Of a DNA stretch of 64,000 bases, positions 1 through 64,000 are shown piece after piece. The notes below the pieces were generated by a model. The model did no database searches and had not been told where the DNA came from. It saw only the letters and a list, made by a program, of their open reading frames with translations. Source of the DNA: Oikopleura dioica (Eukaryota > Animalia > Chordata); the NCBI GenBank assembly GCA_907165135.1, contig OU015569.1:10602001-10666000 (forward strand), written 5' to 3'. How positions within the stretch are numbered: position 1 is the stretch's first letter; each line of letters starts with the position of its first letter. The translations under genes were made by a program, and so were the position numbers.

Positions 1-65
1 TAGAGATGTGTTTTGAATAAACTCCTTGTTTTAAGTCTGCTAACTAAAGACTCAAGATCAAATAT

Positions 66-1902
66 CTAGAATCTAGATCCTTTCCTGGAAGGGAGATAGC
101 TGGAATCGATCATCAACGCCTTTCGCTGATGCCGGACCGCCACTTTGATGTACTTGTTCTTCTCAAGCCAGATTCCGTACACGTAGTGAATTTCGACACT
201 TTCTCCATTGGGACAGATAGACGAGATCTGTCGATACGCATTTGCTCCGTTGTTTATACCGATTTGTCTATTTTCCATTCGTGTGTTTACTTCCAACCAT
301 GAGTGAAAAATCGGAAGAATTTCTTTTTCAAAAGGTTAACTTTCTCGCCACTTCTAGCGAATATCATGGCCAATTTTTTGGCAAACGTTGGAAGACAAAG
401 TTTGGCAAAGAGTTGGCCAAGATATCGCCAATGGGTTAAGAGGGTTAACCTTGCCTTTCTGGAGCTTGGTGTACAAATCCCTGCGCATGGTACAGAGCAT
501 AAGATATGCAGCAAATCTGGTTCCAGCATCTCGATCGCTTTCGCGTGCCTAAACAAAATCTCTTGGTATGAAGCTGAAATTTTCGTAAAACGGAAATATT
601 TTTTCCGGAAAAAAAACTCAGGCTTTCGTTACATTGCCCAACGGCGCAAAATCGCACTTGGCTTGTAATCTTTAATTTTTTCTTTTTTCGAAGTTTGAAG
701 GGACCTCCGAATAGCCTCGGGAACTATCACACTTCTCGGACATTCAAGTGCGCCGCAGATTCAAGAGCTGAGCTTCTATTTTACTTTGAACAAGGTCGCG
801 CTCTTATTTTCTTTTTTGCAGCATATCTTTCTGCTTACTAAATTCCAATAAGAATTGTATAAAATAAACTATATAAAGTTCTAAGGCAACATATCCAAGT
901 TGGAAATAAAAGTGTAAATAAAAAAAACACTTTAATAATATTTGAAAAAAAAACGATTTCCCTCGCAGTGATTGAACTTAAATCACATGAGAGTTTCGCC
1001 AAATTAGTGCTTGTTTTAAATTATTTTTCTTTGGCTGAAAATTATATCTCGAAATTAGCTAACAAGCTCGCTAAAATCAAGGCTTACCACCAAATTGGCT
1101 ACTACGTGGACGGGTGTTAATTGCTTTGACGCAATAAAAATACCATCATTAGTTCCTTTGAAAAATGGAAGATATTTAATTGATAAAAATTATTTGACAA
1201 AATTCAGACTTGAAAAATGATTGTTGAAGTTTTAAATTGGCGCCCCTTCGAGTTGAGCAAATTTGAGTAAAGAAATCAACAACGATCAACAAAGAAGGAG
1301 CTTACCATCGTCAGAGCCTGGATTTCACTCTGCGGAATTCGAGGCGACATATTTTCTCTTTCCGGCACGTTCTCTCTGACTCCCAGAATCGTCAGGAAAG
1401 ACGACTGCACGAATCTTCAATCAGGAGTGAGAGAAGAATCAACCAAGCGTCTGATTGGTCAGCGCTTGGAAAGCCTCATGGAAGGAGAATTTGACGACTC
1501 GCTCCTACCTTTTTCGACTCAGAATAATCACAATTTCACTATTTACTCCTGAACTATTCCTCAAATACCTAATACAGTCAACATGCCCTGAAACACTTGC
1601 TTGATATTGATAAATAAGCTGTTTTTAGTCCTTTTTGATTTCATTTTTGAGTTATTCAAGAAATGAATCGCGAAACTATTTGAATGTTTGAAAAATTTAT
1701 TTCTTTTTATCGAAAAGACTGAATAGCTGTCGAATGAAGACAGATTTTTGTAATGGCAGAGTATGAGTGAGGTATGAATCGTGTCAATTTTCTTGAAAAG
1801 TTCATGAAATATGCTTTTTTGGAATCTGGGCTCAATTTTGGAGTCACAATGATCCACAGTGGTGAGTTCCAGTTTAGTCTTCGTCGCCTTTTTCATGGTC
1901 AC
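66..1902 (-). CDS. Possible uncharacterised spliced gene (exon chain unresolved, continues toward the window start)
   Basis: Minus-strand ORF fragments 1561-1902, ~1305-1500, 287-556 and 66-296 with donor-like GTAAG/GTATT sites. The ATG lies ~20-30 bp downstream of the SLC35F6 stop. No family recognised. Confidence 0.3.
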
Positions 1903-1922
1903 TTTTTGATTAGAGTTTTTGC

Positions 1923-3636
1923 TTATGAAATTTTCAAAAAAGAATGAACGGTTCCTATGGCGTCGTAGTTTGGATTGTCATCTCCTTCTTCGAGAATTGG
2001 CTCCTGATCATCATCGTCCGTGGGGAAAGGCTTCTTTAGGACGTACTTGTACCAGGCTTGTCGGATGACCAAATCGTTGTAGAGACATGTTCCGAAGATC
2101 AGGAACATGAAGCCAAACACTTGTGGAATCGTATAAATTGAAACCTAATTAAGAAAACGTTGTGTGTCGATAATGGGTCAAACTTACAGTTTCCCACCCG
2201 ACAGCGAGCGTGAAAGCCCAAATGACGACCGTACGGATCGAGTCCAACACCATTCGAGTAGTGGCAGATTGCGTCTTTGTGACGGAGAGGCCGAAGTAGT
2301 TGAAGAATGCGATCGACAAGATATTCATCACAACACCGGCAACGATGATGCCGTTATTGCCCATTTGCATCAAGCCGTCGATCGCGTCTTCCAATCTTAA
2401 AAAAAGTCAGCTAGGGAACGATCGAAAGATCAGGTACCTGCAAGAGCCGTTGAGTGCCGGTTCAAAAGGATCAGAGCAGAAGTTAGGCGGCAAGATAATA
2501 TAGTAGAAAGGAACCAAGAGAATTGATAGGATACAAGCCCCGAAGAAGCCTTCCCAGCCGACTGCTCTTAATGGATGGATGTTCTTGCCATTGACGAACT
2601 TCTCCTCAATGACCATTTGCGCAGCCACGATAACCTGTGCAGCGATGATCAGTCCGTCTCCGATTAAAACGTGGCTGAAGTCGTTTATTACTTTCCATCA
2701 TTGCGCGGAGAAATTATTTACCTGAGGTCTTTTCCACCACCATTGTGAATTTCCTTTAACATGTCGGAAACGCCAACTGCAGCGAGACCAACGATGACGA
2801 CGCCGATTCCAGCCCAACGAAACATTTGGATTATCGCCTTGAGAAAGATGACAGAGAAAATCGCAGTGAAGAGCATGACAGCGCCGCGCAACATTTGAAA
2901 CGAACTTGCAAATGTCAGCGTCAAGCCGAAATACATTGTTGATGTCCCGAGCATATCGCAGCACGCGGGGAGGCAGAGCAGAAACGGACTGAAATCAACG
3001 ATGAAAACAACGAAAAACAACAAGATTCCTCTGACTCTTGTTATCAAAGTCTCACAGACTGGAGCGCGCAGTAACTCAGCGCCTCCAGTTTGATCAAAAA
3101 GTAAGCACCATAACAGCATGGCCTGTTCGCCGTGTAAGTATTTTTAAGAAAAGCGCTTTCGCAAGAGAAAAATTGCCAGGCGGTGCTGTTCGAAAATTGC
3201 CGACGTAACATTCCGGTGATGAGCGGCATCGTCGGGTTTTTGAAGTGAAAAGTTCTGGATTTTGAAGCCCCCCAAGGGGGGCACTGAGGCCCAAACTGAC
3301 TGAATATCCAATGAAAAAAAGCTACCTGAAGTCGTCGGATCCAACATCGATTTCGCCTTCCTCGACTTTCTTCTTGTTGAACCGTCTCCAAATTTGAAAG
3401 GCGATCAAGCAGGTAAATTCTCCAATGAACATGCCGACTGCCTGGAGAAAGGGATGATCGAAATCGTGCTCGGGAAATTCGGGTTTTCCGATTGCTCGTT
3501 GGTTGTCCGCCCACTTCGTCGAGATCGTATTGATCGAGCCTGTTATCACCATTCCCAAGGCAAGAAATAATTTGTACCTGAAAATTATTTGTTCTGTACT
3601 GGTGACCTTTTCCTCATTTTTACTCCTTATTTTCAT
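1923..3636 (-). CDS. SLC35F6: Solute carrier family 35 member F6 (nucleotide-sugar-transporter-like membrane protein), multi-exon
   Basis: Exons encode ALGMVITGSINTISTKWAD, FDHPFLQAVGMFIGE, PACCDMLGTSTMYFGLTLTFASSFQMLRGAVMLFT, AAQMVIEEKF..AVGWEGFFG and FFNYFGLSVTKTQSATTRMVLDSIRT, matching SLC35F6/C2orf18. Confidence 0.9.
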
Positions 3637-4412
3637 TTCGCAACAACATTGCTGATTTTAAACGCCAAAAATTGGATGAGACGTGTCCTACAAAGTTGTA
3701 CGATACAACTTTTATCATCTTAAAACCTTCAAAAGGGCTATTCTGTAGAAAATTCTTTTAATTTCAGATCAACAAAAATATAGTAAAAACAGGTATTCTT
3801 TACCTTATGAATTGATTGAATCATTTTTAGATAAAGATTTTTGGCATTTAAATTTATAAATTGAGATAATCAACAATATCCCAATAATTAGTAATGATGC
3901 TATTTTTTAAAGTGTCGTTCTTACTTGTCTTCAGCCCTCATGGCGATATTATTTGTCTGTTTTCTCTTCGACTATTTTCTTCTTCTTATTTTGGCGAGTT
4001 TCTCGCCACTGCGACAAAACGCCATAATGCGCTGCTGATTGGCCCCGACCAGTAGACAAACCGAGAAAGTCAAGAGACGCGAATCCAGCAACTTCGGTAT
4101 TCTGTCTGCATGCAAATATACACTACATTACTCAAACAAAATTTTTGTTTTTTTTTCCGTGAAATTAGAGTTGAATGTGAGAACTAATTGCATATATTTC
4201 GATTTTATCTTTTACAACGATGTTGTGATCGAGAAGCCGCTTACGGCTTTGAGAAACGCGACTGAAGCCGCACTCTCTGCGGCTCTTTGTTTTCTAATGC
4301 TCGAAGCCGCGATCGGCTTCCCGATCGAAGGATTTATCAGAAGACTATTAGCAGTTTTTTTAGGGTAATGAATGATTTATTTTATTAGATTGTTAACAAT
4401 ACCGCTGCGCAG

Positions 4413-5060
4413 ATGATCGCTGAGAAAGATGTGCAACAAGACGAAGAGCTTGGACAACTACTGACACGCGAAATCGCACGGAAACAGGCCCACACGGCTG
4501 CTGAGAAGAAACGGCGAGATGCGATCCGCCGTGGCTACGACGACTTGGGCGCTCTAGTGCCTACTTGCGTCCAAGCAGGAAAAAATCAACTGTCAACAAC
4601 GAAGTTGTCCAAGGCCACGATTCTCTCCAAAACAATCGACTATATCGAGTTGATCAAAGAGGAAGAAGCCGCCCAACAAGAGCAGCTCAGCAAGCTCCAG
4701 TACGAAGCACAAGGGCAAAAAATAGTCCTCCAAAATTACGAAACGATGATCAAGAACCAGCGTCTCAACCCAAGTCAGCAGTCGATTTCGAGCAACGACC
4801 AGGTGAAAGTCAACTACTTCAAGTCGTTGTGCGACGAGCTGTTCAAGAGTTTCGACGCCGAAGTCGACTGCAAGAGCTTCGCGACGCTTTCTCGCGGGAT
4901 GCTCCACTGGTCGGAGCGGCATTGCCAAAAGGAGCACATTGCGCACCTCTTCAACAACATCGCTTTCCAAAGCCACATAGAACTGACGCCTCAAGTCGGA
5001 AACGGTCACGATGCAACGATTGTACGAAGAAACAGTGGCCAACAACAATACTTTCCCTAA
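4413..5060 (+). CDS. MLX: bHLH-Zip transcription factor Max-like protein X (5' end uncertain)
   Basis: Basic region HTAAEKKRRDAIRRGYDDLGALVPTC, helix 2 KLSKATILSKTIDYI, a leucine zipper and a C-terminal DCD-like segment (QVKVNYFKSLCDELF..F..LS..MLHW.E.HC). Confidence 0.9.
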   Translation: MIAEKDVQQDEELGQLLTREIARKQAHTAAEKKRRDAIRRGYDDLGALVPTCVQAGKNQLSTTKLSKATILSKTIDYIELIKEEEAAQQEQLSKLQYEAQGQKIVLQNYETMIKNQRLNPSQQSISSNDQVKVNYFKSLCDELFKSFDAEVDCKSFATLSRGMLHWSERHCQKEHIAHLFNNIAFQSHIELTPQVGNGHDATIVRRNSGQQQYFP

Positions 5061-5274
5061 CAACTCAATTCTCTCTATTCCATGATCTCTACTAAACTTA
5101 TAGCCCGGCATTTCTTTCCAACCTCTCAAAATTGTGATTAATAAAAGCTTTCTTTATAACTTGACGATTATTTTTGTTAAAGAAATAATGAGTCGATATC
5201 GAAAATTACCAAAGTTCGGCCGCGAATTTGCATAAAGCAGCAAAACGAAAATCCGCGAGTTTTGTAATACGAAG

Positions 5275-7484
5275 ATGGACGGAAACGATTTGTTGGCGAG
5301 ATTCAAGGTGAAACACCTCGTCTGGATTCCTGTGATCGGCTTCATTCAAATCTACTTTCTGTGGCACTATGCGAACAAGGCCGAGCACATAAGAAAGGCG
5401 AAAGATGCGTTTTTGTCGAAACATTTCGAAGATGCAGAAAAATGGAGAAGCGAGTATCTTGTGCATTTTGACTACGCCGTTGGAACGTACGAAACAGAGG
5501 CGGGAATTGAAGTGAAAGACGTCACACTTGTTTCTCAATGCTCTCCAGGAAGGTTAGACGCACTTTTTTCCATTCAATGTTAGTTTCTGTCTGCTAAAAT
5601 TTGTCTGTGTTTAACTGAGTGAAAGACAACCTGCATCACGTAGAAGGACTTATGAAGGCTTGGAAAGGGCCTATTTCGATAGCCGTCTTTGCGCCCGATC
5701 GTGACGCTGTTTCGGCGATGTTTGGCATCCAGATATTGAGAAAGTGCAACGCAGATATCAGAAGACACGTTACCTTTCATATCATGTATCCGAGTACCCA
5801 CCCGCCGCGATTTGATGAAACTGTCGAAGATTTTACTGAAGAGGAATGCATCCTAGGCCCGGGTTTTCGATATTTTCAAAATTTCTGATTGTTCTTTTTG
5901 AATTAAAAATTTAAAACCAGATAAAAGCAATGGAACAGCTAAAAGCATGGGAAGGAGCAAACTACGCTCGTGGCGAGCTGCCTTATCCCCAAAACTCGCT
6001 GCGAAACATCGCTCGGGCGAAGATCAAGACCGACCTGTTCTACCTCGTGGATATAGATACCGTGCCTAGTGGAGACTTGCGTTATCAATTCACCAAATTT
6101 GCAAAGAAAAGAGGCCTCTTTGATCAAACAAGACTCGAAGCATTTATCACACCTGCATTCGAAATAAGAAGCCATCATCGCTTGCCACAGAACAAAGACA
6201 AAGGTGATTATTGACAATCAAGTCCACTGGCAGAACTTCTGCCGGAGAAGTTTGGATCGACCCTTTCTTCTGCTCTAAACGATGGCCCATACCAAGTTTT
6301 TACCCTAGTTATTCGATTGGTCGACGACGGAGAAATGCGTCCCTTCCACTACGATACATGTCCTTATTGCCACAAACCGACGGAATTCGACCATTGGTAC
6401 GGATACCGCGGATCTGACGAGCTCGAGGACGCGTACGAAATCGAGTACTCAAATTCCTTCGAGCCCTTTTATCTCGCCAATACTCACGTCGCTCCCTTGC
6501 ACGATGAGCGATTCAAGGCTTATGGCTTCGATAGAATTAGTCAGGTAAAATCCTGATATTGATCGTCGTTTTTAATAGTTACTTTATGAAGATTTGCGAA
6601 ATGCACGTAAAAGGATTTACCTTTTATGCACTTAACAACGCCTTCATCGTTCACAAAGGATTCAAATTCAAGAAGAACTTCCACGAAACCAAAGACTACG
6701 AGAACAAGAAGAACGGCAAAATTTACGAAAAGTACTTCAAGCCAGAGCTGAAAGTTAAGTACCCGAATTCGCAGCGTGAATGTCTCGAGGAGTCAGCCAA
6801 CCGCAGAGGCCATGTCCAAGTCAACGTCGATAATCTGAAACAAATCCTCAAGAGGGGCGTAGAGTAAGTCTGCGAAAAATAGACAGTCGCATATTTTTTC
6901 TTAGGCAGCACATTCAAACTGAAAACAAGAGAGAGAAGAGGAATGCCGATAAAAGATCTGAAGAGCAAGGCTTAAAATCTGAAGAATCGGAGCAATTAGA
7001 ACAAGATATTCAATCAGACGAGATTCTAGAGGAATCACATTCACCGGAAAATCTTCCTGACGAGAGCATTTTATCTAAAGACGATGAAGTGCAAGAAACA
7101 GACAAAGATGAAGATTCCGTGTCAGAAAGTGAAGAAACCGAAGATCGAGAAGAGGAATCTATTGAAGAAGTTGGTGAATCAGACGAAGAAGCTGCACAAA
7201 TTGAGCCGTCCCACAACTTCCTTTCCGAGAACGAAGAAGCTGAGCAAGGAAATCTTCAAGAACCTTTGGAGAATGCAGAAGTTGAACCAATAGTCGAAAA
7301 AGAAGAAGACGAGAATCAAGCCGAAGTATCGGATGAAATCTCCGAAGATAGTGAACAAGAGGATGAATCCGAAGACGCACCTCAAACCGGTAAGAAAGTC
7401 AAGAAAGGCTGTCAAACTCATAAATTTTCTTCAGAGATAGAAACACGTAATGTACGTCTTCTCCACCGCGAAGAACTAGATTAG
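5275..7484 (+). CDS. B4GAT1: GT49-family glycosyltransferase (B4GAT1/LARGE-like, type II membrane) with a predicted acidic C-terminal tail
   Basis: N-terminal TM segment, then DNLHHVEGLMKAWKGPISIAVFAP, YPQNSLRNIAR, DxD motif (LVDIDTVP), FEPFYLA..PLHDERFKAYGFDRISQ and ALNNAFIVHKGF. A GTAAGT donor at 6864 and a TTAG acceptor at 6904 join in frame to the acidic ORF ending at 7484. Confidence 0.8.
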
Positions 7485-7761
7485 GAATGCCTTATCAACT
7501 AAACTATCAATCGATGCCAAAGAACACTTGCCTTTATAAATCTATTTTACTATCCTCTGACTGATAATATTTCTGTATAACGAGTAGTCTTTTTTCTGTA
7601 CCAATTTAAACCATCCTATTCGTTCATCAACACTTCCAACCTGAAATTGCAACTTGAAACCTATTTACCTTCTAAAGAAACCCACGTCTGTATTTTCTGT
7701 ATAGTTCCGAATATTGCTATTATATCTTCCGAGCTCGAGTTATCACGATAATAATCGTAGA

Positions 7762-8736
7762 ATGTTGCGAAAAGCTACTGTTCGACTTACTCGACCTATC
7801 GCTGCTCGATCTCTTACATCTGAGAATCGATGGTCTGGAGACTTTATTCATGTCTCTCACACTGACGCCAAGGTACTACCTTTTATCCCTTTCTCCTTCT
7901 TATCTATCCACTATCCAGGTCGGATTGATCGAGTTGGACCGACCAAAAGCGCTCAACGCTCTCTGCGACGGACTGATGCTCGAAGTCGCCAAGGCCCTCG
8001 ACGAATTCGACGCTGACAAGTCGATCGGCGCTGTGATCATCACCGGTCGAGGGCGAGCCTTCGCCGCTGGTGCTGACATCAAAGAAATGCTTCCTCTCAA
8101 CTATGCCCAAGTCGCTGGTGGTGATTTCTTGGCGCATTGGGGTCGCGTTTCCAAGAATACCAAGCCTGTTCTTGCCGCTGTCAATGGGTTTGCTTTTGGT
8201 GGTGGTTGTGAGCTGGCGATGATGTGCGACATCATGTAACTTCTATCAGTAGTTCTAGCCAGATTAGGATGATCTAGGTACGCTTCCGACAAGGCAGTTT
8301 TTGGTCAGCCAGAAATCAAGCTCGGCACCATTCCCGGCGCCGGCGGCACTCAGAGATTAACTCGCGCTGTTGGAAAATCCCTTGCGATGGAGATGTGCCT
8401 TTCTGGCGAGCCAATCAAGGCTGATCAGGCACTCGTCGCTGGACTCGTTTCCAAGGTCGTCCCTGGCGACCAGTTGCTTGACGAAGCTCACAAAACTGCC
8501 GCTAAAATCGCCGAAATGTCACAGGTGTACTTTGAGCGTCCCTTCTTTTGTAAACTCTGTTTTAGCTGACTACTGCCATTTGCAAAGAAGCCGTCAACGT
8601 GGCCTTCGAGTCGACTCTGGCCGAAGGTGTGCGATTCGAGAGACGCATGTTCCACGCCACTTTCGGCACTGAAGACCGCCGGGAAGGCATGTCCGCTTTT
8701 GCCGAAAAGCGAAAAGCCAACTTCAAGGATTGCTAA
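7762..8736 (+). CDS. ECHS1: Mitochondrial short-chain enoyl-CoA hydratase
   Basis: [72 protein letters not shown] and [18 protein letters not shown], with 3 short GT-AG introns. Confidence 0.95.
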
Positions 8737-8922
8737 AAGCAGTTCTCTATTTCACTGTATTCCAGGAAAAAGACTTCAAATTAGAAAATATTTACCTTTC
8801 TTTTCTCCCTGGAAAAATAATATTTATAGCTCTCTCGAGGATCTGTAATCCCACAGAGAATTCCTTCAAAAATGCCTGTTATACTCAATAAATACTTGTA
8901 GATAAGAGTTGCATTGAGAAAT

Positions 8923-10159
8923 ATGTCAAAATATGCAAATTTGCCAGGATATGATACGTCATCCAAAACGGTTTACGGGGACAATATCGATGACAATATG
9001 AGCATGCCCGAGGAGGATCGTGATTGGAAAGGTAGTCAAGCAATGAGCAACGAGTTTTCTGTATTGAAATTTTTCGATAAGCAGCAGCAGAAGGAGAAGG
9101 GGAGGAAGAAAACGAGGAGAACGTGGAAATCATTACTTGTGAAGCAGCTGAGGCGATCAAGCGCTTCCGCGAAGGTGATATTGATCAGATCGGGGATGTG
9201 ACTGGAAGACAACTGACAGGTCTTTATCTTTCTCATTTAAACAGGAAGTTTAAAACAAGCGCATTCAGAATCGGTAGAAACAGCGAGAAAGATGATGGAC
9301 AAGCTGACCGACACCGGTGCAAACACACAATCTCTTGACGTAGAAATGGTCGCTCAAGAAGCGTCGAAGCCGGATTCAAGCTACAGAATATATTCAAACG
9401 CAGAAGCGACAATCTCACAGTTGCAGCAGCGCATTTCGAGACTGGAAGAACTAGGTAACTTTTGGAGCAACTTGCGTTCTTCCGTTGACAGAAGAAGGCG
9501 TTCATGTTTTGAAAGCCCAGTTCTGAAAGTTTACAGCCTTAGCGCTATCTCTCAAAACTACCAGACTTCTGGGCTAGAAATGAGAAATCCGTCTCATATG
9601 AATGGAGAATTTATCGTCATTTTTCTAGTAAACAGTGTTCCCGCTGATCCACTGCAGCCAGGAGGAAGCCTCTCCGACATTGCCCAAACGATTTCTCAGA
9701 AGATGGCTCTTTTAGAAGATGATAAAGTCAAAGCCGCGGACGCCAGGTTAGGCTCGCTTCTTGAAAAATACAAGGAGGTGCCTGAAAGTCTTCAGAAACT
9801 TCCGGATCTTCATAAAGTAAGTGAATATTGAATCATCCTGAGTCAATTGCTTATGATCTGTTTATCTAGTGGGAGCCTGTTTTCACAGCTCTTCCAGCAA
9901 TTGTCGAACGATTGGAATCTCTCGCGCCGGTTCACCAAGTTGCTGCCCGTGTAGCCCAGAACTTCGTCAATTTAGAAAAATGTCAAGCAGCCATACAGGT
10001 TCATACAGTCACAACCGCTCTTTTGAAGCGCATTTTCAGTCTCAACTGGATCGTTCGGAAGCGACACAAAACGAACTGCACAGCGCAATGAATCAAAACC
10101 TAAAGATCGCCGCCGAAAACGCCAAAAATCTGACGGCCAGATTCGAAAAACTTCAATAA
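8923..10159 (+). CDS. DCTN2: Dynactin subunit 2 (p50/dynamitin)
   Basis: N-terminus MSKYANLPGYD...VYG, the segment VEIITCEAAEAIKRF, coiled coils, and C-terminal LPAIVERLESLAPVHQ...ENAKNLTARFEKL. Confidence 0.75.
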
Positions 10160-10593
10160 CTCCTCGTTGCACCATCCATCCTAAAAAGACAAAATTCCCA
10201 TCATACTATTACTTTCAAGAACTTAAAAATTCAAGCAACTTTAGTTTTCCTAAAACGACTTTCAATGAAACAAAAAATGTGCGCGTCCACAACCCGCTGT
10301 ACAAAGTTATTATTTACCGAAAACATCTGTAGCTCCCGGGCCGAGGTGCTTTAAAACAAATAATTTGTAATTAAAAATTTTCAAAAATGCATGTCGCACT
10401 TTCATTTTTTCTAACCATCCCGGCCCTGTGACTATTTTCGTTCATTTCTTCACGTGACCTGGCGTAAATATGTTAAAAGCAATGTTTAAGATTACTCCTG
10501 AATGCAAATCAGCAAAAAACATGATGTCAATTTGCATTCATTTCACTACTCTTTATTGCGTCTATCTATTAATTATATATATTTTTCGCTAGA

Positions 10594-12434
10594 ATGATCA
10601 GAGGATCAGTAAGAGGATGGCGTCCCTCAAGAAGTTTCTCTATCTCCACTGTTTTCTGCTCTGAAACCAAGAAAGCAGGGGTGACCATTTGGGCAAAAAA
10701 ATCATCGTCGGGCCGACCAATTGCCCGCCCAATACCAAAAATCAAGACCCGGGCCGACCAAATGCCCGACCAGTCCGATGTGCCCAGAATGCCCAATCGG
10801 GCAATTGGGCAATTTTTCGGGCATAAATTTACCCGACATTTCGGGCTTGTTAAAACTTTAATTTTTTAAATTTCTCTTAATAATTTATTACAGTTGAAGA
10901 TTGGGAAGGTTTGAAATATATTTAAAAAGCGGTTAAAAAATAATTTTGTAAAAGATCGATCAGGTTGTCAAGAATAGACAGCTAACCATTAAGGTCCACT
11001 TCACACACTCTTGCATAACCGTCTCGAAAAAAGGGGTTCAAAAATGGGGTTGGAAAAATGAGTGATAAAAAGGATTTGGAGGTCAAGGGTAGACAGCTAA
11101 CCATGAAGGTCCACTTCACACACCCTTGCAGAACCATCTCCGCAAAGAAGGGGTTGAGTTAAGGGTAGAGATAATTTCACAAAAGGATCAAGAGGTCAAA
11201 GGTAGACAGCTAACCATAGAGGTTCACTTCACACACCCTTGCAGAACCTTCTCCTTATATCTTTTTTCTTGTTTATGAGCTTAACGACCAATAAGCGGAC
11301 AGGAAAACGCCCACGTTCATGATTTTCCCCGGTGGGCATTTGCCCAACTGCCCGATGGTGTCCAACTGCCCAGAAAATGCCCAAATGCCCGACTTTTCCA
11401 ATGTTGCCCAGCCTATTTTCAGGCGTTGAGCCGACCAAATGCCCGCCCAAAAGCGTTTTTGCCCGAAAAGTGCCCGATTTGCCCAAATGCCCAATGCCCA
11501 AATGGTCACCCCTGAAGAAAGTCGACAAGACAGTCAACAAGGCGAAAATTGGAATGGACGAAAATGCGCTCTTCAAATACTTTTCTAGCGGTTGCTTCGG
11601 CCTCAAAGATTTCTTCCGACCTGTGGAAGATTGGGAAAACATTGTCAGTCTTTCTGCCAATTTTTCTGGGGCCGAGTATACTCCTGAGATCCTGAAGGGC
11701 TTCAAAAACGATCAGCTTCATGAGCTTTGGTATGTTCTTTTGAGGCATAAGAATCTTATCCGAACGGAAAAGTACGAAGCATGGAGAAAGAAGAAGGTAT
11801 TCAACCATAATTGTTCTTCAATGATAATCGTTCTCAGACCTATGAATACAAAGTAGACCCAGAAGAAATTGTCTCTCATAGTATGTTCAATATCAAAGAA
11901 GAAATAAAAAGGAGGAATCAAACTGTCGAGCGGAAGCGAAGAAGACCGCGGAGAATGGAGATGACAACTCTTTACGATACGTCTGGAATCGGCAGTGGTA
12001 GTGAAGTCGAGCTTGATGCTCATGTTCTGCCCCCAACGTAAGATTCTGGCGAATTTCTATCTTTATCTTTTTGTAGATCAGAGTCTCCAAAAGGCTATCC
12101 TGAGAATATGGACACGCATCACATTAATAACTACTATCCAATGGATGTTGAGCAGCCAGCTGCGATATCTTTCTACGACAAGAATGGCAAGAAACAAACT
12201 CTTATTCACTTTAAAAAATTTGAAATTTTAGATATGGATAAAATGTCACTTCAAGAAGACGCGGCGATGCAGGAGCACTACTTCTTCGCTAAAATTAATA
12301 AAATGTGGACACATTATAAAGGCAAGCAGTCGCAAATCCTTTCGCCCGAAGAGTATCAAAATAGACTTGAAGATGGCTATTATCCAGAAGAAGTTCCAGA
12401 CGTGCGTATTCCTCAAAGATCTCTGATCATATAA
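10594..12434 (+). CDS. MRPL47: Mitochondrial ribosomal protein L47 (uL29m); first exon interrupted by a TIR element
   Basis: LKDFFRPVEDW and GAEYTPEILKGFKNDQLHELWYVLLRHKNLIRTE match the uL29m core. Removing the element plus one TSD copy restores the frame (SETKKVDKTV). Later introns join in frame to the stop at 12434. Confidence 0.8.
10676..11514. mobile_element. 839-bp non-autonomous TIR element (20-bp TIR, 7-bp TSD) within the MRPL47 coding exon
   Basis: CAGGGGTGACCATTTGGGCA (10676-10695) is the exact reverse complement of TGCCCAAATGGTCACCCCTG (11495-11514). AAGAAAG flanks both sides, and subterminal regions are TGCCC-rich. Confidence 0.92.
10975..11253 (+). repeat. ~114-bp tandem repeat, 2.5 copies, inside the MRPL47 element
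   Basis: TAGACAGCTAACCAT..GGT(C/T)CACTTCACACAC.CTTGCA recurs at 10975, 11090 and 11203. Confidence 0.9.
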
Positions 12435-12676
12435 CATAACTCTTTCAGTGGTTCCGCGATATGTTCATGCACGATGATATGTGGACGTACGGGATCTGGG
12501 CGCAGCACGGCGTCCTCGCCCACAAAGAAGTCTTCTCCGGCCAAAAAGAAAGACCTTTCCTTGCTCGAGACTATGCTAATGAAAAGCGCCCGTATAACTA
12601 AAAATAAACTAATTTTGCAATTCAAAATTTGTTTGAATCCCTGCTTTACAGAAAGCATCAAAGATAGATTGATAGA

Positions 12677-15600
12677 ATGGAAAAGTATGAAGTCATATCG
12701 AAAATAGGCTCTGGTTCGTATGGGGAAGTGTCGCTCATTCAGGACAAGAAAACGTCGAAGAAATATGTGGTGAAGAAAGTGAGCTTGCTGGGCACGTGGA
12801 AAGAGAGAAAAGCGGCGATGCTGGAGGTGAAGTTGTTACAGACACTCAAGCATCCGAACATCGTCTCGTACCACGACTCGGTTCAGAGTCAAGACGGCCA
12901 CTTGCAAATTGTCATGGCCTACTGCGAAGGCGGCGATCTCTGCAGATATCTCAAAAAGCGAAAAGAGCCACTGGACGAGCAGCAACTTGTCGAATGGCTC
13001 GTGCAGACCTGCATGGCGCTACAGTACTTGCACAGCAAAAACATTCTTCACAGGCTCAGGTTCGAAAACGCCACTACTCCGATACTCCTTGTTGTCACCA
13101 AACTACCAAAACAACCGCAAATTACCAAAGAAAAAGAAACTGAAAGAGTGAAAATCATCAATTGGAAGGTCACTCTTTCTTAGTTTTTTAGGTGATAAGT
13201 TTGGTTCTCAATCGATGATCAAAAACCAAATTAGTTTATTGTGAAAAAATAGAAAAGAACGAACAGACAAATTCAAAAAGATCTAAAATAGTGAAATTTA
13301 GAACAGGAAAAAAACAAAACGGGAATGAAAAAATCGTGGCTACAGAAAAATACATATGAAATTAAATCTAAGACTACAGTAAGAAAAAATACGAGTGAAA
13401 AACATAAGCTAAAAAGTGACAGAGTGAGTAAATACAGAGAGATTAAATACAAAAAAAATATAAAATTTTCAATAAGGTAAACGAGAAGGAAAAAATCTGA
13501 AGAGCGCTTAGAAAGCGTGTTGAGTTTCCTCTTCAGTGTAGACAAGCTCCTCGTGGACAACTTTGGTGATGGCCAAGTCAGCTTCGCAGTCGCCGGCGAC
13601 TAGAATTGAATTTTAGATGGAGAAGTTTTGAGACTGAGAGTGGCTTACCGTTTTCCTTGTCCTCTTCGTTGTCTTCAGTTCGAGAGCGCTTGACGTTCTC
13701 CTCTGGGGCCTCGCTCTTTCGCTTTCGTCGGAGCTTGGTGGGGTCACTAAACAAAATGCTTTAGAATTTTTGAAGTCTAAGAGGAGATCTTACCAGACAG
13801 AGTATTTCGGCTTGTACTCGGTGACTTGAGCGCGAGCGGTCTTCATCTCTTGCCATTTCTTCTGTCGCTCGTTGACGTTTTGCTGCCATTTGGCGGGAAC
13901 AGCTGCGCCATCGAATTTTGGAACTTGGTCGACCTGGAGAATTTCGATAAATTTAAGGCCCACTATTTACACTCAGGTCGGTCCATGTTTTTTACCAAGA
14001 AATATCAAGTGAACCATCAACCGTGTGTTTATTTACAACAAAGAACCCTTTACTAACCTGCTTGTCCGTCGCGAAATCATAAAAGAAGGCGACAGGCTTC
14101 TCGATCGTCATGGTATTGGTAGTTGAGGAGTTCGTCTTGTCTGTACTGTCGAAAAGTGAATCTGAGCCCTTTTCTGAAAAATGGGCTCAGCTCGACAGAT
14201 CCTCATAAACATTCTAGAGAAAATTTTTCAACTCGAAAACAACTTTTGCCGGAGATCGCGCGGTTACCAGTTTTCGGCGGATAATTCGCATTTTAAGGCT
14301 TTTTGAACCTGCAAAAGAGATCTAAAAACTCAAAATATATTTCTGACATCTAGTGAAGTTATAAAACTTGGAGATTTGGGGATCGCAAGAGAATTAGGAG
14401 CGGTTTTTACACAAAAAAATGGCGATTTTGAGAGTTTCTCTCTCGAACGCGAAATTCTAGAAAAATTTGTTTGTTTTTCGGGATCAACGAAAATTTTCTC
14501 GTTTTTTCTCGCCTTTTTACCCCTTTTTCGAGTGTAAAAACCGAGTTTAGACTCTGCTACTGATCTTGCAACAACTGTAATTGGTACTCCCTACTACATG
14601 TCGCCGGAGCTGTTCAGTAGCAGGCCTTACGGGAAGGAATCCGACGTCTGGGCCCTTGGTTGTTGCACTTTTGAGATGATGACGCGCAGGCATGCATTCA
14701 ATGCGCGCGATTTGGACTCTTTAGCCATGAAAGTCTTGCACGGAAAAGCTCCTAAAATGCCACACACTTATTCAAAGCGACTAACAGACCTGGTTCTTCG
14801 AATGCTATCTTTTGAATCTGAACATAGGCCAACTGTATCGGAAATACTCCAGCAACGTTTCGTTAGGTAGAGTCCTTATTTCCAAGGAATTATCATAAAC
14901 TGATTTTCTGCTGAAATGTTCATCTTGGGAAAATAATTGTAATCATTTTTTATAAAACAAAGCTGATGTTTAGTGAAAAAGCTTACTTCAAAGCATGTCC
15001 GCAAAAGCTTTTTTTTCCGCATTTCGCATGGAAAATATTTTCCACTAGTCCATATCATAAGTAAAATGTGGCACAGACCCAGTCTAAATACGAAAAAATG
15101 ATGCTGGACCATGGAAAATATAACTCGATATATTTTATAATATGAACTCTTGTAGGGACAGGATCAAAATTTTCCTGGCGCGACAACGTCCTCACTCTGG
15201 AAAGTCTTCACGGAAATCTTCCTCTCGACCTTCATCTGGTAAAAGTCCAGTCTCTCAAGGATTGGATGTCTATATGTTTACACCAAGTAGATAGTTGCAA
15301 ACTCCTGAAACCTCCTTGGTTCCCGGACTTTTAGCATCATTTTCGTCATCTTTCATAGCTCCCGCACTAAGCCAACTTCACGAAAACGCTCCCCCTGCTC
15401 CTAAGACCGAGGAAAAGCCAGCAGAAACGGAATTTAACACGATGGAACCACAAATAGGAACAGTAGTCTTCCAGAACGAATCCGAACCGGTTAGACAAGC
15501 AAAACCGCCATCAGAGAAGGCGAAAAACGCCCAAATGAATCAGTTTATTTCTGATGTGGCACTCAACTACGCTATGCAAAATCCAAACTTGGCGGAGAAC

Positions 15601-16357
15601 AAAGAAACCTACATAGGAAGGGATGAAAATGCACTTTTAGATTGATTTCCAAGCCAAAAAGGCCGACCACGGCTATTTTCGAGAAAAAATCGCAGAAAAA
15701 CAAACAAATTGCCTCAAAAATTCTAGAATCAGCAGAAAATCTCTTCAAAGTCGCGAAAAATGTCGGAGTAGCTCCCCCATCACATCCAGTCGTGCAAAAC
15801 GTTAAAAACGAGCGAGTTCCGAACTCAAACAATTCTTCTCTAAACTCGACGTCAACTGCTCGCGATCGACGGCGAAAAGCGAGACTGGAGCAGATTGCAA
15901 AAGAGCGACGTGTCTCACTTGCCAAAGAGCAGTCCTCGATGGTCGATCTGATGACTTCCACGCTCAATCAGCTGCCTGAAGAGCTTAAAAGCCCTCGTTT
16001 GCCCGAGCCGAGTTTGCTTGCTGCAGATCGGACTCTCAACAGGTTTCGCAACGATTTCAAATCAACTGATACAAACGCCATCATTTTAGTGACTATCGAA
16101 GTGCGAATAGAATGGTTACTCTGCATAAAATGCTTGAGAGGGAGCTTGGAATATCCAATCTTGTCAAGGCTCTAAAAGCGGTATTTCTTCCTTGCAAAGA
16201 TCCTCTTTCTTAATCTTAATTCTAGGTGAGCAATCCGAATAAAGAAGAGATGTGGAACCAACTGAATAATCTTCTCCCGACCTGGAATCGTGACATTTGG
16301 GCGGCTCGAGTCTACACTCTTCATGTTCTCAGAGGCCTTGGTGATCATGCCTACTAA
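12677..16357 (+). CDS. NEK4: NIMA-related serine/threonine kinase (NEK4-like)
   Basis: IGSGSYGEV, LKHPNIVSY, IVMAYCEGGDL, HR|DLKTQNIFL, LGDLGIAREL|DSATDLATTVIGTPYYMSPELFS and KESDVWALGCC. The frame requires a GC-AG intron (13054-14317) and a GA-AG intron (14398-14550). Confidence 0.9.
13508..14111 (-). CDS. Nested 4-exon gene, 127-aa unknown protein, antisense within NEK4 intron 1
   Basis: Exons 14111-14058, 13933-13794, 13746-13649 and 13599-13508, all with canonical GT-AG introns, join to 384 nt of open frame: MTIEKPVAFFYDFATDKQVDQVPKFDG...KLRRKRKSEAPEENVKRSR...EEETQHAF*. Confidence 0.75.
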
Positions 16358-16556
16358 CTTTTATTCTACCTAACTTTCAAATGCAAATCCCTGTACATAA
16401 TTCACTTACCCAAACTTCCAGTAACTGATCTTCCTGCTACCTTCTTACTACCTTCGATAACCACCATTCCCTCTACAAATTATTTTTATATTTTAATCAT
16501 AGCTTCTACTTTTATATAAAAAAGAACTCTTCCTAAATCCTCTATCTCAAATAAGA

Positions 16557-17593
16557 ATGGAAGTGGTCAAGTGCTGGAAATGCGAGCTACCCTCTGAAAT
16601 AACAATCCAGGCGTCGGGCTTCTTTTGCTCCAGCTGCTTTGTCGAGTACTTCAGGCAGAAATATCGAAAGATCATCGGTTAGTAAATTCGATCTTAGCAG
16701 AATGAACGTAATTTTCTTTCCAGGTGCGTCAAAGCTTATACGAGACAGAGACCTGGTCGTGTTCGCTTTTGACGGAAGCGCGTCTGGCTGTGCAATGCTC
16801 AACGTTATTTCCACTTTCCAGCAGCACTTTGCCAAAGCTAACTCGGAGAATATGAATTATAAAAGGAAGAATCGCTACATCACGAAGGCTCTTCATATGA
16901 CGGATTCATGGTATATCAATATAATGGTATATTTACTCATCATTCTTCATTCATGCCTGAATCTTAAATGATTAAACAATAAAACTTTTTTTAGCAACGA
17001 AAGAGTTAAAACAGCATTAGAATCAAGTGGAATTGAGTATGTAGTTTTCTCTCCATCTGAAGAAATGAAAGAAAAATATGAGAAGCAATGCTTCAAGATC
17101 GAGAGATTCGGAGACGAGACGGAAAATGAATTCAACAAGAAAAGTCTCCAAATGGAGCTACTCGTGGACAAGGCGAAAGAAATGAATGCTCAGTTTCTCA
17201 TGCTCTCGTCGCATGTTGAAAGCCTAGCGGCGAAAACACTGAGCGTCGTGAGTCTTGGATTGGGAGAGGAGATACAAGCTACTGCTGGTCTTTGCCACAC
17301 TTACAATGGGCTCAGGATACTTGTAAGTTTTCGTTTTCTCTTCCTTGATTTCATCAGGCAAAATAAAGAAGCCGTTCCGAGAGATGACGAAGAAGGAAAT
17401 TGATTTCTATGTTAATGCCACCTGCGGAGAAGGTATTTTACCAGAAGAAAACAAAGAAGAAGAAGATCAATCAAGTATCAAAAGTATACAGTCCTTAGCG
17501 GCGAAGTTTTTGTCCGATTTGAATAGTCAAGGAAAGGACTCGAATCCAAGCGCAATCGTTAGACTTTCAAATAAACTGAAAATGAAAAGCTGA
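16557..17593 (+). CDS. CTU2: Cytoplasmic tRNA 2-thiolation protein 2
   Basis: MEVVKCWKC...FCSSCFVEYFRQKYRKIIG, a degenerate PP-loop (VVFAFDGSASG), LRIL|KPFREMTKKEIDFY and SIQSLAAKFL...AIVRLSNKL. Confidence 0.8.
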
Positions 17594-17626
17594 AAGGAGA
17601 GTTGCTAAATAATTGTTGATTTAAGA

Positions 17627-19174
17627 ATGAGATCGCGGAGTTCTTCGGTGACCACGAACAACTCGGGATCGGCTCTAACGAATGACGAAATCGGAATTTC
17701 TGAATCTTCTGGTGGCCTTGGCCTTTCTCGTCCACAAGAGTTGAAGCTTGCCATCGAGTGTCTCAAGAAACGCGTCGTCGAGGCCGAGAACATGCACCAA
17801 CTCGAGCAGAAAGCGTTGCTCATCGAGAAGCTAATCGAACTTCGCACTGAATTAGAAGATCTGACATCGGAAAAGTCCTCTGGAGTCCGAATAACGCGAA
17901 AGTTGGGGCACGAGTTTACGCATTTACCGAAATCGAGCGAGAACTATTGCGAACAGTGTCTTGGCGCGTGCTGGTCCTCGAAAAACGTGGCTAAATGCAA
18001 CTTCTGTGGCTTTTTCGCGCACGAAAAATGCTTACGTTCGATCTCGAAGCGCTGCCAAGGACAGGGCGGAAATTACGTCCTCGACATTTGCCCCGAGCGC
18101 GGCCTTCATCTTCAAAAGTACAGGTGTAAAGATTGTCGCTGCAAAATTGCCGTGAACCCGACAGAAGCGAAAAAGGGCACTGCAGAGGCGAGACTGTGCA
18201 GCTACAGCGGTTTCTACTTCTGCGCAGCGTGCCACTGGAACGACACTCGCGTTATTCCGGGGAGAATAGTGAAGAACTGGGATTTCGTGGAGTATCCCGT
18301 TGCACGGAGCTCGTTTCGCTATTTGAGGAGCGCCGAGAAACGCGTCTTGATAAACATCGAGAAGGAGAACGAGCAGTTGTACTCCTTCGTTGAGGAGCTG
18401 CAGCAGATTCGCAAACTTCGGGACGACATTCTCCGCATGAAAGTGTATCTTTCCTGCTGTTCGGACGCGACAGAAAAGCGCTTACTTCTGCGCCTCCAAG
18501 AGCGGCAACACTTCGTAGAGAGCGCAGACGACTTCACCGTCCAAGATCTTTGCGACATTTCCTCTGGGACGTTGATCGACACGCTGGCGGAGATTCACGC
18601 GGACTACGCATTCCACATCAAGCTCGATTGTCTCCGCTGCCAAGCAAAAGGTTCGTCTATTTACGATCGAAAGATCGCCGACCGTGAACTTGGCTATTTT
18701 ATTAATCAATTACGTTTTACGTCAAATTGACTTCATTTCCGCAAGAATTCAGTGCGCTTATAAGGTTAAAAGAAAGAGTATTGCCGGAGCGTATAAATCA
18801 TTGTTAAGGCTTCATTTGCGGCATTTGTAATAATGGAAATGAACTTTTCCCGTTTGACGCATTTGTTTCTAATTGTGGGAAATGCGGCGCCGTATATCAG
18901 TAAGAATCCAATGTAGAAGCTGGCTTTTTTAAAACCCTCTTTCCTAGCAAAGAATGTTTCAATCCGTTTTCTGCGAATGCAAAATGTCCCCGGTGTGAAC
19001 GACTCGCCAAGAAAGATCGCGAGAAAACGCCCTCCAAGCCGGCTCCTCCGCCCAACACTCGTGGCAATCCCTTTATTCGCGTCGACGATCATTTACCTAG
19101 GAAAAGGTCGCCAATTCTCTTCCTTGATTTCGGTTTCCCTATGTCACATAGGCTATGTGGCGACCTTGAAATAG
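17627..19174 (+). CDS. DEF8: DEF8 (C1 domain plus Rubicon-homology domain); last exon uncertain
   Basis: C1 domain [25 protein letters not shown], then [47 protein letters not shown], and spliced tail [21 protein letters not shown]|KECF...CPRCERL. Confidence 0.9.
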
Positions 19175-19380
19175 TACTGGCTCCCCGTCGTTTGCATAAA
19201 CATTTTCTTACAATTCATCAAAGTCCATTTTTCTCTTTCCTTATGATTTCTCGCCTACAGTTGCCTTATTTCTTCATCTTCAAGAGCAAAATTCGAATTC
19301 CGCTCGTTCATTCACATGCCTCTTTATTCTAATTGATCGTTTTTAGAACCTGAACTTGTAAATTGTTGACGGAATCCAAA

Positions 19381-20205
19381 ATGTCGGATTGGGAGTCGAG
19401 GCGAACTGTTTGGGTGGGGAATTTGGAACCAAGAGTTACCGAAGAGATCCTTTTCGAGCTTTTTCTTCAAAGTAAGGAACAAGTCTTATCTGACTGACTT
19501 CTAACGAGCATAATAAAATCTTCAGTTGGCCCATTGGAAGATGTTACAAAACCGAAAAACAAGAACTTTGCCTTCATTCTCTATACGCACAAAAGAAGCA
19601 CAGGGTACGCTGTGAGAGCCTTGAATAACATCTCCCTCTTTGGGCAAATGATACATGTAAAATTCCGCGAAAAGAAGCGCAACGACGAATCGAGAGGTAA
19701 AATTTCACCGTAATACTCCTTTCTATCGTGCATTTTTCTCTAGAGAGGATGGATCGACGATTAGGAGATCGAAGCCAAAGTCGAGGTCGAAAGGGAAACT
19801 TCCGCGATTACGACAGGCCACGTGATGACAGAGACGATAGACGAGGAAGAGATAGAGACCGAGGAAGAGATCGGGACTTTGACCAGCGGCGAGGCGACGA
19901 CAGACGACGACCAGAGTCGTACCACAATGATGATCGACAACGCGGCGGTAGGCAGGTGCACATGGGCGGAGATCCCTGGCAAGCGCGCGGAAGGTGAGCT
20001 ACTTTCCATTTTTACCCAAAAATAAACTCAAACTGAAAGAGAGCGGGGAGGAAACCAATGGCGCGGATACGACGAGGAATGGTCGAATCGGCACTTGGAT
20101 GAATTCCGGCCACCACCGCGGCGTGATATCGACAACCGTAGCCAGATGATGCCTTCCCGTTCTAAATCGGCATCGAACAGACGAGGGGATCCTGGATGGC
20201 GTTAA
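19381..20205 (+). CDS. RBM7: RRM protein RBM7/RBM11-like with an RD-rich tail
   Basis: RTVWVGNLEPRVTEEILFELFLQ|.GPL..V..KNFAFI.Y..GYAVRALNNISLFGQMI, followed by Arg/Asp-rich exons. Confidence 0.75.
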
Positions 20206-20340
20206 AAAGTTTTTTCACTGCCTTACTTCGCATTTGAAAATAAATAAAAAAAAAACATAGAAGACATTTACTGATATTCATTTGATACAACTTTTCAAAA
20301 ACATAAAGGCGATTGTTTGACTGTTTTTGATAGGCAGAGA

Positions 20341-22078
20341 TCAAGGGTCGATTATTATTTCTAGCCAGGCAGGGCACTCGGTCACTTCTTGGCGGCGGTA
20401 CTTGCGTCCCCAGCCTTTTATCAACGAGATGGTCAAACAACGAGCAGCTATTGGGACTGGGATACATGCGCCCGAGCAGACCTAGACATAGATACGTTTG
20501 AATGGGAGAAGTCCACGGGGATTTACCTTGAGAGGGCCCTCGCCAAAGTGACTCGAGTGGACAAAGATGGCACAATCGTTGTCGCGGTTGTAAATCCAAA
20601 TGTATTGTAGCGATTTCCACAACGTTAGTCCGCCGCTTACTGAATAATTCACGTTACTAACCGCGTAAAAAGTTCGACCAGATACAAAGCTTTTCTTTGG
20701 AATAGAAAAGCTTTGGAGCTGCGATCTAAGTTATGTTTTTTCTTGGCAAGGAGATCCGTCAACGCGGCGCCCTCCTTAGGTTGCAAAATCGACCCGTAAA
20801 TAACAGAAACAATAAAAATCGTCCTCGGTGGCGTCTGCCCTTGGCGCCACCACGTGAGATCCGGTGCCAGATAGATTTTCAAACTCTAACTTTCAATTTC
20901 GCTTTCAATTTGGAAAGTAGACGTTTCAAAGAGGATAGCATTTGTGTACTATACTTATAGAACGTATTCGAATATGTATCAAATAAAAATATAATTGCAG
21001 CGAATATTTGGGCACAAGGGCGATCTGGCGCCGACTTGTGGCGAATTTGAAACATTTTGGCGGTAACTTAAGTGAGCAACGGGGGCAGACTGGTTGGCGC
21101 CCTTGCAAAATGACCCCCCGATTCATATTCCCATGGTCCCCGAATCTGGCGCGATAGGAATAGGTCATTTTAGGGATTGGTTTCGTTTAGCGGTCGGGTT
21201 CCGCGGAGTCCCCGTGAATACAGCACGCATCGACATCAAAACTCGGAGCGCGCTCATTAATTTCTCTCCTTTCTGAACTTACTTTTCTCACGTGTGGATA
21301 ATTGCCTGCTTCCGGAGGGAAACTCGCCACACAAGCCATTTTCGTCCATTGAGTTCGCGAATAGATTGAAGTAGCGGCTATTTAATTATGAGTTGAATTA
21401 GATAAGAACGTGGATTGTTTGATTACCTTTCTAGTGTTACGGGTGGACCCACGCGTGTTTTCTCTTCCCAAAACATACATAGTCCCCATTGAGTCGTGTC
21501 CCCGCGTGGATCTTGGGGAAGAAAGTCTGATACTTCGAAGGGTGTGATTGGCGAAGGCAGTGGGGGCAAGCGCGTGCTACTCTCGTGGGGCGAGGAGTCG
21601 TCTTGATCTTCTTCATTGTAAGATAGTCGATAGTCTTTTGTTGGTTTATTTACGAGGATGAACTTGGAGAATATATTTTTACCTAGAGCGAAGTGGAAGG
21701 GATTGATGCAATTGAGGCAGTAGCACCAAGGAAGCTGGATCAGCGGCTGCTGATGCTTGATGTTCTCCCAGCGAAAGGCGCGAATTGCCAGTACACGCGC
21801 GGACTCGACCAAATCCGCATCACAATTATCTTGTTTATGCAAAATACAAGATGTTCGGTGTTCGCCACGTGAGGCAATCGCTATCCGCAAGTTTTCAATT
21901 TGCTCCTCTTCTAGGTTTTTCAATAACTCCTTAATTGACGTGCTCGTTAAACAAGTTCCCCGCAATTAAATAAAAACGAAAGTTTAATTAAGAAACACTT
22001 GATATTCCTTGTACTTACTTTTAGTGCGGGCTCTGGACCAGTTTTAATGGGGCTTATTGACTTTCGTCGTCGGTACAT
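20341..22078 (-). CDS. SMAD6/7: Inhibitory Smad (Smad6/7-like)
   Basis: MYRRRK start; divergent MH1 (ELLKNLEEEQIENLRIAIASRG..SC, FRWENIK, CINPFH); MH2 (WGLCMFWEEKTRVG, IWIYNR..IFV, ISLIKGWGRKYRRQEVTECPAWLEI*). There is no C-terminal SSxS, as expected for an I-Smad. Confidence 0.85.
21087..21101 (-). promoter_or_regulatory. BMP-responsive element (GGCGCC-N5-GTCT) in an intron of the inhibitory Smad
   Basis: AGAC TGGTT GGCGCC on + equals GGCGCC AACCA GTCT on -, the exact Smad1/5-Smad4 composite spacing. Three more GGCGCC sites lie in the same intron. Confidence 0.55.
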
Positions 22079-24179
22079 ATTCTCTTGTTGAAAACAATTA
22101 ATTGCTCAGAGCTCTTGCAAGCTCGAGGTCGAAACTTCGTCTGGATGGTCTTTTTTGGAATTGGATTTTTCTTTGAGATTTGAGGGAGGGCGCAGGTTAC
22201 CTCTACAATGAAAAAGACGAAGAAAGATCGGTGTTTCTGGCCCCCGCCGCCGCTGCCATTTGGCGAGACGAGCGGACGACACAACTCTCCAAAAATGAAC
22301 AAACTCAAGACGCACTACCAACTAACGGCTGGCTACCATCTCCACACTGATACAAATTCTAGCAGCTTTTGCTTTGAATCTTTTCAATACGACTCGGGTT
22401 GAAATACAGTTATTTTGTCGCGCTGCTTGCATGTTCCACCACGCGAAAAATTTTCATTCATCAAATTAACTAATTTTATAACCAAAAAAAAGAACAATTT
22501 GAAAAAGAGTCTTTCTAAAAGAGACATTCTCAAAAGACAGCTTTTGTTTTCCAATAAAATTTCCAAGAGCTGCAAAGGAAAAGATTAACAATTCTATTTT
22601 TTGTAACTTTTATTTAGTTTTTTTTTTGTTGGAGTTGAAGTTATAGAGCTTTAATTTATATAATATAATATTACTTTTTTATTCTTAGTTTAATTTTAAG
22701 TATTTTTTTTTCACCTGGAATATTATAACGAGGTGCCTTTGTTCGAGTTTATGATGACACCCCGCGCTATTGTTATGCCAACTGTTCAATTAAACGAGTT
22801 CTACAACTGGTGGATTATTGTCTATTATTACAATTGTAGTTTCATGTTAAACTATTCTGATTTCTAGCGTGTAGAAAATAATTGACTCTATAACACAATT
22901 GTCAATGACGAGCTATTTTTTTTTTTTTAATACGTATCATTCGGTACGCGGTTTAACAACTGCTCCGGTAACGAGAAATATACTCAGTAATTTGAAATGA
23001 TTTCCAATCTGTAATGATGATCACAGATGCGGCTCCAGCCGAACTGCCTGGCGGTGCGGCGCCGAGCACCAGGCGCCGTAACGTGACTCATTTTTTTTCT
23101 TGAAGAATTTCTGCTTCGCCGATTTGACGCCGACCAACTGGCAACCTGCAGCTCCTTCTTATTTGTGTTTGTTGAACGTGGCAATAAATTACCCCAAATG
23201 AGCATATGTATATTTAGCTCAACAGCTACGAGTAGACTTCAGACGAGTTCCAAATTTAGATGATCCCCGACAGGCTGTCGGCTATTTCAACCTTTTTTAA
23301 TGGTTGATTTATCGCAGAGCTACGTCATGATCTAGATTTATAGATCATTTCTCTCGTACGCTATGTACTACAGTGTCAAGATATTTAAATCTTCCCTGGG
23401 AGCTTCTTAAGGCTTCCACACCTGTTCAAGCTGCACCAGAAAACGCACGAGTCAACAGAGTCGTTTACTTAGTTTTACTTCTAAACTGCATAAAATGCAC
23501 GAAAGAGGTAGCGCGGATTATCTCCTTCTGAGGTCACTTATCATCGTTCCAGAGCTCAGCCGAGGATCAATCATCAATTTCCTAACACGTCTCGAGCTCA
23601 TAAAAGCCCCGTCTACTCATGCCTACTTTTTAATTGAAAGATTCGAATTTAAGAGACTAGAAAGGCTTTCCAGTAAAAAATATTACTCGGGTGAGATTAC
23701 AAATTGTAAGCGTAGTTGATTATTTCAGCAAATAAAAAAAAAACGAAATCACCAAAATTATTTCCGACGAAATTGATAAATTTTCAGCTAGATAATATTT
23801 GCAAGTATAATTTTGAAATGAAGAGTAGTAGCTAACAATAAACCAAATTGAAGAATGATTTCTATATCATATAGACTATATGTTTTGATTTGCTGAACGT
23901 TGTTAAATCTGAAAAGCCTGCTTACAGACATTTATAGCAGGACTTTTGAGGCGACTTTTTGATTGATAAAGCCGGCGCTTTAAGAAGAGCTTGATGGCCG
24001 TCCGACGACAAAAGGAATAGGTCCTCTGAGAGCGGCAGTTTGACTCTAAATGCGTCGCGCAGTCGCCACCACCACGCCAGCAAAGGACTCCCGGTGGACC
24101 TTGATAAGAGCTTCAGATCGGAGGCGACGTTTGATACGAATCGCCGCTCCTTTCTGGTAACCACTTTTCAAAGCACTTT

Positions 24180-24657
24180 ATGACCACTGCTGCCATTTTC
24201 AAATTCCAAAAAGACTTTAAAAAAAAAAGAAATCTTCCCAAATCAAAATTCAGCTTTCTGGGGAAGACACCGACATTTTAAATGCTGTTGGGACACTAGC
24301 AGAGTTACCAGACTTCGAGTTCTCCGGGCGACGCTGGCGACGAATCGTCGATGTCGGCGCGGCAAAAATGGACTCGGTCAAAAGCAAGCTCGACGGACAA
24401 ACGGTCTCCGTCTCATTTCAGCAAAAAATGACCATTGCCGACAAAAACGGCCATGATCGCGAGATCGTCTCCACCAGCAATAACACCTTCGACCTTCCAC
24501 CAAACGTAATGCTTATCTAACAACCGCATTTTCTATTACAAATCTACAAATTTAGACAATTTCCAACACTGTAAAGGCCTCCCTTGCCCCTGGAAAAGTG
24601 ACTGTAACTGGCGAAGTCTCTCAATTCAAATCAGAAATCACCTTCGTGCCCAAGTAA
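24180..24657 (+). CDS. Small heat-shock / alpha-crystallin-domain-like protein (3 exons; absent from the ORF track)
   Basis: Exon chain MTTAAIFKFQK|LSGED...WRRIVDVGAAKMDSVKSKLDGQTVSV...GHDREIVSTSNNTFDLPPN|TISNTVKASLAPGKVTV..* fits an HSP20 fold pattern. Intron 1 is GA-AG (24213-24253). Confidence 0.55.
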
Positions 24658-24812
24658 TAAAGTATAACAGAGAATACTATTGAACTCGTGGTTTTTAATT
24701 GAGGTTTTGTATCAAGTGTAAACACCGTTCGGTGTCGGATTTATTTCCTCACAACGGTGCTCAGCAGGAAGGGTGTTTTTGTATATGCACATAAATAGTA
24801 TGTTTCGTCTTA

Positions 24813-26654
24813 TTAGTTCATGTGAGGCACGATCCAGTCCAAGAAAGCGGAGACTTTAGTCCACACGCCGGGTGAATTTGGCTCAGCGCATCCGAAGCCC
24901 CAGCTTGTGACTCCGACCACAACGGGTTGGTTATCTTTGTCAGCGCAAATCAATGGCCCTCCGGAGTCGCCTTGGCATCCGTCCTTACCTCCTTGTGGCC
25001 AGCCAGCGCAGATGTGCTCGTCGCTGCGGACATAGCCAGAGTTTCGAGTTTTCGCACACTCGGCGTCCGAGTAAATCTTTTTGACGCGCTCGATACAAGT
25101 AAACAGAAATAAACACTGCCAAACAATGATTTACCTTATTTATCGCCTAAACAAAAAATTCTGATATCACTTTTTTAACTAGATTTTTGTTACTAGTAAT
25201 TGTTTCGATTTTGATACTCGGCTTGTCTATCAGATAGAACACGTTTCCTGTAAGTCAACTTCTTGTAACTCCTGTGGGAGGGATTTGAATCCCGCTGGAT
25301 GGTTCACGAGTCCCCAACCGGCAGACCAGCATCGAGTCCCATGAGCAGGCATCGAACCCGCCTCTGGAAGACACGCGGGAGCACCATTATGAAGCTTGAG
25401 GTTAACAGCGCCGTTTCGATTAAATTTCAAAATGCAGATGTCATTCACAAGCCCAACTTGTTTATATTCTGGATGGACGATCACTTCGTCGGCTATAAAA
25501 TTAATTACAATTATAACTTTTGCGTGGCGCTTTTCTTACCAGAAATTTTCTTTTCTCCTAAATCGTATTTCCACCTGTGGTGATCGCCAATTGTGATGGA
25601 AATAAACTCTGGAGTATCCATTCGATCCTTGCAGCAATGAGCCGCCGTGATCACTGTCTTGTCGTCGATGATTGTTCCGCCACAGTTGTAGCCAAAGAAA
25701 TTGATGTTGACAATCCACGGCCAAGAGTTTTTGATCGCAGTCACTCCTCCGATTATTCGTTCATCGTTTAGCGGGCTCCATGGTTGCTCCTGCTTCTGCT
25801 GCTGCTTACAAACAAGATTTGGTGGAATTCGGAACACTGGTGGCTCCTCCGCAACTTCCTTATTATCTTCTTCTTTTTGTGGTGGCGTTTGGCAGTACCA
25901 GTTTCCATAGTACGTCGACAAACTCGGTTCATCGACGATTTTGGAACCAATTCGCCAATGGCACTTGCCGCCTTTGTCCATTCGATCTTTCGGCCAGCTG
26001 ATGCACTTGCAGACTGCTTGGATTTTCGTCTTGTTGATCGGCTTGATTGCTGTCATTTTCTTGGGATAACCAGGGCATGTGATTTTCATGATGCGCTTGA
26101 TGCTACTTCCCCATTTGCGATATAACTCCTCAGCGTGTACATCTGAGGCGTCTGTGTTGAAGTCGTCGCAAGTTTTGCACTGAGTTTTGTTTTTATGAGC
26201 TCTATTTGTTCCATAAACTTTGTGTCACTAAGTTTACAAGTGCTCTTGTTATTTTTCTAGAGGCGCAAACAGTAACTATGGTCTAATTATAAAAAGGTGT
26301 TCTGCATGACATCATGTATATGATAATAAGACAGGGTAATTACTTTTAAAAACATTCCTCAGCAAGTTCATTCATGAACTGGTAGTCCCACGGTTGTGGC
26401 CCCCACCATATACGTCTGCACCTGGCGAACTCGTGACCGCCGTAAAAGTGGTAACCATCATCGCAGATGACCTGACAACGGTCACCACGACATCTGACCT
26501 CTCCGTTGCTGACTTCGAAAGTACTCTGGCCGGCAGCGCCTATTTTCGGCAAGTTGTCCTCTTTGAAGCCCTGCGATACGAAATTTCCATCTTCGAAGCA
26601 TCTCTGATATTCGCCACTCGCCGCGGTGGACGCCACCAAGAACGAAATCTTCAT
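24813..26654 (-). CDS. Secreted trypsin-family (S1A) serine protease with Cys-rich N-terminal modules
   Basis: Signal peptide [13 protein letters not shown], activation site R-IIGG, WPWIV, CGGTII, TAAHC, NDICILK, GDSGGPL and [17 protein letters not shown]. The catalytic triad is intact. Confidence 0.9.
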
Positions 26655-27560
26655 GAGTATCTCTATTTTTTGAAAAGCAACTGGCGCTGCAGTGCCGTGG
26701 AGAACTATTTATAATGGTGCTTTGGTTGTGCGCTGTAGCACCGCAGTTTTGGCCGACCAGCACCACTCGGGAAATTATGCGCCATTGCGGTGACGTGCGC
26801 CTGCTTATCATTGGATTCGCCCTGCGCCCTGATCGTGTTTATTATCGTTTAGTTGTATTATCGTTGAATGTGATTTTGAGAGAACTTTTACGAACTGCTT
26901 GTTTTGATACCAGAATGTTGAACATGCTGAGACATGCTTCAAGATAAATGCTCAATTAATTGGTCCTCTATCATTTCAAATCATATCATTTTGCAAATAA
27001 TGAATGATGATATTCTTGGTTTATGCAGCATAAAACCAATTATACTCTACTCATATTCGTTCTTCTTATTTAGGGCTTGCAAAGAGTAGTCTGCTATCTC
27101 TTTCTCCAAGAGTAAAAAATGAAATCAACAGTCGCTTTGCTTTCATAAGACCTTACTGTATTGAAATATTGCTCTGCAGAAATCTTCAAAGACTTATATA
27201 ATATAAGACGTATATTTGATAATATAACTTTTTCTTTATCAAATAATCTGAGATGAGGGTTATTTTTTGTAAATAAATATATATTCTTTATATCAGTCCA
27301 GAAAAAAAAAATTGATAGAACACTCTTTGAATAAGATGGAATGTGACGTTTTAGCATAAGTTGAATTACGTTTGTAGATTAAAAAGTGAAGAATGTGGAA
27401 AGGAGCCATTGTTTTGTACAAATATTAAAAGACATGTCACGTTTACGTTGAGCACTAATTAGTACGGGAGTCTAAACAGGTGTTTTAGGAAGTCAAAAAT
27501 AGCCTAATTTTAATTGAATCCGAAGAATTATTGACATTTGTTTGAGCTTCATAAGTTAGT

Positions 27561-29647
27561 TCAGATGATGTACGCTCCTTCTTGGTCCTTGATTTGGTTT
27601 TCTTTGAAGAAGTAGATGAGGTTCGAAAGTCGCCACTTTTGGTGTATCGCTGGGAAGTACTGCGTTCCCCCACGACCGATGGTTTGGAAGTTGAGGTGAA
27701 GCATCAGACACATACTAGCAGCACCTCCACTGCAAAGAATGGTGCAAAGCATTTCGAAAGCAGTCCAAGGCCTTAAAAAATATTAACACATTAAAAAGAG
27801 GGGCTCGAATTGAAAGGCTATTACTAATAGCTAGGGGAAACCACTAATAATTGAGCTTTTTTTTGGGCTTAGTAGAGTAGGCACTTACGTTTCTCTATCG
27901 ACGATGCACAGTGCATAAATATATCCGAGCTGGTTGAGCACCATGGTTCCGATAAAGATTACAAACAGCCTGTGATTTCCACGGGCAATAGTTCTTTGAA
28001 GAAAAAGGCAATGATGGTCAAAGTCAAGATAGGCGGCGTTGGTGAGTTTGCAGTACTTGGCCTTTGGCGGGAGAATAATTCTCAGCTGGTGACAATAATT
28101 CGAGCTGTGGGCTAAAAATTGTCACGTAATTGACAATTGAGGGATTTGTGGTTAGCCTACCGTCTTGGTCGATAATGCGCTGCAACGCGGCATTGGGCTT
28201 CTGAGAAGTAGTTGATTGCGGAAGTTTGAAGGGATGGGCGGTTAGGACCTCTTTGGTAGCTTTGGCCATGCAAACATGGAGAAAAATACAGAAGATTAGG
28301 CTGCTTTTGAAGTGGCCATCATCGCGCAAAATGGGACGCAGCAGCAAGTTGATGTAGAATGAAAGGAAACAGGCGAGAACTGTAGAGAGGAAAAATCCTT
28401 TGAAGAAGGGATTGGGAAGGCCGCTGGGGTGTTTGATCCGGTGTCCGTTCTTTTTACCCAGAAAGACTAGCATTCCAATTGCGAACAAAAGGAAAGGAAG
28501 AACAGCGAAAATACTTTTGATTTCGTAGTATTCCATTAAAAGCGAAACGATAAGAAGACCAACAACCAGTTTCATCGGCTGCTGCATATTCTGCGCTTTA
28601 TATCGGCTCGATACTTTAGATCTACTTCAGCCGGTCAAAGCGAAGAAAATTCTGAAGCCAATCCTTGAATTTTTGAGCCAGCGAATTTTGCTTTCTTATT
28701 CCAGGTGACGTCAAGAAACTGGTCGCTAAATGGTGACGAGGGGGTAGATCCCGGCTTCATCGGATTTCCACGGCCTCGATCTTTTTCTGACGCCTTATTG
28801 TCCGCCAATTGAAGGGGCAGAAATCCACCTCTGTCTCTTCTTTGGAGCAAATCCCAGCCTTAGAAATTCAGTTATAATAATTGATAAAATTGTCTATTTG
28901 TAGTTACCTGCTGTTTCGCAGATTTTCCATGTTATTTGCGTGTTTAAACTTTGGCAAGAATAATGGACGGCGCTTTGAAGTTCCGAGTCTTCTTCTCGAG
29001 CGCTTCGGGGAAAATGATCCAGGATAACTTCTGCCGTCTCCATTTGATTCTTGTGCAGACTCTCTTGCAGCGGCGTTCGGCCATATTTGTCCTTTGCCGT
29101 TGCGTTGAAAAGGTCCATTTCTATCAAATAATGAACCATGCCCACGAAGCCTTGTCGCACCGCGGAATGGCTGATTGAACCGTTCCCGTTGTCGACGGCT
29201 TTTACGTTTGCGCCTAAAAACTCAAGTTATAATTTCCAAAAAGCCAATTCCATTTCATCACCAGATTCAATGAGCAAATCTACAATAGGCAAGCTTCCGG
29301 CAAGAACGGCGCAATGAAGAGGCGTCTCGCCATAGTCTGTTCTGCTATTGACATCTGCCCCTGAAGAGAGTAGTTTCATCGCTAGTTTCATGTCCGACTT
29401 TCTGGAGGCGACATGCAGCGGTCGTTGACTGAAAAAGAGAATATGAATTCTGAAAAAATGATTTTGCTTACCCTGCGTATCCAGGTGCGTTTATTTCCCC
29501 ATCGAAGGTTGGATTTTCGATAAAGAAGTAAATCTTCTCCTGGTTATTCTGCCTGAGTGCATGGTCGAGACACTCTGGCTCGCTCAAATCTACGGGCGGC
29601 GGGCCGGCGTACTCGGGTATGTAGCCCTGCTGCTTTGGATAGCTCAT
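27561..29647 (-). CDS. Ankyrin-repeat DHHC palmitoyltransferase (ZDHHC13/17-like architecture)
   Basis: Ankyrin repeats (RPLHVAS, GETPLHCAV, GRTPLQES), several TM helices and DFDHHCLFLQRTIARGNHRLF at ~27975-28020. Confidence 0.8.
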
Positions 29648-29877
29648 TACTGCTTGTGCATAATTTGCTCTGAAAGGAAAAGCTGCATTTCGAGAAAACG
29701 GATATATTTTCACATATTCAGTATTAATGAACAGTAAAATGAACAGTCACATAGAATATAATAATGGTAATAGAGTAGAGTTGAGGTGACATCGGTAGAC
29801 AAATCGCTTTTGAGATTGTAGGGATCTGGAGATTGTCACAAACAGAGAGACAGTGCATAGTTGGCCGAAGAACGATA

Positions 29878-31777
29878 CTAGCTCGAGTACGAGTTGATAT
29901 CGTTGATTCTTGGACGCGTCATAATCTTGAAGTGAAGCTCAGTTTCGCTGGAAAATGAAAAACCATCCCTACCTTATTGATGCTTTCAATAATCGCTCCG
30001 GCTGGGGCCTTTTTGAGGTCTTTTTCGGTGAATAAAATACACGAGTTGTTGTTTGGTTTCTTTGCAACGAGTCCAAATACTTTGCCGCTCTGGTGCACTC
30101 TGCTGTGAGGATCAAAGTCGCAAAAGCTCACCGTCTCGGCGGGGAAGTGCTTGCGGAAGAACTTAAGCCGCTGCGAGTCAGTCACCGTCACGCCTTCCGA
30201 TGTAATCTTAAGATGTACTGGACATTTGACGTTTTCCCGCAACGAGAGATACTCCGCCATACATCGCTCCATGGCAGCCCGCCCTGTCAGCATTTCCGTA
30301 TCTGTTAACAATATTGAGTAAAATGATATTCTTCGCAAGGATTTCTTGCTATTAAATATTCAGTACCGGTTTCGTGGAGGAAAAAGGTGCAGAAAACGTC
30401 GGCAGGCGGCCTCGTTCCACCATCAACGACGATTTTTCCAGACGTCTGTGATTCGCTTCTGTCTGTAAGATCCAAAACAGGAATATTTAGTTTGACAGGC
30501 AGCGCCAGTTGCATGTGGCTGTGTTGATGGGGAAGGGTGCTCTTGTGGCACTGTCTCTCTTGTGGCACTTTCTCTCCTGTGGCACTTGCGCCCGCTGTGG
30601 TATACCACTGGAGAGACAGTGCCACAAGAGAGACAGTGCCACAAGAGAGACATTTTCAACTATCAGATTCTCGAAATGATAATTTTAGGGAGTCCACCGA
30701 CCCGTCTCCATGTGCGCGCCTCGCTGTTTTCCATTTGATAACATTTTCGATTCACATAAATTTTTGGATGGACTAAACTTTCAATAGACGATTGAGTCAT
30801 GTTACTATGTAACAGTTACATAAGTTCTGTATGATACAGACTGTATCCTTGATATCAAGAATCCAAATTTTCGGAAAAACTCACCGTAAGTGCGAGATGT
30901 GATTAGTTGACGAAATGACAATGAAAGGTCAAGGAAAGTTTTGTCCACGTAGAAAAATAAATTTTAATCAGAAAAAGTTATATCGGCAAAAAAAGAAACT
31001 AAAAAACTGCGAGCCACGCGCGTGGAGCTGGGTTGGCGGATTCCCTAGGAAGATTATCATTTTGAAAATCTGATAGAGAACGCTTTTGAAAATGTCTCCC
31101 TTGTGGCACTGTCTCTCTTGTGGCACTGTCTCTCCTGTGGTATACCACAACAGGCGCAAGTGCCACAGGAGAGACAGTGCCACAGGAGGCAAATATGACG
31201 AAAGTGCCACAAGAGCACCCTCTCCGTGTTGATGAATAAGAGCAGCCAAAGATGGAAAAAATGGCTCCCTTCTAGAAAATACGTAAGCATAGAGTCTCCC
31301 CATTTGAGAGTCATTAAAAATACAATCCGTCATGGATCCATGGAATTCTTACCTATCATCGCCCGATATTCTGACTCCTTTCTCCTTCACAGACTCAATG
31401 AGGAAGTGACGCACAAGCTCTGACTCCGGATCTTGATCTGGGCGAAGATTGTCGAACACAGATTGCGGAACCTAACCGTTCTTTTAAGCTAATTTTGAAT
31501 CGGCAATTATTACCTGATGTCTATCCACCCTGACGACGAGTCCAAAATTGCCGCTGTAAGTTTTCGAGTCTCTGACCAAAAAGTCGCCGGCTTTTCTATC
31601 ACTTCCTTTTAGCAGTTTAATCGCTTCATCACGTGACATTGTCGGTTTATACCAAAAGCTCTCTGGAGTGCGGTAAGAGGAGGAAGAAGCTTCAACAGTT
31701 TGTCCACTCGTGCTGGGCATCGTCAACGAGAAATTATCGCGCGAGAAACTGGAGCTGAAAATGCTCGCTGAAATCAA
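29878..31777 (-). CDS. TNS: Tensin-family SH2 + PTB protein (C-terminal part; upstream exons probably extend toward ~33.6 kb)
   Basis: SH2: FWYKPTMSRDEAIKLL..GDFLVRDSKTYSGNFGL, ELVRHFLIE..KGVR, PFFPSLAALIHQH/SHMQLALPVKLNIP. PTB: VHLKITSEGVTVTDSQRLKFFRKHFP..VSFCDFDP, VFGLVAKK. Confidence 0.88.
30530..31225. mobile_element. 696-bp Mutator-like (MULE) non-autonomous element: ~130-bp TIRs, 9-bp TSD, inside the tensin SH2 exon
   Basis: TSD GTGTTGATG at 30521-30529 and 31226-31234. Termini GGGAAGGGTGCTCTTGTGGCACT / AGTGCCACAAGAGCACCCTCTCC. Subterminal GTGCCACAAGAGAGACA repeats surround a GTGGTATACCAC palindrome. Confidence 0.9.
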
Positions 31778-34300
31778 GGAAGAGAACCGAGGTTCTGAAT
31801 CTTTTTATCTACCTCGAGTGTCGGCGAGGGCTCACTTGATGATATATGCTCGTATGTTGTCTGCCTGCGGTAAAATGTGACTGGGAGCTCTTCAACTCTT
31901 CAGATTGAAATTTCTGCTCCGTCGGTTTCGCCTCTTTCCCCGACTCTGAAATTCGAGCATTATCTTTTTGTGTAGACCCGAACAAAGACCAGGTATTCTC
32001 GCCATTATCTTGTGTTTGCCTCTCGGCTAATAACGAATAACTAGAGGGTTTTACTGCTCATTTCAATAGAGAACGCTTGGCGTTGGTAGATATTCCACTG
32101 GTTAAAAAATCCAAGAAGTTTTTAGTACTTGATTGACCTTACTTGATTAGTAATGAAAGGTATTTCTCGTTTTGAAAGTTTTGAAAGTGGAATTATGCCG
32201 TGGTGAGTAAATTCTCTTTTATCTCTCCCTCGGGTGGTGATTCATCAGCTGAAGCCAGAGTCTTGATGAATCCGACACTAATTGGCCCTAAAGAGCCGCC
32301 CCAATTAGCACCTCTATAGGTTTAATGTCGCAAATCATCTTTTATAAAGACCATAAAAAGACTTCCGTTGCCTTTTTTTCTTCCCCTAAATATATCCTAG
32401 CGCTCTTCTTGGCTCTGGTACTCGCCTGGTGATTAAGAAGCTCTGGCTATCTTTTAATAACGACAGTAATCTTGTTTTGTAAAGCCAGATAAGGATACAC
32501 TTGTATTTAGAGGGCTGAGACAGCATTATCTCATAACTAAAATCACGTCCTTTCATAAACAAAAAGCTCACGTGAAGATCTTGATCGACCTAAGGAACAT
32601 GTTCTTTCTAAAAGGCGACAAAAAGAGGGGTGTTCAGAAAATTCAAATTGAAATCCACGAGTACAAAAAGTTAACCTTTCAACGAAGACCAGAGTCTTGG
32701 CCTTTTCACGCATCCAAGAACCATTTTCGCTATCTCTCTTATTTTTTCCTCTCTCACAAATCTCTGTCCGTACTCGTGATCAAAAAAAAGTTGCACCCAG
32801 TGTTCGCTTTTAGGCTAATTTATTTCTCCTGCTGGTGGGAGGTTATTAACAAAATCCTCTCCGCTGCGAGAGTACTACTCCGGGCCGGACATCACAAAAG
32901 AGATAGTGAGAGAGCGGATTGTCGAAAATTTTTACGAGTTCTGACGAAAAAGTGACACAAAGTTGGCTTCCACCGAATCGTTAGTTATAAATAGAAAAAG
33001 GTACTTCTCTTTGTTTTAAATAATTAATCAATTTCTACTACTCTTCGAGATAACTTGAGAGCAAAAGATTAGCACCCTCTGGAGAAACTTTATTACTACC
33101 AACATAGAAACTGAAAATACGCTGAATGGAATCTCCCAGCGTAATACTTAATTTAGAGAATTTTGGCTAATTTATTGGTTTTCATTTATCGCTTGAGTTT
33201 TAATTAAATCCAAATCAAACGTAAAAATGATTATTGACGAAAATTTAAAGAGGCTGATACGTTTGGCTTGAATAGTAATTAGGCCGATGATTGTTAAAAA
33301 AAACATTTTTCATCTGGAAATCATTTGATTAACGCTCAATTTTAGATGAATGAACGAGATTTTCCGGGCTGAATTCGAAATTCTGTAAGCACGGAGATCC
33401 TTCGACCATGTTTTTTAGTCGGAAAATTACGCTAAATTTACGATTAGCGGTTCTATACTTGCCATTTTCGGTGATGAGCTGGGATGAATGCGAAGCTGTG
33501 CGATTTGCATTTCCGTTTCCGGGATAAGCTGGTGGCGGAGGAGGCGTGCTGAATCGCTGCTAGATGACTCCTCTCTGTGTTAGGCTTACCTGCTGTGAAT
33601 ATTGCCGACGAAGCTCATCTGATTCTCGACTTTTGATTCTACTGAGCTTGCATGTTCTGTCTATTCTCTTGGGAATAAAATGCCCACCGGGCGGTGCCTA
33701 CTCTCGAGCATCTAAAAATGGCGATCTCGCGAAAAAAGAAAAAGAATTCATTCTACTCAAATATTTAGTCCCTTACTCATGTGATAGAAATTCGGGCGCA
33801 AGATCTATTGTTTCGACAGTTTTGCCCCCGAGCGAGTGAAAAAAGGAAAGTAGCCTGAAAGAGAATTTTAAGAACAATGAAATTGCTTGTCAAGAAATAA
33901 GGCGGTACTAGCCCCGGTTTTCATCGTTTTTTTACGCCCGAGCTGGGCAAATATTTTTGTATCGATCAACGCGCTGTGAAAACAAGGGATTTGCTTGTCA
34001 CATCTACGCCTGTTACTGAACTCTTGCTCTTTTAGCTGTAGAAAACAACGAGGACTAGACTTTTGAGTTTTTGTTTCTTTTTTTTTTGTTTATTTATTTT
34101 TGATTTGAAGAATTAAGGCATTTTTGAATTGTGGAAGAGAAGAAGGGTAGAGGTAACATTGTTAAAGTAGTAGCAACAGTGGAAAAAGAGGGTAGATCTT
34201 TGCTTCGTTCGGAGTACAGATAACAGTTAGTCATTTGAAATTTGTCTTGTTTAGGTAACATTTACATGGATTTTCGTTTATAATGTCGATATTGTTGATT

Positions 34301-36453
34301 TCAGCTGCGTTGCAAGAAGTCGCTCTGGTAGTCGGGAGACATGGGCGCTTTGATCAGCCTGAACACGGAAACAGAGCCGTGCCAAAATGTCGGTTCTTTC
34401 AGTCTATTTACATTTTTAGAATGAAATTGTTTAACCAGTACTGTTACCTAGCATATTCCGACCAAGAGTCCGTTTGAGTGTCGTACTGCTCGATTAGGTC
34501 TGTTAGACCTGATTCAGAAGCGTATCCTCCAGAAATGGTAATTTTGCCGCCGAGCACTGTAACTGACCCGCCCAAATGGACCTGACTGGAATTTGCCAGA
34601 AGGCTCCAACTCTTCGATAGCGGATCGTAGCTCTGAAGATTCTTTGAGTCGTCTCCTTTTAACTGGCTGACAATTGGAATTCTAGTTTTGCCATAAAGGC
34701 TGTGTACTTTAACCTGCTCAAAAAGGCTGATCTTGCATTGACGCACACATGAACATAAAAACAAGTTAAGATTAATATTCTTCATACGCTCCTACAAGAG
34801 GAAGGGATCGCTAATCGTAGACGGAAAAAAAGTGTTAGCCGTGGCTAGGAAATAGAGGATTCCATTGAGAGACGTCATCATTGGACAGACAGACCAGGGC
34901 TCTGGTGGTTCGAGTTCACATGAATTCCATTCATCCTCATCCGGATTGTACACATAGAGTGAAATGTTTCCACCCTCGCCGTCCTCGTTCAAAGGGCTGG
35001 CAACGACGAACAAGCGACCTTTGGATCCGATCGCCTGCAGATTCTCGCACTTAGTGGGCAAAGCTGCATAGGGTCATAATCATAGTTAATCTGTCTGACG
35101 GATGTCTGGCGGTAGGACCCTGCCTTTTACAGCTTTCCACGCTGATGATTCAGGATCAAAAACTTCAGCGCCGGAATCACCTGATACACAGTACAACTTA
35201 CCGCCTAAATAGAAGTTACCTCCGAGAGTCGTGGAAACACGCAATCATACCGAGACTGGCGGAGCAGTGGTACTCCCTATCCTGAATCATTCCATTTATC
35301 AGAGACCAACTGTCGATTTGAGGCTGGAATCGATAGCATCTATTAGTCACTAGCCCATCTGAACTTCGTCCACCGGAAATATACAGATCTGTACCCAAGG
35401 CGCAAACCGAATAGCCTCCACGGAGCGGCTCGCCAAGTGGCTCCGACAGTCTTCTCCAATGATTACTTATTGGATTGTAACCTTCTACCACCGAAAGTTC
35501 ATCCAAATCAGCGTTTGTGCCACCTATGCGCACGTAGATCTCGAAGATTCCAGTGGAAGGCCGCGGCTTGAATCGGTGATCATAAGCGAAGTCGGACTGA
35601 ATTTAAATATATGAATATGAACAATAAAACATGCATACTGACCCTGTTAATTTTCTTCGCCTGAAAGTCCCTCGCTTCGGAAATGTAATTAGCACACACT
35701 TTTCCCGACATCAATGGAATACTCGAAATTTGCATCAGATAGAATCGTCGCACAAAGGGCAGCTTCACCAAATGAATCAACCTGTCCAAGAATGGCATGC
35801 GTTTCTCAGCATCGTACTGAATCCAGCTCAGTATCAGTTCGAGAACAGTTTCTTCTTTCGGCACCAGTAAATGTTCACTGTTGAGGATTTGCTCGAAGTC
35901 CTCAAGTGGGAGCTTGAAAAACGAGGGGATTGATTTCGCAACTTGTCCAACATTTTCCAGCAAGTAAAGTCGGCTCTTTTCCAGTAGATCCCACATTCCG
36001 ATGCTCTGCGCCAAGTTCGACATATCTTACTGCCGCCGTTAGTGAAAAAAACTGACTAAACAAACTACCTAAACAGTTGGAAGGAGACAATTCGGTAACG
36101 AGAAACTCGGAGCAAAGTCGGCGGACGGAGTCGAATTGAAGAAGATCGGCAGTTTTGAGTAAGATGAGCACGTTTTGTTGATTGACGTCGACTTTACCAG
36201 TGTACGCGTATTCGATAAGGCTTTTGAAGGATTTACTGTCGACCTCGTTTATTCTGATCTTCTCGTGCGACCAGGACTCTTTCAAGGCGCCGGCGAACAT
36301 TGACTTGAAATAATCACTGGCTGCGGCCAAAACAGCCCGATGGACTTTTATTTCTTCATCGCCGAATTCAAGAGTCGTGTCGACAAATATTTCATTTCGC
36401 CAGAGATCTTCAAGTCCCAGTAGCAACTTGGGACTGTATCTCTCATCAAGCAT
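34301..36453 (-). CDS. KLHL21: BTB-BACK-Kelch protein, KLHL21-like
   Basis: HRAVLAAASDYFKSMFAGALKES, a BACK domain, and Kelch repeats VEGYNP..WR.L..GGYSVCALGTDLYISGG, REYHCSASL and HGSVSVFR. Confidence 0.8.
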
Positions 36454-36724
36454 CTTATCAAAAATAAATAAGTAAACCAACTGTCTTCAGTTTTGAATAA
36501 CTCGTATTTATCAATAGTAAGTGGCAGGAGAGGCAGTTTGTCTAGAAAGTCCACAATGAAGTATAGACTGTGAAGTGGAGAATTCACATTGAATATGAAA
36601 TGTAATTTATAAGCTCGAAAAAACGGCTGAAATTACCAATTAAAATTTCAAGTAAGCCACAGAGTAATTGAACTACGTGCAGGCTGCGTAAATTAAGATA
36701 TGCAAGAGACGAAATGGCAAGGAG

Positions 36725-39700
36725 CTAATCCGAGTCAAGGCAGATTACTTCATCATTGTCTGGTGGAGGAGCGGCGGCACGACGGCGTTGTCTTCGATTC
36801 CGCGCTTCGATTCGCCAGCGTTCGTCTTCGTCTTCCTCTGAGCTTTCTTCTTCTGCGACTTGCTCGTTCATGTATTCACCGAGGCCGTGTTCTTGGTATC
36901 TTTGGGCAAAAAGTTGTCCTATCGGCATGTGGTCTTCCTCATCCTCAAGCGCCATCATTCTTTCGTTTTGCTCCTCTCTTTCAAGCCATTCTGGATAAGT
37001 CATGTTAGTCCCTTCGTAACGACCTTGGCGATTCCACGACTCCCAGTGATGGATATTCTGTGCATTGATATTGTATATATTCCAATCTTCGCCCGAATCA
37101 TCACTGTCGCCTTCTGGATCATCACCGTACATGTCCATGTTATGCTCAATTTCGTCTTGTGTTTCTGGAATAACGTAGACCTCGTTTCCATTTACAGTAC
37201 TCTGCGTTTCTGGAACAAAGTCAACACTATCCTGAGATCCCTGAGAAGACATAACGTAAAAGCTCTCTTCCTGAGAACTTTGAGAATTATCCAAGCTGGA
37301 TTTTTCCTGAGACGAGGCTTCTTGAGAAGAGGTAACTTCTCCCATTTCATTTTCATCGTGCATGTCAACTTCAAAACAGTTCTCAGAGTCATTCGTCGAG
37401 TCATTTACAGCAATAACCTCTTCTTCAACAACTTGTGCCTCTTCCTCTACATCGTCCCAAAAGTTCATCGGATCCTCCTTTGCACCTTCTTCCACTTCCT
37501 GGCTGTCCGGAACAGAAAAGTTTTGAAGATCGTCATCTTGATCTTCCACAGTAATGGTAGAATCGTTCAACTGCGAGCTATCTTCTTCGTCGTCGTTCGT
37601 GGATTGAGACGACATAATTCCAAGAAGATCTCGAACTTCATGCGGTAGAAGCTGAGGACCCTGGGGAACTTCTTCGCTGTTCATATCGGAAACGGCATTT
37701 TGAGTCGGTGATTCTGCACGTGTACTTTGCGTTTCAGGAATGACTGATTCAGAAAGGATGCTTCCCTGACTTCCTTGAGTCATTTCAGGATCCCAGGGCT
37801 TTGGTATGTCAGGGTGTGGCTGTTCTTGGCTATCAGGAGCCAGGACAGGCGCATAGACCCACTCTTTCCGAGGACTAAGTAGTTCATCGTTTTTTGGGAA
37901 GGAAACTGAGCCCATAGATCTTGCTCATCATCGTCTACTTGTGAGGAAGGTCCAGGCTCGTCCTGCTCGGCAGTGTTCCTATTATCGCGCTCAGAATCAC
38001 TCTCTGATTCTGAAAGTGCCATTCTACTCTCGTCTTCATCTATAAAAGAAATTAATGGAGAGCGCGCAAATAAGAAACATTATACCAAGTCGTTTTTTCG
38101 GCCCAGAAATTAGAGGATTATCGTAAATACGTCCTGGTGCGGCACTACATTCGTCATCCGAAACAGCCATTCCGGCGGTTTTGTCTCGCGATGGCTTGAA
38201 AGAATCGCGACTATCGCCAGCGAAGAGACCATCATTACTTTGAGCAGCGTCGGAAGCCGACATGCCCTAGGAAATAGAGTTAGAAAAACCTTTTCTAAGA
38301 ACCAAAAAAAGACCTCGTTCAGATCGGTTGGTCCTTTAGAGAAAACATCAGACATATCCGAAGGCTCAAAATCGATCGGCTCGTTATCTGGCTCCTCAAG
38401 GTCGATCATGTCCGACGGGTCAAAGTTGACTTCTTCAGGTTCCATATTTTCGTACTCTTCTTTGATTTTATCCCGGTGTTTCTTAGAAATCGCAACCATT
38501 AGCTCGATCTCGGTGAGTTTAGTGTCGAGCTCAGCTTGAAGGATCTTTTTCTCGTGCTCCATGAACGTCAGATCTTTCGGTCGTGGTTTCGACTGCACCA
38601 TTGCTCGCAATGTCTCCATTTCTTGAACAAAACGGTTAAAATGAATTGTTCAAATCTAAGCTGACCTTGGAAGCGCTCGAAGTCTTTCTTGAGTGTGGCA
38701 ATAGTCCCCTTCGCATCAACAAGGGTTTGCTTGCTCCTCGAGATCTCATCCTCGAATTTAGACTCAACGCCCTTAAAAAGCGTTTCAATCGTAACGGCTG
38801 TTTTCATTTCATCGACAGACGTATCCATTCTTTCCGAGTCACTTTTTGCGAAGAGATCCGCCGAGTTCGTAGATGATTGTATAGAATTTTTACTGGTAGT
38901 TTTTTCGACAGCGGGAGGAGCTGCCGCTTCTAGTTCCCGGGGCTTGTGGAAGCCGTACTTTTTGGGCATTTTCGGCGACTTTCTCTCGATTCGCTTTAAC
39001 TCTTTCCTTAAAGATCTTATAAAAACTGCCACTGAGCAGAAGTAATAAAAGTACCTTACTAAAGGCAAGGGTTGATATTTTCTGAAAAGACGATCGTCGA
39101 CCGTCACACTCTCCCGCCCTTCTTTGACGAAGTGCAGTCGCATCAGTTTACTCTCGACGATTTTCGAAATGATATCTGACCAAGGGAAGATCTTTTCTTT
39201 CTCGAAGCCTTCTTCCTGATTATCATCGTTGAATTTACGATTGAGAACACGGGAGATTTGGACCTGCAGCGTTGTTGTAAATAGCTTGTTCTTTTCAAGG
39301 TATTTCCAAACGACGCTGAGGCACGATTCTGGATCGCGCTTTTTCGCACTGCTATCAAGGCTGATTGGCGGGAGTTTCAAATCTTTTAAAACTAGAAAGA
39401 TGTATAAAGAAATGCGATGGTGATGGATGAATTTACTTGAAATGTGTCGCGAAGAAATTGTGGGGCCAAACACAAGGCCTGTTTCAACAAGTCGCTGAGG
39501 GTAGTGGAGATCGAGCCCATCCATGCTCATTCGTCGGATCATCTGCTCAATTAGGTTGTTGTACCAGGCAAGGACAACTTCTGGCTTTTGATTGATGCGG
39601 ACGTGGCTGTATCCTTTTACCAAACCGTCCATGCATCTCAGTCCACTGTCAGTATCGACAATGACTGAAAATAGGTGTAAGTGAAACTGCTTTACTTGTT

Positions 39701-42700
39701 AAAAGAATTTACCTCGTTCGAGAAGCTTGACATAAGGCATTCTGGTGAAATTCTTGGGCTTTGTGGAAAGAAGGATATCAGTCAGATGCGACTCAATATT
39801 CAAGTTCGTTTCCTCCTCGTTGCTAAAGTCGACGACGATATCAGCTTTGCTCGACGTTCCAAAGTATACTTCTTCGTCGAAAACAAGACCCTCTTGAGGC
39901 CCAGAGTTTGCAAGCTCGAGATAGATGAATTTTGAACGGCTAAATATAATATGAGATGAAAACGAAAATAGTGAAAATCGTACGTTCCAAGAATGCCAGA
40001 AGTAGGGAATTTCTTTTCCAAATAGTTGTAGACATTTTTGTCATCCGTATAAAACGAGAAACTTGCGACAAAATTGTTCAACCGGGGATTGATGTTCTCG
40101 ACCAAATGCTCGAGGTAAAACTTTGAGACATCCATATCAGGGTAAACGATCGCGTACAAATGAGACTGTCTAACTTCCTTCTTGCAATTCCTCCGAGCTC
40201 GATCAATCGTCATTTTCATAAACTCCTCGTTTTGTTGAGAAATTTCTTTTAAGATGTTTCGTTTGCCTATTCTGGGCGTTGCAGCACGAGCCTTACGTTT
40301 ACTAAAGCAACACTTGTTCGAAAAAATATATAAAAATCATTACCTAATCGCAATTCTGGTCCGACGAAGCCACCAAAGGGCCGCTTGCTTCGAAATTCGA
40401 TCGCGTCTTCTTTGCCGGACAGCAGCAACTTTTTCTCTATGCACTCTCCTGACTGTCGCGATTTCTTCAAGAAGCATTAACTTGACATCTTCGGCGACAA
40501 CTTCTTCCATAATGTTTTGTCTTTCCATAAGCGCCGTATTTTCGCAAATGGCTCTATTCCTAGTGGCGATTGCTTCGTCTACATTTTCCTCAACAAACGA
40601 TGAGATGAAATTCCCGATCGCATGGTCGACCATGTTCGAAATGCTTCGCTGCAGAAATTGCTCTTTCCACTCTTCCTTGAGTTGGCGAATACGCTCCTTC
40701 TCTTCCGCGATTTGGTTCTTCATCTCTTCTTCTCGCAAGCGCTCCTGGAGAAGCATATTTTTGTAAATACGCGTTACTTCCCAACCGATGTGATCGTCGA
40801 TTATCAAATTCATAGTGTCGTTGATTTGTTTAGCGACGACTTTTTCTTCGATCCGCACTCCGGAAGCGATTTCGCGCAATTGCCCGTCGACGACATCGTT
40901 CGTAATCTCTTCTTCCATCTCCCTAGCAGCGATATTCTCAGGTAGGTTTTCCATCATGTCGCTTCTATTTTGCGCGTCCTCTTCAAGCTTGGCTCGGACG
41001 TTTTCAATGATGTCATTTGCGCTCTCTATCAGCCGATCGGAGCGGGGAGGAAGGAGGAAGAGGGTTTGTAATTCCTCGACGACCATGGCTTCAGGTGCAA
41101 ATCGATTCCCCAGATCAGCTGGCCTGGGGTCCTGTTTGCTGAGAGATCTTCCATGATGTACTTCGATTTCCACTTGGGAAGAGGGACTTCCGGCTCTGCA
41201 ACAAAACTCTTTGCCATTTCAACGATTGAGACTAGGCCATCGTCGTTCGGAAAGACATTGTGCGCCGCCATGTATGTCTCAAAATTAGGATCACTTGCCT
41301 TGAAAAAGAGTGCTTTCTGGAAACACTCCATAGGCAGAACGTTGTTGGCGTAGCCTCGTCGCAAGATTTGCATCGCGTGGTAACGCACGTTTCCCATGTA
41401 TCGATGCAAGATCGAGGCTTCCAGCGCCGTGCACTTGCTAAACTCGTTCCAAAATATGGCATAGTGCCTGAGCATATAAGCGGAAACAATGCGACGGGCG
41501 CGTTTGATCAGTGGATGCGTCTTGAAGCGTATGGGCACACGAGAAAGGTATTTCATCACAGCACCCGAGTCGTTCAGATTCAAATAAATCATGTACGCGC
41601 GAAACTCTGGCTCCGCAGCTGAGTACTGGCCTCGGACGGAGATGTCCTGGTAGACGTGCTCAATTGAAGTGAGCGTCTTTTCCAAGTTTTCATCGTTGAT
41701 CCGCTGGTCCCAAAAGTCTTCAAGAACCATGCTATGCGAGCACCAGATGTGATATCGCGCCACGGTTTCAAGCACCTGCGCCGTTTTCAAACAAGACATG
41801 TGCTGCTGCGTAATGTCTTTTCGAATAGCGCGTGTGCGCTTCCACATGAAATCGTACCAAACATCAGCCCCAATTTCCTCAATGACATCTTCTGTGCAAA
41901 CTTCGGAGCAAAAATACCAGCAGCAATCGAGCAACGTGCTCGCTGGGCGCAACTCGTTCGGAAGGGACTCTTCGGTATCTGCAGCGGATCGCTGGTAAAC
42001 CTTGATGCACTTTTCGATAGCGATTTGTCCGTGCTCGTTCATTTCCAACACGGAGATATCCTGCTGAGTCCATCGTCGATAGATTTCTTTTTCCGGACAG
42101 AGATCGGCGCAGATTCCAACCTGCGCGCCTTCTCGCAACTCCTGTATCAACACATCACGGACGGTTTTGTCACGCGTTTCCAGAATTTTGAAGCGCTTCT
42201 CGGCTAGGTCAATATCAATCGCGTCTGGGTTCTTCGCCAGTGACGCGGCTTGGGAGCGTTTACTTCCGTCAGCTTTAGATTTACTGGATTTCAAGAACGA
42301 GGCAAAGCCAGACGGTTCGGGCGAAGCGCGGTTCTTGGTTTTCTTTTTACGAGAGTTGATGATTATTTCCGACTAGTTTCCATGAGGAATGGATTAAGCA
42401 GTGGCCCGCTGGAGCACAGACGCTTTATAACTCATGAAATGTCAACTTATTCCGATGGAAAATTGCCCATCATGTCTCAAGCTTTGACGCAAGAACTCTT
42501 TCCTGGCCAAATGAAGTCACCGGAGAATCCAACTGTATTTCGGAGTTCAACGGTTTCTTTCCAAAGATATTTCCTCTATTTCTTAACGAGCTCAATAAGC
42601 AGTCGATGAAAATTATTTCACTAAATTTTTCATGAAATAAATATATTTGAATAAGTTTTGGGCCCGTTCCTTGGATCCGATTCTGCTGTTTCAGGTGCAT

Positions 42701-44327
42701 CAAACGGTGAGTTACTTCGTTCATTTCTGTCGATAGTTCTTGTTATCTTTACTGGTTGAAGCTCCTCCTCCGATGATTTTTCCATCTGTCGCTTCTTTTG
42801 CTCATTCAGTTGCTTGGCATATACAGCGTTCGTGGAGCTTCCAAATGTGTCAAAAGCAGCGTCGGAGGATCCTGTCATCCCAAACGGGTCGGACTCGGGG
42901 ACAGAAAAGACATTCTCGCTAGATATAGATTCCAACGATTTTTCCTCTTTTCCTCCCTTGTCTCGCCCAAAGCGAACTTTTAGCGACGGAAACTGGTTCT
43001 CGATCCTAGCTCGCGCGTCTGCCGCATCTTTGGTGTTACGAAAGAACAGCTTCAACGCTTTCTTGAGTGGAACTGGAGCGACTTTTTCCAGGCCAGGTGG
43101 CTTTAGCACATTTTTAGCAAAATCGCGCATGATGTCTGAAATTTTGAAACTTGGATGAATTGAGTGTTATTATCAGTCAACTACCTTTGTTGACGCACAC
43201 TTTGGGATCGAGGTCTTTCACTAGAAGAATAGAAGAAGTATGAACTGGATCAAACTTCTCGGCAGGTTGTTGTGCCGCAGCTTTAGTTCTTTCAGCGCCG
43301 GAGAAGCTACCAAATACCGGCTTCTTTGTCGCTTCTTTGCGGAAGGATTTATATAATCAAAAATTTGAAAGAACGGTATAATAGAACGTATGATGCATGT
43401 AATATGTAATCATAGATAGCACGGTAAAACATTTCTAATTTATCAAATTAATGCTAATTTCTAATATCCTGTCGAAATATATTATAAATAGAAGAATTTT
43501 TTCTAAGGGAAGTTAGAATCTATTACATACATCGTATGTAACCTTAGATAACAAAAGTATGAAGAAAATTCTCCTCCATCCCTTGTTTCCCTCCGCCAAA
43601 CGAGCTGCGCAACTGGAAAGATGTTGCTTTGGGAACATCCGTTCTTGGTTGGCCAGCGGAAAATGACGTCTTCGCGGCGAAAGGATTGCTCTGGGCTGGG
43701 GCGGTAGACTTGAGGCTGAAGGTCGAGGACGAAGAGGATGGCGCAGAAAATGCTGCTTCTGCAGCTTTTGTTGTTTGCGGATTAGTACTGAAGATGTTTT
43801 TCCCGTTTCCGGCAGTGGAGAATTTCAGCGGCGTCTTTGAAGGATCCTCAAGGAAGGATGAAGTATCAGTGGCGATGGTATCATTTGCAGGCGCGTTACT
43901 TCCAAATATAGATGTTGGGCGGAAAGTGAAATCGGACGAAGGTGCTTCCTTTAGATTCATTATTGTTAATCTCAAGATCTTTTGTCTAGTCTTTCTATAC
44001 CTTTTTAACCTCCTTCGCTCCCGCTGTACCGAAGCTACCGCTTGGCTTGAATGAAAAGCCCCCAGATGGGCCACCAGTAGCACTGGAACCGAAGGTGGAA
44101 GAAGCTTTCGCAGAAAACGATGAGCTTGAAGTTGATGATGATGGATTGCCTACACTGGCAAATGGATTGCTAACGAGCCCGGAAGCGAAAGAAGCTCGCT
44201 TGGGAGGCACATCTTCTTCGTTTCCCGAGTCTTCTTTCGATATCCGCTTGCCAAACGTGGCACTAGAATTTTGAAAGGTGCTTCCCGAAGAAGCCGCCTT
44301 AGCAAAAGGATTCGAAGAGCCAAACAT
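36725..44327 (-). CDS. MCM3AP: GANP / MCM3AP (Sac3-family TREX-2 scaffold) with a predicted long acidic SQ/TQ-rich C-terminal extension
   Basis: FG-like N-terminus (FGSSNPF, GGFSFKP), RRM-like region, and Sac3 domain (GICADLCPEKEIYRR, YQRSAAD, RTRAIRKDITQQ, EPEFRAYMIYLNL), then CID-like coil and GYSHV..VLAWYN. Core 38640-44327 is firm; linkage to 36725 relies on predicted introns. Confidence 0.85.
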
Positions 44328-44390
44328 TTACTCACGCATTCTGAAAAAAGGTTATTGAAGACTCAGCATCATTAAATTAATTAAATTAGG

Positions 44391-46312
44391 CTATTTCTGA
44401 GCTTCAGAGTTGGGTTTTTCAGGATCCTCTTTAGGAATAGCGTTCTTATCTTCGATATTTTCCTCTTGTTTCTCGGTTTCTTGAGACTCAGAGACTGATT
44501 CCACCTTCTCGCCTTCCTTTTGGATTGATCCGACTTCTGCATGTTCCTTCGACTCTTTTTCTTGTTTTTCCTCGTTGTTTTCTGCAACTTTCGGAATTGT
44601 CGAGATCGCTCCAGTTTTGCGCTTGTGATACTCTTGCCAGTTGTACTTTTGCCGTGGGAGCCAATCTTTGAAAATGCCAATGTAGCAGTTTTTCTTCAAG
44701 ACTTCGACAAAAATAACATCATCAGTTTTCTTCCAGTCGATGGTCATGTCTGGTCGAGCTTCTAAAGCACACTTTAGCATGATTTAGAGCAGGTTTTTTT
44801 TAGGTCAGCATTTTATAACTCTTTTTTGGCGTGACGTATCTTCAAAATTTAAGTTGGAGGATGTTCCTTGGCCGAAAACAAAAATTTCCACCAGACCGGA
44901 TTTTTGAACCGACTGGTTATTTCGCGGTAAATTGCGGTTAAAAATTTTAGACCCTCGGGGCAAGTTGTTGGGCACGCAGTTTTCGTGCCCAAAAGAAAGA
45001 GTGAAAAATTTTTAGTCGAACAAAATATATATCAACTAAGAAATATAAGAAAAATGATGTTAGAAACTCCCATAAATGGTGCGTATAAACAGCTGATTTG
45101 AGCATATTTGGGTTCATTTCCGGTGATATTTTAACCGGTTGCTAGCTCTCATCAGATCACGGTTTTAGTATTGATAAACTCAGAATTTCTCGCGCTTTCT
45201 TTTGGGCACGAAAAGTGCGTGCCCAACATCATGCCCTGAGGGCGTAAAAATTTATAACCGCGATTTACCGGGAAATAACCAGTCGGTTCAAAAATCCGGT
45301 CTGGTGGAAATTTTTGTTTTCGGCCAAGGAACATCCTCCAATTTAAATTTTGAAGATACGTCAAGCCAAAAAAAAGTTATAAAAATGCTGACCTAAAAAA
45401 AACCTGCTCTTAGTTCATTAACAATCTTACCCTTGACGACTCCAATCACCATCGTTTTGACTGCCTGGCTATCGAGGCTTGAATGAAATCTCGCTCTCGT
45501 CATCACATGATAATCTTTCACATCAGCGGGCATTTCTTTCTCGAGAACGTCCTTGATCGTCTCGGTCATGATTTCTTTTGTGGCAGTGCAAACTCGTTGA
45601 ATCGGTAGAAGACGCTCCAGATGTGAGGGAACACGAAAATTATCCGGCACCTTCTCTGCCAGAATCGTCTCCCACATCGTATTCAAGATGCTTTTGGATT
45701 CTAGCTTTTCATGGCGAATATCCATGAACTAATTCATGGTCGAAAACAATCCAAAAGATCTGGTTTTGTAACCAAAAATATAATGATTTCGACCCTTCCC
45801 AAAGATTGGCTGACTCCCGTTTCGTAAATATGAAAAACCCGATCGTTTTTATCCTCCGAATTAGCTTGAGACTCGGCAAGTAGTTGCTTCTCAATATCAA
45901 CGTGTTCCTCTTCAGTTTCATTATCATCAACTGGCGTACATTCTACCACTCGGTCTCCATTCTGGTCGACGAGTTGAGGATAAACCTGATTGGTGAAGTA
46001 TTTGGCGATGGAAAATGCCTCTCGGTGGCATTGTTTCAGACATTTTCGGCGGTAGGACATGAGAAAACCATGGGTAGTGTCTTTTCATTCGGTTTTCAAT
46101 AAAAAAATACGAAAAAAAAACTGATGAATGGTGCAAATTGACTGAATATCCGCGAAATGCATCGAGATCTAGATTGACTGGTGATTTAAAACCAATATGC
46201 CTTTTGGGTCAACAGAATTGCCAGAATACTTGCATCTTTTAATGTCTTGCGGATCTGTGCCCCCATAAACTTGCTTGTAGTTCATCTTTCTTTTTCCATT
46301 ATTCTTTCCCAT
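44391..46312 (-). CDS. THUMPD1: THUMP domain-containing protein 1
   Basis: HGFLMSY..C..EAF, LERLLPIQRVC, GVVK|EARPDMTIDWKKTDDVIFVEVLKKNCYIGIFKD...KYNWQE and an acidic tail. Intron 1 is GC-AG (46081-46200). Confidence 0.8.
44787..45409. mobile_element. 623-bp PIF/Harbinger (Tourist-like) MITE, ~230-bp TIRs, TTA TSD, inside a THUMPD1 intron
   Basis: TTA|GAGCAGGTTTTTTTTAGGTCAGC ... GCTGACCTAAAAAAAACCTGCTC|TTA, with long inverted arms. A TWA TSD is typical of PIF/Harbinger. Confidence 0.88.
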
Positions 46313-46485
46313 GTTTCTGAAACAATAAAAAAATCAAAAATTGAAAATCAAACTCCTGGGAACTCATCGTTTTCAATAATAGAATAAGTAAAGTACAGAA
46401 TTAAAAGTTTCAAGTAAGGGCAGTTTATTCAGAAAACACATCGATTTTTTTTGTTCACATTCAGAATTTCGGGCAAAACCGGTAA

Positions 46486-49380
46486 TTACGAAAATTCAAG
46501 CTTCAGGGACTTAATTTCTCGGACCAGGTCGTTGATTTTTTCCGATGTATCGGTCAGTGGCCGCATCAGCAGACTTCCCGAAGCAGCACTGCTCTTTTCC
46601 GTCTCCTGAATAGGACATGTTTTAAAAGATCAGTATGAAAAATGACCAGTACCTCTTCCGGAAGAGGAAGCTTATTTGACATCTTCTTCAGTCGACTGAT
46701 GGTCTGTTTATGGACTTGCAATTGCCGCTCCGATTCGCGCAGTTCTTTCGCGGCTTCTTTTTCCGCTTCAGTCATTCTTCCTTGTCCCAGTTGAACCATC
46801 ACGTTCATCAAACGCTCTTCCAGCTCGTTTTGCTTGTCGATGATTGTTTCTACTCGCTCACCTAGCCAGAAATACGTAAAAATCGAATAATGATATTCAA
46901 GGGTGCCTGGGTTCGCCGGTGTCCAACAGTTTACAGTACCTATTCGCTCTGCTGATGATCTAACGTCTTTCTTCAGTGCTTCGATATTGCTCAAAGAGTT
47001 CTTTTGCTCCGTGTAATCTTTCTTCAGCACAGCTACATGTTGGTTAATCGCTTCTCTCGCAGCCTTTCCACGAGCCAAATGTTCTGTCTTCATTTCTGCG
47101 ATCACTTTTGCAACGATTTTGATTTGTTCCTAGATTTTAATGCTCAGAAATGGCTGATTCTGTAGTCATTTTTTACCTGTGTAGAGAGAGAGGCTCCATT
47201 CGCTGGTAATAAATAAGTTGGAGGCTTTGAAAGGACGAGTTTCAGTTTGTCGATTATGCTCTCTGGTATTTTTGGCGGTTTTCTCGATGGGTCAGATTTG
47301 GCAACGCATAGTGCGCTTGGCAGTGAGAGTAGCTAGAATTGAGCGAATCGAGAGAAGATCAATTTTAACAACTCACGGGTATGAAAAAGGCAGATCCATT
47401 AGACATTGAAGAACAGCAGATTGGTCCGTCGAAGCTTACTGAATTGGGAGCTCTGTCAAGACAGAGAGCGGACCCAGTGATCCTGGCTCCTCTTTCGTTC
47501 GCAGTTGTGACGAGAACTTCAATTGTGGAAGGACTAGAATCCGGAATGCGCCCGCTTTCGCGCATTTCATCCACCCAATTGAGCGAGATACAGTTCAAGC
47601 CGCTACAATCACCGTTAAATACAGTCAGAAAAACTCCATCTACTCATACGTTTGGCTAAAGATGAAATATCTCGAATTGCAAGACGCATCCGAGAGGACA
47701 TGTATTTGGTCGTCGAATGAGTCGGAAACAGCCAGTTCGACTTTCTCCACTACAATCGCTTCTTCTTCGATAAACAAAAAGTGCACAGCCATCTTTTCGA
47801 AAAAATGAATTATCAGAAAAAGTTAAAATGGAAGGGAATTACCTCGGCTGTGGCGGCGACGAAAATGTCCTCCTGGATTTGTTGCAACTGGATGTCACCA
47901 GCCAATTCTACATTGCAAACGATATCGTCGTTGATTCTCACGAAGCCGTTTGAAGACACGGTCAGGATTTCTTGTTCTCCAAGCGCTACTATGTCCGTTA
48001 ATTTGTCTCTTACTGAAATTGAGTGCTTCTTAAGATCGAAATCGCTGGAAAAAGACAAACTGTAGTTCTTCAGCGGTATTTTGCTAGAAAAATGGAGCAC
48101 CATTCCTGAAATATTGGGCATTATGACAGGTCGTTGTTTTGGGTCGTCGTATAACAAGACTTCGTTGTTGGATTTGAGGACAATAATTCTTTGGCCGTCC
48201 CACTTTGCTTGAAGAATGTACTCTGATCCTAGCCGTTCTTGGATCGTTACGGGCTGAGTTTCTGGCCTGACTGGGTAGTTGATTGCTGACACTCCAGTAC
48301 TGCTCCACATCAGCAGCGATCCATCCTGGTAAAGAGTTAGAAGATAGACAGTTACAGTTAGTTTACCTCTGAAAATGTCAGGTTCGTAATTCCATGCAGC
48401 GGAATATCGCAAATCTTGGATAATGTCTAAAAACATTCATAAATAACATGTGAGTTGGGGACTTTTTAATGATGTTAAGGTCCTTAACTTAAGGGGGAGG
48501 TCGACGAGAATCGGGATTTTTGTGACCAAAAATGCGCAAAAACCTGCTCAGATAGGCAAATTCTGACTTGTCAGGTAGAAAGAAAAGGGTTTGAAAAATA
48601 CAGCGGCGAAAACTAGAAAAAAAAATTTTTTGAAAAAATTTTCAAAAAATTCGGTCAAAGTCGGGGTATCTCGTAACCAAAAAATCTCGAAAACCGGATA
48701 TTTTTTCTCCATCAAATACAATCAAAAGTAAGTTCAAACCCTTAAAAATACAGCGGCGACAATGAAAAAAGATATGCTTTTCTTGAAAATTTTTTTTCTT
48801 TTGATCAAAAATATGCGATTTTCCTAAATATCGTCATTTTTACCCATTTTTCATAGAGAATTTCACCAAAGTCGAGGAGACTCGGATTTTTTTATTGATA
48901 ATGATTAAGAAACAATAAAAAACAATATCTAGCAAACAAAAGTCAGATTAAAGTTGTTTTTTGGTGAAAAAACTAACTTTAAAATTTCGAAAAATCTCGA
49001 ATTCCAGACAGAAAATCGAAAATTTTCTTAAAAAAAGTTAACCAAAGCGCAAAAAGCTGGAGACCAAAAATGCTCCTTTTTTATGAAGGAATTCAAAAAA
49101 ATAAACAAAATTTTGAAATAACGAAAAAATTTTTCTCGTCGACCCCCTCCTTAAGGAAAGTATTTGAATTACCTGTCGATTATTGAGAGACAGTGAAACA
49201 ACTGTCTCTTGTTCATCAGAAACGCCGTAAAGAATGCCTCTGTTGCAGGCAAGAATGTTCGTCTTCGTCTTCGATTGAATGTCCTAAGCCGAATTTACCA
49301 ATAAGTAGATATTCTAGGATTTTTACCTTGAAAAACTGTGACGAGGAGAGTTTTCTCCTGAGCTCTTCGGGCGAGATCAT
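46486..49380 (-). CDS. NUP88: Nucleoporin NUP88-like (beta-propeller plus C-terminal coiled coil)
   Basis: In-frame exon chain from MISPEELRRKL (49380), propeller segment LQAKWDGQRIIVLKSNNEVLLYDDP, and coiled coil ERVETIIDKQNELEERL...MTEAEKEAAKEL...TSEKINDLVREIK. Confidence 0.65.
48493..49150. mobile_element. 658-bp MITE with TTAA TSD and GG termini (Kolobok-like) in NUP88 intron 2
   Basis: TTAA|GGGGGAGGTCGACGAGAA ... TTCTCGTCGACCCCCTCC|TTAA. RR termini with a TTAA TSD fit Kolobok rather than piggyBac (CCC termini). Confidence 0.8.
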
Positions 49381-49490
49381 CTCTCTGAAAATAGAACTTT
49401 TCTTATCTGAGTTTTATGATCCCTTTTATTAAGATCTAACAGTAAATTTAAAATATACAGGCAGAAATAGGAGACATTTTAAAGTATAAG

Positions 49491-49579
49491 TAGTCGCTGC
49501 CAAGTTCAACTCGAACTGGGGAGCAGAATACACCTGTGTTTATAGAACTCGAGTTCACGGCTCCCTCCAGAACCTGTAA
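49491..49579 (+). pseudogene. Orphan 3' fragment of a SUN-domain paralog
   Basis: Encodes KFNSNWGAEYTCVYRTRVHGSLQNL*, versus KFNSNWGAEHTCIYRTRVHGLLSHNVV* at ~52110-52190. No upstream SUN sequence is seen. Confidence 0.75.
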
Positions 49580-50413
49580 AACGGAAAGACTAGCTAATAA
49601 CTTGAAGAAATTGAATCTTCTCTCGAGCTCTTCTTGATTATAAACAACATCTTTTGAATAAGCATCGGCATGATCAAAGCATTTCTTTAGAGGATACAGG
49701 CAAAAATAGGCGAATTGACTGAGCGCGTATAACCAATCAACGCCCGTGGAAATTTGGCGAGCGCCTATTTTTCGGATAACTCAAGAACGAGGGCCTCGTT
49801 ACGAGGCGCGAAAATTGAGAAATTTTAGAGAAAAGTGGCGAAGGGTTTCGTTGATCCAGTAGAATTTTTCACTTACGAGAAGAATAGATTTCGTAAAGAT
49901 GAATTTAATAATTGCATAATTTAGAATAGGAGCATTAATTTCCTCCCTTTTGTATCATTTTCCCAGCCTTAGGCTGCGAAAAAGTCTTTTGAAATCTGAT
50001 TAGTTAGAAATCGTTCGTGAAGGACCGTTTAGTTAAAAATAGGAAAAAAACCGGCCGTGTTGTTGAATTTTTATGCCCAAATTAGGAAAAAAACCGGCGT
50101 TTTTCGAATGCAGCTGCATTTCGAGTTTTCGTCATTTTTTTTTATTTCTGGAGAGTGACGCCTTCATTTTGTATTTCCTGATTGAGAGGACCAGAGACGG
50201 GTTAAATAATAAAATATTTACGAGGCTTCAAGCTTTTTTAATTCAGACTGCGATTTCGGAGCTACGAGAGCTTTGTTGGCGAGAGACTATCTGTAGTTAA
50301 AGTTTTTCTTGCAGGTAAGTGTGAATTTCAAACTTGGGCGCCAGGTTGAAAAAAGCTATTTAAAAGTTTTGAGTTCCTGAAAATATTTTTAGATCGCGAG
50401 CGAGAGAAAGACA

Positions 50414-52190
50414 ATGCGGAGACTGGGACAGACCGAACATGTCGTCCAGGCACGAAGATCTGCGGTTACTCCGGCGAAGGCGCGGCCAGAGAAGTACCAC
50501 GGTGTTGTGCGCGAACTGTACGTTGCACGGGTGTTTACTGTAGCTGCATGCCGCAGCATGCGGATTTCCCTTGCTAGTTAATTTTTAGATTTCGATTTTT
50601 GTGGTTCTTTCAATCGAAATCCAGGCTTTTTTTTAATTTCCGATCCTCCTGCGCGGGTATTTTCAAAGCTCAGACTCATAAATATCTGCTCAGGGGTGGA
50701 AAGATTTATTCTTGTTTTAAAATTTGTCTTCTTAGGCCAAAGGTGGATCTCGACCGAACAAGCGGATCCAGCGGAAGCAGCTTCAATGCCTCAACCCTTC
50801 TTTTTGCGAATCCGGAGCCTGTGTCTTACATAACGCGGGTTGAGCAATGCATCAAAGACAATCTCCGAACAGTCGTAGCTGTCTTTGGATTGTAAGTCTT
50901 ATGTAGAGAAAAATGGGCTGTTTCTAATGTTATTTTAGCTTGCTGATCATTTGCGTCGCCGCGCAAATGGGGCGCTTCGAGGAGACCTCCTCCCCTGAGC
51001 CCCATTTTGAAAAGATCGTCGAGACGCAAATCGTCCCCGACTTTTCCCCGATGCAAGAGCAGCTCCAAGAACTAAAACTCTTGATCGCTCAGCTCAACGA
51101 AAAACAAGCGGCGTCTGATGAGCTCCTCGCCGCTCATCAACTGCAAAATCAGAAGCTGTTGGAGCAAATCGCTGCTCAAGCCACTACACCGGCCCCAGCT
51201 ACAGTTGCACCACCGCAAATTGATTATGAGCCGTGCGATTTCAAAGAGTCTGAGGAGAGGATTCTGGCATCGCTGGAGGATCAGCTAAATGAGTTTCAGA
51301 AGAACCAACAGGTGATTCAGGACGATTTCGAGGGCAAATACGACATCTTTCTTTCGCAGGTAAAACCGATTAAATCAGCGGCGAAAGTGATGCTCTTCTA
51401 TGTCTTCAACTGTCAATCATTTTCCTTTATTCAGATAGCGGAAGTGTCCAAAGCCCTTCGAGAGATTCCTCCAGCTGCGGTTACATCATCTTCAACTGCA
51501 AATCCGTCTCTTTCGCCGCCTCAAGAAACGATTCCGGACATTGCTCAGATGCTCGATGAGAAGCTCTGGAAATTCGATGCTGATAGAACTGGACTGGCTG
51601 ATTTTGCGCTTGAATCAGCTGGCGCTGAAATCATCCCAGGTAAATATTTTTGTTTTGAATTAATTAAAACAATCGATTTAGAATTGACAACTCAAGGATT
51701 GAAGAATAACTCGCCGATCCTGTCGATCTGGAAGTTTCCAGTCTTCTATCAGACAATGTCTCCTCGCATCGCCATCACACCAGGCGCGTATCCGGGCACC
51801 TGCTTCGCCTTTGCTGGTGGCTCGGGAACACTTGCCATCAAGCTTTCCCAGCCAGTCGTCGTCCAAAACATCACCCTTCAGCACATCCCAAAGGTTAGCG
51901 TTTTTCCGTCATCTCCAAACTCATCCTTCTTGAAGGAGACATCACCAGTCGGGCACATCAACAGTGCTCCGCGCGGGTTTGAGCTCTTCTCCGTCGACGG
52001 ACGAACCGAACAGCCCCTCGGAGAGTTCGTTTTCGATGCAGAAGGGAAGCCGATCCAGACGTTCCAAGTGAAGAGCAACTCCCTTGTCTCTGCTGCCGTG
52101 AAGTTCAAGTTCAACTCGAACTGGGGCGCAGAGCACACTTGTATCTATAGAACTAGAGTTCACGGTTTGCTCTCGCACAATGTAGTCTAG
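50414..52190 (+). CDS. SUN1/2: SUN-domain inner nuclear membrane protein (LINC complex); start uncertain
   Basis: TM segment and coiled coil, then ADRTGLADFALESAGAEII, SPRIAITPGAYPGTCFAFAG, ITLQHIPK, SAPRGFE, LGEFVFD..GKPIQTF and SNWGAEHTCIYRTRVHG. Confidence 0.92.
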
Positions 52191-52659
52191 GATTTCACTT
52201 CAACAACAACTAACTGACCTTCACTAACACTTTTTCACGCCCCATGTAAACTTTCTTCCGCTTTGTATTCAAATTCTATCCACCGAATAGTTTCACCTTA
52301 CTGCCACCTTCAACATATTCAAACATTCCCTGCGCAAAAATAAAACTAATAAACGAGTACATTTTTGTGCTTCAGGAAATTATCACTCGCTTATTTCTAT
52401 TTCTTTTTGAAAGCAGATATTTTCTTGAGATTAGAATTTTCGAGCAGGGTATTGAGTTGTGCAAAGTTTTCATCATCTTTACAGACAGATTAGATCCTAA
52501 TGACGCATTACTGGAATGGAGCACTGTCAGAAGCTCTTTGGCGCTTTGCAGGAAGCACAGGCACGCCCTCCAAATGGAACCAGGGCGAGTTTTTGCTGAA
52601 TATAAGGAATTAGCAACAGTTCTGATATCATTTCACTGCCAAGGAAATCAAAGAAGATA

Positions 52660-52836
52660 ATGAAACTCCTGTTCATCCTCTTCTCTCTAGCAACTTGCTA
52701 CACGGCCACAAGCATGCATTTGAAAATGCTTCGCTCAAGAAAGTTCGCCACTGAACCAAGAAGATCAACCATTTCAAATGAAACCATCAAATCTGTCGAA
52801 CTTAGACGTCAAATTGTTCTTCAGTATTTATTATAA
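52660..52836 (+). CDS. Candidate 58-aa secreted peptide precursor
   Basis: MKLLFILFSLATCYTATSMHLKMLRSRKFATEPRRSTISNETIKSVELRRQIVLQYLL*: signal-peptide-like start and three dibasic sites. Below the ORF-track cutoff. Confidence 0.35.
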   Translation: MKLLFILFSLATCYTATSMHLKMLRSRKFATEPRRSTISNETIKSVELRRQIVLQYLL

Positions 52837-53177
52837 TTCTGAGCCAATTTTGGTCAAACATTTTGTCAATAAAGAAAACCTTTCAATTTGAAAATCGAAT
52901 TTGTGCATTTTTCATAATGATCATCCCTTGTTTGCAGCATCTTTTCAACAAAAAGAAAAATATCTTGCTCGTTGTTCGGCGAGAACGAAAATAAAAAGTT
53001 TGTGTGAGCGACATCGCTCATTACTGTTGTTGACCGTAGCTCAGAGCGAACCTAAAAGGTGCTGTACGTAGTTCTGATCTCAATTGTTTACCCTTTCTCT
53101 CAATAAATCGAGAGTTCAAGATCCGCCTCAGTTAAAAGAATCAAAATGAAGATTTTCAAGAGTCTCGCATTGCTCTT

Positions 53178-54338
53178 TTCAGGCTCAAGTGCCCAAGAGA
53201 GTCCAGATGACACGATTAGAAATATGATTATTATGGGCCAGGTGAGAGGATTTGATGAATTTCCGCTAAAACAAAAAGGGCTCGTTTCGTCCGCCGAGTG
53301 CAATGCTGATCGCCATGGTCAACCAGAACAGTCACAGCGAGAACAAGGAGGCAGCAGTTGAGGCACTGCTCAAAGGCTCCGAGAAGTTTCATGGAATCGA
53401 CATCAACTCGAAAGACTACATGGGCCGTTCGGTACTGATGAACGCGGTCAACAACGTCGACATCGAAATGGTCCGACACCTCTTCAAAGTCGATGAAGGT
53501 AAACAAACGGCACCCGGGTTGTGGAATTCCTATCAGTTCTATCTATGTTTAATTTAAGAAAACGATAATGTCGGGCCCCTTCGAATTGACGATACAGATC
53601 ACTGGGGCGGAACTGCGCTTCATCTTATCGTCCGCGCTCCTTTCAAGGTACTCTTCCTTGATTCCAAAGAAACTTTTTTTACTCAACAAAATCAAAGCCA
53701 TACGGTTTCGGCGAGACTGTTGAAGATTGGCCACTCAAAAGACGATTCGAAAAGGCAAACACTGTTTTGCGAATTCTTCTAAACAAGGGCGCCAATGTCA
53801 ATCAATTAAATAACTATGGCCAGGGTTATCGTCTCAACTTATTGAACTGAGAATGTGACTTAGATAACCTGAGACAGACAAACTCCTCTTATGCTTGCTG
53901 CGTCGAATGGATTCTCCCCTGGAGTTGAGATGGTTTGATCATCGCATCAATAAGCCCGGTAATGATTTCCCTCATTTAGCTTGCTGGAGAATACGGCGCC
54001 GACGTCAACGTTGTTAGCCCAGATTCATTTTCAAACGGCCTCCCGAATCGCAAAGCGGGATACTCGGGTAAAAGAATTTCATCATCAAATGCAAACAAGC
54101 TCTATTAACGAACTTTGTGGCAAGAGTTTTTTTGGACAAATTCCATGTTTGCTCACGAGCAATTTTGAAAAAAAAAGTCGACAATCAGTAGTTTATCATC
54201 AATTCAGCTCTGGACATTGCTGTGGAGCAAAAGGCCTATCTGACTTCCTTGGAGCGAGATGTTTATTACTACGACATGGTGATCCAATTCCTCTGCAATA
54301 ATGGAGGGCAACAGTTTAAGACTGAAAATGTTTGCTGA
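53178..54338 (+). CDS. Ankyrin-repeat protein (5' end unresolved)
   Basis: DINSKDYMGRSVLMNAV, DHWGGTALHLIV, LNKGANVNQLNNYGQ|TPLMLAASNG and LLEYGADVN lie in consecutive short exons. Confidence 0.6.
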
Positions 54339-55039
54339 TCAATAAACTTTTTACTTTCTAAAGTTAGTGAGAAAAAACCGTGTAACGCAAAGTGATTGAC
54401 CTTTGTTAAAGCAGGTGGCAGGGATCGAGGGGAGCATCCGGTGGTCAGATAAGTGCGGTTAACTATCGATTCGCACCGTAAATCTTATTAAACATTGCAG
54501 GGCGCGAATGAAAAGTCCGCCTGGCACTTCAAGCGCGACACCTCTACTTGAGTAGCTCGTAACGTGCTTTATATGATGAAATCGTCTGTTTGAGTAGTTC
54601 ATGTTTGATAGACACTCTTTCTCAAAGGCCCCGCGTCCTATAACAAGTGTAATAGCTCTTCGAAAGGCATTTTGAGCGACATGATTCGATGGGTACTTGT
54701 CATTGCTATCTAGTAATCCTGTCAGATTCCGTCTCCACGATGTTAATACAGTAGTTTTTGCCTGCAATCTATAAAATATGGTTCAGCAAAATAGGAACTG
54801 ATTCACCATTTTCTGATGTTGAAAAATCGGTTTGAAAAAGGAAATTGACGGAGTATTTTGTTTTGAAGGCAGGAAATTCCAAATGAGCCATCAAACAGGA
54901 TCAATCTCCGCCTAGGCCAAATAAAGCACTTGATGCTCACCATAGAGATCTTGATGAAGTGCCTATGCAAAGAAAAGTAACGAAGTCAATATTGAACTTC
55001 TGTCATATATAGCCGACTGTCGCCCGCTGCGCTGCGACA

Positions 55040-58000
55040 ATGAGAGATTTCATAAAATTTCTAATTGGTAAGTTAGAGTTCCGCTTCGTTATGATAAGAT
55101 TTACTTAGCCGGCCTGGTCGGTTCCGGCCTGGCCCTGGTCATTGCCCTCCCCATTCTACTAATTGATAACTCTGACGATGTGCCGGCAAACGACAATGGC
55201 GACAACGATTCCTCCTCCAATTCTGGCCAGGTCTTCCCTGACAACGACTTTTTGAAGTTCGACGACGTCTGGACTGGTAAACTCTCTTCCAAATCATTCA
55301 ACCCAACCTTCTCCGCTGTGAACCCAAACCAGTACATTTGCACCTCAAGAAAACAAGACGGAACTGGAACTGATTTACCAGATGGAGAATTCGAACTCTA
55401 CCGGGTCGACATCGAACTTTACGATGCTGTTCAACAAGGCGATTGTGCCAGTTACGGAGAGCGAATCACCAACAGTACCAAGTTTAGCAAGGAATACAAA
55501 ACTGCCGGAGGCCAAAGATATTACCTTTCTCCAAATGAAAAATACATCCTCTACAGAAATAACTACCAAAAGCAATGGCGACACTCCTTCTTCGCTGACT
55601 ATTACATCTGGGATATTGAAGCTGATCAGGAATTGAAAACTGCTCACATTTCTACGCATAAACAAGCTCAATTTGCTGGCTGGTCACCAAATGCCGAAGG
55701 AGACACCAAGCTCGTTTGGGTCACCAACAATAAGGATATCTACTACAGCACTGACAATGACAAGTTTGCCACTGGCAATCGAGTCACTAACGATGGTGGC
55801 TGGTGCTTGAAAAAACATCACTTGCTCGGCGTTGAATACGAAACTGTTTCCGACAAGTGCATGTACAACGGAGTGCCTGAGTGGAATTACGAAGAAGAAA
55901 TGGTCAGTTCAACCAACACGATCTACTGGGCCCCTGATGGTTCTCACTTCACATTCGTTGCTTTTGATGTTACTGACATTCCCGTTCTTGAATACAGGTG
56001 AGAACAGAACACTTAAGCAAGTCGTAAAAGTTAAGTGTGTACCCTGAACATGAAACCGCCTCGAGTGCAAAGGATATTGATGAAACAACATTTGAGCAGT
56101 TCCCACGAGTAAACATACTTCAATTCGCAAAGACTGCCGGCCCCATTGCCAAGACTAAGTTCTGGATTGTTGAGGCCAAGGTGAGAAAACCTCACATATA
56201 TATGAGCTCATCAAAATCTTAAGCCTACTGGATTCAATATCAACAACGACAAGCTCGAACTTGTTCCAACTAAAGATAATACTCTCAGATTTGAGCGAGG
56301 AGTCGGAAATGATCAAGAAAATCGATATTTCACAAGAATTTCCTTCTCTCCTGATAGCTCAAAGTTTGTGATGACCTGGAGCAGCCGAGCTGCGACTCAG
56401 TCTAAGTCTATTGTCTGCGCCGTTTCCACCACAGGTGCTGGCTGCAAGGTATATTTAGAATTAGAGATCGAATATTAATGTTTATTCAGCAACAAGGAGA
56501 CGGAGAAGTTGGAGGTGTCTTCGGTAGTTTTGACAACAATGGGGAATGGATAAATTCCGCCAACAATGGAGCTGGTCAAGAAAATAAATACCACGGTTGG
56601 GTTGGATCTTTTGGTCCCTTCAGCCCTATCATGGCCGATAATGGCGAATTCTTCACGATCCATTCCAAGAAAACTACCAAAAAGTCAGCGGAACTCCATC
56701 CATTTGGAATGGAAATCCTTGATGGATATTGGAATGTCGTCAAAGTTGCTGCTGATGGCACCCAGACTTTCCTGACTGACAGCGTTGATGGAGAATGGAC
56801 CGTCACTGAATTGAACTTCCACGATACCAAGAACAATTTCTTGTACTTTACTGCCGCCCGTGGCGCAGATATCAAAACTGAGTATAAACGACATGTTTAT
56901 CGAGTCAAGACGGATGTTAATTCTCCTCAAGCAGAACCCGAGTGTGTTACCTGCAAGCTTGATCAAGAGGATGCCAACGGAAACAGTCACTGCGGATGGG
57001 TTAACTTCAGACGTAACTGTCAGCAGACAGTGGACGATCCACAGGCAAGTAGAAAGGACTGCGTAATGCGATTTTTGCTAATTGCCGAGGAGACAAACGC
57101 CCGATGACCTATCTATCTCGCGTCGGTCAAGATTTTGGTACTGAAGTCAATTTCGACACGTACGAAGAGAACGATGCTCTCCAAGCCACACTCGATGAGA
57201 TGAAGGGTTACCCCACTGTCAAGCGAGGAAAATGGAATAACTCAAAGTGGGGCGGTCTCCAGCATAATTATGAGATTTATCTTCCAAAGAGCTACAGCGA
57301 GAACAACGACCGAAAGTACCCCGTCTTCCTCGAAGTATACGCCGGCCCAGAGTTCCAGAAAGTTCAGCAGACCTTCAAGACCGGTTGGGCTCAGGTTCAC
57401 ATGCCCGCCGCTTACGATTGCATCGTCGTTTCCATCGACGGTCGAGGCAGTGCCTTCCAGGGTGATCTTTTCATGTTTGCCAACTACAAGGCACTCGGTC
57501 AAACCGAACGAGTCGATCAGACTGACTTTGCCTACTGGCTCGCCAACGAGAGTGAATATGCCGCACGAATCGACAAGAGCCGAATGTCCGTCTACGGCTG
57601 GTCCTACGGTGGATACACTACCACTCACATCGTTGGCTACGGCGGTGGCGAGCACGGGCGGGTTTTCACTAGCGGTGTTGCTGTTGCTCCTCTTGCTGAC
57701 TGGCGATTTTACGATGCTATGTACGCTGAGCGATACATGGACTACACAGGAGAAGCCGACGAGATCATGCAGGTAACTAAAACTCACTAAATTCAATCAC
57801 CCACTCAAAAAATCAAGCCCCACTGGAAGAACGCTTCAATGATCGAACGACCTATCCTTGAAAACGAGATGCAACACTTCGATGGAGGAAACTACCACTT
57901 GATCCACGGAACCAACGACGACAACGTCCAGTTCCTTAGCGCCGCTCGAATGGAAAAGGCCCTTGTTGAGCGAGGAATCGACTTCGACAACTTTGTAAGT

Positions 58001-58175
58001 TTTTGATATCAACGATGAAAAGTTACTTTCTTTCTAGTTCTACGCCGACGAAGATCACTCGATCCGATCGACTCAGACTGTCCAGCAGCACGTCTACAGA
58101 AACATCATCACAAGAATTATCAAATCCTGGGGTTACGTCTGGAACGGCGACGGCGAAGGAGCCACTCGACTTTAG
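55040..58175 (+). CDS. DPP4: Dipeptidyl peptidase IV family (S9B) type II membrane peptidase
   Basis: N-terminal TM anchor, KQWRHSF, YNGVPEWNYEEE, YAGP, DGRGS..QG, catalytic GWSYGG, AVAPLADWRFYD..YAERYM, HGTNDDNV and YADEDHSI. DPP4/FAP/DPP6 orthology is not resolved. Confidence 0.9.
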
Positions 58176-60244
58176 ACATAATATAAATCCAATCATGAGA
58201 TGACTGATCTGCTTGCTTAAGAAATGAAGTTATCTTTATGAACGTGAATAATATAGAACAATGAATTTGCTGCAAAACGAGAATAAATTGCTCGGGTCAA
58301 AAATAGCTCGCAAGCCTGGATTCAACAATTTTTTTCCACTAAGCTGCATTCGCAGATTTATTAAGAACATCTTCTGCCTATCCACGGGCAGGAGTCAGCC
58401 TTTTTTAATCTAGCCCTCTTTTCAACCTCAAACATGAAATTAATTAGACTCAATCTGCTTTAGAACCACCCTGCTCAAATAAGGACACAAGAAACGAATT
58501 TAAAAAAAATGATAATTTATTTTCCGTAGGAAGCTTGATTTGCCATCGCAGGATTAAATCGTACACTGTTACACAATCGGGATGAGTATGAATTCGCCGC
58601 AGTGTCTCGCTCGCTGTTTTCTTCCTTTCTCTTTTTCAAGAGGAATGTGAGGAATTCACTCTTTGAGATCCTCAGTTTTTCAATCGGCGTTTCGGGGAGC
58701 AAAATGGCAAGCAGAAGATATACGACTGCCGACCATTAGACTCCATCACGAGGTGCCCTCATAATTTTATCTGAAAGAGAAGCATTTAGTAATTATGTGA
58801 AAAATAAAGTTGCTTGAAATTATAAAAGAAGTGTAAATGACAGCAAGACGAATCTGCAGGTGATGAAGAACAGTGAATGTTAATATTTTGAGCGGAGTTT
58901 ATACTCATGTTGTCTCTGTATTGCTCCTTTTGAAGGTCGTACTCTTCCTTGGTTCTTCCAAATTTCTTAACCATTCTCGTCGATGGGCGGGTTCCTCTTT
59001 TTCTGGTTTCTCAGAAGCCGAGACCATCGACGATGGGTTCGACCTTCTCTCCGGATGGCGGGGTTGACAGTCAGAACCAACAGACAAATAGATAGGCTAA
59101 CCGCGGTGTTTTTCGATTTTCAAGGTTCTTTTGAAAAATCTCCCCATACTTTCTGAACATATGCATCAAGACAAGCCTTGAAAAACTGCACTTGCAGAAT
59201 TTTCGATATGAGTCATCTTACCTCTTTTTTTGGGGGATTTTTAGCAAGAAAAAAAGCACTAGTTTGATTAGAAGCGGCTTTTGAGTGCGTGCTAGATCGA
59301 TTTTGATAATTTGATGCCTACCATGTGAAAGATAAGCGCAAGACGCGTCGATACATATGAAATTTATTATTGCGGAGCGCTTCCTTCATATGATTCTAGA
59401 GCTCCAAAGTTTACGCAAGCGGCCAGATACGAAAATCCAATATTATCAACTTCTGATATAAGTATGCTATGATGATGTTTTATAGCTCAAATTAAAGCTT
59501 ATGAATCACTGAACAAAATGGCGTGGTATTTTTTTGACCAGCCGGTGGTGCTTCCGGTTCGTCGCGGTTCATACCCGGAAATAGGTCAAAATGTGGAAAT
59601 ATGTATATCAAATGAATTCATTTTCAACAGCGATTCTTTTAAACATATTCAGAAGTTCAACCGCCTGGTTACTCTTGCGGTTCATGGTGGTTCATGGTGG
59701 TTCAAGCGCAGAAATGAGCAAAATAGCAGCAATATGTATATCAAATTGAAACTTATATTAAGTACATTCATAAAATCATTAAATAAGCCCGAACCAACCG
59801 GTAACTCTCCCGGTAAATGGCGGTTCAAGACGGTTCAAGCCGGTTCAAGCTAAAAACATGCTCATAATGGTTCAATATGGTTATCAAATGTATTCATTTA
59901 CAAGAGCGAGTCTTTAAAACACATTATGAAATTAAACCGCCCGGTTATTCAATATATATTTATATATTTTATATATTTATCAATATGTATATCAACTTGA
60001 ATCTTGTATTAAGAACATTCGTCGAATGATTGAATAAGCCAAAACCACTGAGAAAGTCTCGTGGTAAAAAGCGGTTTCTGACGGTTCAAGCCGTTTCAAG
60101 CCCAATATATGCTTAAAATGGTTCAATATGTATATCAAATGTAAACATTATATCAAATATATATTAAATATAATATATATATATTAAATATATATTATTA
60201 TATCAAATGTAAATTATATTAAACAACTCTTTTGAATCTTTAGG

Positions 60245-61830
60245 GAGGCAAGGCCCGTTATAACAATTCAGTCTGAGACGGGGCCAAGCCGACCCGAAGG
60301 GGAGGCCAGGCCCGTTTATACAATTCAGTCTGAGACGGGGCCAAGCCGACCCGAAGGGGAGGCCAGGCCCGTTTATACAATTCAGTCTGAGACGGGGCCA
60401 AGCCGACCCAAAGGGGAGGCCAGGCCCGTTTATACAAATCAGTCTGAGACGGGGCCAAGCCGACCCAAAGGGGAGGCCAGGCCCGTTTATACAAATCAGT
60501 CTGAGACGGGGCCAAGCCGACCCGAAGGGGAGGCCAGGCCCGTTTATACAATTCAGTCTGAGACGGGGCCAAGCCGACCCAAAGGGAGGCCAGGCCCGTT
60601 TATACAATTCAGTCTGAGACGGGGCCAAGCCGACCCGAAGGGGAGGCCAGGCCCGTTTATACAATTCAGTCTGAGACGGGGCCAAGCCGACCCGAAGGGG
60701 AGGCAAGGCCCGTTTATACAATTCAGTCTGAGACGGGGCAAAGGCGACCCGAAGGGAGGCCAGGCCCGTTTCTACAATTCAGTCTGAGACGGGGCCAAGC
60801 CGACCCGAAGGGGAGGCAAGGCCCGTTTATACAATTCAGTCTGAGACGGGGCCAAGCCGACCCGAAGGGGAGGCCAGGCCCGTTTATACAATTCAGTCTG
60901 AGACGGGGCCAAGCCGACCCGAAGGGGAGGCAAGGCCCGTTTATACAATTCAGTCTGAGACGGGGCAAAGGCGACCCGAAGGGGAGGCCAGGCCCGTTTC
61001 TACAATTCAGTCTGAGACGGGGCCAAGCCGACCCGAAGGGGAGGCAAGGCCCGTTTATACAATTCAGTCTGAGACGGGGCAAAGGCGACCCGAAGGTGAG
61101 GCCAGGCCCGTTTCTACAATTCAGTCTGAGACGGGGCAAAGGCGACCCGAAGGTGAGGCCAGGCCCGTTTCTACAATTCAGTCTGAGACGGCCCGTTTAT
61201 ACAATTCAGTCTGAGACGGGGCCAAGCCGACCCGAAGGGGAGGCAAGGCCCGTTTATACAATTCAGTCTGAGACGGGGCCAAGCCGACCCAAGAGAGAGG
61301 CCAGCCCCGTTCATACAATTTAGTCTGAGACGGGGCCAAGCCGACCCGACGGGGAGGCCAGGCCCGTTTATATGATTCAGACTTTGACGGCTCCAAGCCG
61401 ACCCGAAGGGGGCCAGGCCCATTTAAACAATTCAGACTGAGACGGGGCCGAGCCGACCCGAAGGAGAGGCAAGGCCTGTTTTTACAATTCAGTCTGAGAC
61501 GGGGCTAATTCGACCCGAGGGGGGGCCAGGCCCATTTAAACAATTCAGACTGAGACGGGGCCGAGCCGACCCGAAGGAGAGGCAAGGCCTGTTTTACAAT
61601 TCAGTCTTAGACAGGGCAAAGCCGACCCGAAGGGGAGGCAAGGCCCGTTTATACAATTCAGACTGTGACGGCGCCAAGCCGACCCGAAGGGGTGGCCAGG
61701 CCGATTTAAACAATTCAGACTAAGACGGGGCCGAGCCGACTCGAAGGGGAGGCAAGCCTGTTTACACAATTCAGTCTGAGACGGGGCTCCTTCGACCCGA
61801 GGGGGAGGCAAGACCCGTTTATACAATTCA
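60245..61830 (+). repeat. 57-bp GC-rich minisatellite, ~28 copies (left array)
   Basis: Unit GGGGCCAAGCCGACCCGAAGGGGAGGCCAGGCCCGTTTATACAATTCAGTCTGAGAC, which explains the 19-aa periodic spurious ORFs. Confidence 0.95.
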
Positions 61831-61854
61831 ATCTGAGTTTGCTGGTCGACATGG

Positions 61855-62490
61855 CCCCGTTGCTTCGGGTCGGCTTGGCCCCGTCTCAGACTGAATTGTA
61901 TAAACTGGCCTGGCCTCCCCTTTGGGTCGGCTTGGCCCCGTCTCAGTCTGAATTGAATAAACGGGCCTGGCCTCCCTATCGGGTCGAATTAGCCCCGTCT
62001 CAGACTGAATTGTATTAACATGCCTTGCCTCCCCTTCGGGTCGGCTCGGCTCCGTCTGAGTCTGAATTGTATAAACGGGCCTTGCCTCCCCTTCGGGTCG
62101 GCTTGGCCCCGTCTCAGACTGAATTGTATAAACGGGCCTGGGCTCCCCTTCGGGTCGGCTTGGCCCCGTCTCAGACTGAATTGTATAAACGGGCCTGGCC
62201 TCCCCTTCGGGTCGGCTTGGCCCCGTCTCAGACTGATTTGTATAAACGGGCCTGGCCTCCCTTTGGGTCGGCTTGGCCCCGTCTCAGACTGATTTGTATA
62301 AACGGGCCTGGCCTCCCTTTGGGTCGGCTTGGCCCCGTCTCAGACTGAATTGTATAAACGGGCCTGGCCTCCCCTTCGGGTCGGCTTGGCCCCGTCTCAG
62401 ACTGAATTGTATAAACGGGCCTGGCCTCCCCTTCGGGTCGGCTTGGCCCCGTCTCAGACTGAATTGTTATAACGGGCCTTGCCTCCCCTA
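61855..62490 (-). repeat. Same 57-bp minisatellite, inverted, ~11 copies (right array)
   Basis: Reverse complement of the left-array unit. Confidence 0.95.
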
Positions 62491-64000
62491 AAGATTCAAA
62501 AAGAGTTGTTTAATATAATTTACATTTGATATAATAATATATATTTAATATATATATATTATATTAAATATATATTTGATATAATGTTTACATTTGATAT
62601 ACATATTGAACCATTTTAAGCATATATTGGGCTTGAAACGGCTTGAACCGTCAGAAACCGCTTTTTACCACGAGACTTTCTCAGTGGTTTTGGCTTATTC
62701 AATCATTCGACGAATGTTCTTAATACAAGATTCAAGTTGATATACATATTGATGCTATTTTGTTCATTTCTGGTCTTGAATAACTATGAACCACCATGAA
62801 CCGCAAGAATAACCGGGCGGTTTAATTTCATAATGTGTTTTAAAGACTCGCTCTTGTAAATGAATACATTTGATAACCATATTGAACCATTATGAGCATG
62901 TTTTTAGCTTGAACCGGCTTGAACCGTCTTGAACCGCCATTTACCGGGAGAGTTACCGGTTGGTTCGGGCTTATTTAATGATTTTATGAATGTACTTAAT
63001 ATAAGTTTCAATTTGATATACATATTGCTGCTATTTTGCTCATTTCTGCGCTTGAACCACCATGAACCACCATGAACCGCAAGAGTAACCAGGCGGTTGA
63101 ACTTCTGAATATGTTTAAAAGAATCGCTGTTGAAAATGAATTCATTTGATATACATATTTCCACATTTTGACCTATTTCCGGGTATGAACCGCGACGAAC
63201 CGGAAGCACCACCGGCTGGTCAAAAAAATACCACGCCATTTTGTTCAGTGATTCATAAGCTTTAATTTGAGCTATAAAACATCATCATAGCATACTTATA
63301 TCAGAAGTTGATAATATTGGATTTTCGTATCTGGCCGCTTGCGTAAACTTTGGAGCTCTAGAATCATATGAAGGAAGCGCTCCGCAATAATAAATTTCAT
63401 ATGTATCGACGCGTCTTGCGCTTATCTTTCACATGGTAGGCATCAAATTATCAAAATCGATCTAGCACGCACTCAAAAGCCGCTTCTAATCAAACTAGTG
63501 CTTTTTTTCTTGCTAAAAATCCCCCAAAAAAAGAGGTAAGATGACTCATATCGAAAATTCTGCAAGTGCAGTTTTTCAAGGCTTGTCTTGATGCATATGT
63601 TCTGAAAGTATGGGGAGATTTTTCAAAAGAACCTGTGAAATAGAAAACACCGCGGTAAGCCTACAAATAGAAGATATACAACTATCTGCCCCTTGATTCT
63701 TTCGTCCTCATATATAAATCTGAATTGAAAAGGTCAGCTGCCGGGTTAAAAGAGGTTTTAAGCAGGCACAGTAAAAGCTGGAATTGACAGGTGGGTCTCT
63801 AGTGTAAAATCTCGAAAAAAGTCGGGAGTGGCCTTCCGGGACTCTCTGAAAATGCAGACTGACAAGTGCCAGGGAGAAAGTGGAAAGCGCACGAATCTCC
63901 GCGCGCGACTATTGGCTCGAATTTGACGCGTGGGCGGTCGTCCCGTCAGATGATTTTCCGGCGGTGGCGTCGACCCTAGCTGGTTAGGAACTCGAGCTCC

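Follow-up and report, generated by a model that had tools for sequence, protein, structure and literature searches.

The window, a stretch of 64,000 nt of Oikopleura dioica DNA within which all coordinates are given, carries genes for a B4GAT1-like protein, MRPL47, a NEK kinase (NEK4), a trypsin-like protease, GANP and a THUMPD1-like protein. The last name is the label of the original prediction and received no confirmation from Pfam or PDB. Donors other than GT occur in about 11-12% of O. dioica introns (PMC8008620), and six introns of this kind with complementary ends had been predicted in the window; their letters and coordinates all proved exact on re-reading. A further one was found in the protease gene (Table 1). 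The longer of the two NEK4 introns contains a nested antisense gene.

Table 1. Stem introns, comparison introns and the MRPL47 element in the window (TIR, terminal inverted repeat).
Feature	Positions	Strand	Length	Ends and repeats
B4GAT1-like (Glyco_transf_49) GA-AG intron	5549..5625	+	77 nt	arms 5552-5562 / 5606-5616, 11 bp, 3 G·U; 9 nt A/G-rich tail
TIR transposon in MRPL47 coding exon	10676..11514	+	839 bp	intact; 20-bp perfect TIR CAGGGGTGACCATTTGGGCA; 7-bp target duplication AAGAAAG (10669-10675, 11515-11521)
Counter-example GC-AG intron	12187..12231	+	45 nt	donor ATG/GCAAGA; no terminal helix; joint in same-lineage metatranscriptome contig
NEK kinase (NEK4) GC-AG intron	13054..14317	+	1264 nt	arms 13057-13068 / 14300-14311, CAGGTTCGAAAA / TTTTTGAACCTG; 12 bp, 1 G·U; tail CAAAAG
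NEK kinase (NEK4) GA-AG intron	14398..14550	+	153 nt	arms 14401-14412 / 14532-14543, perfect 12 bp; tail AGTTTAG; both boundaries carry TTAG as a direct repeat
Control: NEK gene GT-AG intron	14868..15155	+	288 nt	only 4-bp helix in +4 register
Trypsin-like protease GA-AG intron 3	25077..25247	-	171 nt	8-bp helix from +4, 25244-25237 / 25091-25084, 2 G·U; tail CAAAAAG
Trypsin-like protease GA-AG intron 1	26180..26357	-	178 nt	arms 26354-26347 / 26195-26188, TGTTTTTA / TAAAAACA; tail AAACTCAG
GANP (SAC3_GANP) proposed GG-AG intron	43335..43581	-	247 nt	6-bp helix, 2 G·U, from +4; tail CAAAG
THUMPD1-like GC-AG intron	46081..46200	-	120 nt	arms 46195-46188 / 46096-46089 plus outer CAT/ATG beyond a bulge; both boundaries carry AAAAG as a direct repeat

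The seven stem-intron junctions are assigned by homology, with environmental contigs of related larvaceans (L001-L007, L017 and L018; protein P0108) as comparison lineages. Homology fixes five of the six listed non-GT junctions through Pfam and LARGE1 alignments, kinase motifs, intron-less relatives and transcript-derived orthologues. In B4GAT1, the Pfam PF13896 and LARGE1 alignments begin at DNLHH, the start of the downstream exon, and therefore leave no room for a competing GT-AG model. The NEK4 GC-AG intron interrupts the HRDLK motif, and L001 and L005 have an unbroken coding sequence there; at the GA-AG intron the coding sequence runs through in L001 and L007, and mRNA reads of another lineage join ...AGAGAA/TTAGACTCT (the slash marks the splice point). 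For protease intron 1, the transcript contig L017 reads ...DIAE/CKTCDEF, and in the THUMPD1-like case the length is unchanged over the splice point in the transcript protein P0108. In GANP an in-frame GT-AG alternative exists at 43552-43324, and the GG-AG junction proposed from the sequence is unproven. The earlier view that the reading frame requires a non-GT donor was too strong, from sequence alone, for B4GAT1, for the protease and for GANP; homology decides the matter in B4GAT1 and the protease and not in GANP. A same-lineage metatranscriptome covers the nested gene and the 3′ exons of MRPL47 and none of the seven stem-intron junctions, while three bulk RNA runs derive from another lineage and hold about 20 reads each.

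[quoted passage not shown] In this register the helices of the six listed introns measure 11, 12, 12, 8, 6 and 4 bp (B4GAT1, NEK4 GC-AG, NEK4 GA-AG, protease, GANP and THUMPD1, respectively), and the unlisted protease GA-AG intron forms a helix of 8 bp. As had been described, five of the six stems start at +4, 3 nt inside the donor, and stop 9, 6, 7, 8 and 5 nt short of the intron end; the THUMPD1 helix starts at +6, outside the register, with its outer CAT/ATG bulged. Helices longer than 6 bp in this register occur in 0 of 56 GT-AG controls (Fisher p=2.5e-6; MWU p=1e-4), which are mostly predicted and short and include only two verified long introns, so that the comparison cannot separate donor type from intron length, and the non-GT introns on hand number only 7-8. 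In the same register test, no helix of at least 6 bp starting at +1 to +3 was found. The short control candidates were the sole use made of our own gene finder, which over-predicted on both strands and swapped true non-GT introns for false GT-AG ones.

Random segments of the window reach an 8-bp helix with P=0.003, about the probability for protease intron 3, which was not used in forming the hypothesis and yet matches the geometry. The shuffled controls that had also been proposed gave a divided answer: the NEK4 pair (GC-AG p=0.0005; GA-AG p=0.001) and the protease intron (p=0.02) beat their shuffles, whereas B4GAT1 (p=0.055), THUMPD1 (p=0.10) and GANP (p=0.30) do not. An annotation-free scan for AG/GNN, a helix of at least 9 bp and then AG returned 11 sites versus about 14 expected by chance; introns cannot be located from the geometry alone.

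Stem introns have neither a GT donor nor a pyrimidine tract. Their borders are invariably AG/G...AG with a donor G(A/C/G), the tails before the 3′ AG are rich in A (0.49 versus 0.25, p=0.004) with a low pyrimidine fraction, and the introns span 77-1264 nt versus the usual median of 47 nt. The verified long GT-AG introns (124 and 288 nt) show no comparable helix. Only the GC-AG intron at 12187-12231 comes close to the U1-complementary GC donor consensus AG/GCAAGT, with GCAAGA; the donors of NEK4 and THUMPD1 read GCTCAG and GCATAT. Since this 45-nt intron lacks a stem, the class consists of long, A-tailed G*-AG introns and not of every non-GT intron.

The arms of the terminal inverted repeats are 12 bp long in both NEK4 introns and 8-11 bp long in B4GAT1, the two protease introns and THUMPD1; in GANP the repeats are weak. 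A target-site duplication reaching beyond AG is clear in two introns only (TTAG in NEK4 GA-AG, AAAAG in THUMPD1), and the other five share just the obligatory AG. Both NEK4 introns are absent in L001, L002, L003 and L005, which form a more distant lineage, and the 153-nt intron is also absent in L007, while closer lineages retain them. At the GA-AG site, the empty site of L001 and L007 has a single TTAG; the filled site has TTAG on either side of the 12-bp TIR. A transposon origin of both NEK4 introns is thereby supported at the level of sequence comparison, and one of the THUMPD1 intron is plausible, with AAAAG repeated on both sides of an 11-bp bulged TIR. When each intron and both transposons were compared by BLAST with the window and all fetched loci, no further copies were found; as no old intron has a second genomic copy there, membership in a transposon family is unproven. 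Two readings of the offsets were rejected: their sums vary from 8 to 12 and do not give a fixed target duplication (e.g., 8 bp, hAT-like), and the 3 unpaired nt are not a 3-bp duplication, as they differ from the 3 nt that follow the 3′ arm.

Live TIR elements are present in exons of the same window. The MRPL47 element is a real transposon, of which a second, transcribed copy ends exactly at 11514; its splicing is putative. It had been thought to share the geometry of the introns, a view that its letters contradict: its helix would begin at +2 and leave 3 nt. The proposed continuum from transposon to intron, whose young end this element was to supply, is not supported as stated. As for the introns being eroded insertions, insertion is supported for the two NEK4 introns, and erosion as stated is not, because their perfect stems outlast an exon divergence of 12-20%.

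The helix is conserved across diverged lineages. The perfect 12-bp NEK4 stems are common to lineages whose exons differ by 12-20%, and a perfect stem therefore indicates maintenance and not youth. In the NEK4 GA-AG intron the arms reach 77-82% identity and the interior 50-59% (Fisher p=0.014 and 0.035), although MAFFT alignment reveals conserved blocks of the interior in L006; minimum free energy folds from three lineages close the intron with the same stem, and in L004 this stem has one compensatory change (A-U to U-A). The 3′ arm of the NEK4 GC-AG intron is conserved in L004 and L006, and the B4GAT1 core helix of GTTAAA and TTTAAC is preserved in L018. The THUMPD1 orthologues have arms of other sequence that are yet complementary (p=0.02, 0.0005 and 0.006). 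Position +2 differs (A, C or G) between orthologues of one intron. Where a helix is imperfect, the sense strand has G·U and not A·C, and among the 7 window introns, with G·U allowed, the sense-strand helix exceeds its antisense counterpart in length in 5 and falls below it in none (10 versus 2 over all). Arms that are conserved or re-invented, a varied +2 and G·U imperfections together point to selection at the RNA level. The idea that pre-mRNA structure positions weak donors gains indirect support from arms better conserved than the interior, their replacement in THUMPD1 and the sense-strand G·U. The placing is less rigid in orthologues, where the helix start ranges from +1 to +6 and the L004 helix can sequester +1.

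We lean, by a little, towards introns born from transposons whose stem has been retained at the RNA level to hold weak splice sites together. Short TIR DNA transposons would have landed in coding exons right after an exonic AG, the two NEK4 introns being the best case, and a permissive larvacean U2-type spliceosome may cut such insertions as AG/G(A/C/G)N...AG. The former transposon ends would then be kept by RNA-level selection, since the helix could tie the two weak splice sites, 5′ and 3′, to each other and set the cutting point, probably in place of the contacts that U1 and U2AF make at an early stage of spliceosome assembly. More tentatively, and with rather more doubt than belief, both splice sites of O. 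dioica G*-AG introns may be defined by the terminal helix as an indispensable cis-element, which would act as a ruler set 3 nt inside the donor and 5-9 nt ahead of the acceptor and would replace the contacts of U1 with the 5′ splice site and of U2AF with the pyrimidine tract.

The complementary ends could instead be neutral relics of transposon terminal repeats, idle in splicing and not yet eroded. The TIRs with their TTAG and AAAAG direct repeats, the lineage-specific presence, the intact TIR element in a nearby exon and the decay-like weakness of some stems would all fit; this is nonetheless unlikely, as relics should not stay perfect over 12 bp beside so divergent an interior, exchange letters and remain complementary as in THUMPD1, show G·U and not A·C imperfections, or share a +4 start unlike the +2 of the one fresh element. 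Stems might also serve intron length and not donor type, if splicing is tuned to about 47 nt, long introns need a zipper and non-GT donors merely accompany long inserted introns. Long introns in yeast have such zipper stems between the 5′ splice site and the branch point (e.g., RP51B), which shorten the effective distance and raise splicing efficiency; they run from a canonical GT donor to the branch region, have no fixed register and are not derived from transposons. That all stem introns are long and the sole stem-less non-GT intron is of 45 nt agrees with this explanation, which we consider quite unlikely because the two verified long GT-AG introns do without a comparable helix and a zipper has no need of a fixed +4 start.

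Maintenance for another purpose, such as the processing of small or circular RNA from the intron or regulatory DNA of neighbouring genes, appears improbable. The 15-16-nt motif ATTCTAGA..AAAATTT is conserved within both NEK4 introns, upstream of the nested gene, and the B4GAT1 intron is hairpin-sized (77 nt); however, the geometry recurs in unrelated genes without nested genes, and overhangs of 3 and 5-9 nt with lengths of up to 1264 nt are unlike mirtrons. In mirtrons, the whole intron of about 60-70 nt is a hairpin whose ends are the splice sites, and they were ruled out on these grounds. Chance complementarity of A/T-rich intron ends picked by eye is hardly credible: it draws on the individually non-significant GANP and THUMPD1, on the scan without excess and on the fact that the listed introns were the reader's choice, and it meets two helices with p<=0.001, the contrast of the set with the 56 controls, an unlisted protease intron of matching geometry and helices retained in orthologues. 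It is refuted for the set and stands for GANP only.

Among known systems, the closest by descent is Fritillaria borealis with its non-canonical "introner" introns (Henriet et al. 2019, via PMC11282704 and bioRxiv 10.1101/2025.08.15.670264). As these sources describe it, this larvacean without a U12 spliceosome likewise has species-specific intron positions, TIRs and permissive U2 removal, together with target-site duplications, as in the two clear O. dioica cases, and a duplicated target that serves as the 3′ splice site; in contrast, the transposon ends themselves act as its splice sites (AG-AC or AG-AT, following an exonic TAC), and the phenomenon extends to more than 90% of its introns. The O. 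dioica stem introns are a minority class with G*-AG boundaries, a helix 3 nt inside the donor and a repeat that outlasts interior divergence. The Fritillaria type was ruled out by boundaries of G(A/C/G)...AG and the helix start at +4. U12-type introns were likewise rejected: no (A/G)TATCCTT donors occur in the stem introns (the U12 branch site being TCCTTAAC), and larvaceans lack U12 components (bioRxiv 10.1101/2025.08.15.670264). In the searchable literature, outside which Henriet 2019 and Denoeud 2010 lie, the stem geometry is undescribed for O. dioica.

In euglenid nonconventional introns, positions +4, +5 and +6 (often CAG) pair with -8, -7 and -6 (CTG) and bring the ends together, there is no pyrimidine tract, repeats resembling target-site duplications lie at the junctions and length is variable (PMC3935182, PMC11282704). 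The NEK4 GC-AG intron has CAG at +4 to +6 and CTG at -9 to -7, as in this pairing. Euglenid introns differ in having variable, non-G...AG borders and in being excised after conventional splicing, as circles, maybe without the spliceosome (PMC3935182, PMC11282704), whereas every O. dioica case reads AG/G...AG, as expected of a U2 spliceosome. By analogy, the near-identical geometry suggests that the two systems share either a physical constraint or a type of parent transposon. The introners of Amoebophrya (PMC7789003) and Micromonas also have inverted repeats of 8-20 nt that join the ends and direct repeats of 3-5 nt across the boundaries, and these are enriched in non-canonical introns; the introners form recognisable multi-copy families, unlike the old O. 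dioica introns, which are single in the window and fetched loci.

O. dioica introns are mostly lineage-specific, and their recognition and origin have been in question since the publication of the genome. A conserved terminal helix at a set register would offer a concrete cis-element by which a U2-only spliceosome could splice non-canonical introns, and this in an animal amenable to injection and culture, and would extend the transposon-to-intron route of Fritillaria and protists to the main larvacean model. If the helix is a required splice code, TIR transposons that land after an exonic AG would become introns at once, which would account for the massive intron turnover of Oikopleura, provide a mechanistic link to the nonconventional introns of Euglena and mean that a metazoan uses an RNA-structure splice code. 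The rule of AG/GNN, helix, A-rich 5-9 nt and AG could also better gene models where GT-AG alternatives mislead predictors, as here in B4GAT1 and protease.

Both NEK4 introns lie beside or around the promoter region of the nested gene, which could add unrelated constraint. In L007, a neighbouring intron has ends that resemble those of the NEK4 GC-AG intron of the window, the sole hint of a family.

The non-GT introns of this stretch include a class of the form AG|G(A/C/G)N, terminal helix, A-rich spacer and AG. The original prediction placed the helix from intron position +4, with 5-9 nt unpaired at the 3′ end, in five of six introns (THUMPD1 being in a looser register), and the six stretches quoted for it match the window sequence exactly. 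Pfam supports the labels B4GAT1-like (Glyco_transf_49), NEK kinase, trypsin-like protease, GANP (SAC3_GANP), and MRPL47; the THUMPD1 label has no support from Pfam or PDB and is the name given by the original prediction.

Introns, elements, and related features of the window (shuffle p, duplex energy against shuffles; helix, longest in the fixed register)
Feature	Position	Strand	Shuffle p	Helix	Remarks
B4GAT1 intron	5549-5625	plus	0.055	11 bp	
NEK4 GC-AG intron	13054-14317	plus	≤0.0005	12 bp	
NEK4 GA-AG intron	14398-14550	plus	0.001	12 bp	
Protease intron 1	26357-26180	minus	0.02	8 bp	
GANP intron (proposed)	43581-43335	minus	0.30	6 bp	
THUMPD1 intron	46200-46081	minus	0.10	4 bp	
Verified GC-AG intron	12187-12231	plus		1 bp	45 nt; conventional donor ATG|GCAAGA
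Protease intron 3, GA-AG	25247-25077	minus			171 nt; ...EVDLQ|IYS...
NEK candidate third GA-AG intron	15260-15358	plus			99 nt
Predicted GT-AG segment	28086-28125	minus			40 nt
Gene nested in NEK4 GC-AG intron	13195-14138	minus			4 exons, 127 aa (MTIEKPVAFFYDF...)
MRPL47-exon transposon	10676-11514	plus			perfect 20-bp TIR beginning CAGGGG; 7-bp duplication AAGAAAG
Tensin-exon element	30521-31234	minus			Mutator-like; 9-bp duplication CATCAACAC; TIR beginning GGAGAGGGTGCTCTTGTGGCAC

Because no same-lineage RNA lies over any claimed junction, the junctions were assigned by homology; the bulk RNA comes from another lineage and gives a few dozen partly matching reads. The downstream exon of B4GAT1 aligns with Pfam PF13896 (from profile position 11) and with LARGE1, beginning DNLHH, and the upstream exon must therefore end ...CSP. 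The in-frame GT-AG intron chosen there by the gene finder (5579-5619) would add 11 residues and was rejected. The NEK4 GC-AG intron interrupts H-R|D-L-K, where the coding sequence of two contigs from related larvaceans (L001, L005) is unbroken. At the GA-AG site of the same gene, the coding sequence of L001 and of another such contig, L007, is unbroken, and ...GCGAGAGAA is joined to TTAGACTCT in 4 mRNA reads of another lineage. For the protease, the metatranscriptome contig L017 reads ...MDIAE|CKTCDEF and rules out the GT-AG alternative, and the THUMPD1-like junction is backed by equal length across the joint in the transcript-derived protein P0108. Homology thus upholds the non-GT junctions of B4GAT1, both NEK4 introns, the protease, and the THUMPD1-like gene, whereas the GG-AG junction of GANP is proposed only and has an in-frame GT-AG alternative at 43552-43324.

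Pairing was measured as the duplex energy between the first 22 and the last 28 nt of each intron, compared with shuffles, and as the longest helix starting exactly at +4 with 5-9 nt left, the predicted geometry being taken as a fixed hypothesis. Shuffle p values of GT-AG introns (51 predicted and 6 verified) are distributed flatly. In the fixed register, the maximum among 56 GT-AG controls is 6 bp, and 8 bp is reached by random window segments with P=0.003. The geometry is commoner in the non-GT introns than in the GT-AG controls (Mann-Whitney p=1e-4; Fisher test for at least 6 bp, p=2.5e-6), and none of the seven introns tabulated with a fixed-register value has a helix of at least 6 bp beginning at +1, +2, or +3. 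Protease intron 3, which was absent from the original list and was found by aligning the homologous protein P0093 to the window, has an 8-bp helix (2 G·U) from +4, with 7 nt left and a CAAAAAG tail; the geometry hypothesis in effect predicted this intron correctly. Contig L017, which comes from a related lineage, itself retains a 102-nt GG-AG intron (474-575; CAG|GGAGCGCTT...ACTAACGCAG|) where the protease exon of the window is uninterrupted; this intron has a 6-bp helix beginning at +4, with a 3′ arm that stops about 20 nt short of the intron end.

The class does not take in every non-GT intron. The verified GC-AG intron, whose joint is confirmed by a same-lineage contig, has no terminal helix and provides a stem-less contrast within the set. 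Stem-bearing introns are long, at 77-1264 nt compared with a median of 47. Their tails before AG are A-rich (CAAAAG, CAAAAAG, CAAAG, GAAAAG; A fraction 0.49 versus 0.25, p=0.004) and poorer in pyrimidines. Two long GT-AG introns that are verified, of 124 and 288 nt, also lack the helix; with only two such cases, the effects of donor type and of length cannot be told apart. The candidate third intron of the NEK gene, which could alternatively be a TG-AG intron, shares its first 15 nt, GATTGGATGTCTATA, with the larvacean contig L004 and has a 5-bp GGATG/CATCT pairing with 7 nt left. The predicted 40-nt GT-AG segment carries a perfect terminal palindrome, GTGACAAT / ATTGTCAC, from +1.

Homologous loci were reached by searching the window exons against a large protein collection, leading to ORF fragments on Tara, ENA, JGI, and Logan contigs of related larvaceans. 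The NEK4 introns are lineage-specific and bear a duplication signature: both are absent from L001, L002, L003, and L005 (exons 70-75% identical), and the empty site of the 153-nt GA-AG intron holds a single TTAG, versus TTAG on both flanks in the window. L007 also lacks the 153-nt intron; in its place, a 117-nt GA-AG intron (19-135) follows DLKTQ, 16 nt downstream of where the window has its GC-AG site. The ends of this L007 intron (GATTGGGTTCGAAAA.../...AAAACCCTTGTAG, or GGTTCGAAAA... / ...AACCC) resemble those of the window's GC-AG intron, which suggests one element family inserted twice or a moved intron.

Pairing is retained across lineages. The 153-nt intron is kept in L004 (161 nt; exons about 88% identical) and L006 (342 nt; about 80%), with donors GA in the window and L004 and GC in L006, and the same terminal stem is predicted to close it in all three MFE folds. 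Identity is 77-82% in its arms and 50-59% in the aligned columns of the interior (Fisher p=0.014 and 0.035). In L004, one arm pair has switched from A-U to U-A by a double change, another has become G·U, and a third is broken. L004 and L006 also preserve the 3′ arm of the GC-AG intron. In THUMPD1 orthologues, the donor is GG in L009 and L014 and GA in L016; the arms are GGCTAG/CTAGCC and TTGGTT/AGCCAA versus TTGGTTTT/AAAACCGA in the window, and in each orthologue they beat shuffles in pairing (p=0.02, 0.0005, and 0.006). The B4GAT1 core GTTAAA/TTTAAC persists in L018, in an intron 26 nt longer. Orthologue helices start from +1 to +6 and leave 4-8 nt, so that the geometry, described as near-fixed, is fairly so within the window and looser across lineages.

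Whether the repeats are held at the DNA or the RNA level was addressed by comparing helix length with G·U permitted (sense RNA) and with A·C permitted instead (the antisense equivalent). Of the 7 window introns, 5 have longer helices with G·U and none has shorter ones (sign test p=0.03); over all 14 introns, helices with G·U are longer in 10 and shorter in 2 (p=0.02). Such a sense-strand excess is predicted by transcript-level selection but not by transposase-binding repeats or neutral decay. Perfect stems are old and are therefore a sign of maintenance rather than youth, and the proposed continuum of eroding transposon insertions is revised on this ground. The helix would bring weak splice sites together and position them.

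An origin from TIR transposons is probable for these introns in general. The MRPL47 element, which breaks an otherwise continuous reading frame, is a genuine transposon; a second copy is transcribed in a plankton sample, where a contig aligns with 11334-11514 and departs from the window sequence exactly where the element ends. It had been offered as a fresh insertion of the same geometry; the putative GC donor would instead give a helix from +2 with 3 nt left, no G*-AG cut exactly restores the original sequence, and the putative cut would add one Lys. The tensin element is preceded by AC, not AG, and falls outside the AG|G rule.

In the O. dioica genome, about 11% of introns are non-GT (PMC8008620). 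Noncanonical splice sites of Fritillaria are TIRs of nonautonomous transposons (bioRxiv 10.1101/2025.08.15.670264; PMC11282704), nonconventional introns of euglenids pair +4 to +6 with -8 to -6 (PMC11282704, PMC3935182), and Amoebophrya introners carry inverted repeats of 8-20 nt and direct repeats of 3-5 nt (PMC7789003). No description of such stems in O. dioica was found in the full-text literature searched, whose reach did not extend to Henriet 2019 and Denoeud 2010.

The antisense gene nested in the NEK4 GC-AG intron has three GT-AG introns and good coverage in a plankton metatranscriptome; L004 has it at the corresponding position, and no copy was found on L001-type contigs. Both NEK4 TIR introns contain a motif of 15-16 nt, ATTCTAGA(G)AAAATTT (14211-14226 and about 14433-14450), which is invariant in L004 and L006; lying upstream of the 5′ end of the nested gene, it may be its promoter element.
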